Source: Antedon mediterranea (taxonomy: Eukaryota; Animalia; Echinodermata). Taken from it: a stretch of 64,000 nucleotides of DNA. The position numbers were made by a program, and so were the translations under genes. Of the stretch, positions 1 through 64,000 are shown in pieces. Below the pieces are notes generated by a model. The model worked only from the letters and a program-made list of their open reading frames with translations, did no database searches and was not told the DNA's origin. The stretch covers positions 14,162,371 to 14,226,370 of the forward strand of contig NC_092678.1 of NCBI RefSeq assembly GCF_964355755.1, in the 5' to 3' direction. Positions within the stretch are counted from its first letter, which is position 1. Every line of letters starts with the position of its first letter.

Positions 1-10
1 GAGTCTTGAT

Positions 11-553
11 TTGAGAATTCTACTTGCATCGTGTCCAGATGGCACGCATTGTTGCATCGACTGTTCTCGTCTTGTAGGTGTGGTACGATTCTCTTGTGAA
101 AGTCAATGCGACTGTGCAATAGCAAAGCTGGGTATACCCTACGATCATCAATCGTTTGGAAACAAAACACATCCGAGCATAGCATTGGTGGCAAAACGCA
201 CAGCTCCGTTTTGTTCATCGGTCGTGATCGATGATGACGTGGCGGTGTTTATGGACGTCAAACACATAGACTGGTTCACCGTTCAACTGTTGTGCATGTC
301 TTTCGACATGGAAGCTGTCGTCGATCTGAAAGAGAAAACGTTAACCGTTCAAAACGTTATAATAGAGGAAGATGATAAAACAGATTTGGCACATTTGAAA
401 ACAGAAAGATACACCTTAGCGATGCGCTACATTAAGAGCAAGGAGAAGAAGAAGAATAAGAAGAAGAGAAATACTAAAAAGAAGAACCGATTGTGGTATG
501 AAACGTTTCGTTGTCGGATACGTGGTGACAGAAGTGACAGCGGTGGTCGTTGA
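11..553 (+). CDS. Hypothetical viral protein, Cys-rich N-part and basic C-tail; probably starts left of the window
   Basis: 180-aa open frame without an ATG at its start, viral-like composition, overlaps the protease start. Confidence 0.5.
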   Translation: MRILLASCPDGTHCCIDCSRLVGVVRFSCESQCDCAIAKLGIPYDHQSFGNKTHPSIALVAKRTAPFCSSVVIDDDVAVFMDVKHIDWFTVQLLCMSFDMEAVVDLKEKTLTVQNVIIEEDDKTDLAHLKTERYTLAMRYIKSKEKKKNKKKRNTKKKNRLWYETFRCRIRGDRSDSGGR

Positions 554-1730
554 CAAAGAATATGATGTAACGCCTGACGTGATAGATCGATGGAAACTCA
601 TCGGATTGCCGGTTCGATGGAAACACGTGAAAGCACGTAAGAACGGTGTTGGAATACATTCATCGGGAGGCATCGGTACGGTTCTAGATTGGTGGCGAGA
701 CAATACACATCCAGACGCACACGAAGAAGGAACAGGTGCAGTGGCCGTTCTTATAGAGATCACGAATGAACCGTTTTTACGCAGTCCATTCTCACAGCAT
801 CTAAACTGTCTGTCACTCAGCTACAGACGCGCCGATCACACTAAATGCGTTGAAGTTTCTCTCGTGGAGATTGGTCAACGAAAAGGTACAGTGGCCGTGT
901 TCTGTAGTGACGAGCGCAGCGCCAGACGTACAGCAGAAAAAAGATTTGGATATAAACGTCGTCGCAAAGTAAAAGAGGAAAAAGAAGGTGCAATGTCTGT
1001 GAAGAAGGAAGAAAATTTGCTGGCGGAATTGGAAGTAGTGAAAGATATGGCGAACACGTTACCACCGGAAAAACTCGATGCTCTACTCTCGCTGTTGAAA
1101 GACAAGGAAGAGAGCAACGTAAAAGACAAACAAAAAATCAAGGAAGAGGTGGATCTCTTGCGTGAACAATTCGGTGACTTTATACTCCGTTTGAGAGAAA
1201 CGATGGAGGGAAGACTCGGACCTGAATACAATAAGCAAATGAAAGACTTTAAAGCGGTGACGGATCGATGGGACACGGATCCTGGTATTGACGTTGCCGC
1301 CTCGTTTAAGGCCGCCAATGATCTCATCGATGATGCCACCTTGAACATGGCAAACAAGACCGAATTGGGTGATTTGCTCAAGCGCCGTTTTCCAAAAATG
1401 GAAGATCAAGTGAACGTTACAAACGCTACATCATTGAGCGAAATACTAGACATTCACAAGCGATTGTTGACAAAAAACAACGAGAATACGATTAACGTCT
1501 GCAACGATTACTTCAAAACAGTCGAACAACGAATCAAAAATAATACAATGAACGATCATGGTAATAGAAAACGTAAACACAAAACGAATGAACCGCCAGA
1601 GAAAAAACTTAAAGCCACCGCCGCCGCCGCCGCAGCAGGAGCCACCACCACAGACGATGAATTTGAAAAACGTATAAACAGTCTCGAGAAACTTACAGAA
1701 ATGTTGGGCAAACAACTGCTAAACTGCTAA
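498..1730 (+). CDS. Capsid maturation (assemblin/prohead-type) serine protease fused to helical scaffold domain
   Basis: Motifs in the correct order: LPVRWKH (His), IGTV, CLSLSY (Ser nucleophile; cf. herpes LSLSS), EVSLVEIGQRKGTVAV (cf. herpes HVALC..GRRxGT.A); C-terminal charged coiled-coil with NLS-like RKRKHK/KKLK. Confidence 0.85.
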   Translation: MKRFVVGYVVTEVTAVVVDKEYDVTPDVIDRWKLIGLPVRWKHVKARKNGVGIHSSGGIGTVLDWWRDNTHPDAHEEGTGAVAVLIEITNEPFLRSPFSQHLNCLSLSYRRADHTKCVEVSLVEIGQRKGTVAVFCSDERSARRTAEKRFGYKRRRKVKEEKEGAMSVKKEENLLAELEVVKDMANTLPPEKLDALLSLLKDKEESNVKDKQKIKEEVDLLREQFGDFILRLRETMEGRLGPEYNKQMKDFKAVTDRWDTDPGIDVAASFKAANDLIDDATLNMANKTELGDLLKRRFPKMEDQVNVTNATSLSEILDIHKRLLTKNNENTINVCNDYFKTVEQRIKNNTMNDHGNRKRKHKTNEPPEKKLKATAAAAAAGATTTDDEFEKRINSLEKLTEMLGKQLLNC

Positions 1731-1973
1731 AAAAAAAATAAAATTCAATAATAAATAAACAACTTGTTTGTTTTTTTCTTTGTGGTTTTTTATTCTCACA
1801 ATACATTGCAATTACACGAGTAACTTGCGTCCATGTCTTCTACACCGAGTGTAACATTGTCCAACAGTCTACGTCGGCCAATAAACGATGGTGGGTTCAC
1901 GACTTCATCACCGGTACGCAGACAACGTCTAAGTCTGTCTCGTTTGATTTTGTTCTCGTCAATACACAAATCA
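1729..1973. repeat. ~245-bp exact direct repeat, copy 1 (bidirectional poly(A) region plus 3' end of a minus-strand gene)
   Basis: Identical to 5409-5653 (offset 3680). Confidence 0.95.
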
Positions 1974-2299
1974 GCTTCTATCACTGTCAAAACAATGGAA
2001 ACTCCGTCATCGTACAACCGTTGGTTTTCACAGAAATTGTACACACGTGCGCCAAAGTTATGCCTACCGTCTCGAAGCTCTAACGCGATGGCAATTCGTC
2101 GAATCTCTTTAGGCGAGCACGTTCGAAACCAAAGTTTGAATTCATACGTATCCTGTTGGCTTTGATGAAATGATGCAGTGCTAGTGATCGTTCTCGACGT
2201 ACCGCTGAAATCGGAAGCTATCAAATGCGCCTTTGTTGGAACGTGTGGCGATTTCAAACTGAGCGCAAACATAATTCCATAATTCACATAAAAAGGCAT
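1796..2299 (-). CDS. Hypothetical protein, chimeric: last ~59 aa identical to ORF 5476-6621
   Basis: 167-aa ATG ORF ending DLCIDENKIKRDRLRRC...SCNCNVL. Confidence 0.5.
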   Translation of the reverse strand: MPFYVNYGIMFALSLKSPHVPTKAHLIASDFSGTSRTITSTASFHQSQQDTYEFKLWFRTCSPKEIRRIAIALELRDGRHNFGARVYNFCENQRLYDDGVSIVLTVIEADLCIDENKIKRDRLRRCLRTGDEVVNPPSFIGRRRLLDNVTLGVEDMDASYSCNCNVL

Positions 2300-2360
2300 A
2301 CTAATAATGATTGACGTTCAGATTGCACTCTGACGACTTGTGGTTAAATTACTAAATAAA

Positions 2361-3164
2361 ATGAACAGATCAGACAAGAAAAAATTGCGTCAAAATCGTC
2401 TCTATTTTATTCGTAACATAAACAACATTAGAGAAGTAATGGAGAAATTGGTACAGAAAGGCGTGTATTCGACCAAGAAGATGGATGCAATTTTATCTAA
2501 AACGAACGCTCGTGAACGATTGTTGATCGACATCGAAACACGAGGTAGTTTTGCGTACAATGCATTTATCGATTCTATCCATGATGGCGGATTGAACGAG
2601 TACAAGATGACTTCAAACCCGCGCGGTTTCACAGTAATCATCAACAATTATGATGATGATGATGATGATGATTGTGCAGCGCTTGAAAATGTCTTCAATT
2701 ATCTCGGCTTCCAACTGTCTGTTAATCACAATCTGACGTCCATAGAAACGAAGACGTTGCTCACACGTCTAAGTGAATACGATCACTCTAGACTAGATTG
2801 CATTGCCGTGTGCATTCTCACTCACGGTACTGTCAATGTCACTGAAATCGTCGACTGTTTCGAAAAATGTGAAACGTTGAACGGAAAACCTAAACTCTTT
2901 TTCATACAAGCTTGTCAAGTAGACGAAACAATTGTCGTGCAGCCTCAATCGTTGCCGAGAGGCCGTGACGTATCCATTACGTATTCGACCCTGGACCGTC
3001 AGTATAAGTTTATTCAGTCACTCTGTAAAGTGTTTCATTCGTATTCAACAAAACACGATTTAATGTCCATGTTGACTCTTGCCAACGGAACAATTAAAAG
3101 CAATCAGGTGGCCGCAACCCAGCACGGTCTTTGTAAGAAACTCTTTCTACGTCCCGTGCACTAA
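2361..3164 (+). CDS. Intronless CARD-caspase (initiator caspase-like), shortened; possibly a decoy
   Basis: CARD-like N-terminus (LRQNR...LIDIETRGSFAYNAFIDS), YKMTSNPRG..IINN, ILTHG, LNGKPKLFFIQACQ, FIQSLC; ATG at 2361. Confidence 0.9.
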   Translation: MNRSDKKKLRQNRLYFIRNINNIREVMEKLVQKGVYSTKKMDAILSKTNARERLLIDIETRGSFAYNAFIDSIHDGGLNEYKMTSNPRGFTVIINNYDDDDDDDCAALENVFNYLGFQLSVNHNLTSIETKTLLTRLSEYDHSRLDCIAVCILTHGTVNVTEIVDCFEKCETLNGKPKLFFIQACQVDETIVVQPQSLPRGRDVSITYSTLDRQYKFIQSLCKVFHSYSTKHDLMSMLTLANGTIKSNQVAATQHGLCKKLFLRPVH

Positions 3165-3166
3165 AC

Positions 3167-5407
3167 ATGCATGCCTACTTTACACGAGTGAAATACTGCC
3201 AGAAAAAATTGACAATTCGTTGTACAGACCCGATCGGACGACGTTTGTCGCTGCAGACAAGCAATGTTGAATTCGTCGAATACGTTGAAGATGACGTGTG
3301 CGGTGACTGTGTAATGAGCAGAGGTGACAAATACGTAGCATCGAATCGAAAATACAGAAAAGTTGTATCAAACAACAGAAAGAGAATGATAAACGCTTTC
3401 GGCAATCTTCCATCTGTCGACGACGATCTGGACGCTCAGTGTGCAGTCGGTGTACACGGATGTGCATGGCATCGATACTCGTTGAATGAGCATGGATTCG
3501 TTTCGAACGTACACTATGATGAGCAAGTGCACTTTGAATGCGAAAAAATACATCCTGTAAAACTGTCCGTTCTCTACTTGATCATTAGATTGAACGTATA
3601 CGGACGAATCATTGCGGCACTGTCTTACGACGGTACGAGTGTTGTACAAGCAGCAACAACAGACGACAATGAACGAAGCATACTGCTTGGAATCATAAAA
3701 TCTTTCGATTCAGTTGACGTGCTCGTCTATCACGGAGAATGGGTGAGAGCGAGCATACGAGCACGATGTAAGACATTGAACGTGCCGATCGATAGCATGC
3801 CCATTTGTCTAGACACCACGAACGATGGGCGCACGTTATGTTGTGATCCAAACTCCCTGTACGAGTACGTTGGTAGACGATCCTGTTTTGAGTTGATGGC
3901 CAGCGTATCGGACGGGGCCATGCAAGACGACGCGTCTCTTTTGCCAGAATATTGCAAACAGGTAGAATCGAAAAATTTGATTGATACACTGATGAACGTG
4001 TCTAGACTCGTCGGAGTGTTCCCGAACGCATCGAGAACGCAGGTGCTCTCATCCCTGCTTTGCCGCGAGGCTATACGTCGACAAACTGTTTTTCCAAACA
4101 CTCGTCGTAGAAAATCGACGCGAGACGTTAAAGGTGGTCTTGTACTGGAAACTGTACCCGATATTCACGAACACGTAGAAGTGTACGATTTCAAATCCTA
4201 CTATCCACGCTTTATAGTAGACAAGAATGTAGACTGTTCAACAATGTGTGAGGACGGTTCTTTTGTCGATCGGAACGTACGCGAAGGTCTTTTGCCGTCT
4301 GTCATGAAGAGACTGGTGTTGGGGCGAGATGCTCATCCGCAGCACGCGACTGCCTACAAACGAGCCGCCAACGAATGCATAGGGTGTCTAGTAATTACCG
4401 GCAGTGTTCAACTGTACAACTACGTGACCTCGAAATGCAGACAGCAACTTTGTCGTCTAAAGAAATTCGCCGAAGATAACGGAGCTCGCGTTCTGTACGG
4501 AGACACGGATTCATTGTTTGTGAAACTAGCTGATGATTGTGGCAGCAGCAGAAAACGTTTGGAAGAAAAATTTGCGCAGGTTATAGGCGGCGGCGGCGGC
4601 GGCAGAGATAGCTGGCAGAAATTTGTACACAGAGAGACACTCTGTCGATTGTTATTGACCAACAAGAAGAAAAGGTACGCGTGTTTGCACGCCGACGGGA
4701 ACATCAGCACCACTGGCATGTTCACCTTAAAATGTGACGTTGAACCATTACTTACAGAACTGGATAAAAACTTTGTTGAAACAGCTCTGAAGGAACGCGA
4801 TTGCAACGCGGCCATAGATACGTGCATCGACATCATGCAAACACTTGTCTGTAAACTGAAAGACTCGCAGCAAGTAGACGAGTTAATGATGCGTAGAGTG
4901 TCCAAGAAAGAGACTAGCTCTGCCGCGTACAAGCAAATGTGCATCGCCTTTGGACTGTATCGACAAGTGCCCTACTACATCCGACATAACGGAGTGGCGT
5001 ATCATCCGTTGGCTGCTGCCTGTTGCAATTCGACAGTGGACGCAACCGATCTACTAAGAGGTCTAAGAAAACGTTGTCGCATTGATACAGATTCCGTGCT
5101 GGGCGTTCTCGTTTCTTCTTCTTACAACAACAATATCATAAGTATACAAGAACGAATGGATAAGATGTACGCTATGATTGCAAACGTTCCATTGCATCTC
5201 TCTCGCGCGAAAACATATGAGCAGCAGCAGCAGACAACAAATGTGGACTGTTGCGCTAAAGTTGTATGCACAACGAGCCAAGAAGAACGTCAGGTTAGAA
5301 AGAACGAGCACGTTTTTAGCAGCGTGCAAGAAGAAGATAAAAGAATACTGTTTATTGTACGCTGTCACGATGCCCTTTGTAAACGGGCACATGCTTTCTG
5401 CGCTTGA
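3167..5407 (+). CDS. Family B DNA polymerase, short (746 aa), exonuclease motifs degenerate
   Basis: KGGLVLE, motif A YDFKSYYP, motif B YKRAANECIG, motif C YGDTDSLFV, KKRYA. Confidence 0.92.
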   Translation: MHAYFTRVKYCQKKLTIRCTDPIGRRLSLQTSNVEFVEYVEDDVCGDCVMSRGDKYVASNRKYRKVVSNNRKRMINAFGNLPSVDDDLDAQCAVGVHGCAWHRYSLNEHGFVSNVHYDEQVHFECEKIHPVKLSVLYLIIRLNVYGRIIAALSYDGTSVVQAATTDDNERSILLGIIKSFDSVDVLVYHGEWVRASIRARCKTLNVPIDSMPICLDTTNDGRTLCCDPNSLYEYVGRRSCFELMASVSDGAMQDDASLLPEYCKQVESKNLIDTLMNVSRLVGVFPNASRTQVLSSLLCREAIRRQTVFPNTRRRKSTRDVKGGLVLETVPDIHEHVEVYDFKSYYPRFIVDKNVDCSTMCEDGSFVDRNVREGLLPSVMKRLVLGRDAHPQHATAYKRAANECIGCLVITGSVQLYNYVTSKCRQQLCRLKKFAEDNGARVLYGDTDSLFVKLADDCGSSRKRLEEKFAQVIGGGGGGRDSWQKFVHRETLCRLLLTNKKKRYACLHADGNISTTGMFTLKCDVEPLLTELDKNFVETALKERDCNAAIDTCIDIMQTLVCKLKDSQQVDELMMRRVSKKETSSAAYKQMCIAFGLYRQVPYYIRHNGVAYHPLAAACCNSTVDATDLLRGLRKRCRIDTDSVLGVLVSSSYNNNIISIQERMDKMYAMIANVPLHLSRAKTYEQQQQTTNVDCCAKVVCTTSQEERQVRKNEHVFSSVQEEDKRILFIVRCHDALCKRAHAFCA

Positions 5408-5408
5408 A

Positions 5409-5653
5409 AAAAAAAAAATAAAATTCAATAATAAATAAACAACTTGTTTGTTTTTTTCTTTGTGGTTTTTTATTCTCACAATACATTGCAATTACACGAG
5501 TAACTTGCGTCCATGTCTTCTACACCGAGTGTAACATTGTCCAACAGTCTACGTCGGCCAATAAACGATGGTGGGTTCACGACTTCATCACCGGTACGCA
5601 GACAACGTCTAAGTCTGTCTCGTTTGATTTTGTTCTCGTCAATACACAAATCA
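5409..5653. repeat. ~245-bp exact direct repeat, copy 2
   Basis: Identical to 1729-1973. Confidence 0.95.
5411..5475. terminator. Bidirectional polyadenylation region between convergent genes (duplicated at 1731-1795)
   Basis: AATAAA on + strand and TTTATT (AATAAA on - strand) with a GT-rich tract between two stop codons. Confidence 0.6.
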
Positions 5654-6621
5654 TCATTATCATCACATTCGTTGTGCCGGCCCAAAAATAGAGAAAACAC
5701 ACTCTCGGTGCTTGCTCTGTCCGGTCCGTGTAACACGGTTGATTCGGTTACGCACGGAGGCAACTTGATTCCAATGGCACCTAATCGTTTCCATACACTC
5801 GGTTGAAATATGTCGGCGCTTGACGTGAACGCCGTACTGCGATCATTCACTTCTGTGAGTAATCGTAACGGACATACAAACTGCGAGAATACTGTATCGA
5901 TGTACTTACGATACTGATACCAATTTCGTAACAGATTGCGCCTATTCAACGACACGTCTGAAATGAACGCTCGAACGTCAGTGTCGGCCAATTCGAAATC
6001 TAATACAGTCCGGTTACCGTCATCCTCCTCCTCCTCCTCCTCCTCCTCCTCCTCATTCTCTTGACCAAGAAAAACCAAGTCTCGAGATCGATTGGCAAGA
6101 TCTACAAACATGTCGTTCATCGTTTGCAACGAGAAAACGGCTGTAAGAAAGTCAGCGTTTAACCATCGAATCGGTTCGTTGACTCGAGCTTTAAGAAATT
6201 TCGGCCGATTACCCGTTTGTATGTCACCTCCTACGTACAATTGATCAAGACACGTCTCCAGAATGCGCGCACAATCAGACGCTTGCGAGCCCTGATTGTA
6301 TGATAAACACAAGTGTCGGAATATTCTCATGAGAAGCTCAAAGTAAGGATTGTCCGAACCGTAACGTTTACCATCAAAGTACCATTGAAACGTTGCAACA
6401 GTGTCTATAGTGTACGATCCAACGAACATTCGCCAATCGTGCATCGAGTCTAGCGTACGAAATAGATCCATAAATTGTGTAAAATCGTCTAATCTAGCCA
6501 TCCATAAACGTTCAGTTTTTTTGTCATCATCGTCTACAGTCAAAAGTTTCGACCAAGAAACGTGCACGGCAGGTGATGGAAGTCCGAGTCTCAACACACA
6601 CACTGTCTTTAACAATTCCAT
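5476..6621 (-). CDS. Hypothetical viral protein (~381 aa) with acidic run
   Basis: Long ORF, first ATG at 6621 (MELLKTVCV); no recognisable motif. Confidence 0.7.
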   Translation of the reverse strand: MELLKTVCVLRLGLPSPAVHVSWSKLLTVDDDDKKTERLWMARLDDFTQFMDLFRTLDSMHDWRMFVGSYTIDTVATFQWYFDGKRYGSDNPYFELLMRIFRHLCLSYNQGSQASDCARILETCLDQLYVGGDIQTGNRPKFLKARVNEPIRWLNADFLTAVFSLQTMNDMFVDLANRSRDLVFLGQENEEEEEEEEEEDDGNRTVLDFELADTDVRAFISDVSLNRRNLLRNWYQYRKYIDTVFSQFVCPLRLLTEVNDRSTAFTSSADIFQPSVWKRLGAIGIKLPPCVTESTVLHGPDRASTESVFSLFLGRHNECDDNDDLCIDENKIKRDRLRRCLRTGDEVVNPPSFIGRRRLLDNVTLGVEDMDASYSCNCNVL

Positions 6622-6673
6622 AATACACACAACAACAAACAAACAAAAAAACACTGTATTACATAAACATTTA

Positions 6674-6856
6674 TTATTTATTTCTTATACACATTTTCGT
6701 AAATGTTGAAAGTAAATGTTTTTCGTGTTTGTATTCTGCTAAAATCTCTTCTACTCTACAAACTAATTGTTTGTTTACGTCAGTTTTTTGGTGAAGTTGT
6801 TCCAATACACGATACAGGTCATGCACTGGCATCTGAATACATGCTTCCAAGTTCAT
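6674..6856 (-). CDS. Small helical hypothetical protein (60 aa)
   Basis: ATG preceded by an A-run, amphipathic pattern, AATAAA at the 3' end. Confidence 0.4.
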   Translation of the reverse strand: MNLEACIQMPVHDLYRVLEQLHQKTDVNKQLVCRVEEILAEYKHEKHLLSTFTKMCIRNK

Positions 6857-7008
6857 TTTTTTTCCTATTTTTTTTTTTCTACTTCATCATAAATATCATC
6901 ATATGATTTTTTTTTTTGATTTTTTTTTTGCATTCTTCTCTTGTAGAGTAGCGATGATCCGAGTTGTATAATGAATACGTCGTTCATGACACATTTTCCA
7001 CCACCACC

Positions 7009-7040
<32 letters not shown>

Positions 7041-7049
7041 CGGCTTGAG

Positions 7050-7829
7050 TCATTTCAATTGATAGCGTTTTCGTTTGCTGCCAGATCGTTTACGGCACAT
7101 GTAATGGAATGCTACATTGATTTGCAACAGTTTCTGATCAGTCAACGGTTTACCGTACTGCAGTTCATGTTCCATAGACAGTCGACAGTCAACTGAATCG
7201 AAATCGTTGATGTGTCTTAGAATTGTATCGAGAAATATGCGGCCGGTACGTTTGAGTGAATCGACCGTTTGAAATTGCGTGTTGCAACGGAGTGACGGTG
7301 AAAACAGTTGAAACTTTCGATCGCGTCCGTCTCCTCCGTCCTTGCGATCGTTTGAGATTGTAAACTTGATGGATGGGAAACGATCGTTACTGTCCACCGA
7401 CTGAGATTCGTTCAACTTGAGGCGTTCCACAACAACCGATGGATTGTCTCGAATTCCATAAATTCTTCCCGCGTGATTCAGGTTATTTGTAGACGTGTGC
7501 ATCGGAACGCTCTTGAACTTTCCCCATAACAGTGTCTGATGAAATTGATAATTCAATGACGTTTTTGTTCGTACGTTGAAATTTCCTCTCGTCGTAATGT
7601 TTGTCGAGCCGGTGGATGCAAACGACAAGGCGGTGGATCCTCGACATAACGGCGATTGAAATTCTACCATGTCGTCTTGTAATTTGGTTCCTCGCATGTG
7701 TATGGAATGTGTCTTTTCACGTTTGTCGTACGCGTATCGATGAGCAATGTTCTGCGACGACACCACGTTCACTAGGAAGAAATTGATGGCAGCTGTTTTA
7801 CACGTAGATTCGACTTGGACGTGCACCAT
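7050..7829 (-). CDS. Hypothetical viral protein (259 aa) with basic C-terminal NLS-like tail
   Basis: ATG ORF ending RKRSGSKRKRYQLK. Confidence 0.65.
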   Translation of the reverse strand: MVHVQVESTCKTAAINFFLVNVVSSQNIAHRYAYDKREKTHSIHMRGTKLQDDMVEFQSPLCRGSTALSFASTGSTNITTRGNFNVRTKTSLNYQFHQTLLWGKFKSVPMHTSTNNLNHAGRIYGIRDNPSVVVERLKLNESQSVDSNDRFPSIKFTISNDRKDGGDGRDRKFQLFSPSLRCNTQFQTVDSLKRTGRIFLDTILRHINDFDSVDCRLSMEHELQYGKPLTDQKLLQINVAFHYMCRKRSGSKRKRYQLK

Positions 7830-7984
7830 GAGTTTTCTCGTATAGGCGTGTGTATCGATTTTATTTCGTTTCCTAACATCTCTTTGAAAACCCTATCGGT
7901 GACCGTTTGCTGCTTCACTCCAAGAGGAAGAATGATTGACGAATCCTTTTCAATCTCGACAACTAAATGACCGTCTGTCGTTTG

Positions 7985-9421
7985 TCAATGCGTTGGAAAC
8001 AATGACACCAAGAATCGACGTTCTCTGTCGTTGTAAACTCTAAACTCTACCGACGACGACGATGACGAAGGTTTTCGATACAGATTCAATGCTGATCGAA
8101 CAAACACGACCGCTAACGTGCCGTCTGCGTTGTCAATCAACAGGTTCATATGATCAACTGTTATGTTTGCGCCACTTTCTTGAAACACCACATCTCCAAC
8201 TAGCGTTTGAAAGTCTCTGTAAAACAAATGAACGACATTCTGCGCCACCATCTTCACCGATAACATGTCCATAGATTCGATGTTGGTGCGCTGTGATTGA
8301 ACGTCGTTCTTCAACACTAGAAACGACTTTCTGTTCTCCGGTATTGGATTTAAATTGTCAACAAGCCGATCGATAAAACGTTCACCGAGAACACTTCGAT
8401 ATCGATCCAGTATAGGCAGTTCATCGGACGGCTGGCATTCCAGAGCCTTACATATGTTCATGTCAGAGTTTACGTACGTGTACCAGTAAGCCGTTTCGAA
8501 TTTTGTCATACCACCTCTTATCTTCACAAATTGTCTGCAGAGGCCGACAAGAGTGTGTAATATCTTCGACTTTTGCCCAGTGTCTCCAAGTCTTTTCATG
8601 TCTGTGTATTGCACCTCATCAAATTGTTGGCATTCGTTGTACATTGTGGCCGTCACCATGGTCATTGCGGCAGAAAACACGTCCGATTCACTATTCAGCA
8701 GTTTCACCACTCTGTCTGTCATCACGTGACTGATATCTCGATACCCTATGGACACTAGTCTTTCTACGCTGCGCACTCCTCCGAATCCAGTGTCAACGTC
8801 CATTGTGTAGATCGGCATGTCCGATGGTATGTACGCGGAGGCTATCGATTCTCCGTGAACGCATCCAACACCTCCAAATAAGCCGACCTTTTTGCTCGAT
8901 TCAAATTCGATCATTTTTCGACGATGTACTTCGGCCGAACCGAAATCAATAAACTTGAATCGACCCTGCCGTCTGTTGTACGTCACATTCCTGATGGTTA
9001 TGTCGTTATGTGCGACTCCTATCTTGTCCAGAAAAGCAAGCCCCTCGCCAACATGTCGATAAAGTGTAAGCACGCACGGCAACATTTGCATTGTCATCCG
9101 TATTGTAAACAAGTCAAAACCTTCGTTTGTCATGCGCAGACATTGAGTCACTCCTGAATCGACGACTGCCTGACATATTTGCGGCGTGTACCGTTTCAAT
9201 CTGTCAAAGTAGTTTGCGTAAGCTAAAATGAAAGTTTCCTTGTTGAATGTTAAACGTACTCGTGCATCGCTGCTATTCTGATTGCCACAATGTAATTTTT
9301 CAACTAAACCAGACTCTATCGAATGGACAACGCCAAAAGAACCTCGGCTGTTCACAGTCACCAACGGATCGATTGTATTATCCAATTTGCCAAACGATAA
9401 AATCTTCTTTTGACCATGCAT
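7985..9421 (-). CDS. Divergent Ser/Thr protein kinase 1
   Basis: RGSFGVV glycine loop, VEK, HNDITIRNV, IDFG, SDVFSAA; ATG at 9421. Confidence 0.9.
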   Translation of the reverse strand: MHGQKKILSFGKLDNTIDPLVTVNSRGSFGVVHSIESGLVEKLHCGNQNSSDARVRLTFNKETFILAYANYFDRLKRYTPQICQAVVDSGVTQCLRMTNEGFDLFTIRMTMQMLPCVLTLYRHVGEGLAFLDKIGVAHNDITIRNVTYNRRQGRFKFIDFGSAEVHRRKMIEFESSKKVGLFGGVGCVHGESIASAYIPSDMPIYTMDVDTGFGGVRSVERLVSIGYRDISHVMTDRVVKLLNSESDVFSAAMTMVTATMYNECQQFDEVQYTDMKRLGDTGQKSKILHTLVGLCRQFVKIRGGMTKFETAYWYTYVNSDMNICKALECQPSDELPILDRYRSVLGERFIDRLVDNLNPIPENRKSFLVLKNDVQSQRTNIESMDMLSVKMVAQNVVHLFYRDFQTLVGDVVFQESGANITVDHMNLLIDNADGTLAVVFVRSALNLYRKPSSSSSSVEFRVYNDRERRFLVSLFPTH

Positions 9422-9447
9422 TGCCGTCGTGTGCGTCAATCGAATGA

Positions 9448-10692
9448 TTAAGAGAGAATGGCTTTCTGACGTTTATCTATTTTACCTCGACAAATCGGAC
9501 ACAAAAGCAAACTGTTTGAACACGACCAGCAGGCGACCAAATGCGAACATGGAATGAAAAGAACACAAACGTCAGCGTCCATGCATATCTTACATGTTTT
9601 TTTTTCGCGTAAATCGCGCACAACAGATTGCAAATCTTCTTCTTCCTCCACTTCTTCCTCTTCTACCACTGTTGGTTTATCGTTCACTGGAATCGTGACA
9701 GCGTTCAGAAGCTCAAGGGTAGACGTAAAGTTTCCACCGGTTCTCTTCACGTGATCGTTTACAGTAGTCGATACATGTTGCATGTCAAAACCCATTTCTA
9801 AAACTTTCACAACGATTTCAGAGCGCATTGCAATATCAAACGGACTTTTTGACGAAATAAGAGCCGTCTCGATGAAAGAAAAACCTTTTTCGATTCTCAA
9901 CCAATTGCAGAACGGAAACCACTTTGCATGCTCGATCCAAGGATTATCGTCTAATTGCCAGTCTTTCAGTCCACCGCCGCAATGGAAACACATTGCCTGG
10001 TCCCGATTGATTGCAAAGAATCCGGCCTCGGCTATTCCGTTCGGCGTATGATCGGTAGCCCATACTGTAGTAAACGTCATTTTTCGAACATTCAAAAGAG
10101 CGTATTGTGGATGCATTGCCCGTTGCCTATTGGTGGTGGTGGTGGTGGTGGTGGTGGTGGGGGTCGCCACGGTGGCCACGGTGGATAACATGAACTTACA
10201 CAACGGAAAATGTTTTCTATGCTCTTCGTCGACATTCACTCCTCTTTTCCATCGCTCAAGTAAACCGTTGCAAGAGAAGCATTCGACTACGTCACAGCAT
10301 GACCTGTAATAAAATCCAGACTTTGCTAAAGTGCACGCCGATACGATGTGTCCAAATGGCCAGTTTTTAAAAGTCGACAATCTGACCATATGCGAGTTTG
10401 AGTCGACCAAATGTGTTTTACTGCCAATTAAAGGACTGCTGTTACCACATGACATCAGTTTGCACAACGGGAAGTGTTTCTTGTGCTCTGTATCGGCATC
10501 TGCTCCGGCGTTCCATCTCGAAAGTTTACCGTGACAACGGTAACATTCTACCCGGTCGTCTTGCCCCGTATAAAAGAAGCCCGACATTGCTAACGATGTA
10601 GGCGATATCACGTGTCCCGCAATCCAAAACTCATACGTGGCCAATCGTCTTTCATAACATTCCATCGCGCCTGTATGCACTATTTTATTCAT
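9448..10692 (-). CDS. Inhibitor of apoptosis (3 BIR + UBA + RING), intronless
   Basis: Three BIR repeats (RLATY/RLSTF/RKMTF ... CxxC ... H ... C), VLEMGFD UBA, C-terminal CKICMD..PCSHLVAC..C..CPICR; likely ATG at 10692 (MNKIV). Confidence 0.96.
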   Translation of the reverse strand: MNKIVHTGAMECYERRLATYEFWIAGHVISPTSLAMSGFFYTGQDDRVECYRCHGKLSRWNAGADADTEHKKHFPLCKLMSCGNSSPLIGSKTHLVDSNSHMVRLSTFKNWPFGHIVSACTLAKSGFYYRSCCDVVECFSCNGLLERWKRGVNVDEEHRKHFPLCKFMLSTVATVATPTTTTTTTTTNRQRAMHPQYALLNVRKMTFTTVWATDHTPNGIAEAGFFAINRDQAMCFHCGGGLKDWQLDDNPWIEHAKWFPFCNWLRIEKGFSFIETALISSKSPFDIAMRSEIVVKVLEMGFDMQHVSTTVNDHVKRTGGNFTSTLELLNAVTIPVNDKPTVVEEEEVEEEEDLQSVVRDLREKKTCKICMDADVCVLFIPCSHLVACWSCSNSLLLCPICRGKIDKRQKAILS

Positions 10693-10789
10693 TTCTGTCT
10701 GTGTGCGCGAGCGGGTGTGTGTGTGTGTGTGTGTGTGGCCCGAAGAGTATATATTATAGCAATTTGTAAATTCAGATTCACCACACACG
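10693..10789. promoter_or_regulatory. Putative compact bidirectional promoter
   Basis: 97 bp between divergent ATGs, with central TATATATTATA and a (GT)n tract. Confidence 0.45.
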
Positions 10790-11152
10790 ATGGAGGATTC
10801 GATCGCAAAAGAAATGAACACTGTTGTGGAAAATCTGAAATCGATATATTTTAAACAATTCTCTGATATTTTGAATACGATGATTAGAAACGGATGCAAC
10901 GGATGTATTCACGAGCATCCTTCTCAGATCGAACATGATCTATGTTTGATGGCTCCGGATAGAGAGAATATAGAACGTTTCTTTGACAACATTGTTATCG
11001 ATAAAGAGGTACTGTTCATAGAATGGTGTCATCAAAATGCTGATTTTCTGGAAAGTTGCTCTAATGTCAACGCCTGGTTCGAAGTTCTATTGTCGGAAAT
11101 AAAAGATAACAACAATTTAATCGATCAAATATACCGTTATAGATTAATTTAA
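10790..11152 (+). CDS. Small protein with CxGCxxxHPSQxxHxxC putative Zn-binding motif
   Basis: 120-aa ATG ORF containing GCNGCIHEHPSQIEHDLCL. Confidence 0.7.
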   Translation: MEDSIAKEMNTVVENLKSIYFKQFSDILNTMIRNGCNGCIHEHPSQIEHDLCLMAPDRENIERFFDNIVIDKEVLFIEWCHQNADFLESCSNVNAWFEVLLSEIKDNNNLIDQIYRYRLI

Positions 11153-11284
11153 TTTCTCTTGCGCCGGTATTTTCTTCGGTAGATTTGATATGAATTTTTA
11201 CTCGACATACAACTTGTAATATAGAAACAACTGAATGTAATCTCCTTCATTCATAAGCAAGTCAAACACGAGTGTAGGTGCAGA

Positions 11285-12697
11285 ATGATTTCATCCAATG
11301 ATCTGGTGAAAACGACCGCAGAGAAGGTTATGCCTAAGTCAGATGATTTGTTACAGGACGAAAACGCTTCGTTGAAGAAAAGTGTAAAATGTATACACCT
11401 TCTAGAACAGTTGTTGAAAGACCGTGATAAATCGTTGAACCACTTAGAGAAGACGGTAAAAAACTATAAATTATGTATTGAACATCTACAATGGCGCTTA
11501 CACAAACACAACTTGGACTCATCAGTTGATTTGAAAGAACATGAAATATTCGAGCCTGGTCACGATAAACCGATTTTAATAAGCTTGTTGAATGACGCTA
11601 TACGATATAAAAGATTGCTTGACGAGAAGTTTAGCTCCGAAGAGGTAAGACGAAACTAAGTGTGAGAATATTTGTCATGAATTCGTTAAAATTATCATAG
11701 TGGTGTGAGTGTGTGATTTATTATTATTTTTTTTTAATGTTCAGGTTGCCGAAGCAAAAGAAACCATTTCTGTTCTTGAGAAAAAAGTTAGTAAGCTGTG
11801 TGTACAGTTGAAACGGAAAGAGAACGAACTCATTGTTGTTTTAACTAAAATGAGATCCTCAGACGACGAGAAAGATGTAGTAATTAGTAAGTTAAAATGT
11901 CAGCTACGAGATTATTTTTCACAGCGTAACAATGATGACGCTGTTCGTGACACGTTGAGCTCCGAAATAAGAACATTAAAATCAAATACTGAACAGTTTG
12001 TTGAAGAGAAAAAGAAGATAACAAATGAACTAAAAGCATATGCGCAAAGAGAGAAGGTATGGGTACAGGAAAGAAATATGTGTTTTGCTCACGCTAGAAT
12101 TTTACATTCAGAATCAAAGTTCGAAGATGAATGTAAAACGTTGCAAGAACAGGTTCGAAATTTAAGTCGTGAAAATACAGATTTATGTAGGCAATTAAAA
12201 GAGATAATTGTTATGAACACTCGCTGGCAAAAGTACTCTGAACAAAGAGAAGCACACGTTGTGCAGTTGAAACAACAATTGAAAGTATCTGAAAACAAAG
12301 TTTTCAAGAATCATTGCCTTATTTCTGAACTTGAGCGGATGGAAAAAGAGAAACGAAAAAAAGAAATCGATACTGCTGTTCTTAGTTTGGCAACAGATTT
12401 GGGAAAGACATGCGAATTGAATTGACTAAACACAATAACAGACTTGATGAAATAATTGGTCAATATCAAGAGACGTATGCGTCACTTCAACAATCTTACT
12501 TACCTTCTTCTAATACTCCCGATATTCTTGAATTAGTTTGTGATGATGATGATTATGCAGCTGTAGAAGACGGTAATTTGGATGAATTATTACAATGTCC
12601 TCGTTTTCTGAAAGAGTTTAATATCATAGAACATGTTCAGTTAGTTGATCATTTAGATACATGTGATGTTGATGAATACAATAATTCTATCTTATAA
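11285..12697 (+). pseudogene. TNIP2(ABIN-2)/CEP55-like coiled-coil gene with one intron (11645-11744) and a frameshift near 12300-12420
   Basis: GT-AG phase-0 intron joins SSEE|VAEAK; EABR-like MNTRWQKYSEQREAHV; C-terminal NEMO-type finger remnant LQCPRF..F..EH..L..H...C in a different frame. Confidence 0.7.
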
Positions 12698-12849
12698 AAT
12701 CTGTGCTGTTTTTTGTTTTTGTTTTTGTTTTTTTGTTTCTTGCTAACAATCATTAATCAATAATAAAAGAAATTAACAGAATCTATAGTACGATCTATTC
12801 GATAACAATAAAGTGCATTTGGTAATCTAGACGGGTATATATGCTTTTA

Positions 12850-13530
12850 ATATAAATGATGGCGTGTTTTTCTCTAACACGATGTTCTCAATAAAGGAAT
12901 AATAAATTGATAATAACGTGTGTATTTTGTAAACTAAACAGTATACAGAATTAAAAGTGTATTCGAAGTTATACTAAACGTAGAAGACGGCGTGTTTGTT
13001 CTCGATAAAGGGATACTGAATTAAACGGCGTATAGTACTAATATTGTAGTCCTGATAACGAAGAAAATAAGTATTGCGCCCTCTATTGACAGATAATATG
13101 ACTATTATTATTATATCGTGACAGACAATATACTGTTTTTTTTAAACGGGTATAATATTCTTTTATTATAGAAGACGGCGTGATGTTCTGTAACGCGATG
13201 TTGTCGATAAAGGGATAATGAATTGATAAAGGGATAATGAATTGATAATATTGAGTGAGAAGTATAAGGAAAGATCTAGAAGATTATAAACATATTTTGT
13301 ATAACAGGATGTATGTTCTCTCTTGTGTGTGTAAACTGAATGCTTAAACATTGATGCACACTGTCATTGAGGTCGAAGTAATCAAAGGCTGTTTTCTAAT
13401 TGTTGATAATCTATTGAATTCGAAAGTAATCTATTGAATTCGGAAGTGATTTGTTGAAATCGGGTCATATCTTAATTGCCTTGAAAGAAATATAAAGCAA
13501 GTTACATATTTTTGGAAAGCTTAGAGAGTA
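12850..13530. repeat. AT-rich non-coding module, diverged copy of sequences at 18.9-19.5 kb and 20.36-21.2 kb
   Basis: Shared blocks, e.g. GATAAAGGGATAATGAATTGATAAAGGGATAATG and TTCTAATTGTTGATAATCTATTGAATTCG. Confidence 0.85.
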
Positions 13531-14404
13531 TAAACGTGTACTGCCCTTGGTGAAGAAAGTCTTGAAGATGAGTTTTTCATAAATTTTTAATGTCCCAATG
13601 TATTATGTACATCGAACGAATACCCATTGAAAAGTTAAACAATCAAATGCTTTGACTTCTTACCGAAGTAAAAAAAAAGATTTTAATTGATTTACTCATC
13701 ATTATACAACATGCGACGAATGCACGACATGTTATGCCTCTTCAGTTCTCTCTTTGTTGTAAACTGAATGTTTAAATATTGACGCGCGCTGTCATTGGCG
13801 TCGAAGTAAGGCTTTTATTTTTCTAAAACATTATCGACCGAACGCTATGCGTACTATCACATGTTGAATGCTTTAACAAATAAATGGGCACTGTCCTTGA
13901 GAGGGAGGTCTTGAATATGAGTTTTTCATAACACAAAGTTTATTCGAGTTTATAGTAACGGACTTTCTATTTAGAAACAAATGAGAGAAGATTTGTTAAT
14001 TGCGTAATACTTTTATTGATTTTTACTTTACCTATATAAAATACAATGTAAACAAAACTAATGCCCATGATTCAGTGACAACAAAGTATTGCACCCTATA
14101 TCTATAATTATAAAATCCAATTCAATTCACGTTTTATTTCAGAACAAAGTCCACATCATAACACATAACAATATTCAATAAATTAATGTAAGTAAGCAAA
14201 ATAATATATAAAACAAGTCGCACATAAAAAAAAATGCCGTCGGAAAACCGTCGGTTTTAAATTAGGAGTGAAAAAACATTTTAATGGCTATACTGTTACG
14301 TAAAAAGTATACATAAAATTATGTATACAGAAGTTCAATCCATTTTCTGTGCAATTACTACTACTACTACTACTACTAATTTATTTTAAAAAAATAAAAA
14401 CAAA

Positions 14405-16045
14405 TCATCTACATGGTCGTTTCGCAGATGAAACTTCTTCTTCATCATCGGCCACCACCACCGTATTGTATTCGGATCTGGATTTTTCGACGCTTACTAT
14501 GAGCGGTACGTCGTCGTTGACTTTCACATACATTCGGCGTATTCCATCGTGTAATTTTAATTTAGCGTTGGTGCCGAATGAATTCGACAAATGTTTAATG
14601 TCCTCGTCGCTGAACACGCAGAATTCTACTGTAGTTGCAATATATTGACTCAGTCTGAGAGCCGACATGAGAAACGACATGATCAGTTTCCGATCGTTTG
14701 ACATGATGTGCATATGTTCCACCACCACAACGTTTCGATTCGGGCTTTCGTTGCCAAATTTGATGTCTCCAATCGAAATGTCATGTTCGTGTACTAGATA
14801 CACCAATCTATCTTCAACGCGTTTCAACGAAAACTGTTTACCGCCAAACAATACAGTTGAGTCGTGTTGTTTCGAAGCCGCCTTTTCTAGTTTCGATACA
14901 CATCGACGTTCCGGTACAGGGTTCAAACATTCTTTTAAAGCGTCCGTAAACTCGACTCCCAAGAACGGACTGAATCTATCGATGTATGAATTGTATTTCT
15001 TGCTGCTGGAACAATGCGACAGTGAAAATGCGTCGGTCAGTGATCTATCCGGATTCACGTGCGTGTACCAAAACTGGAGATCACGTTCGTTCATCGGACC
15101 ACGTAGTTCTACCGAATGTCTACACACCTTAATCAAATTGTTGTACGCAAATTTGTCCTTTTTTAAATCGCAATAGTCGCTTTGCGTCTCAAACTTATTC
15201 CGATTGTTGTCATCATAAAACATTAAAGCCACACTCATCGAGGCGCTGTAAACGTCGGAATTTCGACGCAACATCTTCACTCGTCTGTCTGACATCACAT
15301 GACTTATGTCCCTGAAAGGTATCCTTGTCAGTTTCTCCTCACTCCTGACGCACGAATAGTTTGGTTCGGTGTCGGAAAAGCGTAGTCGACTTCCCGGTGG
15401 CAAGTACTTTGACGCCATGGAACCGGTTCGAACGATACCCAAACATCGATGGCCATGTCTCTCTTTCACAGAAACGCCAAACGTGCTTGCACCGGGCTTT
15501 GTAAACTCGGCAGAACCAAAGTCTATTATACGAAATCGATTATCTAATCGACTATACGCCACGTTCTCGATTGTTATGTCGTTGTGAACCACACCTGCGT
15601 TTTCGAGAAACGTCAACGCTTTGCAAACATGTAACGAAAGCGTTTTCACGCAAGGCAGAAGCTTGTAACAATAGCGTAGCCTGTACAGATTACATCCTTC
15701 GTTTCTCATTGTGATTGATATTGCGATGTTACGCCGATAAGAAACTTCGAGCAGACGAGGCGTACACATTCGAGCCGCGTCCGTTTGTTTTAAGTGTGCA
15801 AGAACCAAAACTTCCTTGTTTCCCGACAAGTTCACGTCTTCATGCTCGAGCGTAGACGTGTGACTGGCCGTGAAATCATACAATGTCTTTATCACAACGT
15901 GCACGTTTTCTATAGCTGTCTTCACTTTGCCATGTTTCCCACTTTCTTGAATTCGAATAGCGCCGTACTTGCCGTTTACAGCCGGTAAACTTTCATACTT
16001 TCTCGTTGTTATTTGCGTCTTGTACAGGGGTAGAAATTCAGCCAT
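14405..16045 (-). CDS. Divergent Ser/Thr protein kinase 2 (paralogue of kinase 1)
   Basis: SGKHGKV, VVIK, HNDITIENV, IDFG, RDISHVM.DR.VK, SDVYSAS; ATG at 16045 (MAEFLP). Confidence 0.9.
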   Translation of the reverse strand: MAEFLPLYKTQITTRKYESLPAVNGKYGAIRIQESGKHGKVKTAIENVHVVIKTLYDFTASHTSTLEHEDVNLSGNKEVLVLAHLKQTDAARMCTPRLLEVSYRRNIAISITMRNEGCNLYRLRYCYKLLPCVKTLSLHVCKALTFLENAGVVHNDITIENVAYSRLDNRFRIIDFGSAEFTKPGASTFGVSVKERHGHRCLGIVRTGSMASKYLPPGSRLRFSDTEPNYSCVRSEEKLTRIPFRDISHVMSDRRVKMLRRNSDVYSASMSVALMFYDDNNRNKFETQSDYCDLKKDKFAYNNLIKVCRHSVELRGPMNERDLQFWYTHVNPDRSLTDAFSLSHCSSSKKYNSYIDRFSPFLGVEFTDALKECLNPVPERRCVSKLEKAASKQHDSTVLFGGKQFSLKRVEDRLVYLVHEHDISIGDIKFGNESPNRNVVVVEHMHIMSNDRKLIMSFLMSALRLSQYIATTVEFCVFSDEDIKHLSNSFGTNAKLKLHDGIRRMYVKVNDDVPLIVSVEKSRSEYNTVVVADDEEEVSSAKRPCR

Positions 16046-16057
16046 AGCAGCAGCACA

Positions 16058-18526
16058 ATGTCGGCGATTTACAGATGGCAAGACACAAATTCAAAGAACT
16101 TGTACGCGGCACTGATCGTTGAACGTAAATGGATAATACTGGAACGTTTCTCCCCTAGTGATGAATGGAGTCCACCGTTGCCTACACTCGACGTTACACC
16201 GGACACAATGGAAATCGAAATGATAACAAAGCAAAGCTGGAACGGTGTTGTGTTCGGAGACTATAATCCGCATCCGTTGCGTGATCGAGGAGTCGCAATG
16301 AGACCGACGCTAAATTTAGCTTCGAATCTGTCGATGGCGCAGATATCCCAATGGCCAACGCGTGTCGGTAAGTTCACCGATACCGATATGACGTACGAGA
16401 AGAGAACCGATGTTCTTGTGATTAACGGCTGTAGGGTAAACAGATCATATCCGACAATTTCGAGAATCATCAATCATCATCTTCACCACCACCGTCCCAA
16501 TGTGAAAACTAAAAACAAACGTCGACTCATCACGCATATTACACCACCACCACCATCACCACCACCACCATCATCATCATCAGAAGAAGACTTTATGCAC
16601 ACGCCTCGAATGTTGAAGCTGTTCACGTCGATGACAAGCGATCCGAACGTAGCTCTATTGGCACTCTCATTTGAGCTGTTCATCGCGTCTACCAAAAATG
16701 TGCACGCGCTACGACGGCTGCTCTCGAACATATGCGAGAGAACATCGGCATCAGATCACATACTGACGCAATCGAAACAGTTTTGGTTTCATATGCGATC
16801 GCATGGAATCAATCAACACAACTGGCATTCAAAATCTCCATCGAATGTCGTTGCAAAGGCGAGAGAGTATCATCGTCCGGCAGTACAAGACGAATTGATT
16901 CTGGCCAGCGTTCTGTTGTGGGAAACGGCCACGTTTGCGCGTGGTAGACGTACCCCGTTCACTTTTGAAGCAGTAAAGATGCAGTGTTATTTGAACGAAG
17001 CGCGTGTTGCTGCTGCTGCTGCTGTTGAAGAAGAAGAAATCCTACGCAGAGCGTTGAATGAAGTCGCCAAGAAAAGAGAGCGCACGACGTTCGCGTTAGA
17101 AGCTGAGAAGATGGGTCTAGAGAACTACGCAGTTATGAACGGTGTCTACATCGATCTTGAAACAGTTTTGTTCAATCTTCCAAAATTACGCGCTACTCTT
17201 TACAAAGAAATCGGAAAAAGATTGTTACTGTTTGAGGATTTTGAAACGACGATTCAATGTCTGTGCCTGGACGTGCTTCGACAAGCTTCTTCCTTCTTGA
17301 GCAGTTTCGAACTCATCAAATCCATCGCTCCTTTGTATCCGAAAAAACGCAGACGAATCACACAGAAACGCATCGAAGGAATCGACAGGTTTCTTACGAA
17401 TTTTGAGCGACGCGTTGACGGCAAACGAAGAAAACGTTTTGTCAAGTACCTGCAAACTTGGATTCCGAAATTTCCTGTTCCGGAACACGACGGTTACGCC
17501 TCCTTACAACAAAGATGCGATCAAAACGAGGCGCTTCGACTGTTTGCAATTGCCTATCCGGCCATAACATTCTCGTTCGCCGTTCCCGAAGTAAAAAACG
17601 ACGCCCAGCTTATGTTTGCTCTCGCCAACTGCACATCACACCTGGGTAGACTGATGTGGTTTGACTTTGATCCGGTGACGGTACGCATCAGATCATCCGT
17701 GATCGGTCTCACGCCCCTACAAGAACAACGCCTCGAAATGGCTTCTCTTCAACCAGCGTATGACGCGTACGAAGAGTCTATCCGCGTCACTCAGCACATT
17801 AGACACAGTATACCTTTCATGCACGCATCGATATTCGAAGGCGTTCAAGCCAACGTGGTTTGCCGACAGAACGAACGCTACGTAACTCGTCTCTCGGCCT
17901 ATCCTCTTATCTTGGCCTCGTATGACGTTATAGACGCGAATAAAGGTAATCGGCAACCTCCACAACCCAAACACGGAGAATGTACATCCTATTACCAGAA
18001 CGTTGTCACTGTCGACAATGCTGGAGTGGTTAAATGGAATCATACATCGCCATGTTTTGCGCGATTCATTCAATGTGCAAACGTTTTGCTTTTATGTCAT
18101 AAGAAATCAGACTTTGTTCGTGGCCCTATTCATTCCCCTGAAGATAGCGTTCACGTACTTTGTCAACTTGCACTCGATCACAAGGACGACGATAACGATG
18201 ACGGAGAACTTGCGTCACCGAGATCGTTTCCTTGTCATCTACCTCGACCGTTTGATGACAATATAGTATTGATAAACGATGACAGTGGTGGTGATGGCGA
18301 GGAGAAAATACGGTTCTGTATCGTCAGCCCGGACGATATGAGGCCTTTTTCCCCAAAAGATTTCATCGAAAGTATCATTGCCGATCCCCATCGGACGCCC
18401 GTTATACAGAAAAAGATGGTGTTTTACTTGAGGGCCGATCTTACCAATGAATACACAGAAAATCACTTTCTCTCCGACAAGGACAGAAGTGTTCTTGTAG
18501 CCGGTTCAATCATAAGACGTCGGTGA
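16058..18526 (+). CDS. Large hypothetical viral protein (822 aa)
   Basis: Long intronless ATG ORF with viral-like composition; no motif recognised. Confidence 0.8.
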   Translation: MSAIYRWQDTNSKNLYAALIVERKWIILERFSPSDEWSPPLPTLDVTPDTMEIEMITKQSWNGVVFGDYNPHPLRDRGVAMRPTLNLASNLSMAQISQWPTRVGKFTDTDMTYEKRTDVLVINGCRVNRSYPTISRIINHHLHHHRPNVKTKNKRRLITHITPPPPSPPPPSSSSEEDFMHTPRMLKLFTSMTSDPNVALLALSFELFIASTKNVHALRRLLSNICERTSASDHILTQSKQFWFHMRSHGINQHNWHSKSPSNVVAKAREYHRPAVQDELILASVLLWETATFARGRRTPFTFEAVKMQCYLNEARVAAAAAVEEEEILRRALNEVAKKRERTTFALEAEKMGLENYAVMNGVYIDLETVLFNLPKLRATLYKEIGKRLLLFEDFETTIQCLCLDVLRQASSFLSSFELIKSIAPLYPKKRRRITQKRIEGIDRFLTNFERRVDGKRRKRFVKYLQTWIPKFPVPEHDGYASLQQRCDQNEALRLFAIAYPAITFSFAVPEVKNDAQLMFALANCTSHLGRLMWFDFDPVTVRIRSSVIGLTPLQEQRLEMASLQPAYDAYEESIRVTQHIRHSIPFMHASIFEGVQANVVCRQNERYVTRLSAYPLILASYDVIDANKGNRQPPQPKHGECTSYYQNVVTVDNAGVVKWNHTSPCFARFIQCANVLLLCHKKSDFVRGPIHSPEDSVHVLCQLALDHKDDDNDDGELASPRSFPCHLPRPFDDNIVLINDDSGGDGEEKIRFCIVSPDDMRPFSPKDFIESIIADPHRTPVIQKKMVFYLRADLTNEYTENHFLSDKDRSVLVAGSIIRRR

Positions 18527-18829
18527 ATGAACACACACGCACACAATTCAAAACTCGGTGTTCAATTTAGTTATTATTAAGCATTGGCAATTTGGAACAG
18601 GACAGTGTAGAAATTGAAACATCATCATCCATTTAAGTTTAGTACTTTTTTTACGTATGGTGTTTGTTAGCACGCGATTAATAGCGCCTACAATTTTCGG
18701 TGAAGATATATACTTATTGTCAAACCTGCTAATGATAAAATAATTTTCATAAAGCCCGGCGAGCAGTCTTGTCCAAAAAAAAAAAAAAGAGAGCAAAAGG
18801 GTTTAATTTGTGATTGTGAGATTAATATT

Positions 18830-21657
18830 AAAGTAATAATAAAAAAAAATTTAATTTCAACACAAGGCTCCTTTTGTGGTGACACGAGCCATATTTTCCT
18901 TTTATTATCCCTAACACAATGTTCTCGAAAAAAAAAATTGACCATAACGTGTCACTTTGTAAACTAAACGGTATACATTCTTTTAGTTATAGTTGTTCAC
19001 TAACACGATTTATTCGATAATGAACCCTAATTAAAAAAAAACAAACAAAAGTGTATTCGAAGTTATACTAAACGGTATATTAATAGAAGACAAAGTATTT
19101 GTTATCGATGAAGGGATAATGAAATTGATATTATTATAATTTAAACGGCGTGTTTAGTATTTTGTAGTCCTGATAACGAATACAATAAGTAGTTCGCCCT
19201 CTATTGACAAATAATATACCTGCGTTATACGCCGCGTGACAGACAATAATTATACTAGGCCTACTGTGTTTCTTAATGGGTATATTTTAGTTTTATTATA
19301 GAAGTTCTGTAACGCGATGTTGTCGATAAAGGGATAATGAATTGATAAAGGGATAATGAATTGATGATTGAGTGAGAAGTATAAGGAATGATCTAGAAGG
19401 TTATGAACATAATATTTTGTATAAGGGGATGTAGGCCTATGTTCTGTCTTGTGTGTAAACTGAATGCTTAAACATTGACGCACACTGCCATTGAGGTCGA
19501 AGTAATCATTGCATACGGATGCGTGTTACTGCTCTATCAAGATCAGGACTGCATTATTCACACACATAAAACACTGAGAGTAATAAAGAAAATCTATGCT
19601 TGATTGTTTTACACTCGAAAAATGTATTAGTATTTTGTAATAAAATAAAGGTAATTCAAATTGTCACATGATGCATTAATAAATTAATTAATGTTCATAA
19701 ACGTCCAAATACTAGTTTTCTAGCATTTGTATTAAAATAATGCCTGCTATCTGTCTATATAGCAGATATATTTTCATGTTTTGTTCTGCTCTGCATACGG
19801 GATGTGGGTGTGTGTGTGTGTGTGTCTTCTACTGACTGACTGACTGACGTTCACGATTTAACGTTACCGCTCCAAGAATTCAATACTACAATACATTGTT
19901 TGTTGTAATATTGATATTGCTATACCTTTCAATGTTCATAAATGTCAATATGCTGGTGTCTCCTATTCCATCTATCTTTGGTACAGTTCCTGAGGATGAG
20001 GATACTAAAGACTGGATGGGGATAGACAAAGGTTTTGACGGCGAGGATAGTTATTGAAAACGAAGAAGAATGTGTAAGAATTTGTATAGGCCTAATCATG
20101 ATCTAGAGTAGAAGTGAGTTATGTTAACAGATTGTGTGTGCTCAAAATAATCCATTAATCAAAATAATTATGCATTTTTAATTGTTGATTTTATATATGA
20201 AGATGATAATAAAATTGAAAGAAATTAAAGTGTATTCTTTATTCGTATTCATTGTTTAAGTGTGTAAAATTTCATGTAGATCCAGTAATAATAACTAATG
20301 GTATCCAATGCGAATGTGTTGTGGTTATTGAATAGAACCAATGTAATGGTCCACTGAACTTCAAAGGCTGCTTTCTAATTGTTGATAATCTATTGAATTC
20401 GGAAGTAATCTATTGAATTCGGAGGTGATTTGTTGAAATCGGGTCATATCTAATTGCCTTGAAAGAAATATAAAGCAAGTTACATATTTTTTTGGAAAGT
20501 TTAAAGAATGGAGATTAATATAATAATAATAATAATAAAATTTTAATTTCAACACAAGGCTCCTTTTGTGGTGACACTAGCCATATTTTCTTTTATTATC
20601 CCTAACACGATGTTCTCTAAAAAAAAATTGACCATAACGTGTCACTTTGTAAACTAAACGGTATACATTCTTTTAGTTATAGTTGTTCACTAACACGATT
20701 TATTCGATAATGAACCCTAATTAAAAAAAACAAATAAAAGTGTATTCGAAGTTATACTAAACGGTATATTAATAGAAGACAAAGTATTTGTTATCGATGA
20801 AGGGATAATGAAATTGATATTATTATAATTTAAACGGCGTGTTTAGTATTTTGTAGTCCTGATAACGAATACAATAAGTAGTTCGCCCCCTATTGACAAA
20901 TAATATACCTGCGTTATATGCCGCGTGACAGACAATAATTATAGGCCTATTGTGTTTCTAAATGGGTATATTTTAGTTTTATTATAGAAGCTCTGTAACG
21001 CGATGTTGTCGATAAAGGGATAATGAATTGATAAAAGGATAATGAATTGATGATTGAGTGAGAAGTATAAGGAATGATCTAGAAGGTTATGAACATAATA
21101 TTGTATAAGGCGATGTATGTTCTCTCTTGTGTGTAAACTGAATGCTTAAACATTGACGCACACTGTCATTGAGGTCGAAGTAATCATTGGATACGGATGC
21201 GTGTTACTGCTATATCAGGATCAGGACTGCATTATTCAAACACATAAAACACTGAGAGTAATAAAGAGAATCTATGCTTGATTGTTTTACACTCGAAAAA
21301 TGTATTAGTATTTTGTAATAAAATAAAGGTAATTCAAATTGTTACATGATGCATTAATAAATTAATTAATGTTCATAAACGTCCAAATACTAGTTTCCTA
21401 GAATTTGTATTAAAATAATGTCTGCTATCTGTCTATGTAGCAGATATATGTTCATGTTTCGTTCTGGTCTGCATACGGGATGTGTGTGTGTGTGTCTTCT
21501 ACTGACTGGCTGACGTTCACGATTTAACGTTACCGCTCCAAGAATTCAATACTACAATACATTGTTTGTTGTAATATTGATATTGCTATACCTTTCAATG
21601 TTCATAAATGTCAATATGCTGGTGCTTCCTATTCCATCTATCTTTGGTACAGTTCTT
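18830..21657. repeat. Tandem segmental duplication: ~18830-19990 repeated at ~20530-21657, including the 3' end of the AlkB-like gene
   Basis: Near-identical sequence from TTTAATTTCAACACAAGGCTCC to TCTTTGGTACAGTTC, offset about 1.7 kb. Confidence 0.92.
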
Positions 21658-22226
21658 GACCATTCATTGATTGTTTCAGAATTTATTACCAGCATCGAAC
21701 CGTGCTCCATTTTTATGTTCACAGGTTTAATGTTTTTGTTGGTGCGGTGTTCGAATCTACAGATTCTAGTAGGTCCCAGAGACATAATGCATACAGGACT
21801 TATTTTGCTCCTTTGTACATCATTAAGATAGCATTCCGCTGAATCCTCCGCTCTTGTCAAAGTTACCATATTGTAAAAATGACCAGTCGCAATGTGTATC
21901 CATTCACGCATTTCGAGTAGAAACTTTGGCCAGTAACACAGAGGACTTCTCGCTGTGTCGTCAATGTTTGTGTGAACTCCTATTTGGAATGACAACTCCA
22001 AATCACCGTACGCTGCACATCTAATGTGATCTACTTCAGTGATCACATCGCGTAACTTATATAGAGAATCGAATAAATGTGTTTTCCTACATTGTTTTAA
22101 AATAGTGTCTGCTATCAGTCTATGTAGCAGATGTACACGAACGCATTTCATGTTATCTTCCGGTCTGCATACGGTGTGTGAATGAAAGCCGAAATAAAAC
22201 TCATCTTCTGACTGGCTGACGTTCAT
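21552..22226 (-). CDS. AlkB/ALKBH2-3-like 2OG-Fe(II) dioxygenase fold protein, metal ligands apparently lost
   Basis: WPKFLLEMRE..H.ATG..YN.V, ISPVCIMSLGPTR..RF, I.MEHGSMLVI....NEWSRTVPK, LTF; HxD and distal His absent. Confidence 0.75.
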   Translation of the reverse strand: MNVSQSEDEFYFGFHSHTVCRPEDNMKCVRVHLLHRLIADTILKQCRKTHLFDSLYKLRDVITEVDHIRCAAYGDLELSFQIGVHTNIDDTARSPLCYWPKFLLEMREWIHIATGHFYNMVTLTRAEDSAECYLNDVQRSKISPVCIMSLGPTRICRFEHRTNKNIKPVNIKMEHGSMLVINSETINEWSRTVPKIDGIGSTSILTFMNIERYSNINITTNNVL

Positions 22227-22316
22227 GATTACTTTATTGCTACAAGAATTCACTACAACTTCCAATTAAAGTTTGAAACTAAAACTCCATACTGGTCGAT
22301 TTTTATACTTTGCGAT

Positions 22317-22749
22317 GAAGGTTAACTACACGCGTTGTCAACAAACAACGAAACCGATGAATGATTGTCGATTATACTGATGTGTATGTGTGGTGCGCGC
22401 TTTAAAATTCGTATTGAATATATCGTGCCTTCTCTTCCTCCTACCCGGCTTAATTTGCGTATGGTTTTCGAATGATGATCATGAAACACACAAACGGGTG
22501 TAATTCCATCGTTAGTTACTTTAGTGTTACTATAAAACCGTCTCGGCAATATGATGGAAATAAGCGTCACTGTCGGTAAATGTATACACCGGTCCCAAAG
22601 AGTCAGGGTCAATTACTTTTTTTTAAGAAATATGTTTAATGTGTATTATTATTATTATAGTTTAATATAAGCGTATTTTATAAATTTAATCTCCATTGAT
22701 TCTATCATCATATTTTAAAATCAAAATGCTATGTTTTAAATTCTATTTG

Positions 22750-22801
<52 letters not shown>

Positions 22802-23279
22802 TCCCTCTCCTTCTCTCCTTATTAATTTAGATTCGACTATGTAGAAACGGAATTTAATTTCCAAATTAAAACACTGCATTGTAACAATATTATAATCGGT
22901 CTGCTTTTCTTTTATCGATGATGACAATAGAAATAAGGGTAGGGCGTGTGTATGTATCACCGCCGGTCAGTGTACACACCAGGTCACAAAGCTTTAAAGA
23001 AATATTTTTAATTGTTATCCCGAATATGTGTGTTAGAGTAATTCGTTTTGATATATAATCATTTTGGTATACTAACAATTTGAACAAGCTGCCTCTACGC
23101 GCCTAGTCGTAAATCCAATCCTAGATTCTATATTTACCGATATTGCGCCCCCTATATAGTTTTTGATAAATTACTAATAATGTTATGGTATCGATAGATT
23201 GTAAGCCAGCTGAATGGTTAGTTCTTGAGTCTCGTAATGTAACGCTGTAGCATTAGGCTAGGGTTCGAGAATTGATTTG

Positions 23280-23332
<53 letters not shown>

Positions 23333-23809
23333 ATATTTGTTTTACTCACCATCTTCTTTATTGACCATAGTTAAGGTTAACTACACGCGATTTGTCAACA
23401 AACAACGAAACCGATGAATGATTGTCGATTACACTGATGTGTATGTGTGGTGCGCGCTTTTAAATTCGTATTGAATATATCGTGCCTCCTCTTCCTCCTA
23501 CCCGGCTTAATTTGCGTATGGTTTTCGCATGATGATCATGAAATACACAAACGGGTGTAATTCCATCGTTAGTTACTTTAGTGTTTCAATAAAACCGTCT
23601 CTGCAATATCATGGAAATAAGCGTCACTGTCGGTTAATGTATACACCGGTCCCAAAGAGTCAGGGTCAATTACTTTTTTTTTAGAAATATGTTTAATGTG
23701 TATTATTATTATTATAGTTTAATATATTAAGCGTATTTTATAAATTTCATCTCCATCGATTCTACCATCACATTTTAAAATCAAAATGCTATGTTTTAAA
23801 TTCTATCTA

Positions 23810-23841
<32 letters not shown>

Positions 23842-26800
23842 CTTCTCTGCTTATTAATTTGGATTCGACTATGTAGAAACAGAATTTAGATTCCAAATTA
23901 AAACACTGCATTGTAACAATATTATAATCGGTCTGCATTGCTTTTATCGATGATGACAATAGAAATAAGGGTAGGGCGTGTGCATGTATCACCGTCGGTC
24001 AGTGTACGCACCAGGTCACAAAGCTTTAAAGAAATATTTTTAATTGTTTTTCCGAATATGTGTGTTAGAGTAATTCGTTTCGATATATAATCATTTTGGT
24101 ATACTAACAATTTCAACCAGCTGCCTCTACGCGCCTAGTCGTAAATCCAATCCTATAGATTCTATATTTACCGATATTGCGCCCCTATATAGTTTTTGAT
24201 AAATTACTAATAATGTTATGGTATCGATAGATTGTAAGCCAACTGAATGGTTAGTTCTTGAGTCTCGTAATGTAACGCTGTAGCATTAGGCTAGGGTTCG
24301 AGAATTGATTTGATACATATATATATATATATTTTTAATATTTTTTTACTCACCATCTTCTTTATTGACCATAGTTAAGGTTAACTACACGCGATTTGTC
24401 AACAAACAACTAAACCGATGAATGATTGTCGATTACACTGATGTGTATGTGTGGTGCGCGCTTTTAAATTCGTATTGAATATATCGTGCCTCCTCTTCCT
24501 CCTACCCGGCTTAATTTGCGTATGGTTTTCGAATGATGATCATGAAATACACAAACGGGTGTAATTCCATCGTGAGTTACTTTAGTGTTTCAATAAAACC
24601 GTCTCTGCAATATGATGGAAATAAGCGTCACTGTCGGTAAATGTATACACCGGTCCCAAAGAGTCAGGGTCAATTACTTTTTTTTTAGAAATATGTTTAA
24701 TGTGTATTATTATTATTATAGTTTAATATAAGCGTATTTTATAAATTTCATCTCCATCGATTCTATCATCATATTTTAAAATCAAAATGCTATGTTTTAA
24801 ATTCTATCTAGGTTTCTCTCTCTCTCTCTCTCTCTCCCTCTCCTTCTCTCCTTATTAATTTGGATTCGACTATGTAGAAACGGAATTTAGATTCCAAATT
24901 AAAACACTGCATTGTAACAATATTATAATCGGTCTGCATTGCTTTTATCGATGATGACAATAGAAATAAGGGTAGGGCGTGTGCATGTATCACCGTCGGT
25001 CAGTGTACACACCAGGTCACAAAGCTTTAAAGAAATATTTTTAATAATTATCCCGAGTATGTGTGATAGAGTGATTCGTTTCGATATATAATCATTTTGG
25101 TATACTAACAATTTCAACCAGCTGCCTCTACGCGCCTAGTCGTAAATCCAATCCTAGATTGATATTTTGTTTTACTCACCATCTTCTTTATTGACCATAG
25201 TTAATGTTAACTACACGCGATTTGTCAACAAACAACTAAACCGATGAATGATTGTCGATTACACTGATGTGTATGTGTGGTGCGCGCTTTTAAATTCGTA
25301 TTGAATATATCGTGCCTCCTCTTCCTCCTACCCTGTTTAATTTGCGTAGAGTTTTCGCATGATGATCATGAAACACACAAACGGGTGTAATTCCATCGTT
25401 AGTTACTTTAGTGTTTCAATAAAACCGTCTCGGCAATATGATGGAAATAAGCGACACCGTCGGTAAATGTATACACCGGTCCCAAAGAGTCAGGGTCAAT
25501 TAATTTTTTTAATAAATATGTTTAATGTGTATTATTATTATTATTATTATTATAGTTTAATATATTAAGCGTATTTTATAAATTTCATCTCCATCGATTC
25601 TATCATTCGTTTCGATATATAATCATTTGGTATACTAACAATTTCAACCAGCTGCCTCTACGCGCCTAGTCGTGTGTCTGTATCACCGTCGGTCAGTGTA
25701 TACACCGGTCACCGGAACCGGTCACAAACCTTTAAAGAAATATTTTTAATTGTTGTCCCGAATATGTGTGATAGAGTAATTCATTTCGATATATAATCAT
25801 TTTGGTATACTAACAATTTGAACAAGCTTCCTCTACGCGCCTAGTCGTAAATCCAATCCTATAGATTCTATATTTACCGATATTGCGCCCCTATATAGTT
25901 TTTGATAAATTACTAATACTGTTAGGGTATCGATAGATTGTAAGCCAGCTGAATGGTTAGTTCTTGAGTCTCGTTATGTAACGCTGTAGCCTTAGGCTAG
26001 GGTTCGAGAATTGATTTGATACATATATATATTTTTTTAATATTTGTTTTACTCACCATCTTCTTTATTGACCATAGTTAAGGTTAACTACACGCGATTT
26101 GTCAACAAACAACTAAACCGATGAATGATTGTCGATTACACTGATGTGTATGTGTGGTGCGCGCTTTTAAATTCGTATTGAATATATCGTGCCTCCTCTT
26201 CCTCCTACCCTGCTTAATTTATGCGTATGGTTTTTGAATGATGATCATGAAACACACAAACGGGTGTAATTCCATCGTTAGTTACTTTAGTGTTTCAATA
26301 AAACCGTCTCTGCAATATCATGGAAATAAGCGTCACTGTCGGTAAATGTATACACCGGTCCCAAAGAGTCAGGGTCAATTAATTTTTTTAAGAAATATGT
26401 TTAATGTGTATTATTATTATTATAGTTTAATATATTAAGCGTATTTTATAAATTTCATCTCCATCGATTCTATCATCACATTTTAAAATCAAAATGCTAT
26501 GTTTTAAATTCTATTTAGGTTTCTCTCTCTCTCTCTCTCCCTCTCCTTCTCTCCTTGTTAATTTAGATTCGACTATGTAGAAACGGAATTTAATTTCCAA
26601 ATTAAAACACTGCATTGTAACAATATTATAATCGGTCTGCATTGTTTTTATCGATGATTACAATAGAAATGCGGGTAGGGCGTGTGCATGTATCACCGTC
26701 GGTCAGTGTACACACCAGGTCACAAAGCTTTAAAGAAATATTTTTAATTGTTATCCCGAATATGTGTGTTAGAGTAATTCGTTTTGATATATAATCATTT

Positions 26801-27014
26801 TGGTATACTAACAATTTCAACCAGCTGCCTCTACGCGCCTAGTCATAAATCCAATCCTAGATTCTATATTTACCGATATTGCGCCCCTATATAGTTTTTG
26901 ATAAATTACTAATAATGTTATGGTATCGATAGATTGTAAGCCAGCCGAATGGTTAGTTCTTGAGTCTCGTAATGTAACGCTGTAGCCTTAGGCTAGGGTT
27001 CGAGAATTGATTTG

Positions 27015-27057
<43 letters not shown>

Positions 27058-27850
27058 ATATTTCTTTTACTCACCATCTTCTTTATTGACCATAGTTAAG
27101 GTTAACTACACGCGATTTGTCAACAAACAACGAAACCGATGAATGATTGTCGATTACACTGATGTGTATGTGTGGTGCGCGCTTTTAAATTCGTATTGAA
27201 TATATCGTGCCTCCTCTTCCTCCTACCCTGTTTAATTTGCGTAGAGTTTTCGCATGATGATCATGAAACACACAAACGGGTGTAATTCCATCGTTAGTTA
27301 CTTTAGTGTTTCAATAAAACCGTCTCGGCAATATGATGGAAATAAGCGACACCGTCGGTAAATGTATACACCGGTCCCAAAGAGTCAGGGTCAATTAATT
27401 TTTTTAATAAATATGTTTAATGTGTATTATTATTATTATTATTATAGTTTAATATATTAGGCGTATTTTATAAATTTCATCTCCATCGATTCTATCATTC
27501 GTTTCGATATATAATCATTTGGTATACTAACAATTTCAACCAGCTGCCTCTACGCGCCTAGTCGTGTGTCTGTATCACCGTCGGTCAGTGTATACACCGG
27601 TCACCGGAACCGGTCACAAAGCTTTAAAGAAATATTTTTAATTGTTGTCCCGAATATGTGTGATAGAGTAATTCGTTTCGATATATAATCATTTTGGTAT
27701 ACTAACAATTTGAACAAGCTTCCTCTACGCGCCTAGTCGTAAATCCAATCCTATAGATTCTATATTTACCGATATTGCGCCCCTATATAGTTTTTGATAA
27801 ATTACTAATACTGTTAGGGTATCGATAGATTGTAAGCCAGCTGAATGGTT

Positions 27851-27852
<2 letters not shown>
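22317..27852. repeat. Array of ~6 tandem units of ~0.8-1.05 kb with internal (CT)n and (AT)n tracts and higher-order structure
   Basis: Unit anchor GTTAACTACACGCG recurs near 22320, 23375, 24380, 25205, 26082 and 27100. Confidence 0.97.
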
Positions 27853-27888
<36 letters not shown>

Positions 27889-27913
27889 GAAAATATAACT
27901 TCAAGTCAATGAT

Positions 27914-28101
27914 AACAACAGCGCGCTTCATTGTTAAGCATTCAGGTAGACCATCATGATAACAGCGCGCTTCATTGTTAAGCATTCAGGTAGACCATCA
28001 TGATAACAGCGCGCTTCATTGTTAAGCATTCAGGAAGACCATCATGATAATCAGCGCGCTTCATTGTTAAGCATTCAGGTAGACCATCATGATAACAGCG
28101 C
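27914..28101. repeat. 44-bp tandem repeat, ~4.3 copies
   Basis: AACAGCGCGCTTCATTGTTAAGCATTCAGGTAGACCATCATGAT at 27917, 27961, 28005, ~28049 and a partial copy at 28094. Confidence 0.95.
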
Positions 28102-28465
28102 GGCGCTTTATCGGAAAATTTTTCCTAGAATCGGTAGTATACATTTTTATTTTATTCGATGAGAAGTGTATAATAATTACGCGATGTTATTTCTTTCAGT
28201 AAACATACTATCTGTACATAATCATTATAAAGTGCGCGTTTATCAATGGTATTCTTGCATGTGTAATGATTAAAACAGAGAACGAGACGGCTAAATTTCA
28301 TTCGTTTTATTGGCAACACACACACACACAAAATATATATATAAAAAAACTCACACGTATACAATGTAATTTATATAAGACCATAAACATAATATGAATG
28401 CACGGGGGTATGGTATGAAATCATTTTTTTTTTTTTTTATATATACATATTTACATATTATTAGT

Positions 28466-31400
28466 TCATAACGTTTGTTTTGAGCACGTACACGGTGAAA
28501 GTTTCTTTTCACCAGTCTTGTAAACCAGTGGTCTGAATGCGTGCAGTTTGTCCTTTTCTATAATTGCATCTTCTACGAGTCTTATGTGGCGTAAATAAGT
28601 GTCCACGTCGTGTCCAAATCGTTCTCTCAGTTTAATCTCCGTACCATCGGACAACATTCTAATCCATGCTTTTCGTCGTTGAACGTGCGACGGTTCGGCT
28701 TCAAGAAATTGCGGTTCTTCTAACTTGAATCTTAATCTATCACGATCTACTACCTCGGTTGTTGGATTTCGAAGCGTTTGTGTCAGATACGGATTTTTAC
28801 ACTTGTGTACCGGTAGACTACCGCCGTTCTTTTCGGCCAATTGCTGAATGTCTAACGTCTGAAACACATCTCTTGTACTACGATCCACGTACATGATGGT
28901 TTTACGTTCAGTCATATTTTTAAACACGCACTTTTCCAATACACTCTTGATCATTGATTCGCCGGCTTTCACTTTGTAATGCTTACACGCGTCTTCCAAT
29001 GAATTCAACGTCAACAGATTTACGTGAAAGAATACGTTCGGTGGTGGTGTTTCCGAGATGATCGAAGAAGAATTGATCAAGTGTCTCAAGTCGTTTGTTA
29101 GCAAATTCACACCGTTTCTCAGCTCATCCGCCTCGAACTCGTCATTTACCAGAACGCGTATTCGATTACCTCGGCACGCGTTTTTATCTTCGAGCACAAC
29201 CTTTGTGCACAATTCGAGTATTTTTTTCAAACGTCTATGTTGTGGCAAAAAGACGCTAACGTGTACCATAAAGGCTCGAGCGTTCGACGTTTCCAATACC
29301 AATCTGCACGTGTGATCGTTGTTCATCACCGGCGGTGGCATCGGTAGTCTATCTCTGCTACCGTCATATGATCTGCATTTCAACACCCTTAAACTGTCGG
29401 CAATCTCTTTCACGTCAACACCGACCGCAATTGATCCGTTTTCGTCGCAGTCTCCAGTCACACACGATTGGATTGCGAGTTTCCTAACGTACGCCAGTCG
29501 GGTCTCGTGAAAATCTAAATTTATTTTTATCCAGTATCTTTCTTCGTTGGTAAACTTTTTCGGCACCGATCCTAGATAATTGATGCTGGATTTGGGATCT
29601 TGAGAGTTTGACTGGCCCCAGTACATATGTCGAGCGAAGACGGGCAAATGAGACAAGAAGCGTGCGGCTTGTGTAAGTTTTCCATTGAGCATAACGTATA
29701 TGTAATGTTTTCCCCTGTACTGTTTTGCATTGCACATTCCTGCCATCATCACGTCCGATATTTCACGGTACTCGTTCGCATGTGACGAAAGATGAGCTTC
29801 CGTTGCCTCGCTACATTTGAACAGAAGCTGTTTTTGTCCGTTATCGTCCATTTTTCGAAACAACTTACTCCGTCCACTGTGCATAGCCAACAATATTTCC
29901 TTACATTGTTTGCGAGCAACACCCGTTTTGCGCTCTAAAATGGACAGAAGCGCCTCTTCGCTCCTGCACGTCAATTCAAAGTAAGTTTCACCATCTCGAT
30001 GAACGGGATCATGAGAAGGATCAATCAACTGATCCGCTATCGTTCTCATGATGATCAGTTCGTTCTGTGGCATCGGACACATTAACGAAAATGCAAACAA
30101 AATATCAGCAGGATCCGGCTGCGCCTCGGACATTACCATGTCGTGTAGTCGCTTCATGTCCTGTTGCATCAGCCACCGTTGATGTTTGGCTATGATTCTT
30201 GAATTGAGACAACAAGTGTTCTCGTTCGGTAATCGAGGTGTATTGGCGTGCAGACTTTGTAACGGACAGCCGTTCACTTGAATCACTGCATTGTGAAAGG
30301 CGCACAAACGTGCCAGGTCGATGAGTTTATTGATGGTTCTAGTTTCTGTGGCGAATCCGAATCGGACTCCTTGCCTTTCCAATTCGACAGATATTCTATC
30401 GCAAGTCAACAGTAGCATACGATCGTCTTTGTACGAATCCCCTTCCGATCGACGTGGATACAGACCGCACTCTGCCAACCGTACATGTTCCATTACTTTG
30501 TGGCGCAGGGCGCCGAATTGCGTTCGAATTTTTAAACGATCCAATTCCTTCTCGTATCCCTCCATTTTCTTGGGCACGTTGACAACACCACTGGGTGCCA
30601 CGTCAAAAGTGACAACTCGTTCGTTTAACGAGTTACACAAGTTTTTTTCGTTCATGGCCATTATGGTGGCATTATCGCAAACGTTGATTACGGTTCGAAC
30701 ACCGTGTCGAGTGGTTCCCGTGTTCGGATCCGTTACCTTCTCGGTTCGTTCGGTGCGCGTACAGCCGGAATCGAGTTCCTCTTTCATTATTGCCGCTTCT
30801 TGACTGCTTTCAATTGACAACGGATTCTTATCGCTTTTAGATCCAGACGACGGTGGCACAAATTCGTTCATGAAGCGTTTTTTTTTTTAATTTTTGTACT
30901 TTCGCTCATTATCGACGAGCACGGCTTTCTGTGTTCGGTAAGTAACGTCGTCTGAGTAAGCGTTACCGATTACAGATTTAGCGGCTACCATCACAGACGT
31001 TTTACCCGTACCGGGAGGTCCTACCAGAATGGCGTGCATGGCCATCGCATCGTGTGGGCATACGATACGTATAGCCGACAGTAAAATGTACAAAAGTTCA
31101 CCTTTAGCGTTAGACACACCGGCCACATTACCTATCAGAGCCACCATGTTCAAAAGATATCGATAACCTATCGATATTTTCACGTCAGTTTCCTCTTCGT
31201 ATACGAATGGAACAAAACTGCCGTCACTGTGTCTAGACGCGTTCATACACCAACCCTTCATCTCGGTATCCCACATATCGGCATACGATTGCGTTATTAC
31301 TTCGCTCATTTGCACGTGTCTTCCCATATGCACTTGCGTGTACATGTCAAAGAAAATTTTGCCGACAGTCTTGTCACGGTATCTTTCCGGAGTCAATTGC

Positions 31401-31561
31401 AAGTTGTGAAAAATCTTTCTCATCATCACTATGCCCGGATTCTTTGCCGTGTATTTTTCACCGTATAAATGCCTATTAAGAAAAAAAAAAAAAACAAAAA
31501 AAAAAAACGAAAACAATTATAAATCAAAAGTAAAACACGCACACTACAATTTGTGTTGTGG

Positions 31562-31593
<32 letters not shown>

Positions 31594-32832
31594 ATAAAAT
31601 ACGTACCTCGAGTCTATGGTCACTTCGTTCTGATTCTGGTTGGTTACATACAGTTTTCCGATTGCCGAAATTTTGTCTTCGTCCAATTGCGCTGCATCAT
31701 CGCGCATAGCGTGAACAAACAATTTTGTATTACCAATGTTCGTATCACTTTCAAGTGCAGGAAAGTGTCTTTTCAAAAAATAATTCGCCTCGTACATGTG
31801 AGGTTCCAATATCCACGCTTTCATATGTTGGAAGCTTACACAACGACTATCGCCTTCGTTCATTATAACTCTCGGATCAATCTGTTGCAAAGACAGTTTA
31901 AGAGTCGGAGGTAGATTCAATTCTTTGTCGGCAATTGTCATCAACTGATCGAGAGTTAGCGCATTACTCGATTCATTTGCAATCAAACGTGTCAGCTCAC
32001 GTCGATGAGTTGCACGTCTAGATGACGAAAAAAGAGTCTTTGGTGTAAACAGATCTGCGCGCTTTTGCCACGCCTCTGCTGTATCTTGTTCTCTAACAGT
32101 CGGGGGCAATCGATTGCCTTCGATTTTCGGTATGTCTAAACAGAAATATTTTTCAATGCTTCTTTCAAAATCCCCGAGCACTGTCACGTGTGGAACATAG
32201 CTATTTATCTTGGTTCGTTTCATTTGCGACGTTCCACGACCCAATCGGCAATCGAAATGTTTAAATGCATATTTTATTGTCGCCGTTGCTGAATCGTTTC
32301 GTTTACGTTTTGTCTTTTTACGTTTCGGTTCATTATCATCATCATCGTCGTCATCATCATCATCATCATCATCATCAAGATCGTTGTCGGAAAACATTTC
32401 GCATCGGACGTCTGTCAAGAATGTTGTGTCCCATGCTGGCAGGTATCCGTTGTTTATCAACAGTATGGACTTGACAACGTACTGTAACATTTTGTGCAAA
32501 CGTCGTGGGAAGATCAACCAGAACACGTAACCGCACGACACCTTACCCCGAACCGTTTCATCCACGATGCGACTAGGTTCAATAAGAGAGCACACCAGTG
32601 CGTGCTGTTCATCGTTGCAGTGCAACTGTAACGCTTTTCTCAACAACACCATCATCATTATGTACGTATGCGGGGAGCAATTGCGCAGCGAGTTTGTCGG
32701 TATTTCAAACGATTTCAACTCGACGCACATGATGTGCATGGGTTCACCAAACACAATATCGTCCGTAATTCGACTGCCCGGCCATAATTCACATGGCAGT
32801 AGATCATCGGCTGTACTCTCAGATTTACTCAT
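28466..32832 (-). CDS. Divergent MCM-like AAA+ helicase (~1,410 aa); exons 32832-31607 and 31472-28466; one in-frame TAA at 30887-30889
   Basis: GT-AG intron 31606-31473 joins the frames (DSR|HLYG); Walker A GPPGTGKT, Walker B-like RFMNE, sensor-1 TIMAMN, Arg-finger-like SLNERV, sensor-2-like TRTINKLIDLARLCA. Confidence 0.78.
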
Positions 32833-33111
32833 TTTCAACAACCGCGCGACTTTAACTAAACATTAAAAATACACATATACTCTTATATATTCACAATCAC
32901 ATACGTTGATATTTTCCAAGGTGGACATCGATTAGACAGTGTACAACTTACCAGGAGATAATACTCATGCCTATTAATTATGCATAAACTTTTGAAGGTC
33001 ATCGTCTTTTCAATTCGCAAGGAAGTCTTTTATTTAGAAACGTTCAATGCCAACGATTCAATTGTATACACACATAATTCACTTTGTACAGAAGTTCAGC
33101 AGTATATATAG

Positions 33112-33192
33112 CCTACACACACTTCAGTGAAGCAGTATCCTACACACACTTCAGTGAAGCAGTATCCTACACACACTTCAGTGAAGCAGTAT
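33112..33192. repeat. 27-bp tandem repeat, 3 copies
   Basis: AGCAGTATCCTACACACACTTCAGTGA with period 27, just downstream of TATATATA. Confidence 0.9.
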
Positions 33193-33206
33193 AATACTAA
33201 CTGATA

Positions 33207-35752
33207 ATGTCTCAGCAAACAGCTAAGTGTAAAGTGCAAGAACATACAATGTGGATGACTCCGTGGTGGACTGACGATGTTGAAGGTAATTCATAAATGT
33301 GTATTGTTTGATTTAGCAACGTAATATTATTTCTATAGTGTCACTAGTTTTGTTGTTTTTGTTTTATCAAGAAGAAATAATGTTACCATAGTTTTACAAG
33401 GGCATGATTCGATATTATCAAGAATATTGTAATATATCTTTTCATTTCATTTCATTTATTTATTTCACTTTACAAATATATAAATATAAAGTGGAGGAGC
33501 CTAAAAGAAAGCAAAGCTTGTTGTGAATAGGCTCCTCAAAACAAAACAAATAAAATAGAAATAATATTATAACACAATTAGAAACTCCAAAAAAAAAATA
33601 ACAACAATTAAACTAATATCTTTTCTCTAACACATAAGTTTAACATGTTTAAAACTAAAAAAAAAACAAGTAAAAAATAGATTATATAAATTATTTAAGA
33701 AATATCAAATACATCAATAATAAAAGAATTTACAAAGAACCTTCAACCAATAATAGTTTAAATTGACGTTTAAATAAAGCACAGTTATGAGATTTTTTTA
33801 AGAGATAAAGGAAGAGAATTCCAGAGTTTAGGTCCAGTGTATACAAGGGTATTCATTTTAGTTCGAGTAAATGGCAGGTGATACTAATCTTTTTGTCTTG
33901 TTTGGTGAGTGTGGTATTGTTTATTTTAAGTGAATTTACTGGATATTATAGGTGTCGGGCGGTTAATTGAAACATGATGACACCAACATTAAATCTATAG
34001 AGATCCTCAATTTTTAATATTTTATTTTTTTTTTGAAAGAGATCTTGGGTGTGAGCACGAAAAATTACCCCTGAGATAATTCTGACAGCTCGTTTCTGGA
34101 TTAATAAAATTTTAGTAATAATTGATTTTGAAGCATTTCCCCAAGCAAGAACACCATAATTTAAGTACGATAAAATAAGAGTAGAATATAAAATATTTAA
34201 TACTTTTTGAGGAAATATTGATTTCAATTTATACATCATGCCAACATTTTTTTTGATAATAATTTGCAAAGGTAATTAACATGGGCTTTCCAGTCAAGTC
34301 TGTCGTCAATAAATATACCAAGAAATTTTGTGTTGGTTATTTGATTAATAGGAACATTGTTGAAAATAATATCTTTTGGTAACATACTATATTATTTGTT
34401 ACTAAACAACATAAAATTGTTTTTTAGCATATTTAGTGATAGCTTGTTTGCATGTATCCAATTAGTAACCCTTTTTACCGTGTTATGCAGCGCATAATGA
34501 CAATGATTGTGGTTTGTCAACTTTTTTTTTTTTTTTAAATTTGGTTTTAGTACAACGAACATCAGTTCAGAATGTTTCACAATGGAAAGATAGTGTTAAA
34601 GGTAAATACAATACTAACGTTATATATCTATATTATAAGTGAGAGAGTTTGTACGTCTGTCTGTTTGTTTGTTTGTCTCTTACTTATAATATAGATATTT
34701 AGATAGATATGATTCATACTGAAAAACTTGATGCTCATTGGCATAAATAAATATTCAAAGAGGGCACGAATCAGATGTGTACCCTGAACACATCCAGTAG
34801 TAAATCCTTCTCCGAGAAGCCTTGTATATGTTTTAATTGGTTGCAAACTAGCACCAGCACCACGTACTATTAGTTGTATAATAAAACCAGTTTTTCTTCT
34901 TTTTTTTTTTATAATTTCAGTAACAAGAATACCAATAATGCCGTAAGTATTTTTTCTTCTCTTGACATTACATTTTTGTTTATTTATTCGATTCATATAT
35001 ACATATATATAATTTATTCATAGTACATTCGTAAGAGTTCCCTCGGAAGAGCACCCGTTCAACCCGAAAGAAGAAGAAACCGTGGACAAAGGTAAATTAA
35101 AGTAAATGCATTGTTGGCGAACGATACTATTTAACGCTGCTCATATGATTGTTATAATATAATATTATATATATTTGATTTCATATAGAATCAACACAGC
35201 AACAACCGTTACATTCGACGGGTCGTTGTAAACGCCCTCAACGAACCAGAGGCGTGTTTTCATGGTAGGTTCACCAACTATTATTCTTGTTCATGCAGGA
35301 AAATGCTCCCCAAAAACCCGAAAATCATTATTTTTTATTTACGTCATGTTTTCTTTCACAGGCAAAGCACACTTCTGCCTTTTAAGGAAACGTACGCCTT
35401 TGATTCCGAAAACGACAACAACAGCAATATAGACTACCTGATAGCTTTGTCGTGCTCTGCTGTACATAACAGTGACACGGCAAAAGTAGCAGATATATTA
35501 AAATGGAATGGCTTCACGTATATCAGAATGAAGCCAACAAAAGACAAACAAACCATAATGAGGTATTTGAATAGATGCAAACGCGTTATTGTGTTCCAAA
35601 ATCTATTCTTTGAAGATTACGTCAATGACGTATTTACTATCTGCAGCGAAAATTTAGGAATGGTGGAGACAACTCTACCATTCAAAAATAACATTTTTGA
35701 TATAACGGTTTTTTCTAGTGGTACTGTCATGCGCGTATTGAAAAGAAAATAG
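33207..35752 (+). CDS. Predicted 5-exon gene of unknown function (~210 aa): 33207-33285, 34921-34942, 35024-35091, 35189-35264, 35362-35752
   Basis: All four introns are GT-AG and phase-compatible, giving one stop-free frame MSQQTAKCK...GVFSWQSTLLPF...RVLKRK. Confidence 0.6.
33440..34470 (-). mobile_element. 5'-truncated CR1/L2-group LINE fragment with 3' hairpin and microsatellite tail
   Basis: LYSTLILSYLNYGVLAWG...IQKRAVRII RT C-terminal motif, WIHANKLSLN, stem GAGGAGCCTA/TAGGCTCCTC (33494-33537), (TGAAA)n tail. Confidence 0.88.
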
Positions 35753-37459
35753 TTTCATTGTCAATAATTTGTCTTTTGTTGGTTTAATTAAATAATACCT
35801 TTCATCATTAGTTGTACAAGTATACATTTTTAACTAAATATATATAGGCCTATAGACCTAAATCATAGGCAGGACATAGAAAAAAAAATCAAGATCAAAT
35901 CAGTTAAAACTGCCTCAATATATAAGTTTATGTTTCGGGCATAGCCGATCATCAGGTGAAGAAAATCATCAAATATGAAAAGGCATAGTTATAAAGGCAC
36001 ACTTCCAAACGCTTTGGGGTACAAAGCAGAAATGGTTAGTTATAAAGCAGGAAAAATATACATATGTATAATATATTTGTTTGTGAATGTTAACCTAGTT
36101 CGTTGTACGTGAATCCATACTTTTGTAATATCTGCTGCTAGTGGTGCATATTGTTATGTACATACAGCATCACGGTTGACTGAAATTTCAGTTTGTTTAA
36201 TGTTTTATTTATTGATAGAATTTCAATATATTATTGTACTGTATTTATTGTTTATGAATTTAAATGTCGTTAACTCGGAAATCGTTTTAACAAATAAAAA
36301 AAATTTAAAAAGTTACATCACGTTTGTTTCTTTTTATTTATTCATTTCTTGTGTGTGGGTGCGTGTGCGCGTGCGTGTGTGTGTGTGTTCATGGCTCTGT
36401 CATCCTGTGTGCAGAATTTAGGACGACTACTGAATGCGGATAAAAACTCTATTCGAAGACATGCACAGAAAACCGGTTACATATAAACTTTAATTGTCGA
36501 ATACAATTGCACCAAAGTGCAAATGTATTCTACGTTATAATCAATATTACATTTTAAAATAGATATAGCTAAAAAGTAATACATTAAGGGCGTAATAATA
36601 TTTTACATAAAATAAGTGTTATCTTTTAACTATTGAAAACACATTAAATAAATGATTGTTTGATACCGCCCGCTCGAAAAAAATCTTCCGCGCGGTTCAG
36701 TAAACGTTATCAAAGAATATATATCACAAGAATGAGTATTCCGCGATTTTTTCATGAGATATTTGTAACAGAGAGCTCCAGAGAGTGATGTCCGCCCTCA
36801 TAAGGGCGGATGTATACATACTAAATAAGACTTGATTTAATAGATACCGTATTATACATGTCACATTAAATAGAATTATGATAATATATTTTGCAATTGT
36901 AATATATTTTATAATACATATTTATTAAAAAAACTAGTGTACATTCACTTTATTTACAGACAATTATTTACTAACATGCTAAATTCGTTCACAAAAAAAG
37001 GCCTAACACAGCAACACCAAAAATCAACGAATCCTTACTCAGCACGGTCTATTCTTATCATTGCCGCGTAGTACTCTACGCCCGGTAAATTAAGTATTGT
37101 TTTTATGATACAAATTAGTATAAAATACATGTTATTAATAGGATAAAATGTTAAATGTCATTAACATGTATTTGTTTTACCAGAAACAAGTTAAATATAG
37201 GAATATTATTAAACTATCCTTCGTGAAAACGCGTAAACACCAACACGCCCGGTCACGCTATCGTAGCGCCCGGTTGATAAAGCAAACTGTTTATGCGGCA
37301 GTTTTTACTAAATAAATTGCATAAAACGAACAATTAAATATCCAAATAGCATTTAACATAATGTTGGCATCTAGTTGATAACATTTTTTTATCATGAAAA
37401 GTTGTATACATCCCAGATCCCAATCTTAAAAAAAAATTGAAATGTGTTTGAATAATGAT

Positions 37460-37585
37460 AAAGGAAAATGTCACGGGGAAAAATGTCACGGGGTAAAATG
37501 TCACGAGGGAAACGGACCGGGATACAACATACCGGGGAAAAAGTCCGGGAAGCAAATGTCCGGGGGAAAATGTCCAGGGGGAAAC
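37460..37585 (+). repeat. Short degenerate GGGGAAAATGTC tandem repeat
   Basis: Several 15-16-bp units visible. Confidence 0.7.
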
Positions 37586-38699
37586 TAGCCTGTCTCGTAT
37601 TTTCTGAAAATAATATTGTTCTTGTTTCTACATTACTATAGCAAGAAACGAGTATTTTTTGTTCATAAACTATACAATTTTTGCAATGGCGATGAAGGAT
37701 GGCTAGTTGTCAGAGATACACCGTATGGGTGTGCTTGGGAAGGAGAAAACATTCCCGTCTTTATATTTAGCGCTTCTAGCAATGCAGAGAACTGGAGCAA
37801 TGGATGTAAGTAAATAATAATGATAACGACAACGTTTACCAACTTTGTTATTAAGTGATTCAAGGAGATAAGAACTATAATAATGGTTCCCAAAAATAGA
37901 AAATAATTAGAAATTGGGAATATGGAGATACGGTTCTATATATGTTCCATGGGCCAACGAACTGATCATTCAGGCAGAGAGTTTCAATTTGTTGACGTCA
38001 TGATGTAAACAAAAACATTTTTTCTAGTAATTTAAATTTATATTTTTCCATGTGTCACTGTAAATACAATATTTGATATTATGCTATAGCATATACTAGA
38101 CACGATTAAGAACTAATAGGTCTAAACATTCTTCTGAGGTTATTCTGTATGATGACATACAACTTTCTGATTTTGTTGTACGATACCGAAAAAACTATGG
38201 TTTTTATCTTTAATCACAAAGATGACATATTACTCTAAAAAATTACGAATTTTTATTTTAATTTATTTTTTAGTGATCGAGAAAGCTTATATTATGACAG
38301 TTCATGTGAAGTACGCCTGATTATTATTTCATATTCAAAGAGGACAAAAGGAAAACACGGATCATCAAGTACAAAACCCGCCTCTCTGTGGCACAATATT
38401 TCTTAAAGTACAACTATATCGAGAACCATATTTGACAACATAAATAGGTATGTACATATTATGATGTACGATTTCGCCGTACAGCCGTTGCCGTAAGTTG
38501 ATGTGATGTAATGTTTGCATGGAAAGTCTATCCCATGAGTTTTCAATGTTTTTGACATACAAGAGATAGTTACCCGTTATTCAAATTGCGCATTTATCTA
38601 ATCTTATCTGATCTAAATACACAACTGTCAGAACTTCGCGGCGGAGTAAGAGCAAACTTTACATAACTAACATAATCCTAGAGAGAAATGTGTGGACGT

Positions 38700-41600
38700 A
38701 ATGACGTCTTTCAATCTCAAATTAATAGTGCAAAAGGTGAAATAGATTTATTGGTACCGGTCACTTTAAAATAGTTGACGTAAGATAGTCAATTCAAAAT
38801 CGTATCAGATCAAGTAAATGTGCAACATGAAAATATAATAATATAAATAACCAGAAACACAGCAGTATATTGTAACCTAAATATTCAAGATACAAAAACA
38901 AGCTCATCAACCCAACATAGGAAATATCACCAGCACAAGAAAGATCACCTGCACAGAAAAGATCACCAGCATAGGACAGATCACCAGCAAAAGAAAAATC
39001 ATCGACACATGAAAAATCACCAACACAAGAAAGATACCAACACAGACAAGATCACCCACACAAACTCTGATATTTAGTAACTCACTGTGCAAACGCATCA
39101 GATCTATAAAAAAAATCCATTGGTCTAAATCAACGAAAGTATTTATAAAAAGCGGTACCTCTATATCTGATGTACAGAAGCTAGTTGAGGAGACAACAGA
39201 TGAAAACCTTGACATTGTAATATTCCATACATGGACAAATGATACAACCAAACATACCGAAAAAGAATGTCACGCCGAAGCTGAAAGTCTAATCGAGTCA
39301 ACGCTTAGGAAATTTCAATCATCTCATGAATTGTATCAGGAATTCTGCCAAAATTATGGCTCTTACAGCATAACAACACTACCGACCAAATAACCATCAA
39401 ACTGAACAAAGTATTGGCAAGTAACTACTGTAATTATAATAACATTCTAACGATATACCGGAAAATATTTCTTTTAACTTCCAATCAGCCACCAATGAAC
39501 TTATTTTAGAAAAACTAAGATCATTGTCAGTAAATAACCAACTGGTGGTGATATGATTCCATCAAAATAAATTACTAAAATAAGCTGAGCAATCCAGACA
39601 ATTACCGTCTAATTTTTGTGTTAAATGTTATCTCTAAAATAGCTGTATTTGACTAATGACTAATTCTATCATTAATATCTTAGTATAAATAATCTTTTAA
39701 ATAGCAATCAGTCATGATTCAAACGTAACCAAATTACTCCACATCTAGTAACATCCCGTGTAAATATTACTGAAGAATGTTTTAATGAAATTGATAAAGG
39801 TAATCTAATTGGCATATGTATGTCTTGTCTTAAAAAAGGCTTGTATTACTGTAGATCATATTTTTTCAACCAATTAAAATTGTGTAATTGTAGTAAAAGT
39901 ATTAACTGGTTGAAGAGATAACTTGAAGTGATTGAACTCAAACTACTTGTATACATGGTATCAAATCTGATTACTTAAGTAGCAAGTGTGGAATGCCACA
40001 GGGCTCCATTACTGGACACTTGCCATCTTGATATATTAATGACCTGCCAAATTGTATTTCTCTATGCAGTGTAAGTTTATATGCTGATGATACTGCAATC
40101 TGATATTCCCCTAATTCAACTGATATAACTGCATGCTATAATAGTGATTTATCAAATATAAACAATTGGCTTGAGAGCAACAAACTTAGGCATTCAAAGT
40201 CAGAATTCATGTTAATATGATCTAAACAAAGGCTTTGTTTTGTAAATAATTGCTTATCTGGTAATATTAATGGTATTGCATTATCTAGGGTAAACAATAA
40301 TATGTTGGTGCATATATTGATAAACATTTAAGTCGAGATAAAACCTTCTAAAATGTTCGTAAAAAAGTATTAACTGGCATGAATAAATGTTTAAAAAAGC
40401 AACCCATTTATCACAAAACACACTCTTTTTAATGCCTATAGCAGTATAATAGTTGGGCCACACTTTGAGTATTGTAATGTTATTAGTCTAACTGTTGATT
40501 AACTAAATCCAAACGTTTACTAGTTAATCAAAATCGGGCAGGGAGAATAATATGTGGGGTATCATGGGAAACAAACTTAATTTGAAAACATTGTCTGAAA
40601 TGAAAACTGTAAATCGTCTTAAACCTGTATATAAAATTCTTTATAATTTAACTTATATCTCACTAATAATACATTCAACCCTTAGAGGCATGAAGCAGCC
40701 TTGGTGTTGACATTCTCTCTCGTCTACGAACCTAACATCATTTAAACATAAACTGTATTAAACTTTTTAACATATGAACACATGAACTTTTGTAATGGAA
40801 AACAAAAACACATTTTGGTCAATTACTCAAAGGTAGCTTTTTTGTATGAACAACACTATTATCGAGTCTACAACCAGGCAAACCATTGCTTAACCTAAAG
40901 TTGTCATTAAATGCAAACTTAAGTCATCCTCAACTATTACATTTATTAATTATCGTTCTTAAATATAACTGTAACAAAACTCCTAACATATCTCGTATCT
41001 CTACAATTACATTTCAGTCAATATAATATAATTTACAAATAAAATCACATACACAAGGTCAGTAGTGATCTGTTAATACTGTTCGTGGTACAAGAGAAAG
41101 GGTAGCCGGTTATCTAAACCAAAATGAATAAAAATAAATACGTGGTTTTTGCTCAAATGATTAAAATGTGTTCATTGGATATGAAACATAGGGGATGCCA
41201 CAACAATTTGTACTGAATGGATTATTAGTTTAAGGGATGGAAATATGGGTTTTATAGCTAATTTGCATATATAAGTTCATTTGCATATGAAGGCGGTGGA
41301 TGATGGAGGGTTGATTTGATGTATGTGGTCTGGAAAAGAACGTCTCATATACATTCTTTAAAACCCCAAAAATCTTTGCCTACAATTTTGTCTCAGTTCA
41401 CCATAATCTTGTCTTAGAATAAGATTTATAATATAAACTTTCTTCTTCAATTAAATACAACCTACTTCAACTAATCGCAAATTCTGGTTTTCTTTTATTT
41501 CTTATATTAAAGCCATCAGGAAACAAGTAAATGTACCATTTTTTATTATTAGTATCCACATATTATAACAACTTAAGTAGTTACTGATTTTTAATTTATT

Positions 41601-42125
41601 CTTAATACTACCAGTAACAAGGCTCTCCAATAAATCATATAAGTGCAACACCATGTTAGTTCCCTTATATATTAGTTTGAATAGAATATTCGCATTATCT
41701 TTCTTTGTTTTGAAAATACAATAACGATACGTTACTCAGACTAGACAAAAGTTGTATGTACCAAAATATAGAACAAATACAGGACAACGATCCATTGCGG
41801 TGCAAAGCTCTGGAATGAAATCCCAAATGATTTAAGGATTCTAACAATATAAAATTTAAAAAAGAAATGAAAACATACTATGTGTTTGTTTAGTGATATT
41901 TATTTATTTCATTAGAGAAAAATATTGTATATTTGAGAGAAAAAAAATGTATATTACTTTTTGTAGACCTAATTTATTTATATGATTATTTATATTTCAA
42001 TGTTTAGGGGCTTAAATTGATTAGTTTAAACTATTTTTAGCCATTCGCTTGATATACCGTAGTTATTATTATTTGTATGTTACAATTGTATAATTTATAT
42101 ATGGGTAAATATAGAAAGAAAGAAA
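38700..42125 (+). mobile_element. Heavily decayed CR1-like LINE (esterase-type ORF1 remnant + RT remnant), interrupted by other insertions
   Basis: DIVIFHTWTND (SGNH-like) near 39210, GMPQGSI near 39990, LYADDT near 40077, LWNEIP near 41810, (GAAA)n tail near 42113. Confidence 0.75.
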
Positions 42126-43757
42126 ATACAGGTATATTAAAATATCCAGTAGTATAGTATAATTGAGTAGCTTTTAAGATTAATTTCGGTATGATGTAAT
42201 AAATTCATTTTGTATTCTTGAACTTTAATACAGTTAGTACATTATTGTCTTAAAAGTGGCGATGACACCTAAGCGTATACTCAGGCACATACGATTGGTA
42301 ACTCCACACTTTCACCCGCGACATCCGTTAAACAGTTAACGATGTGTTATTATAAAGTTTAAACTTGGATGTATTACCATCATAATCACTATGTTTTCAG
42401 GGAGTTGGGGTTATTTCATTTAACTAAACATGTATCTAGCCTTTAGCCTTTTGTTTTTCATGTGGGCAACTGTCCGGGTGTTAAATGCTTTATGGTTTTT
42501 ATAAATATATTTCTGTATATTTTGTCGAATGTGTTGAAAATACAAAATAAAAAAACACGCTATATTATAATTTACTGTAAGGCGTACCGAACACGCTACT
42601 TAACAAATTAGGTATAAATGCTGCTGTAAGACTGAAATTAAACAACTGTAAACGGTTAGAGTTTAAAACGTTAACTGGCTATCGGTAATTTTACGAATTC
42701 GGATGTTTTTTTTTTCTAAAATATAATCGTTGCTCTAGTAATCATATGTTCTTAACTTTTATTATATTTAACATTTTAACGTTTTTATTACTATTATATA
42801 TGTGTTTGTAATTTAAATCTTGTTTTAAATTTGATTTGTATGTTTTTAACTGTACTGTGCATTGTTTACTAACTAATGTAGGCCTACAATTATATTGTAT
42901 CTAAGAAATGATGTAAATATGGAAGAAAATACACTACTGGCTATTTTTTTTATCATTTTACTGATACAGGTATGCAGGTGAACATTTTTCATTTTTCTTA
43001 GACCTTAGTGGTTTGATTTAATGTGCGATTAGCATATTTGTGATTTAGCGGCAACTAAGAAGCATTTGGCACTTTAATTGCTGAAAAATATAGTTTCTTT
43101 GAAAGAAAATAAGTACAAATTAGAAACGGTATACCATATAACATATAGTTATCATTCAGATTTAAGAATATTTCCTACTTTTTTCCCAAATTGTTTAATC
43201 TGTTTACATTTGAAGAACATGAAGAACATGTGTTCTTCACCTTCAGTGATGCCACAATATTTACAATGTTTGTTATTTTTTAATTTCCAGATATATAGCT
43301 TTTGCTTTGTAGTGCAAAAGCTTGTAATATACTTTTGCTAAATGTGTATTTTTCATTTAACATACCTTTGATGTTATATGTTTTTCTTTTATTATGTTAT
43401 ACGATTATCTAATTATATGATTTTTGAGCATCTCATCTTAGTTTGTAATACAAATACTGTGTCTTGATTTGTAATATAAATATTATGATGTGGCTGCCCA
43501 TTTTGTTTTGTTCATAATTGTTTCCGTCATTCAATATATGACATATTCCACCCAGTTTGGAGTTGTGTGCTTTCTTTTTTGTCTCGGCTTTTTGCACTAC
43601 CTTCCAGTGACATAAAAAACAGCTATTTTTAAGCCAATTTCAGGACGACAAAATTATGTCTATTGAGGACGACACATACATATAAAGTTTGATGTGTATG
43701 CCGCACTAAACGTCAAATTAAGTTACAAAACAATGGGCCTACTGCGAGGAACTGCAT

Positions 43758-46700
43758 TACTCTCTTATTGTAAACGAGTGAAAACGTCACTCGTTGTGGG
43801 GAGTGAAACTGTTTTCACTCTAAAAGAGCGATTTTTCACTCCCCGAGAGTGGTTAAAATTGTCTAAAATAATACGAATAGCTGAAAGCAGTTCGCTCCTC
43901 GAGAGTGAAAAAAGAGTGACCGCGTGAACCAATCAGAGACGCGTATGCAATTTTGGCGCAATTTTTGTGCTTGATGGGGAGACATTTTGTTTTCACCACC
44001 ATCGCGTGACATCGTCATCATGGAGGAGTTTCTTCAGAAATTTAGCATTAAAATGAGACAATTAAACTGATTGAAGGTAAGAATATTGAATAAGATGATT
44101 ATTTACAATACTGATAATATAGAGACATATTATATTTGAGAGGCGAGGAAGAAACATCAGTAACAAATTTACTGTATACTTTGAAATAATAATCCTTCTA
44201 GCCTGAAGGCAGGGCGCGGTCGACCGGTCGCATCCTGTTACCTTTTACTCGCACGTACTCGTACGGAGACCGGTCCGGCTGCAGGAGGAGGAATAAACGC
44301 AAATAGCATGATAACTTAAGGCCGCACTAGAGTTAGGCCTAGGCCTAGTTAGAAATTGTCAAACTGCCTACTACTTATAATAGGCATAGGCTTGTCTATT
44401 CTCCTTATGTTATGATGATATTAATTATTTAATAATATTTATTTAATATTAATTAATAATTAATATTATTTGTTTTAGGGCCTAAATAAATTAATTGGCC
44501 ACATTTTTTTATTGGCCTACTACTAGCCTGTACTACTAGCCTGGCTAAACCTAGCATAGGAAGGAAGGCCTAGCTAGCGATTTTAATTATTATATGCACG
44601 ATCATATTAGACCTTTAAATTAGTACTAGGCCTATTTTAAGTAAGTAGGTCTAGGCCTAGGCCAAAAGTGATATGATAACAAAGCCTAGCCTTATAGATA
44701 GGCTAGGCTCTAGGCTAGATAGAGTAGTAAGTATATATTTGTACTTCATTTAACAAATTTTATAATTATAATTAGTGTTTTCACACAAATGTTCATGCAT
44801 GATTGCCAATGATGCTGTCTGTTGCCATTGGCTGTAATGATAATATAGAAACCAACTGTACTGTAGTTGGAACTTTTAAATACAGTATTCATTGTTTCAC
44901 TGAGAATGAAATAAAGATTTAAACAACTATACTAGGCCTAGTTAAGTTAGACTACACAAATGAGTGTGTGGCAGAAGAAAAATGCTTACAAACTATTTTA
45001 GGTCTATATTAGTACTATAGTACAGTATAACACCTTTGATCTTTAAGAATGACAGGTTGGGTTATTTATGTTTATAACTCACTTTGTAAAGACTAAAGAA
45101 TTTAGGGATCATCTTAATTTACCACACTGTTGATATTACTACTAGTCTTTCTCTCTGCACCTCTTTAAGGTGATCCCTTAGCTAAGTGTGTACCATATTT
45201 GGTAGTGGTCTAAACTGATAAAAATGATTATACTCTAGTATAAAGAAAAGATCAACTTGGTATAAATACCTTGAAAGCAGTTCTTATTTCCTTTTTGTCA
45301 AATACCGTATTAAATTGTTTTAATTTTGTTTTCTTAAATATAAATATTTTTTATTTAAGATTGAATGGATGAAGTATCACCCAGCTAACCGTGAAAATAC
45401 TGCGCAGATAAGGACATATTTTAAGGAGACAGCCACCATGAGGTCAACGATCATTAAAACAAAAAATCCAACAATAACAAAAGTGCTTGAAATGTTTCCA
45501 CGAATAAAGAACATGCCATGATTGGTAAGATATTTACAATGACAATTTAAGTGTATGTATACTGGACCTATGATTTAGTCCTTATCCGAGAAGACTTGTT
45601 CTTCCACCAGAACAATGAAGTGACTGAGCCTTGCCAATGTTATGGCTGTGGTTTGTGGCGCCCCTGCCTTACTGCTTGGCCCCTATACACCGCTCGATAT
45701 TTGATATGTAACTTAGCACAATGAAATTATTCACATATTTCCACAGATAAATCTTGATTTTAAGATCACATATGGAGATGACATTTCAGATGGATTTTTA
45801 TCTAGATGGAACGTTTTTCTTTTACTGTAAGTATGCTGGCGTGCACAGCCTAGGCGTAGTACACAGTATCACATTTTAAAAAGACGATTCTTTATCTAAA
45901 TATTTACAATACCTATTCACAAGTCAAATGGCGTAAATTGAAAAGTTAGGTATATAAACTAAAAACATAGTACTGATATCTTGTATGTTTATTTACAGGT
46001 GACATATGTGCCCTAAAGGGTTTAGCCCTGATGCTGCCATTTTCAAATGCACATTGTACAAAGAAAGGCAAAGGAAAATCAAAAGGAGCCAGTAGGGAGG
46101 AGTCACTTGACTACCTTATCCAACATCAACCAGTAAGTAACAAAATAGAAGGTCTTGTTTAAATAATTCTTGATTCACAAGCAGTAACAATAATTGAGTC
46201 ATCTTTTGTGCCTAAATAAATTTGCTGTTAACAAGTTTTGTTTCATTCACACATACAGTACATTTGTCAAATGTCCTATTATTAATGCCCTATTATGTTT
46301 CATCAATTGCGTAGTTTCATTTTTATTTTATGTACCTGGTTTATCAATTATTGACATAAAGTACACAAAAATAAATGTACTTTTTATTCTCTTATTTTGA
46401 TTAAACAAATAAGAACAACGATATTTCTTCTTATTTTTACAGATTGGCACCAGTGTAGACACGTTTGCCAAAAACAAGAGTGACAAGTTCACCCAACCAT
46501 TTTTGTTAGCCCTTGGTCCTTCCACAAATCCGGAACAATATTTTCTTGTCTGTGACCATTGTGCTACCGAAGCTGGTTCGGCAGTAGTGTTAGCTTTTGA
46601 TTTAGTTTTTAAGTCATTTTATACTTTTAATGTTTTTTTTCCTGGCTGCCTTTACTCTTTTTATAGGATCATATATTATTTATTTTTACATAAAATGTAG

Positions 46701-47481
46701 TCTGTGACCTTAAATTAGGTCGAAAAAACGTAGAGAATGCAACTTTAAATATTACAGCCATTTAACGCAAAGGTAAAATACGTACGTAATACATTTTTTA
46801 ACTTTTGTTTTACTATTGCTTGTTTGGTGTTGTGTATAAAGTCAAAGATTGCCTTACATTCATTCCAAATTTGTATTAATCTTTGTATGCTTTAATTAAA
46901 AAATTGTCTTTCTTAATATACTTTTCTCTTGATTTTGGTTAATTTTTAAGCACTTAGTTGCCCAAAATATTGTGCTATATTACATTGAACTTTATTATTA
47001 ATTAATAAATGCTACTATTTTAGTGAAATTAAAGTTTTTTCTATTTCATTTATCCTGTGTGCGTAATCTGTCATCTACAGCAGTAGTAGTAACAATTTTG
47101 CACTATGATAAAAAATTAATATTTGATTTTATAATCCATCTTTGGTCGTGTTATTGTTAGAGATATTTTATACATTGAACCAGCAGATTTAAAGTACTTT
47201 TTAAGATTTCACTACAGTACTGCATTTCAAAGAAGTGAAAATACTATAAAAGAGTGAGCTCTCACTCCTTTTAAAGAGTGACTATCACTCTTTATCAAAA
47301 GAGTGACAATATTATTTCACTCTTTTTCCACTCTTTTCCCACTCTTTCAAAGAGTGAATAGTTCCACTCTTTTCAAAGAGTGGTTTTCACTCTTTGAAGA
47401 GTGGTCCTTAATACCACTCCTCAAAAGAGTGAAAATTCACTCGAAAAGAGTGGATTTTCACTCTTTTACATTAAGAGAGTA
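43758..47481 (+). mobile_element. Non-autonomous CMC/EnSpm(CACTA)-like DNA transposon with spliced accessory-ORF remnant
   Basis: TIR TACTCTCTTAWTGTAAAMGAGTGAAAA at both ends, dense AAAGAGTG/CACTCTTT subterminal repeats, internal exon QPFLLALG..QYFLVCD..AFDLVFKSFYTFNV. Confidence 0.75.
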
Positions 47482-47969
47482 TACGATACGATATTATTTA
47501 TTGTCATGTTTAAAAACAAGGTACAAATGAATTGTCGTTGGTTGATTACATGTAATTAGACAAACGAATACAAAACAATGCGTAGTAACCAGTGATTGTA
47601 AATTAAATAGATTTTACAGATTTGCTATTAAAGTCATGGTTGAATAAACGAATGATTATCGACAGCCTTTAGTGTTTTGATTCAGAGTAATCAGTCTACC
47701 AGTTTGGCTAAGTTTAACGAATTTATTGACAGGATGATCGGAATCATTAATTACATTTTGTTAGATATCATTTATTATTACAACACGAAAATCATCTGTA
47801 ATGTCCATTATTTATTTTCTTCTTAATGTAATAGCTTATAGAGAAAGTTTGATTAAATGCTGGGTTTCTTTCATATTTATCCTAATTTGTCAGGTGCCTC
47901 CTTTGTTTGCAATCCCTTTCTTAGTACATTCACTAAATTTCACTGAAAAAAGGTTTTAACCCTGAAACA

Positions 47970-49810
47970 TGATATATAATTCGTCAACATGATGATTTCA
48001 ACTCTAGTTTTATAAATAATACGTATGATGCTACACTGTAGTCAATACAGTGATAGATATTTACTCAAAGTATATTATCATTAAACTAAAATATTCATTC
48101 ATTTCCGTCTGTTTGGTAGTCATGCGAAACCTCTTTATTTTACATGATAACGACCGAGTTCACAATCACAATAGTCCTACACTTTATTTGTTTAAACAAA
48201 AAGCTACGGTTATGCACAAGAAAGCCTAAAATATGTATGGGTTTTGTAAACGTAGCCATTATACTGTTTGAGTGTCGTGAAGTTATATGTAAGTTGCTTT
48301 AGCTTCTACCGATTAGTTTTCCCTATGCTAGTATAAATGGAGTTTGGTAGTCGAGTGGTTAGGACACTTGACTGCCACCCAGGTGGTTAGGAAACTTGAC
48401 TGTCACACAGAGAGACCTGGGTTAAATTCCCCAACACTCACAGTCTACTAAGCTGTAAATGAGTACCTGGTTGAAAATACTAGAGAGGATAAGGCGGCGT
48501 AGAAAGGAATTGGCTACCCTACCACATAATGCCGGGGCATGTTCAGAATTAAATACGGGACCTTTACCTTTTTAGTATAAATCACATAAACTGTTTTGAA
48601 TTTTGTTCATCCATGTTTTTTTTTATTTCCTCGCCTCTTGTTGGTATGTATATTCTCTGTTTGGCCATTTGTGTGTTTATATTATTGTGACAATGCAGTT
48701 TCAATTTCATAAATACGTATAATATTATTTTCAATCAATGTGCAGTTCTACAGTTATCGGTACCATATCGCAAATAGCGATGTTGTTGTGGCCAAAGTGC
48801 ATATCGGCCTCTCTCCTCCAATCCTCTTTACGTTTATCTGTTATTTGTTAAAATTATTATGTTTTATTTGTTAAATACAGTTTTAGAAAAGTGCAAAATC
48901 ATATTACGTTTAAATGCTATTGTATGCAATGTTCCCCAAAAGCCTACTTATTTCTTTGCAAATGTATTAAGGCGAACTCTACAAAAAGCGCAACAATTAT
49001 CATCACCTTAGTTTTAGCCAAGTTAAGCCTAGCCTAGCCAATGCACGTTTCGCTTCAGCAGTAAAGGTATCATTGCCAAACAGGAAATGCCAAGAAGCTT
49101 ATGAATAATAATTATTCCATATAAATACCCTAACAACTGAAAAGGGGTTAAACCCTGAAACAAGACAAATTATCAAAGTATTTAATTTTTTAAATCAGGT
49201 TATAATGGTAAATTTTAAGCTAAACATTTATTTTTCCATCATCAACAGTACTTGAAATGGTGACACCATGTTAGAAATTAAATTATTTAAGAACAGATGT
49301 ATATTTTGATTTGGTTGGTAGGCCTATTAATTCCTCCATGCATGTATTTGAATAATGTACTCATGCTTATAGTCAACTTTATAGTGTTGTATAGTTTCAG
49401 TAAATCGGAAACCGGAACAGAAAATAAACATTTGTGGAATGAAGAAGTTAACCGCATTTGCATAGTATAGAGCTTTATTGCTAGTACATGATATATAATT
49501 CGTCAACATGATGATTTCAACTCTTGTTTTATAAATATATGTATGATGCTACACAGCAATCAATACAACTAAAGAAGAATTCATTTTCGTTTGTTTAGTA
49601 GTCATGCGAAACTTCTTTATTTTGAATGAAAACCACCGAGTTCACAAACACAATAGTCCTACACTTTAGTTGTTTATACAAAAAGCTACGCTTATGCAAG
49701 CCTAAACTATGTATGGGTTTGTAAACGTAGCCATTATACTGTTGAAGTGTTGTGGGATTATATTGACGTTGTTTTAGCTGCTACCGATTAGTTTTACCTT
49801 ACTATTATAC
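47970..49810. repeat. Dispersed duplication: 47970-48330 resembles 49490-49810 (also 48760-48980 resembles 52520-52730)
   Basis: Shared ACATGATATATAATTCGTCAACATGATGATTTCAACTC and downstream blocks. Confidence 0.8.
48338..48575 (+). mobile_element. tRNA-derived SINE
   Basis: A-box-like GGTAGTCGAGTGGTTAGG, B-box-like GGGTTAAATTCCC, central GCTGTAAATGAGTACC. Confidence 0.7.
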
Positions 49811-49846
49811 TAGTGTAAATGACATTCCGAATGTAATGTATCATAC

Positions 49847-50478
49847 CGTGGTCAGAACTGTCTATATCCAAAACTGACGTTTTGAGAAAAAGAGGTTTCA
49901 AAGTTTAATTATGTCTTACAAATCAAAAAATCTAGGCTAAACAATAATACTCAAGAATTATGTTACTAGTACTCAGTCAAAGTTGATGGTTGGGCCTCAT
50001 ACTCGTTCTTCCCTTGGGTGGGCCAAAAATCATCAAAATTGGACATAACCAGTTCTGGTCGAAACAAAATAAAAACACAATGGAAATAATCAAAGTCAGA
50101 CATAGTACTATTTTGGCTCATTTAAATCACAAAAATTCACCAAAGAAGTGAGAAACAACTTGAAAAAGATAATAAGGAAGAGACAGCATGGACACCACCG
50201 CTGCATACAGGAATCCAATGTAAAAGATATGTCTATGTCCTAAAAAAATTTAAAAAAAAATCATTCCAGAACTGACCATGTCCCAACATAGACAGTTCTG
50301 GCATAAATCAAAATCATATAATTATGGACATAGACTTAATTTACTTTGTCTAACGCCCCCTATTTTGAAGGGAGTGGACCTAGTCACTTCTGGCAGAGAA
50401 AGTATATCCAAGAACATAACTAATAGAGGGTCTAACTCATTTTTGCTCAAATTGGACATAGACAGTTTTGGCACTACG
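49847..50478. mobile_element. MITE-like element with imperfect TIRs
   Basis: CGTGGTCAGAACTGTCTATATCCAA versus TTGGACATAGACAGTTTTGGCACTACG. Confidence 0.55.
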
Positions 50479-51054
50479 CCCACGATACTATGTTATTGTT
50501 GAGTTGTTTTTCTATTTTGTTCAGACATGTTTTTGTTGGTATGTATTTTCTCTGTTTGGCTTTGGCTCTTATTTCTGTTTTTATTTAAATGTAAGGTTAA
50601 GGTTCAATCAATGTACAGTTTTCTGTTTAAGTTATTCAGGGAAATTATTCCATTTATTTTCAGTGTAATTTTAGCCTGTGTTTTTACTTTTAATAAAGCG
50701 TCTACTATGTCAAGTCCTTGTTTTATTTTGTCACTTTCACAAATTATAGATAATTATGATAAAAATAATTTAATTAAATTTAAAAAAATCCTTGCAAACG
50801 CAACATGCACGTATGTTAGTATGAGAGTAAATTGTTGCCATGCTATGACCTGAAACATAATTTGATTATAGTGCTGAATTGTGCCTATTATTGTGTTATA
50901 TAATAATAATGATAATAGAAACTGTTGTCTTAGAAAGTGTTTTCTAACGCGATCAGACAACTTCCTCGTTAGATTTCCACAGGATGGCCGTAAAAACTCG
51001 TTTTAGGGTTGATTTACTTAGTTAAGTGGCTTCATTATTTTTTATTTTTTTCAA

Positions 51055-52442
51055 TTAGTGGAGCTCCACCCAGAAAATTACTATTTTTCATACATTTCAA
51101 CTATTATTTAAAAATATCATCCCTTATACTTCATATTTTTTTGAATTTTTTTTCAATGAGTACGATTTTCTTGAAAATCACGCCTTTTTGCGTTTTGGGG
51201 GGATACCTTGTAATTTCATATTCTTTTACATGCAAAAGGGGGGTATATTTGAATAATCCTAAAAAATTCATTTCTTCACCAAAAAAAAAAAGTAAAATGT
51301 CTATTTATGTAATTTTTCCAGATCTTTCTATTTCTGGTATTTTTATCACGTATACATTGCGCAATTTTGCGTAAATAGACACTTTCCCCCGTTCGGGTCC
51401 AATTGGGTTTTTTATTTTGCTAGGGAGTACGATCACGTGACATTTTTAACAATCACACTACTGCAGCTGGCAATCTGTTATTTTGTCGCGATGTTATTTT
51501 TGACGGGCGAAAAGTATATTAAAACATTCTGAATGTGACCCTATTATGTTTCACAGTGTAATAATGTGATTATGAGACTATTACTAAAATGTCAAATTTA
51601 ACGAGATTTGAGAAAGATGTGGCTATATATTCAATAAAGCTAGGCCTAGGCCTACTAGAGTGTAGGTATGTACCGATGCTGCTTAGTGGCTTGGCCTCTA
51701 GCTAGGCTAGGCTGACAGCAGTGAAGTTTGTTTTGCTTTCACCCGACCTTGGCCTACCCATGGGCCATGATAGGGTGCCTGAATAGTTGCTTTTCAGTCA
51801 GGTCTAAGCTTGCACATCGCTTTACTATTCTTTACTACTCTTGTTCTGTATAGGATTTTGTGTTTCACAATTCTTAATATGCGAGAAAACCCAGGAACGA
51901 TAAATGGGGCGAAACGACCATGCCTATGAATACATAGGCCTCTAGACAAAAATTCAAGGCTAGCTAGGCTGATCAGACGGCTTAGCTAGGCCTAGCCCTA
52001 GCTTAAAGTTAAAAGCAATCCGATAAGAATATTATGCTGTTGTTGTACAGTGAAAATCATGAGGTTACATGTAAATTATACTGACATTCTTATCGGAAAT
52101 ATTACTTAGGCCTAAACAAATCGTATTGTGTGTATAAAATTTATTCCCAATTTTTCGACACATAATTTAACAAAGGGAAGACATTTCCACAATGCGTTCC
52201 AGCGACTAAAACGCGTCAGTCGCTAAGTGTAACGCGTTTCGCGACGTATTGTAAACTAATAACCCCTAAGTTACTGAAAAACTGTAATTTGTTAAAAAAC
52301 ACTATTTTCTGACCGATTTTTTAGAAATGAGTTTTTGGAAAATATTTCCGTATTTTCCTGGTTTTTTTTATGTAATCACTTTCAATTAAACATACTTAAA
52401 CATAATATAAGCTAAGAAAGTCTGAGTGTAGCTCCACTTTAA
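51055..52442. mobile_element. Non-autonomous DNA transposon, Kolobok-like
   Basis: AGTGGAGCTCCACCCAGA at left versus TCTGAGTGTAGCTCCACT-TTAA at right. Confidence 0.5.
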
Positions 52443-53087
52443 GGCAGAAACTACAGAGGACGTTCTAGTCAATTGAATATGCACAGGGAGATAAAGTTAT
52501 ACTTTGTTGCTTTTTGTTATCGGATTAGCGATGTTGTGGTCCCAGTGTATATCACCCTCTCTCACCCGATCCTCTTTAAGTTTATTTTTATTTAAAAAGA
52601 AGTTTGTATGTTGTTAAATATAGTTTAGGAAAGTGCACAATCATAGAAACAACATGTACATGCTTTTTGACGCAATATTCCCCATAAACCCTATTTATTA
52701 ATTTTCTTTTTAAGTATTAAGGTAAACTCTATTTTTGAGAAATGAAAAAAATGTATTATTAAAAGTCTTCATCTGAAGAAACTTTCTGTAATAATTTTCA
52801 TAAATCATATTAATATTTTAGCACACGTTAGGTTCTTGTCCTGTATCTAACAGAATGTCACGTGCTCTTTTTGAGCAATATATTGTACTTGAAATGATTT
52901 TGACAACTGACTATTAAATACTAGTGTTCACTATAGTATTGCTGTATACATATATTTTATTGTTGTATCAAAAACTAGTATTGTAATAATATTATTTAAA
53001 TTCGATTAATGATATTTTCTTCAGAGAAACAAATCTAAATTAAACCAGCAAAGAAAAGCTTTATGAAAACTCAGTATAGTACTTAAG

Positions 53088-56000
53088 ATGTCGGGGTGAG
53101 TTGTAAAGTTGAAGAACAATACTATATGAAAACGACTACGAAAAACATAAATGCTATCATTGTATTTTTTTAATTATTGATGTAACTCATTTTTTATTTC
53201 ATATTTGACCGTAACAGATTACAAGATGCTTTTAAGATGAATGACTTGCAACAAATTAAAATAATATGTCAGAAAAATCCAGATCTTTTGAAAAACAAAG
53301 ATGAGGTAAACAAAAGATAGGCTGGCTGTTAATATTACTAATAAGAACGTATAGTCATTGAATTAGTTCCAAGAAGACCATACATTTTTTTATTTTTATT
53401 CTTTATTTTATTCAACAACAATACATGACAATACAGCTGTGCAGCACCCTGAGGATTGCCATGAGTGCAAAGCACTATTGAGATGGCTCTCCATATACTG
53501 CACTAGAACATTATAAGACAAACATATACACAAGATGCTCTACACAGACAAAGACTTAATATTAAGTCTTTGGGAGTGGAGTTGTAAATTTTCATGAGAA
53601 AAAAACCCTGACATATGACGAGACTTGAACCCAGGACCCTTAGATTGGTAGCCAAGCATCATAACCACCAAACCACAGCTCCACTCCACTGTAATCATTA
53701 TATATTATACCTATATTCAAATATAATGAATATTGTATAATACCCTGGATCAATAACAAATTGTTCAGTGACGAATGCTGCAAATTAAATACATTAACTT
53801 ACTGACAAAATACATCAGTACTTACTGTTATTGTTTTTCCTACATTATGAGATCGGTGAACTGTAGAAGGTTGGACAAATAGTTAGACGGTCAGAATGAC
53901 AGTTTCAAGTCAAGATCCATTTTTTGTACGTGAAATAAAAAAAAACGCATAATTGAGTTCATCTAAATCCAATCTAGTAAGAAATAATTATACATATAAT
54001 TCATAATGGTGACTAGACCCGACAATAACAACAATGTATGCACTTTTTTCTCTTATCATTAAAGTTATAACAATTATTTACTTCAGGATTGTACAATAAT
54101 TGTTTATGCTTTTGTTTTTCATGATTTCTAAGATTAGCATGTTATTAAACGTAAAGTATAAATGTAACTGATTTTAGTAATGTCATAACAGTGTTGAACT
54201 TACAACAATTGTCAATGTAACATGAATACAAAACATGTTTGCATTACAGCTGTAATCTATATTTATAAACTACATGGTTATGATTTCTTTCTAGTTTGGA
54301 TACACTCCTCTACATAAGTATTTACTTTGTGCCAACCCTACAACAGAAATTGTGGCTTGTCTCCTACGGCATGGCGCACCAGAAACACCACGAACTACGG
54401 TAACATACAATTATAGTATGTCTATTATGTCATTATCGGTTCCAGCAAACATCTCTATTACATTTATGACGTCTCATTTATAATTATTATGAATTATGTA
54501 GAATTAGTTATTACAAATTCAAAAACATTTATTGAATAAAACATTAAATAAATTAAAAACTATATTGTGTATACATGCCATGAACACATTTTGAAGTGCG
54601 ACTCGCCAATTATGACGTATTATAATCGATTGATTCACACATTTGTATTACAAATAAATAGTAATTCTTCACTTTATCAGTCTAGTTTGTTTAAGTTGGT
54701 TTAAATAATATAATAATTATTCCTTGAAATAATTTTATTTGGGTCCTATTTTATATAAAGGGGTAAATTTATTTTTTTTATCCAATCAAGTACGAAAGAT
54801 AAGCACGAAATAAAAAAGTAAATACTACGTCGTTTTGCAAGCGTACCGGTTTTCAAGGACACTTTTAGTTGCGTTGACATTGGTCAATACGGCATGCTAT
54901 ATATTACAAGCCAGATGTGTTGTAAATAAAGGACAAAATGAATGTAGCTGAGTTGTATTGTTTTGTACACTCAGAAGATTTTGTCATAACAATGTAGAAT
55001 TTACAACCATTATTAATGTGGCATGACCGAAATATTTGTTTGCCTTACAGCTGGAATGTATATTTATAAACTACTACATGATTATGTTTTCTTTCTAGAC
55101 TGGAGACACTCCACTACATATGTATTTATTCAATGCCAACCCTACAACAGAAATAGTAGCTTTTCTCATACAAAATGGCGCAACAGTAACATCAAAAAAT
55201 AAGGTAATAATACTATAGTAGGTCTAATTATGCCAGTATTAATAAAACATTATCGGTTTATCTGTCTAGATTTTTTTAAGTTTTTTACAGAAGATTTTGT
55301 CAAAGCAATGTAGAATTTACGACCACTATAATTGTGATTGTATTACAGCTTGAATTGCTATTTATAAATTACATGAATATGGTTTCTTTCTAGTATGACA
55401 CTACACTACATAGGTATTTGCGATATTCTAACAGCAATAGTGACTTGTCTCACATAGTATGGCGCATCAATAAAATCACAACATGTAGTAATGTACATAC
55501 AATCATAGTGGTATTTATGTCATTATTATGAAAACAGTATCTGTTACAGCAAACATCTCTATTTCATTTATAATATGTAATTTATAATTAATATTAATTA
55601 TTTAAATTTATTGCGAATTTTAGAAGCAGTTATTGAATGAAGCAAGAAATGAAGACATGCCATAACCGACATATATTTTTAGAAACAATATTACATTGCA
55701 TAAAGTCAATTAATATTAATTCACACATTGTATTACAATTAAAGTAGCACTTTAATTTATTTGTCTATGTTGTTTAAGTTGGTTTATATAATATAATAAT
55801 CGACTTTTGAAATAATTTTATTTGGGTCCTATTTTATAAAGGCGTAGACAAGTAGACTGTTGCGTTGACGTTGGTCTGTACGGCATGCTATATGTAACAA
55901 GCTATGTGTGGTAAATAATGTACAAATGAATTTGGCTGGCTGTTATTGTTTTGTACATTCAGAAGATTTTGTCATAACAATGTAGAATTTATAACCATTA

Positions 56001-59000
56001 TCAATGTGACATGACCGAAATATATAATTACATTACAGTTGGAATTGACGTTTACTACTTCATGGTTATGATTTCTTTCTAGTATGGAGACACTCCACTA
56101 CATGAGTATTTACAATGTGCCAACCCTAAAACAGAAATAGTGGATTATCTCGTACAACACGGCGCAGAAGTAACGTTACGAAATAAGGTAACATACAATT
56201 TTCGGAGGTCTATTATGCCAGTATTAATGAAACATTATTCTGTTCATGCAAACACCTTTATTCTATTTATGACTTCTCTTTTATATTTAATATGAATTAT
56301 TTATTAGAAGTAGGTATTACAAATTAAAAAACAGTTATTAAATAAAAATAAATTAATTAAAAACTATATTATGCAGACATGCTATGAACGATATGTGTTT
56401 GTACAAACAATTATTCCATAGTATAACTAAGTGTGTCTCGCCAATTATGACGTCATATAATCGATTGCCATTCACACATTTGTATTACTAGGCCTATAGT
56501 AGTTCTTCAATTTATCTGTCTATTTTTTTAAGTTGGTTAGAATATAATTATTATTCTTGAACTATAATTTAATTATTTAAATATGAATACATTACATGAA
56601 TATGACTTCTTTCTAGTATGGAGACACTACACTGCATAGGTATGTGCGATATTCTAACAGCAATAGTGACTTGTCTCACATAGTATGGCGCATCAGTAAC
56701 ATCACAACATGTAGTAATGTACATACAATCATAGTGGTATTTATGTCATTATTATGAAAACAGTATCTGTTCCAGCAAACATCTCTATTTCATTTATAAT
56801 ATGTAATTTATAATTAATATTAATTATTTTGAATTATATATTACGAATTTTAGAAGCAGTTATTGAATGAAACAAGAAATGAAGACATGCCATAAACGAC
56901 GTGTATTTTTAGAAACAATATTACATTTCATAAAGTCAATTTTGACATCATTATACTCGATTGTCATTCACACATTATATTACAATTGTAGTAGCACTTC
57001 AATTTATCTGTTTAGTTTGTTTAAGTTGGTTTAAATAATATAATAATTAACTCTTGAAATAATTTTATTTAGGTCCTATTTTATAAAGGCCTAAATTTTC
57101 TTTTTTTTTTATTAAATCAAATACTATAGATAAGTACGAAATAAACAAGAAATATTTCTTACAAAAAACGCCGCGTAACTTTTTGACTGGACAGTTGTAA
57201 GAACAGTCTTCATTAATCTAATATAATAGGTCGGCCAATCAAAACGCAAGTGAACAATTGGGACTTTACTTGTGATTTATGTCATTGGCCTGTCAGCACA
57301 GTCGTTTCTTTCTACTGTAGAATTAAACGCACAAATTTGTATTGGGAATAATGTATGTGGTTATTACTATCGCATTTAGGTATTGATAATAATAATAATA
57401 TGGCTTTTGAATATATAATTACTGTCTGTAGAATAACATTTATACATTTTCGGTTCGCGATGAAAAGTTATATGAATGGATTTGTAATAGGTATTTATAA
57501 TAATAGTATATGGGTTGTATTATTGCTAAGCTATCACCAAATCGCGTTATAACATTATTTCTCAGGGTTTTTTGCACCATTGATCATATTATAGTTTTTA
57601 ATGAATCATTACATTAATAAAAATACCCAATTAAATCAATCGCGTCAGTCCAATTCCGACTTATGTTTCGATCACATAGTTCTGTGTCTACACTGTCCCA
57701 ACTAGTTTAACAAAAAAAGTGTGATGTGCCCAAATATGGTAGTGATATGCCCGATTATCGTAGTGATATGACATCGTCATGTCTATATAATATGGGCACA
57801 TCATATTTAGTTTGATAGTATAGACAGAGCTTAAGGATTATATTTAAAAAATGTTTTCTTACATTTTGAACGGAAGTATTTATTTGTTTATAAGCCCAAT
57901 TTTCCAGTCTTAATTTTACATTTTGAAAAAAAGTATTTATTTGTTTATAAGCCCAATTTTCCAGTCTTAATTTTACATTTTGAAAAAAAGTATTTTATTT
58001 GTTGATAAGCCCAATTGTGCAGTCTTATTTTACATTTTGAACGAAAGTATTTATTTGTTGATAAGCCCAATTTTGCAGTCTTATTTTACATTTTAAACGA
58101 AAGTATTTATTTGTTGATAAGCCGAATTTTCCAGTTTAATAATAATGACCCCTTCCACAGTGCTTATACCATATACATTTTACATGATATTGACCGTGGG
58201 TTCTTTACGCCTCTGATGCATTTGTTTTTATTGTACCTTTTTAATAAATTATTATATGTTTAGGCCTAATCACACCCAATTTAATGAAACGGTCAGATTC
58301 CGATTTCAATTGAACGAAAGTAGTACTATATTTATTATTCATTGATAAGCCAAGGGTCCCATGGCGTTAGCCAATATCTTGAGCATTTGACTCTTGTGTC
58401 AACCTGTAACACAAATCATTCTTCAAAATCTAAAGAAAGAACCTCACACGTCTTTTTTGTGAGTGATACACTATGTATATGCCCACGGAAATAATATGTG
58501 GACATTGCAAACAATCATAGGCCTACAGTAACAAACATAACATGGCTAATAAGCATAACATTCAGACTTGCTTGTTTTCTAGTGGATTTTTATTTACTTT
58601 AGCATGTAGAATAAAACTAGTAACAGTGGCTATATTAATAATTATACTGATTATCCTTGATGTTATCGCGTCTAATAATAACATATTTTGTTGTTGATAA
58701 GCCCAATTTTTCAGCCTTGATTTTACATTTTGAACGAAAGTATTTATTTGTTGATAAGCCCAATTTTGCAGTCTTAATAATGACCCTTCCACAGTGCATT
58801 TTACATGATATTGACCGAGGGTTTTTACGCCTCTATAGGCACTGATCAATACCATAATTAATGTACTTTTTTAAATGAATATTGAAATGTTTCAACACTC
58901 CCAGATTTCCTCATCTTTATCGTTTCAAAAATTAATTAAATAATTTTCAGTGTATCACCGGGCGGTTTGGAATTTATTTCTATGCCTGTTGTGTTTATAT

Positions 59001-62000
59001 ATATAATATTAAGTATAATTATGAATTCACCAACACTTTCAGGCTCAGGGCCGAGTTTGTGTAGACTAGACTTCCATGCACAGCCACATGTTAAGGAATA
59101 TGAATCTCTTTATGATTTTAATATGGTACGAAATGATATTACACAACAACGATTAGACAGCAACTGTGCAAGTGTCAAACTAATAAAATCGGAATGATCA
59201 ATTAATTGAACATTTACAGCATAAGGCCCTTACACTAGGACGATAACGATCGACGATAAATAGACAAATGTGCATTTTTAATACATAAACCAAAAGAAAT
59301 ATAAACAATTCCTTTGATGAAAATTATATTTTCACACGTCCAATCAAATGACGTCATGATTAGTAAGACCAATAATATCGTGACAATACAGCGATTTTAT
59401 TGTTTTTATTTATCATGACGTCATTTGATTGAAATTTGAAAAACATTATTTTTAGAACGAAAACCTTTCTAATTTCTTTTGGTTTATGTAAAAAAAAATG
59501 CATGCTATATATTTATCGTCTGTCGTTATCGTCATAGTGTAATTGGGCCTTTATACACAAAAAATAAATTGATTACGAAGTTACATGTCATTTTCACCTA
59601 TCACCAAAAAACTAACCTTTTCAAAACTAATTAATTGTTACGAAGCCAATTTATATTATATATTTCATTAAAACTGAACTTTACGGTAAATGAAGAGTAA
59701 GTATCAGTTAATATGAATAATATAACTAGTAGGTCTATGAACTTGCGTCCAGACACAGAACTGTGACATTACTATCATAAATGTTGAAACCACTTATAAA
59801 ACTTTTTTTTTTAAAGAAAATATAATTGTGTTAGGAGAAGGCTAATAAACAAATAGATAATGTTTAAACCTTTTTCTGGATTAATTGATGGAGCAGGCGT
59901 TCCTAATAATCTGCTGTAGACTGATTGTTCACCTTCTGACGATAATTGATTGGACCCCCCACGGCATCTGATAACCAACAAAACATTTACGAGGACTGTT
60001 TCAATGATTTAATATCTGACGGCGTATTATTATAACATTGGCCTAGATTGAAAGTCAAAGAAAGTCATTGTAAATACCTCCCTTTATGTTGACAGAGCCA
60101 AAATAAAGTTTTGACCATTATCGAATGATTATTTGACAGTGACTTATTATAATACCGGCCTGGTTGACAGCAAAAACGAAGTTATTATTTATTGATCAAG
60201 ATTTTACAGATTTCCGTCTACATCTCAATAATACTGTATTATCAGCAAAGGCTTTCATATAGACTCTCTTCTCCCAGACGTTTTTTGGGTCCAGCAGCTA
60301 CCTATAAATTATAGTCGAGTTTCCAAATTCACAAAACTGTCAGTCTTAGATACTAAAGCTACCGCTATGAAACAGCTTATTAATGAATGTGTCCTCCTGG
60401 GACATAACTGGCTAGAGCCGCGGAACGAAAAGTATTTACTAGAACGTTTTGCAAGCGTACATGTTTTCAAGTCGACTGCTTGTTAGTTACGTTGACGTTT
60501 GTCAGTACGGCATGATATATGTAACAAGTCAGATGTGTTGTAAATAAAGTACGAATGAATGTAGCTGATTTTTATTGTTTTTTACACTTTTGTCATAACA
60601 ATGTATAATTTACAACCATTATCAATGTGGCATGACCGAAAAATATGATTGCATTACAGCTGGAATTGATATTTATAAACTGCATTTTTTTTTATTTCTT
60701 TCTAGTCTGGATACACTCCATTACATGTGTATTTATTAAATGACAAACCTAAAGCAGAAATAGTGGCTCGTCTCACACGGCATGGCGCAGTAGTAACATC
60801 ACAACATAAGGTAACATACAATTATAGTAGGTATAATATGCCAGTATGAATTAAACATGTAATGTACACACAATTATACTGGTTGTTATTTTGAAAACAG
60901 CAGGCCTTTCTGTTCCAGCAAACATCTCTATTTCATTTATAATTTGTCATTATAATTAAAATTAATTATTTATAATTATTCATTGCGAATTTTAGAAGCA
61001 GTTATTGAATGAAACAGTAAACGAAGGCATGCCATAACCGACATGTGTTTTAGAAACAAAAATAATACATTACATCAAGTCAAGTAATATTAATTCACAC
61101 ATTGTAATACAATTATAGTAGCACTTTAATTTATCTGTCTAGTTTGTTTAAGTTTGTTTATATAATATAATAATTAACTCTTGAAATAATTTTATTTGGG
61201 TCCTATTTTAAAAAGGCGTATACAAGTAGACTGTTGCGTTGACGTTGGTCTGTTCGGTATGCTATGTAACAATCTATGTGTGGTAAATAATGTAAAAATG
61301 AATTTAGCTGAATTTTATTGTTTTGTACACTCAGAAGATTTTGTCATAACAATGTATAATTTACAACCATTATCAATGTGGCATGACCGAAATATATGAT
61401 CGCATTACAGCTAGAATTGATATTTACTACTACATGGTTATGATTTCTTTCTAGTATGGAAACACTCCACTACATTTGTATTTACGATGGTCCAATCCTA
61501 CAATAGAAATAGTGGATTATCTCGTACAACACGGCGCATCAGCAACGTCACGAAATATGGTAACATACAATTTTAGGAGGTCTATTATGCCAGTATTAAT
61601 GAAACATTATCGGTTCAAGCAAACATCTCTATTCCATTTATGACGCCTCTTTTATATTTAATATGAATTATTTAGAAGTAGGTATTACAAATTCAAAAAC
61701 AGTTATTAAATAAAAAATAAATTAATTAAAAACTGTATTATGCAGACATGCCATGATCGATATGTGTTTGTAAAAACAATTATTCCATAGTATAAGCATG
61801 GAGGTATAAAATAATACCTCCATGGTATAAGTAAGTGCGTCTCGCCAATTATGACGTCATATAATCGATTGTCATTCACACATTTGTACAATTATAGTAG
61901 TTCTTCAATTTAGTCTATTTTTTTAAGCTGGTTAGAATATAATTATTATTCTTGAACTAAATTCATTGGGTCTTAATTTAGCATTAAAAAAATATGAATA

Positions 62001-62828
62001 CATTACATGAATATGACTTCTTTCTAGTATGGAGACACTACACTACATAGGTATGTGCGATATTCTAACAGCAATAGTGACTTGTCTCACATAGTATGGC
62101 GCATCAGTAACATCACAACATGTTGTAATGTACATACAATCATAGTGGTATTTATGTCATTATTATGAAAACAGTATCTGTTCCAGCAAACATCTCTATT
62201 TCAATTATAATACGTAATTTATAATTAATATTAATTATTTTGAATTATATATTGCGAATTTTAGAAGCAGTTATTGAATAAAACAAGACATGAAGACATG
62301 CCATAACCGACATATATTTTTAGAAACAATATTACATTGCATAAAGTCAATTAATATTAATTCACACATTGTATTACAATTATAGTAGCACTTTAATTTA
62401 TCTGTCTAGGTTGTTTAAGTTGGTTTATATAATATAATAATCGACTTTTGAAATAATTTTATTTGGGTCCTATTTTATAAAGGCGTAGACAAGTAGACTG
62501 TTGCATTGACGCTGGTCTGTACGGCATGCTATATGTAACAAGCTATGTGTGGTAAATAATGTACAAATGAATTTGGCTGGCTTTTATTGTTTTGTACATT
62601 CAGAAGATTTTGTCATAACAATGTAGAATTTATAACCATTATCAATGTGACATGACCAAAATATATGATTACATTACAGTTGGAATTGATGTTTACTACT
62701 ACATGGTTATGATTTCTTTCTAGTATGGAGACACTCCACTACATGAGTATTTACAATGTGCCAACCCTAAAACAGAAATAGTGGATTATCTCGTACAACA
62801 CGGCGCAGAAGTAACGTTACGAAATAAG
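53088..62828 (+). CDS. Host ankyrin-repeat gene (3' end outside window). Exons 53088-53095 and 53218-53305, then 105-nt exons 54295-54399, 55099-55203, 56083-56187, 60706-60810, 61455-61559, 62724-62828
   Basis: Each 105-nt exon is bounded by TTTCTAG|...|GTAA, is phase 0 and encodes xGxTPLHxYLxxxxPxxEIVxxLxxxGA; upstream exons splice in frame (MSGLQDAFK...NKDE|FGYTPLH). Confidence 0.85.
53385..53688 (-). mobile_element. tRNA-derived SINE in ankyrin gene intron
   Basis: Minus strand GGAGCTGTGGTTTGGTGGTTA...GGGTTCAAGTCTCG head and A-rich tail. Confidence 0.7.
57679..57832. mobile_element. Short Harbinger-like MITE
   Basis: Imperfect inverted termini ...TCTACACT / AGTATAGACAGAGCT with internal inverted TGTGATGTGCCC. 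Confidence 0.5.
57860..58140. repeat. ~57-bp minisatellite, ~5 copies (related copy at 58690-58830)
   Basis: ACATTTTGAACGAAAGTATTTATTTGTTGATAAGCCCAATTTT repeated. Confidence 0.85.
59225..59549. mobile_element. Palindromic PIF/Harbinger-like MITE
   Basis: GGCCCTTACACTAGGACGATAACGA / TCGTTATCGTCATAGTGTAATTGGGCC; arms inverted over >100 bp; TAA on the left flank. Confidence 0.7.
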
Positions 62829-64000
62829 GTAACATACAATTTTCGGAGGTCTATTATGCCAGTATTAATGAAACATTATCTGTTCATGCAAACATCTCTA
62901 TTCTATTTATGACGTCTCTTTTATATATAATATGAATTATTTATTAGAAGTAGGTATTACAAATTCAAAAACAGTTATTAAATAAAAATAAATTAATTAA
63001 AAACTATATTATGCAGACATGCTATGAACGATATGTTTTTGTAAAAACAATTATTCCATGGTATAACTAAGTGCGTCTCGCCAATTATGACGTCATATAA
63101 TCGATTGTCATTCATACAACGATTTGCCCCAGATAGGGGTGTTTTTCGATCGTGGTATACACTGTCTAATGGATGTCCGTCTTGAAAAATACCCGCAGAC
63201 GATAATACGAGGATGCTTCGCATTTTCCTATCTCCTCCTACGATAATTGTTTTTAATGGCTGAAAACCGGTTGAACAGCTCGAGTACAGCATCATAATGT
63301 TGAAGACAGGCCGATTTTCTTTAAAAAAAATACTATTTTCATAGATTTAATATACGTTTATACAAATGTATTGATTTGCGATGAATGGAAAATTCCAATC
63401 TCTGTTCCACAAGTGTCTATTCCCTCAGGCGTCGTAAAGACAAGTACTTTATACTCATAACAGAAATTCGATCCATTTTTTTTTCAATCTGTGCTGCAGA
63501 GGTTGGATATACATTTTTTTAAACGGATAATAAAGAGCTAGCGTTTTCACTCGCCGTATATTATGTATAAATCTTTATTATTGCAGTTAAACCACCTACA
63601 TCATCACCCTTCCCTCACTGGCATGAGTAGCGTTGTAAAACCAGTAGAGGATAGGCCTACGGTACATCACATGCCTTAAACGCAGAACAACTTTGGTGGG
63701 TAGGGTAGGAACCAACTTAAGTATGAATTGGCTCTAAGAAACAATTGAAAACCATTAGGCCTACTAATTAAGTTGAGTTAGATAATTTAATATTTATTGA
63801 CGATTAAATCGAATTTATGATTTTCCCGAATAGAGGTGGTTTTCACAAATTGTTTTACATTATATAAACATATACACGTCGTAGTGATGTATCGTTACAT
63901 GTAGGGCCTACTGTACTATTTCAATCGACTAGGACGGTGATAGTTTCAACAAAGTATTACATCGCAATGTTTTACTGTGTTTAGTGGTATATTATTTGTA

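Follow-up and report, generated by a model that had tools for sequence, protein, structure and literature searches.

The stretch of DNA analysed here (the window; 64,000 nucleotides) opens with a block of viral character spanning about 1–33 kb, which represents only the right-hand part of an element. The ORF at 2..553 (plus strand) is open at its 5′ end, and through it the element extends leftward beyond the window start; it shows a weak match to the Rel-homology DNA-binding domain (PF00554, E 0.0025, below cut-off). The initial annotation described a gene-dense, CpG-rich block of more than 32 kb. The CpG richness stands, with observed/expected ratios of 1.0–1.5 in all six segments of positions 1–32,840, compared with 0.69 (32.8–35.0 kb), 0.72 (37.4–53 kb) and 0.91 (53–64 kb) outside the block and a renewed rise to 1.34 at 35.0–37.4 kb. 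On the other hand, gene density is not maintained throughout: 19 chosen ORFs cover 58% of positions 1–35,800, but 90% of 1–12,500 and only 7% of 18,531–28,460.

The gene at 498..1730 (plus strand) codes for a capsid maturation protease that continues into a scaffold-like region, and its in-frame Met166 is likely the internal scaffold start. Besides its motifs, the gene was recognised by its best Pfam match, PF25720 (Herpes_ORF28; E 2e-7 to 3e-8, 31–33.5 bits against a cut-off of 40); the match to the assemblin family PF00716 reaches only E 0.14. The one homologue of this protein, P0001, is 55% identical, exceeds its scaffold by 46 aa and matches PF25720 only with E 0.03. Five of the 30 ESM Atlas matches are HK97 (S78) prohead proteases, at 0.93. 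The single-sequence model has a pLDDT of 37, and fold searches from so poor a model gave a best Z of 3.1 and a best E of 0.1; PDB sequence searches with the protease and with the helicase described below returned nothing past a P-loop. Judged by sequence, we have moderate confidence that the element carries an assemblin/prohead protease fused to a scaffold, a trait of Herpesvirales/Duplodnaviria, as first annotated. The scaffold ORF terminates at the left edge of a 255-bp direct repeat (copy 1, 1729..1983; copy 2, a near-exact duplicate, 5409..5662), which contains a poly-A-rich junction and the 58 codons that end an ORF on the minus strand. Indeed, the 167-aa ORF at 1796..2299 (minus strand) is likely chimeric, its last 58 aa being identical to those of the 381-aa ORF at 5476..6621 (minus strand; no family match).

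The small family-B DNA polymerase (746 aa; 3167..5407, plus strand) is confirmed by PF00136 (E 5e-19) and by conserved motifs A and C, and provides the element with a polymerase of its own, another Herpesvirales/Duplodnaviria trait. Motif B is altered and the exonuclease motifs are degenerate, features also found in the homologue P0044, while the other 30 matches are 24–31% identical. No herpesviral polymerase was recognised among the 31 matches, most of them unnamed, and a specific link to herpesvirus polymerases was not detected; its top PDB matches are enzymes of archaeal type. At 746 aa, the protein has less than half the length of the AciHV-3 polymerase (4,863 bp). Scans of IMG/VR with this polymerase and two helicase alignments retrieved no relatives.

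Profile searches also confirmed both of the expected protein kinases, at 7985..9421 and 14405..16045 (both minus strand); the first is 35% identical to the second and weakly related to a kinase of L001, a relative of the element discussed below. Of the genes initially called anti-apoptotic, the IAP (9448..10692, minus strand; three BIR, a UBA-like and a RING domain, all by profile match) deserves the name, whereas the CARD-caspase protein at 2361..3164 (plus strand; profile match) does not, since both catalytic motifs are kept. Three small ORFs at 10790..12425 (120, 124 and 191 aa, plus strand) match no family above cut-off, the 822-aa ORF at 16058..18526 (plus strand) has no significant match, and the 259-aa ORF at 7050..7829 (minus strand) has no supporting family match. 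A TBP-like pattern noticed by eye in the latter gained no support, with blank Atlas and Pfam searches and PDB matches at chance level (E >= 0.4). The following region (18531..28460) is an AT-rich, CpG-rich and almost non-coding block with microsatellites, 83% of which consists of tandem-duplicated DNA whose copies are about 83–99% identical. It includes a degenerate AlkB-like ORF (21552–22226, minus strand) with its partial copies, and related DNA is found at 12.9–13.8 kb.

The last gene of the block (28466..32832, minus strand), of about 1,400 codons, encodes an Allo56-like, MCM-type AAA+ protein according to its predicted exons, fold and motifs. The predicted structure consists of exon 1 (32832–31607), a GT-AG intron (31606–31473) and exon 2 (31472–28466), and is interrupted by an in-frame stop at 30887–30889, which adjoins a homopolymer. 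Exon 2 was modelled with AlphaFold from a 22-row alignment (pLDDT 78, pTM 0.76). The best BFVD match of the model is RaHV-2 ORF111, which we take to be RaHV-2 Allo56 (E 6.6e-15, TM 0.52, 1,082 columns), and two further rows stand out: a protein of 1,248 aa that carries no name (8e-13) and, in fifth place, the Lake sturgeon herpesvirus protein annotated "Allo56" (5e-7). The remaining 47 of the 50 rows have TMq <= 0.27. The Allo56 fold match, at 10–13% identity and an rmsd of 10–20 Å, spans the full length of the protein, well past the MCM core. When the ATPase core was compared with the PDB, each of the 50 rows was an MCM protein, the best with Z 16.7 and an rmsd of 2.9 over 247 residues. Across the homologues, an arginine-finger-like motif lines up, as do Walker A, Walker B and sensor 1.

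These homologue motifs and predicted folds bear out the MCM-like helicase of the initial annotation. They further indicate that the alloherpesvirus core gene Allo56 is probably present in the element, and suggest that Allo56, a core protein of unlisted function, may be an MCM-type DNA-unwinding motor, an assignment that we did not find in the literature. The predicted protein shares its AAA+ core fold with cellular MCM (SF6) helicases and with the mirusvirus licensing factor (Z 14–17 over about 235–290 residues); unlike the cellular MCM helicases, to which it is 9–15% identical, it is about 1,400 aa long and has long N- and C-terminal regions with no MCM match. Its full-length homologues mostly measure 1,350–1,554 aa, and AciHV-3 Allo56 is 4,383 bp. 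In a tree of 17 of the 22 rows (four near-duplicates and one fragment were dropped), the 17 Allo56-like proteins, from unnamed aquatic datasets, form two deep clades. Of two scans of JGI metagenomes, the first, with the protease, confirmed none of 83 candidates and the second one of 30.

In the relative L001 the helicase homologue stands back-to-back with a PolB, the same arrangement as described for Pol and Allo56 of EsHV-1 and WSHV-1; in the window the two genes are 23 kb apart. L001 also encodes a Ras-like gene, which would fit a mirusvirus of animals, or else a lineage intermediate between that group and the herpesviruses. PMC10132985 counts a maturation protease, a DNA replication licensing factor, TBP and a Ras-related protein among the core genes of mirusviruses; the element has an MCM-like ATPase of the licensing-factor kind and a PolB that is not recognisably herpesviral, and mirusviruses may be scarce in BFVD. 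We nevertheless consider a mirusvirus origin unlikely. The alloherpesvirus fold match covers the whole helicase rather than its MCM core, the protease matches Herpes_ORF28, and L001 displays the alloherpesvirus Pol/Allo56 order. Furthermore, the scanned ORFs of the window, which holds a partial element, include none recognised as an RNA polymerase, a histone or a rhodopsin, the TBP-like ORF gained no support from Atlas, Pfam or PDB, and mirusviruses are described as infecting predominantly unicellular hosts.

The host and the copy number of the element were approached through the IAP. A cluster of six proteins, all 98–100% identical, comprises the window protein and five members named Antedon mediterranea, in agreement with the echinoderm host initially proposed; the contigs that bear the members measure 26.1, 36.2 and 39.0 Mb, and two are partial pieces. 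In a 19-row tree (the window protein plus 18 rows chosen from 100 matches and the cluster members, with few other invertebrate IAPs included), the viral IAPs cluster with those of crinoid hosts (support 96/93). Because IAPs 98–99% identical sit on three chromosome-scale contigs and group with crinoids, the host is most likely a feather star and the element multicopy and young. Copies on at least three chromosomes are observed for the IAP gene and presumed for the whole element.

IAP genes are a malacoherpesvirus trait. Together with the invertebrate host and the inserts of this type reported in invertebrate genomes, such as those of amphioxus and Capitella, they could suggest a Malacoherpesviridae-type virus, or a member of the starfish-insert lineage between Ortho- and Malacoherpesviridae. 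The IAP falls among the crinoid hosts' own IAPs and so says little on viral ancestry, and both diagnostic genes indicate alloherpesviruses; moreover, no named malacoherpesvirus protein appears in the 50 BFVD helicase rows, many of which are unnamed. A malacoherpesvirus-type origin is therefore improbable in our view. Among invertebrates, only the herpesviruses of molluscs have been classified. The initial remark that echinoderms have no characterised herpesvirus family needs qualifying, as a preprint already reports a herpes-related insert in a starfish.

To the right of the viral block, a junction zone (32833..37400) contains a 27-bp tandem repeat, a LINE-like remnant (about 33.4–34.6 kb), an orphan ORF (35303–35752) and a very high-copy repeat (about 36.3–37.4 kb). 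It is followed by the host flank (37330..64000), with low-depth unique DNA from 37330, LINE remnants and tandem ankyrin exons at 54–63 kb. A zinc-finger match of LINE-type reverse transcriptases, the LINE-like remnants seen by eye and the ankyrin exons agree with the animal DNA previously noted at this side. The right end of the element, previously set at 35,800, could be placed only within about 33.4–37.4 kb. Neither telomeric arrays nor a transposase nor a convincing terminal inverted repeat was seen in the window or at this end.

Nine sequencing runs, with three organism codes and from four studies, contain all or part of the stretch; four of them, all from one sample, contain at least half of its words. 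No RNA run is among those listed, which is not informative on expression. Contig depth is higher for viral contigs than for the host contigs next to them in run X1 (1,043–1,145 against 144–164; this run may be the source sample), in X5 (309–587 against 72–161) and in X6 (82–92 for two contigs inside the helicase gene against 22–47), values that reflect depth and not copy number. This excess would also be expected from a free or episomal virus of the sequenced animal mis-assembled onto host DNA. The junction consists of high-copy repeats with no spanning read or contig, no contig bridging viral genes to unique host DNA was present in the read-run assemblies examined, and the near-exact 255-bp duplication and the homopolymer-adjacent stop could be assembly errors. 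Such a misassembly is very improbable considering that distinct IAP variants (98–99.5%), two of them partial, occupy three chromosome-scale contigs, that the viral/host depth ratio is merely few-fold in the three readable runs, and that in three runs a contig reaches from the helicase gene into the high-copy repeat, at 36.26 kb. At the assembly level, the element is physically linked to the host chromosome, with IAP variants on 26–39 Mb contigs and an animal flank.

The initial annotation held most ORFs to be intact and the insertion to be young or maintained. Two of the three core genes are in fact damaged, by the helicase stop and the shortened scaffold; since the copy is damaged, the insertion looks young yet not maintained. 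With its 10-kb non-coding tandem block in addition, the window copy is probably defective. No HK97-fold MCP, terminase, portal or triplex was identified among the window ORFs, several of which are long and match no family; membership of Herpesvirales is what we infer from the genes present. The annotated reading of a divergent, integrated, herpes-like virus holds, and the full-length Allo56-type fold match narrows its affinity to the side of Alloherpesviridae. Taken together, a large endogenous DNA virus, young and present in several copies, probably lies in this genome, itself likely that of a crinoid, and the window covers its right-hand part. The virus likely comes from an as yet unnamed lineage of Herpesvirales in invertebrates that is akin to Alloherpesviridae; the copy at this locus is damaged and probably defective.

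The element resembles Alloherpesviridae (RaHV-2, Lake sturgeon herpesvirus, EsHV-1, AciHV-3) in its Allo56-type protein by predicted fold, its ORF28-type protease, its spliced core genes and, in L001, the back-to-back Pol and Allo56; AciHV-3 is also chromosomally integrated. It differs from them in its echinoderm host, its small PolB with no detectable specific similarity, an identity of about 10% and the absence of telomeric repeats at its visible end. Nine of the 12 alloherpesvirus core genes were not identified in the window (terminase, the helicase-primase pair, MCP, triplex 2, Allo37, 54, 60 and 64). Because the host is a crinoid, and not a fish or an amphibian, we regard the element as a relative rather than a member of the family. 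Teratorn, the piggyBac-alloherpesvirus fusion of teleosts, is likewise multicopy, young and chromosomal and has captured apoptosis and proliferation genes; PMC5601938 describes single copies with occasional stop codons, including in ORF56. Unlike Teratorn, the element shows no transposase or terminal inverted repeat at the window's right end and has an invertebrate host; the published Teratorn surveys consulted cover vertebrate genomes only. Divergent herpes-like DNA is also represented by the Herpesvirales-related inserts of amphioxus, Capitella, starfish and ribbon worm and by the herpes-like contigs of sandworm and peanut worm, but the inserts have been grouped with Malacoherpesviridae or set between that family and Orthoherpesviridae, whereas the element has alloherpesvirus-type markers. 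We did not find an alloherpes-type element in an invertebrate in the literature.

Considering the predicted GT-AG intron and the A-rich junctions between convergent genes, the parent virus may have replicated in the nucleus using host RNA polymerase II and the spliceosome. Its DNA would be copied by a small PolB of its own, predicted to be non-proofreading, with the modelled Allo56-type AAA+ motor serving as an MCM-like ring helicase. An HK97-type capsid, presumably encoded elsewhere, would be matured by the putative assemblin-like protease-scaffold, and the captured IAP, caspase and two kinases would control host cell death and signalling. Copies would have become heritable through the germ line and come to occupy three chromosomes or more. 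As for the route, our preferred guess, at somewhat less than even odds, is a Teratorn-like transposase elsewhere in the element; repair-mediated insertion with subsequent segmental duplication ranks behind it. The broader proposal is that the crinoid element, still mobile and prone to integrate, represents a new herpesvirus lineage of family rank that is sister to Alloherpesviridae and occurs widely in aquatic datasets, and that Allo56, the gene universal among alloherpesviruses, is an MCM-type ring helicase working alongside the polymerase; we put it just short of an even chance.

Alloherpesviruses have had no usable outgroup to date (PMC12567609). A chromosomal, multicopy echinoderm relative would give one and bear on the split between Herpesvirales and mirusviruses; a crinoid sister lineage, if real, would move the alloherpesvirus stem to early deuterostomes. 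The possible Allo56-MCM link offers a testable function for one of the five alloherpesvirus core genes of unlisted function, relevant to carp, catfish and eel herpesviruses, and would qualify a 2016 survey in which SF6 helicases were absent from eukaryotic viruses. If true, the replication motor of Allo56 viruses would resemble that of mirusviruses and cells more than that of mammalian herpesviruses. Finally, near-identical viral IAPs stand in a reference echinoderm proteome under the label BIRC8-like, so that viral genes are being annotated there as genes of the animal.

The lineage of the element appears to be identified by its helicase, an MCM-type AAA+ gene (28466-32832, minus strand), as judged from a predicted fold. 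Three ORFs of the window form this one gene, homologues aligning across all three, and a 134-bp intron with GT-AG borders, a long pyrimidine tract and a preserved reading frame is predicted. This copy is damaged, with an in-frame stop at 30887-30889 within exon 2. When the C-terminal 806 residues were searched against 1.84 billion representatives, 17 matches came back, all unnamed proteins, 14 of them 1,350-1,554 aa long. These Allo56-like proteins (P0002-P0018) come from ENA, Logan and JGI, on contigs of up to 52 kb (10 of the 17 looked up), and point to related viruses that form a hidden clade. A rapid tree with midpoint rooting, built from 17 rows of which none is a named alloherpesvirus sequence, falls into two deep groups and pairs the window protein with P0002.

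Exon 2 was modelled with an X at the stop position and an alignment including 21 homologues (pLDDT 78). Among viral structures, the best match of this model is Ranid herpesvirus 2 ORF111 (E 6.6e-15; TM 0.52 over 1,082 columns; 10% identity), and the second an unnamed protein of 1,248 aa; in fifth place stands "Protein Allo56" of Lake sturgeon herpesvirus (E 5e-7), and the remaining matches are partial, mainly to phage and archaeal-virus proteins. Among solved structures, five matches reach E 0.001 or better and every one is an MCM subunit, as are 50 of the 50 VIA rows listed (Z up to 16.7, rmsd 2.9 Å, 247 residues). The predicted fold is accordingly described here as Allo56/MCM. A 2018 study by Mushegian et al., reportedly on malacoherpesvirus proteins, could bear on this helicase claim. 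The available portion of a viral helicase survey (PMC4889955) places SF6 helicases in phages and haloviruses and none in eukaryotic viruses; it was the only paper found to combine alloherpesviruses with minichromosome maintenance, in literature mostly outside subscription journals. The function of Allo56 is listed as unknown in the accessible text of PMC12567609, which also describes Pol and Allo56 as back-to-back in EsHV-1 as well as WSHV-1.

The same arrangement is found in the sole neighbourhood examined, that of a distant helicase homologue on metagenome contig L001 (JYMV01039382.1), where the gene and a PolB of 1,116 aa stand back-to-back and a kinase and a Ras-like gene come next. This contig is probably another undescribed herpes-like virus. 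It is 32.8 kb long and carries, at 290-15424, the Allo56-like helicase, PolB, kinase, Ras-like GTPase and several probable membrane proteins; motif B of its PolB (6491-9841) is odd as well.

A PolB, two kinases (one above the cut-off), a three-BIR IAP and a CARD-caspase are all present by Pfam, and this gene content is observed directly. The assemblin-type protease (498-1730, plus strand) was borne out in part: a Herpes_ORF28 match was found but is sub-threshold (PF25720, E 3e-8; assemblin PF00716, E 0.14). Assemblin-like motifs are kept, HK97 prohead proteases make up 5 of its 30 Atlas neighbours, and its only homologue, P0001, is 55% identical. The in-frame Met166 could be the start of a separate scaffold; an internal scaffold start is described across Herpesvirales in the part of PMC11565193 available. 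The ORF is 46 residues shorter than P0001 and ends exactly at the start of the first copy of a 255-bp direct repeat (1729-1983 and 5409-5662). Since the copies are identical except for an A-run, either the rearrangement is recent or the assembly is in error. The copies flank the caspase and PolB, and two ORFs thereby end in the same 58 residues. PolB (3167-5407, plus strand) is close to a single homologue, P0044 (47%), and its 30 further matches are 24-31% identical. It is unusually small, motif B is without its usual ending and the exonuclease motifs are degenerate; both motif traits recur in P0044 and are therefore traits of the lineage and not decay. PolB lends herpesvirus ancestry no positive support.

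In the first 33 kb, the segments have a CpG observed/expected of 1.0-1.5, versus 0.69-0.91 across most of the remainder, also in a 1-kb profile. The coding blocks (1-12.5, 14.4-18.5 and 28.5-32.8 kb; GC 42-46%) are intron-poor, with 90-100% ORF cover, and are separated by AT-rich non-coding stretches. In the larger of these, 18.5-28.5 kb, tandem duplications make up 83% and coding sequence 7%. Together with 12.9-13.8 kb, this AT-rich yet CpG-rich tandem DNA may represent a viral origin or repeat region, or a host repeat that was inserted. Helicase contigs of the public runs X5 and X6 cease to match the window at 28456, and the word TAGGCCTA is found at 17 places right of 33 kb, at 4 within 18.6-28.4 kb and at none in the three other segments counted. 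From about 37.3 kb rightwards lies animal DNA, with unique contigs at low depth, remnants of LINEs and ankyrin exons; at 54,000-63,200, host ankyrin-repeat exons are carried by units of about 0.4-1.3 kb duplicated in tandem.

The best match of the IAP (9448-10692, minus strand) is 98% identical and named "BIRC8-like [Antedon mediterranea]". The six proteins of its cluster lie on contigs of 26.1, 36.2 and 39.0 Mb, a multicopy chromosomal placement at the assembly level: five are named A. mediterranea proteins (two of them partial pieces) and one is the window's own. Four full-length variants are 98.0-99.5% identical pairwise. In a 19-row tree with few other invertebrates they make up a clade with a long branch, which joins the host IAPs of Antedon and Anneissia (96/93); this suggests that the gene was captured from a crinoid and that the association is long. 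The viral copies (P0075, P0175-P0179) carry host BIRC8-like or XIAP-like annotation in the reference proteome. The CARD-caspase (2361-3164) of the same element has both catalytic motifs; pro-death, decoy and non-apoptotic roles are candidates.

The stretch, or part of it, is present in nine runs of public data, which fall under three organism codes. Where both were readable (X1, X5, X6; X1 may be the source sample), the depth of viral contigs is a few times that of host contigs nearby, depth not being copy number. The X6 helicase contig differs from the window at 45 of 3,016 bases. In three runs a contig of greater depth than the viral genes joins 31985 to 36257, skipping 4,271 bases; either a host repeat has inserted into another copy, or this form is a deletion derivative that was amplified and includes the element's end. 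Across four runs compared over 27.8-47 kb, no contig bridged the virus-host junction. The element's right end showed neither a transposase nor a telomeric array or terminal inverted repeat. The repeat at 36.3-37.4 kb is extremely high-copy, and many contigs part from the window at 37400.

On balance we consider it likely that a crinoid genome here carries a genuine endogenous herpes-like virus, young and multicopy, and that this virus is most likely deeply related to Alloherpesviridae, not one of its members. It would replicate in the nucleus by PolB and the ring helicase, mature an HK97-type capsid, control apoptosis and spread through the germ line. Several young copies on different chromosomes may fit a Teratorn-like transposase outside the window somewhat better than chance insertion. 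The kind of element is already known; what appears new is its lineage, the class of host and the link between Allo56 and MCM. The literature, in the portions available, covers Teratorn (PMC5601938, PMC5822658, PMC10175614), AciHV-3 integration (PMC12031113), amphioxus and Capitella inserts (PMC5552708), herpes-like contigs from worms (PMC6950620), a herpes-related insert in starfish (bioRxiv 10.1101/2025.04.19.649669), mirusviruses (PMC10132985, PMC12768974) and alloherpesvirus core genes (PMC10410580); what was available of PMC12639132 and PMC10145014 has little bearing on the element. Among the matches listed, mostly outside subscription journals, there was neither a crinoid herpesvirus nor an alloherpesvirus-type element in an invertebrate.

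Further ORFs were noted. A 5'-open ORF (2-553) has a weak Rel-homology (NF-kB-like) DNA-binding match (E 0.0025) and is possibly a captured immune regulator. The ORF at 7050-7829 resembles, by eye, a two-repeat TBP-like fold; this identity was unsupported by Pfam, PDB and Atlas. An orphan ORF of 149 aa in the junction zone (35303-35752) has no Pfam or PHROG match. Inside the non-coding tandem block lies an AlkB-like ORF (21552-22226) without the HxD iron-binding motif, and partial duplicates of it occur at 19727-20005 and 21405-21488.

Follow-up and report, generated by a model that had tools for sequence, protein, structure and literature searches.

An intronless CARD-caspase gene among virus-like genes

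Over the first 33 kb of the window (the whole 64,000-nucleotide stretch of DNA analyzed here), intronless ORFs are densely packed, and the element to which they belong extends past the window start. It contains a capsid protease-scaffold-like ORF, a family B DNA polymerase (PolB), two kinases, an IAP, an AlkB-like ORF and a P-loop ORF. The DNA past ~33 kb has about 31% GC and carries repeats and a fragment that we take to be LINE-like.

A single open frame on the plus strand of this element (2361..3164) encodes a CARD-caspase of 267 amino acids. A Pfam scan placed a CARD at residues 7–75 (E = 9.9e-10) and a Peptidase_C14 domain at residues 92–257 (E = 2.9e-21), both passing the cut-off, and the gene is thus intronless and CARD-bearing, as an earlier note on this DNA had proposed. 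The domain, the fold, and a His-Cys dyad in HG and QAC motifs assign the protein to caspase family C14A; an NCBIfam scan returned nothing informative. In two database proteins for the same gene (P0001 and P0269) the start is placed at Met27. However, because Met1 of the ORF aligns with Met1 of a host caspase, P0122, the form with a full CARD is the likelier product; starting at Met27 would cost the CARD its Arg10 and Arg13.

That the gene is virus-borne, also claimed earlier, is supported both by its viral neighbors and by the base composition that it shares with them. Its CpG observed/expected ratio is 1.46 and its GC3 is 0.45, like the viral ORFs (CpG 1.25–1.61 in 10 of 11 others), whereas the CpG ratio of the DNA at 36–64 kb is 0.83. 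The protease-scaffold-like ORF (498..1730, plus strand) matched Pfam Herpes_ORF28 (E = 2.2e-7), although at 30.8 bits this falls below the cut-off of 40, and an HK97 prohead protease cluster (0.93); it had no match to a solved protease structure. The PolB gene (3167..5407, plus strand) starts 2 nt past the caspase stop. Each of these two proteins has one close relative, i.e., P0121 for the protease and P0272 (47% identity) for PolB, and no herpesvirus-named match appeared among the PolB relatives in a word-limited search. We call the carrier herpes-like in a provisional sense. No major capsid protein, terminase or portal was recognized among the 20 ORFs scanned; the element runs off the window start. 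Searches of viral contigs with the caspase, PolB and protease alignments, and of metagenome contigs with the protease and PolB alignments, found no related loci, and an exact-sequence lookup in the cluster table gave no entry for ten other ORFs of the element.

The IAP (9448..10692, minus strand), in which Pfam recognized three BIR domains, a weak UBA and a RING, is genuine, but it lies 6.3 kb from the caspase.

Residues and loops missing from the caspase domain

The protein was compared with 227 single-domain caspase relatives, those of a set of 268 that have a single QAC-type motif. It lacks the arginine of loop L1 (present in 217 of the 227), that of loop L3 (208) and the aspartate of the hairpin (211), and it carries Val in place of the Gly of the QACxG motif (217). 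What it retains are His155, the oxyanion Gly156, Gln183 and Cys185. The catalytic residues had been reported as kept, and they were located in THG (2820..2828) and in QACQV (2907..2921), both on the plus strand.

The losses that had been noticed previously were all found. A (GAT)7 run encoding aspartates (2652..2672, plus strand) stands where loop L1, with the first S1 arginine, is in other caspases; the motif QACQV lacks its Gly; and the substrate loop of the small subunit, L3, of which a remnant is encoded at 2982..3011 (plus strand), is shortened by 9 residues, which also removed the second S1 arginine motif and the GSW motif. The earlier note nevertheless understated the loss, since the hairpin after THG, part of L4 and two linkers are missing too. 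Relative to the host caspase P0122 (alignment A4), the gaps are of 3, 101, 7, 11, 2, 43 + 11, 9 and 9 residues, lying, in that order, in a CARD loop, the CARD-p20 linker, L1, the surface hairpin after the catalytic His, a short turn, the inter-subunit linker that follows QACQV, L3 and L4. Counting the two gaps in the inter-subunit linker as one, there are eight internal deletion sites, none of which breaks the frame or falls outside a loop or linker; about 101 amino acids of the CARD-p20 linker and about 54 of the inter-subunit linker are gone. The caspase domain comprises 177 amino acids, compared with a median of 236 in the 206 relatives that have both ends; one fragment is shorter, and P0169 comes close at 180.

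The basic S1 pocket that receives a P1 aspartate is formed by Arg179, Gln283 and Arg341 (PMC2064784, in excerpt), and because only the Gln is kept here, two of the three pocket residues are gone. The protein thus lacks the basic S1 pocket, as well as the QACxG motif and the complete L3 and L4 loops, of an active Asp-specific caspase, and its sequence strongly suggests that Asp-specific protease activity has been lost. It also differs from metacaspases and paracaspases, having Gln183 rather than Asp and a deletion of L3 at the site of Arg341, where they have Asp or Glu, and from the FLIP family, in that a CARD is present instead of tandem DEDs and the dyad is kept.

The set of losses goes beyond chance: both S1 arginines are missing from only two of the 227 relatives, P0099 and P0180. 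The cluster of P0099 was considered as a parallel case of a short caspase and rejected, as that protein is a fragment without either end. P0180, a caspase of the acorn worm Ptychodera flava, lacks both arginines, yet its loops are of near-normal length; it has an additional N-terminal region, presumably UEV-like.

Might the protein instead be an active protease of changed or loose specificity, its Asp run creating an acidic S1 pocket so that cleavage would follow Arg or Lys, or be limited to one special substrate? We regard this as unlikely, although slightly less so than the two other alternatives considered below. The retention of the dyad, the oxyanion Gly and Gln183 would fit such an enzyme, and acidic residues in place of the S1 arginines do switch specificity in metacaspases and paracaspases (PMC2064784, in excerpt); an ascovirus, moreover, has an active caspase with the odd motif QSCLG (PMC12655742, in excerpt). 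However, L3, which lines the substrate groove, has been deleted here rather than substituted, and Gln183 is not Asp, unlike in metacaspases. The Asp run itself is 7 residues long, against 9 in another, almost identical protein, and homopolymer runs occur in 8 of the 12 ORFs checked, so that a special role for it was rejected.

Relationship to caspase-9, predicted fold and variation among copies

Among 1.84 billion representative sequences, the best non-self match was P0122 (E = 4.2e-34, against 3.8e-23 for the next), which is a CARD-caspase of Antedon mediterranea. P0269, a 99% identical protein, is present as three accessions on two Antedon mediterranea contigs, and an Atlas search yielded ordinary caspase clusters only. 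When the CARD alone (2361..2594, plus strand) was searched against the 268 relatives, P0122 and its isoform again came first at 43.8 bits, with the next at 29.5. It is identical to the CARD of P0122 at 35 of 77 positions, compared with 34 of 77 between P0122 and a sea-urchin relative and 35 of 77 between P0122 and an acorn-worm relative. In trees of 37 and 31 rows the protein had no supported place and a long branch (1.45–1.81 changes per column). A constraint grouping it with the Antedon caspase was not rejected (p-AU 0.73), its log-likelihood being 8 units above that of the free search. The gene was likely captured from a crinoid caspase-9-like gene, and the host in whose genome this large DNA virus is integrated is probably a feather star.

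Against solved structures, the top seven matches of the CARD were CARDs of the caspase-9 type (best E = 3e-4), with RAIDD next (E = 0.016). Of the two targets that the earlier note had suggested, the apoptosome is therefore favored, and the PIDDosome ranks lower. The arginine patch of caspase-9 consists of Arg10, Arg13, Arg52 and Arg56, of which Arg13, Arg52 and Arg56 touch Apaf-1 (PMC13626777, in excerpt). Arg10 and Arg13 are kept in the viral CARD; in an ungapped register the positions of human Arg52 and Arg56 are not, and Arg56 is not clearly kept in the host P0122 either.

Folding from the single sequence gave a pLDDT of 42, and an AlphaFold model built from an alignment of 81 sequences (pLDDT 89.4, pTM 0.77, with only residues 187–195 below 50) was used instead. 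In this model the core is predicted to fold as a caspase, matching caspases with Z scores of about 26 and an rmsd of 1.5–2.0 over 176–186 residues, and the dimer face formed by helix 5 and strand 6 (residues 235–260, encoded at 3063..3140, plus strand) is predicted to be intact, L4, which lies inside it, being 9 residues shorter. Foldseek ranked human caspase-9 chains first, by small margins, and the structure of the caspase-8:c-FLIP-L complex (3h11) was among the tied best matches.

A heterodimer was modeled between residues 78–267 of the protein and residues 178–462 of P0122. It scored 0.84, against 0.60 for the best of three controls, with a contact agreement between runs of at least 51%, a partner pLDDT of at least 81 and an interface centered on residues 235–260. 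Among solved pairs, the mark that it reached is attained by 51 of 78 (microbial) and 39 of 65 (eukaryotic); among mismatched pairs, by 2 of 108 and 2 of 126, respectively. However, because caspase dimers have been solved and close relatives of a true partner also pass, this result may reflect likeness only; the model speaks for a dimer face of ordinary appearance rather than for binding, and it cannot separate inhibition of the partner from activation. The two dimer segments are identical to P0122 at 6 of 13 and 6 of 16 positions, compared with 10 of 13 and 13 of 16 between host relatives, and the best conserved segments are those around the dyad (13 of 17 and 17 of 29).

Given that cFLIP-L can activate its partner caspase, an inactive partner of host caspase-9 that triggers a limited activity for the virus to use, e.g., for release, is an alternative that would draw on the same modeled heterodimer with its normal dimer face and on the match to 3h11. 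Nevertheless, the parts that normally support a partner's active site, L4 and the inter-subunit linker, are truncated here, and the same element encodes a full IAP. Viruses do exploit host caspases (PMC10583209, in excerpt), but we consider this role improbable here.

Parts of the stretch are present in nine public runs from three organisms. Four of these were compared over the caspase region and four over the IAP region, uncovered stretches not being scored as absences. One contig of run X7 covers the whole caspase ORF, with 13 substitutions, 3 gap letters and no gap longer than 3 nt. Run X8 covers two parts of the ORF, and the copies in other public runs have the same deletions wherever they are covered. 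Because the X7 contig spans the ORF and X8 covers those two parts, the deletions are not an assembly artifact. Run X9, which we guess to be RNA, overlaps the ORF only in its final 17 nt and is silent on expression.

The caspase copies differ by 6 synonymous and 7 non-synonymous changes, giving a pN/pS of 0.32–0.45 (P = 0.04–0.125 under three transition weights). By part, the ratio is 0.17–0.25 for the CARD and 0.47–0.65, not significant, for the catalytic part. Corresponding values are 0.62–0.86 for the IAP (20 changes, with about 2 differences near contig ends unlisted), 0.86–1.19 for PolB (at least 8 changes, from partial cover at low depth) and 0.08–0.11, i.e., clear purifying selection, for the tested part of the kinase at 7985–9421 (9 changes). 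The copy comparison thus neither confirms selection nor shows decay, and the selection signal on the caspase is weak.

These figures bear on whether the gene is merely a functionless capture that is decaying within an integrated virus. Once transitions are weighted, its pN/pS is not clearly below 1 (P = 0.076–0.125), and in the same comparisons the IAP and PolB are near neutral while one kinase is at 0.08–0.11, so the copies may partly drift. We doubt this explanation as well, because all eight deletion sites are in frame and fall in loops or linkers only. If they were independent and neutral, this would have a chance of about (1/3)^8, an overstated figure, since it was its open frame that led to the selection of the gene. 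Furthermore, the fold is predicted to be intact, the base composition is entirely that of the virus, and the CARD shows no less conservation than is seen between host relatives.

A candidate decoy of caspase-9

The explanation that we consider reasonably probable is that the protein is an inactive decoy, which takes the seat of caspase-9 on the apoptosome and pairs with host caspase-9. It is favored because both S1 arginines are lost, the loop deletions are in frame, the fold is predicted to be kept and the CARD is caspase-9-like. The virus would have captured a spliced copy of a host caspase-9-like gene and trimmed it. Without L1, L3 and L4, the product would have no grip on a substrate with a P1 aspartate; its CARD would displace caspase-9 on Apaf-1, while its core would pair with host caspase-9, the short L4 and linker failing to support the active site of the partner. 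Intrinsic apoptosis would be damped in this way, alongside the action of the viral IAP. The dominant-negative action is inferred. The main fact that the decoy leaves unexplained is that the dyad is kept on a long branch; a dead enzyme need not keep it. Against it also are the weak selection among the copies, the lack of a supported place in the trees, the dimer segments, in which host relatives resemble one another more closely than this protein resembles P0122, and the absence of Arg52 and Arg56, and the heterodimer could activate the partner instead.

A bolder version, which we find quite conceivable but put forward with some hesitation, is that a herpes-like crinoid virus has built an apoptosome equivalent of FLIP, i.e., a captured caspase-9, disabled by excision of its substrate loops but retaining dyad, CARD and dimer face, that would act as a two-handed inhibitor of both the Apaf-1 seat and caspase-9 dimers. 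FLIPs have DEDs and target caspase-8; cFLIP-L has lost its catalytic residues, and viral FLIPs are not known to have a caspase domain. In cFLIP-L a recruitment domain is joined to an inactive caspase fold, partnered with that of an initiator caspase (as in 3h11); the window protein resembles it in combining a recruitment domain with a caspase fold that is probably inactive and predicted to pair, and differs from FLIPs in its CARD and its kept dyad. With caspase-9b, a dominant-negative competitor for the apoptosome (PMC5410359, in excerpt), it shares the caspase-9 type of CARD, but caspase-9b is a host splice form without the whole large subunit, whereas the window protein is viral, keeps both subunits and the dyad, and is short of loops and linkers only.

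Like the ascovirus caspases (SfAV-1a ORF073, HvAV-3e ORF165 and TnAV-6a ORF072), it is a virus-encoded caspase of the animal type. Its best viral match by fold was SfAV-1a (E = 5e-12, 17% identity), and caspase-fold proteins of an entomopoxvirus and a baculovirus also matched by fold. Ascoviruses, however, are insect viruses of another realm, and their caspases, as described in an excerpt of PMC12655742, are active executioners (SfAV-1a ORF073) or lack catalytic residues (HvAV ORF165, and TnAV ORF072, which is without canonical catalytic residues and without a CARD). Viral caspase mimics and decoys are a known theme, and what appears to be new here is a viral CARD joined to a full caspase fold stripped of its loops. 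In the mostly open-access literature searched, we found no CARD-bearing caspase in a herpes-like virus and no such virus of a crinoid. If the interpretation is true, the protein would fill a gap among viral inhibitors of apoptosis, with a type in which a CARD and a full caspase fold are aimed at caspase-9, and another route to a pseudo-protease, by excision of loops rather than loss of the dyad. As a natural minimal caspase scaffold, it would allow one to ask whether pairing through the dimer face can by itself shut off caspase-9 on the apoptosome.

The element also points to an undescribed, divergent group of echinoderm viruses. It is like BelcheriHV-1 of amphioxus, a large herpes-like genome integrated in a deuterostome chromosome, for which the excerpted text (PMC12373286) mentions no viral caspase, although its supplementary gene table could contain one.

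Other features of the element were observed in passing. PolB is short (746 amino acids) and has an odd motif III, KRAANECIGC, which is similar in P0272; the virus group may generally shrink its proteins. Runs X5, X7, X8 and X9 carry a second, GC-richer PolB-like sequence at window positions 3424–3471 and 4662–4700, spaced identically in the runs that show the joint (X5, X7 and X9) and with a motif resembling that of P0272; it probably belongs to another virus within this group. The caspase-PolB block is flanked by the two copies (1729..1973 and 5409–5653) of an exact direct repeat of 245 nt. The minus-strand ORFs at 1796–2299 and 5476–6621 have a common 3' end, and run X7 differs upstream of 1974; these features suggest a rearrangement in the window copy.

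Three close ORFs of 467, 179 and 801 amino acids on the minus strand (28466–32832), the middle one with a P-loop, are possibly one split primase-helicase gene. At 21552–27900 the AlkB-like ORF (Pfam E = 9e-4, below the cut-off) is followed by about six tandem copies of a repeat of about 1 kb. A coiled-coil ORF on the plus strand (11850–12425) weakly matches the EABR domain of CEP55 (E = 1.8e-4, below the cut-off) and is a possible ESCRT-recruiting mimic. The two protein kinases, both on the minus strand (7985–9421 and 14405–16045), are divergent and apparently related to each other.
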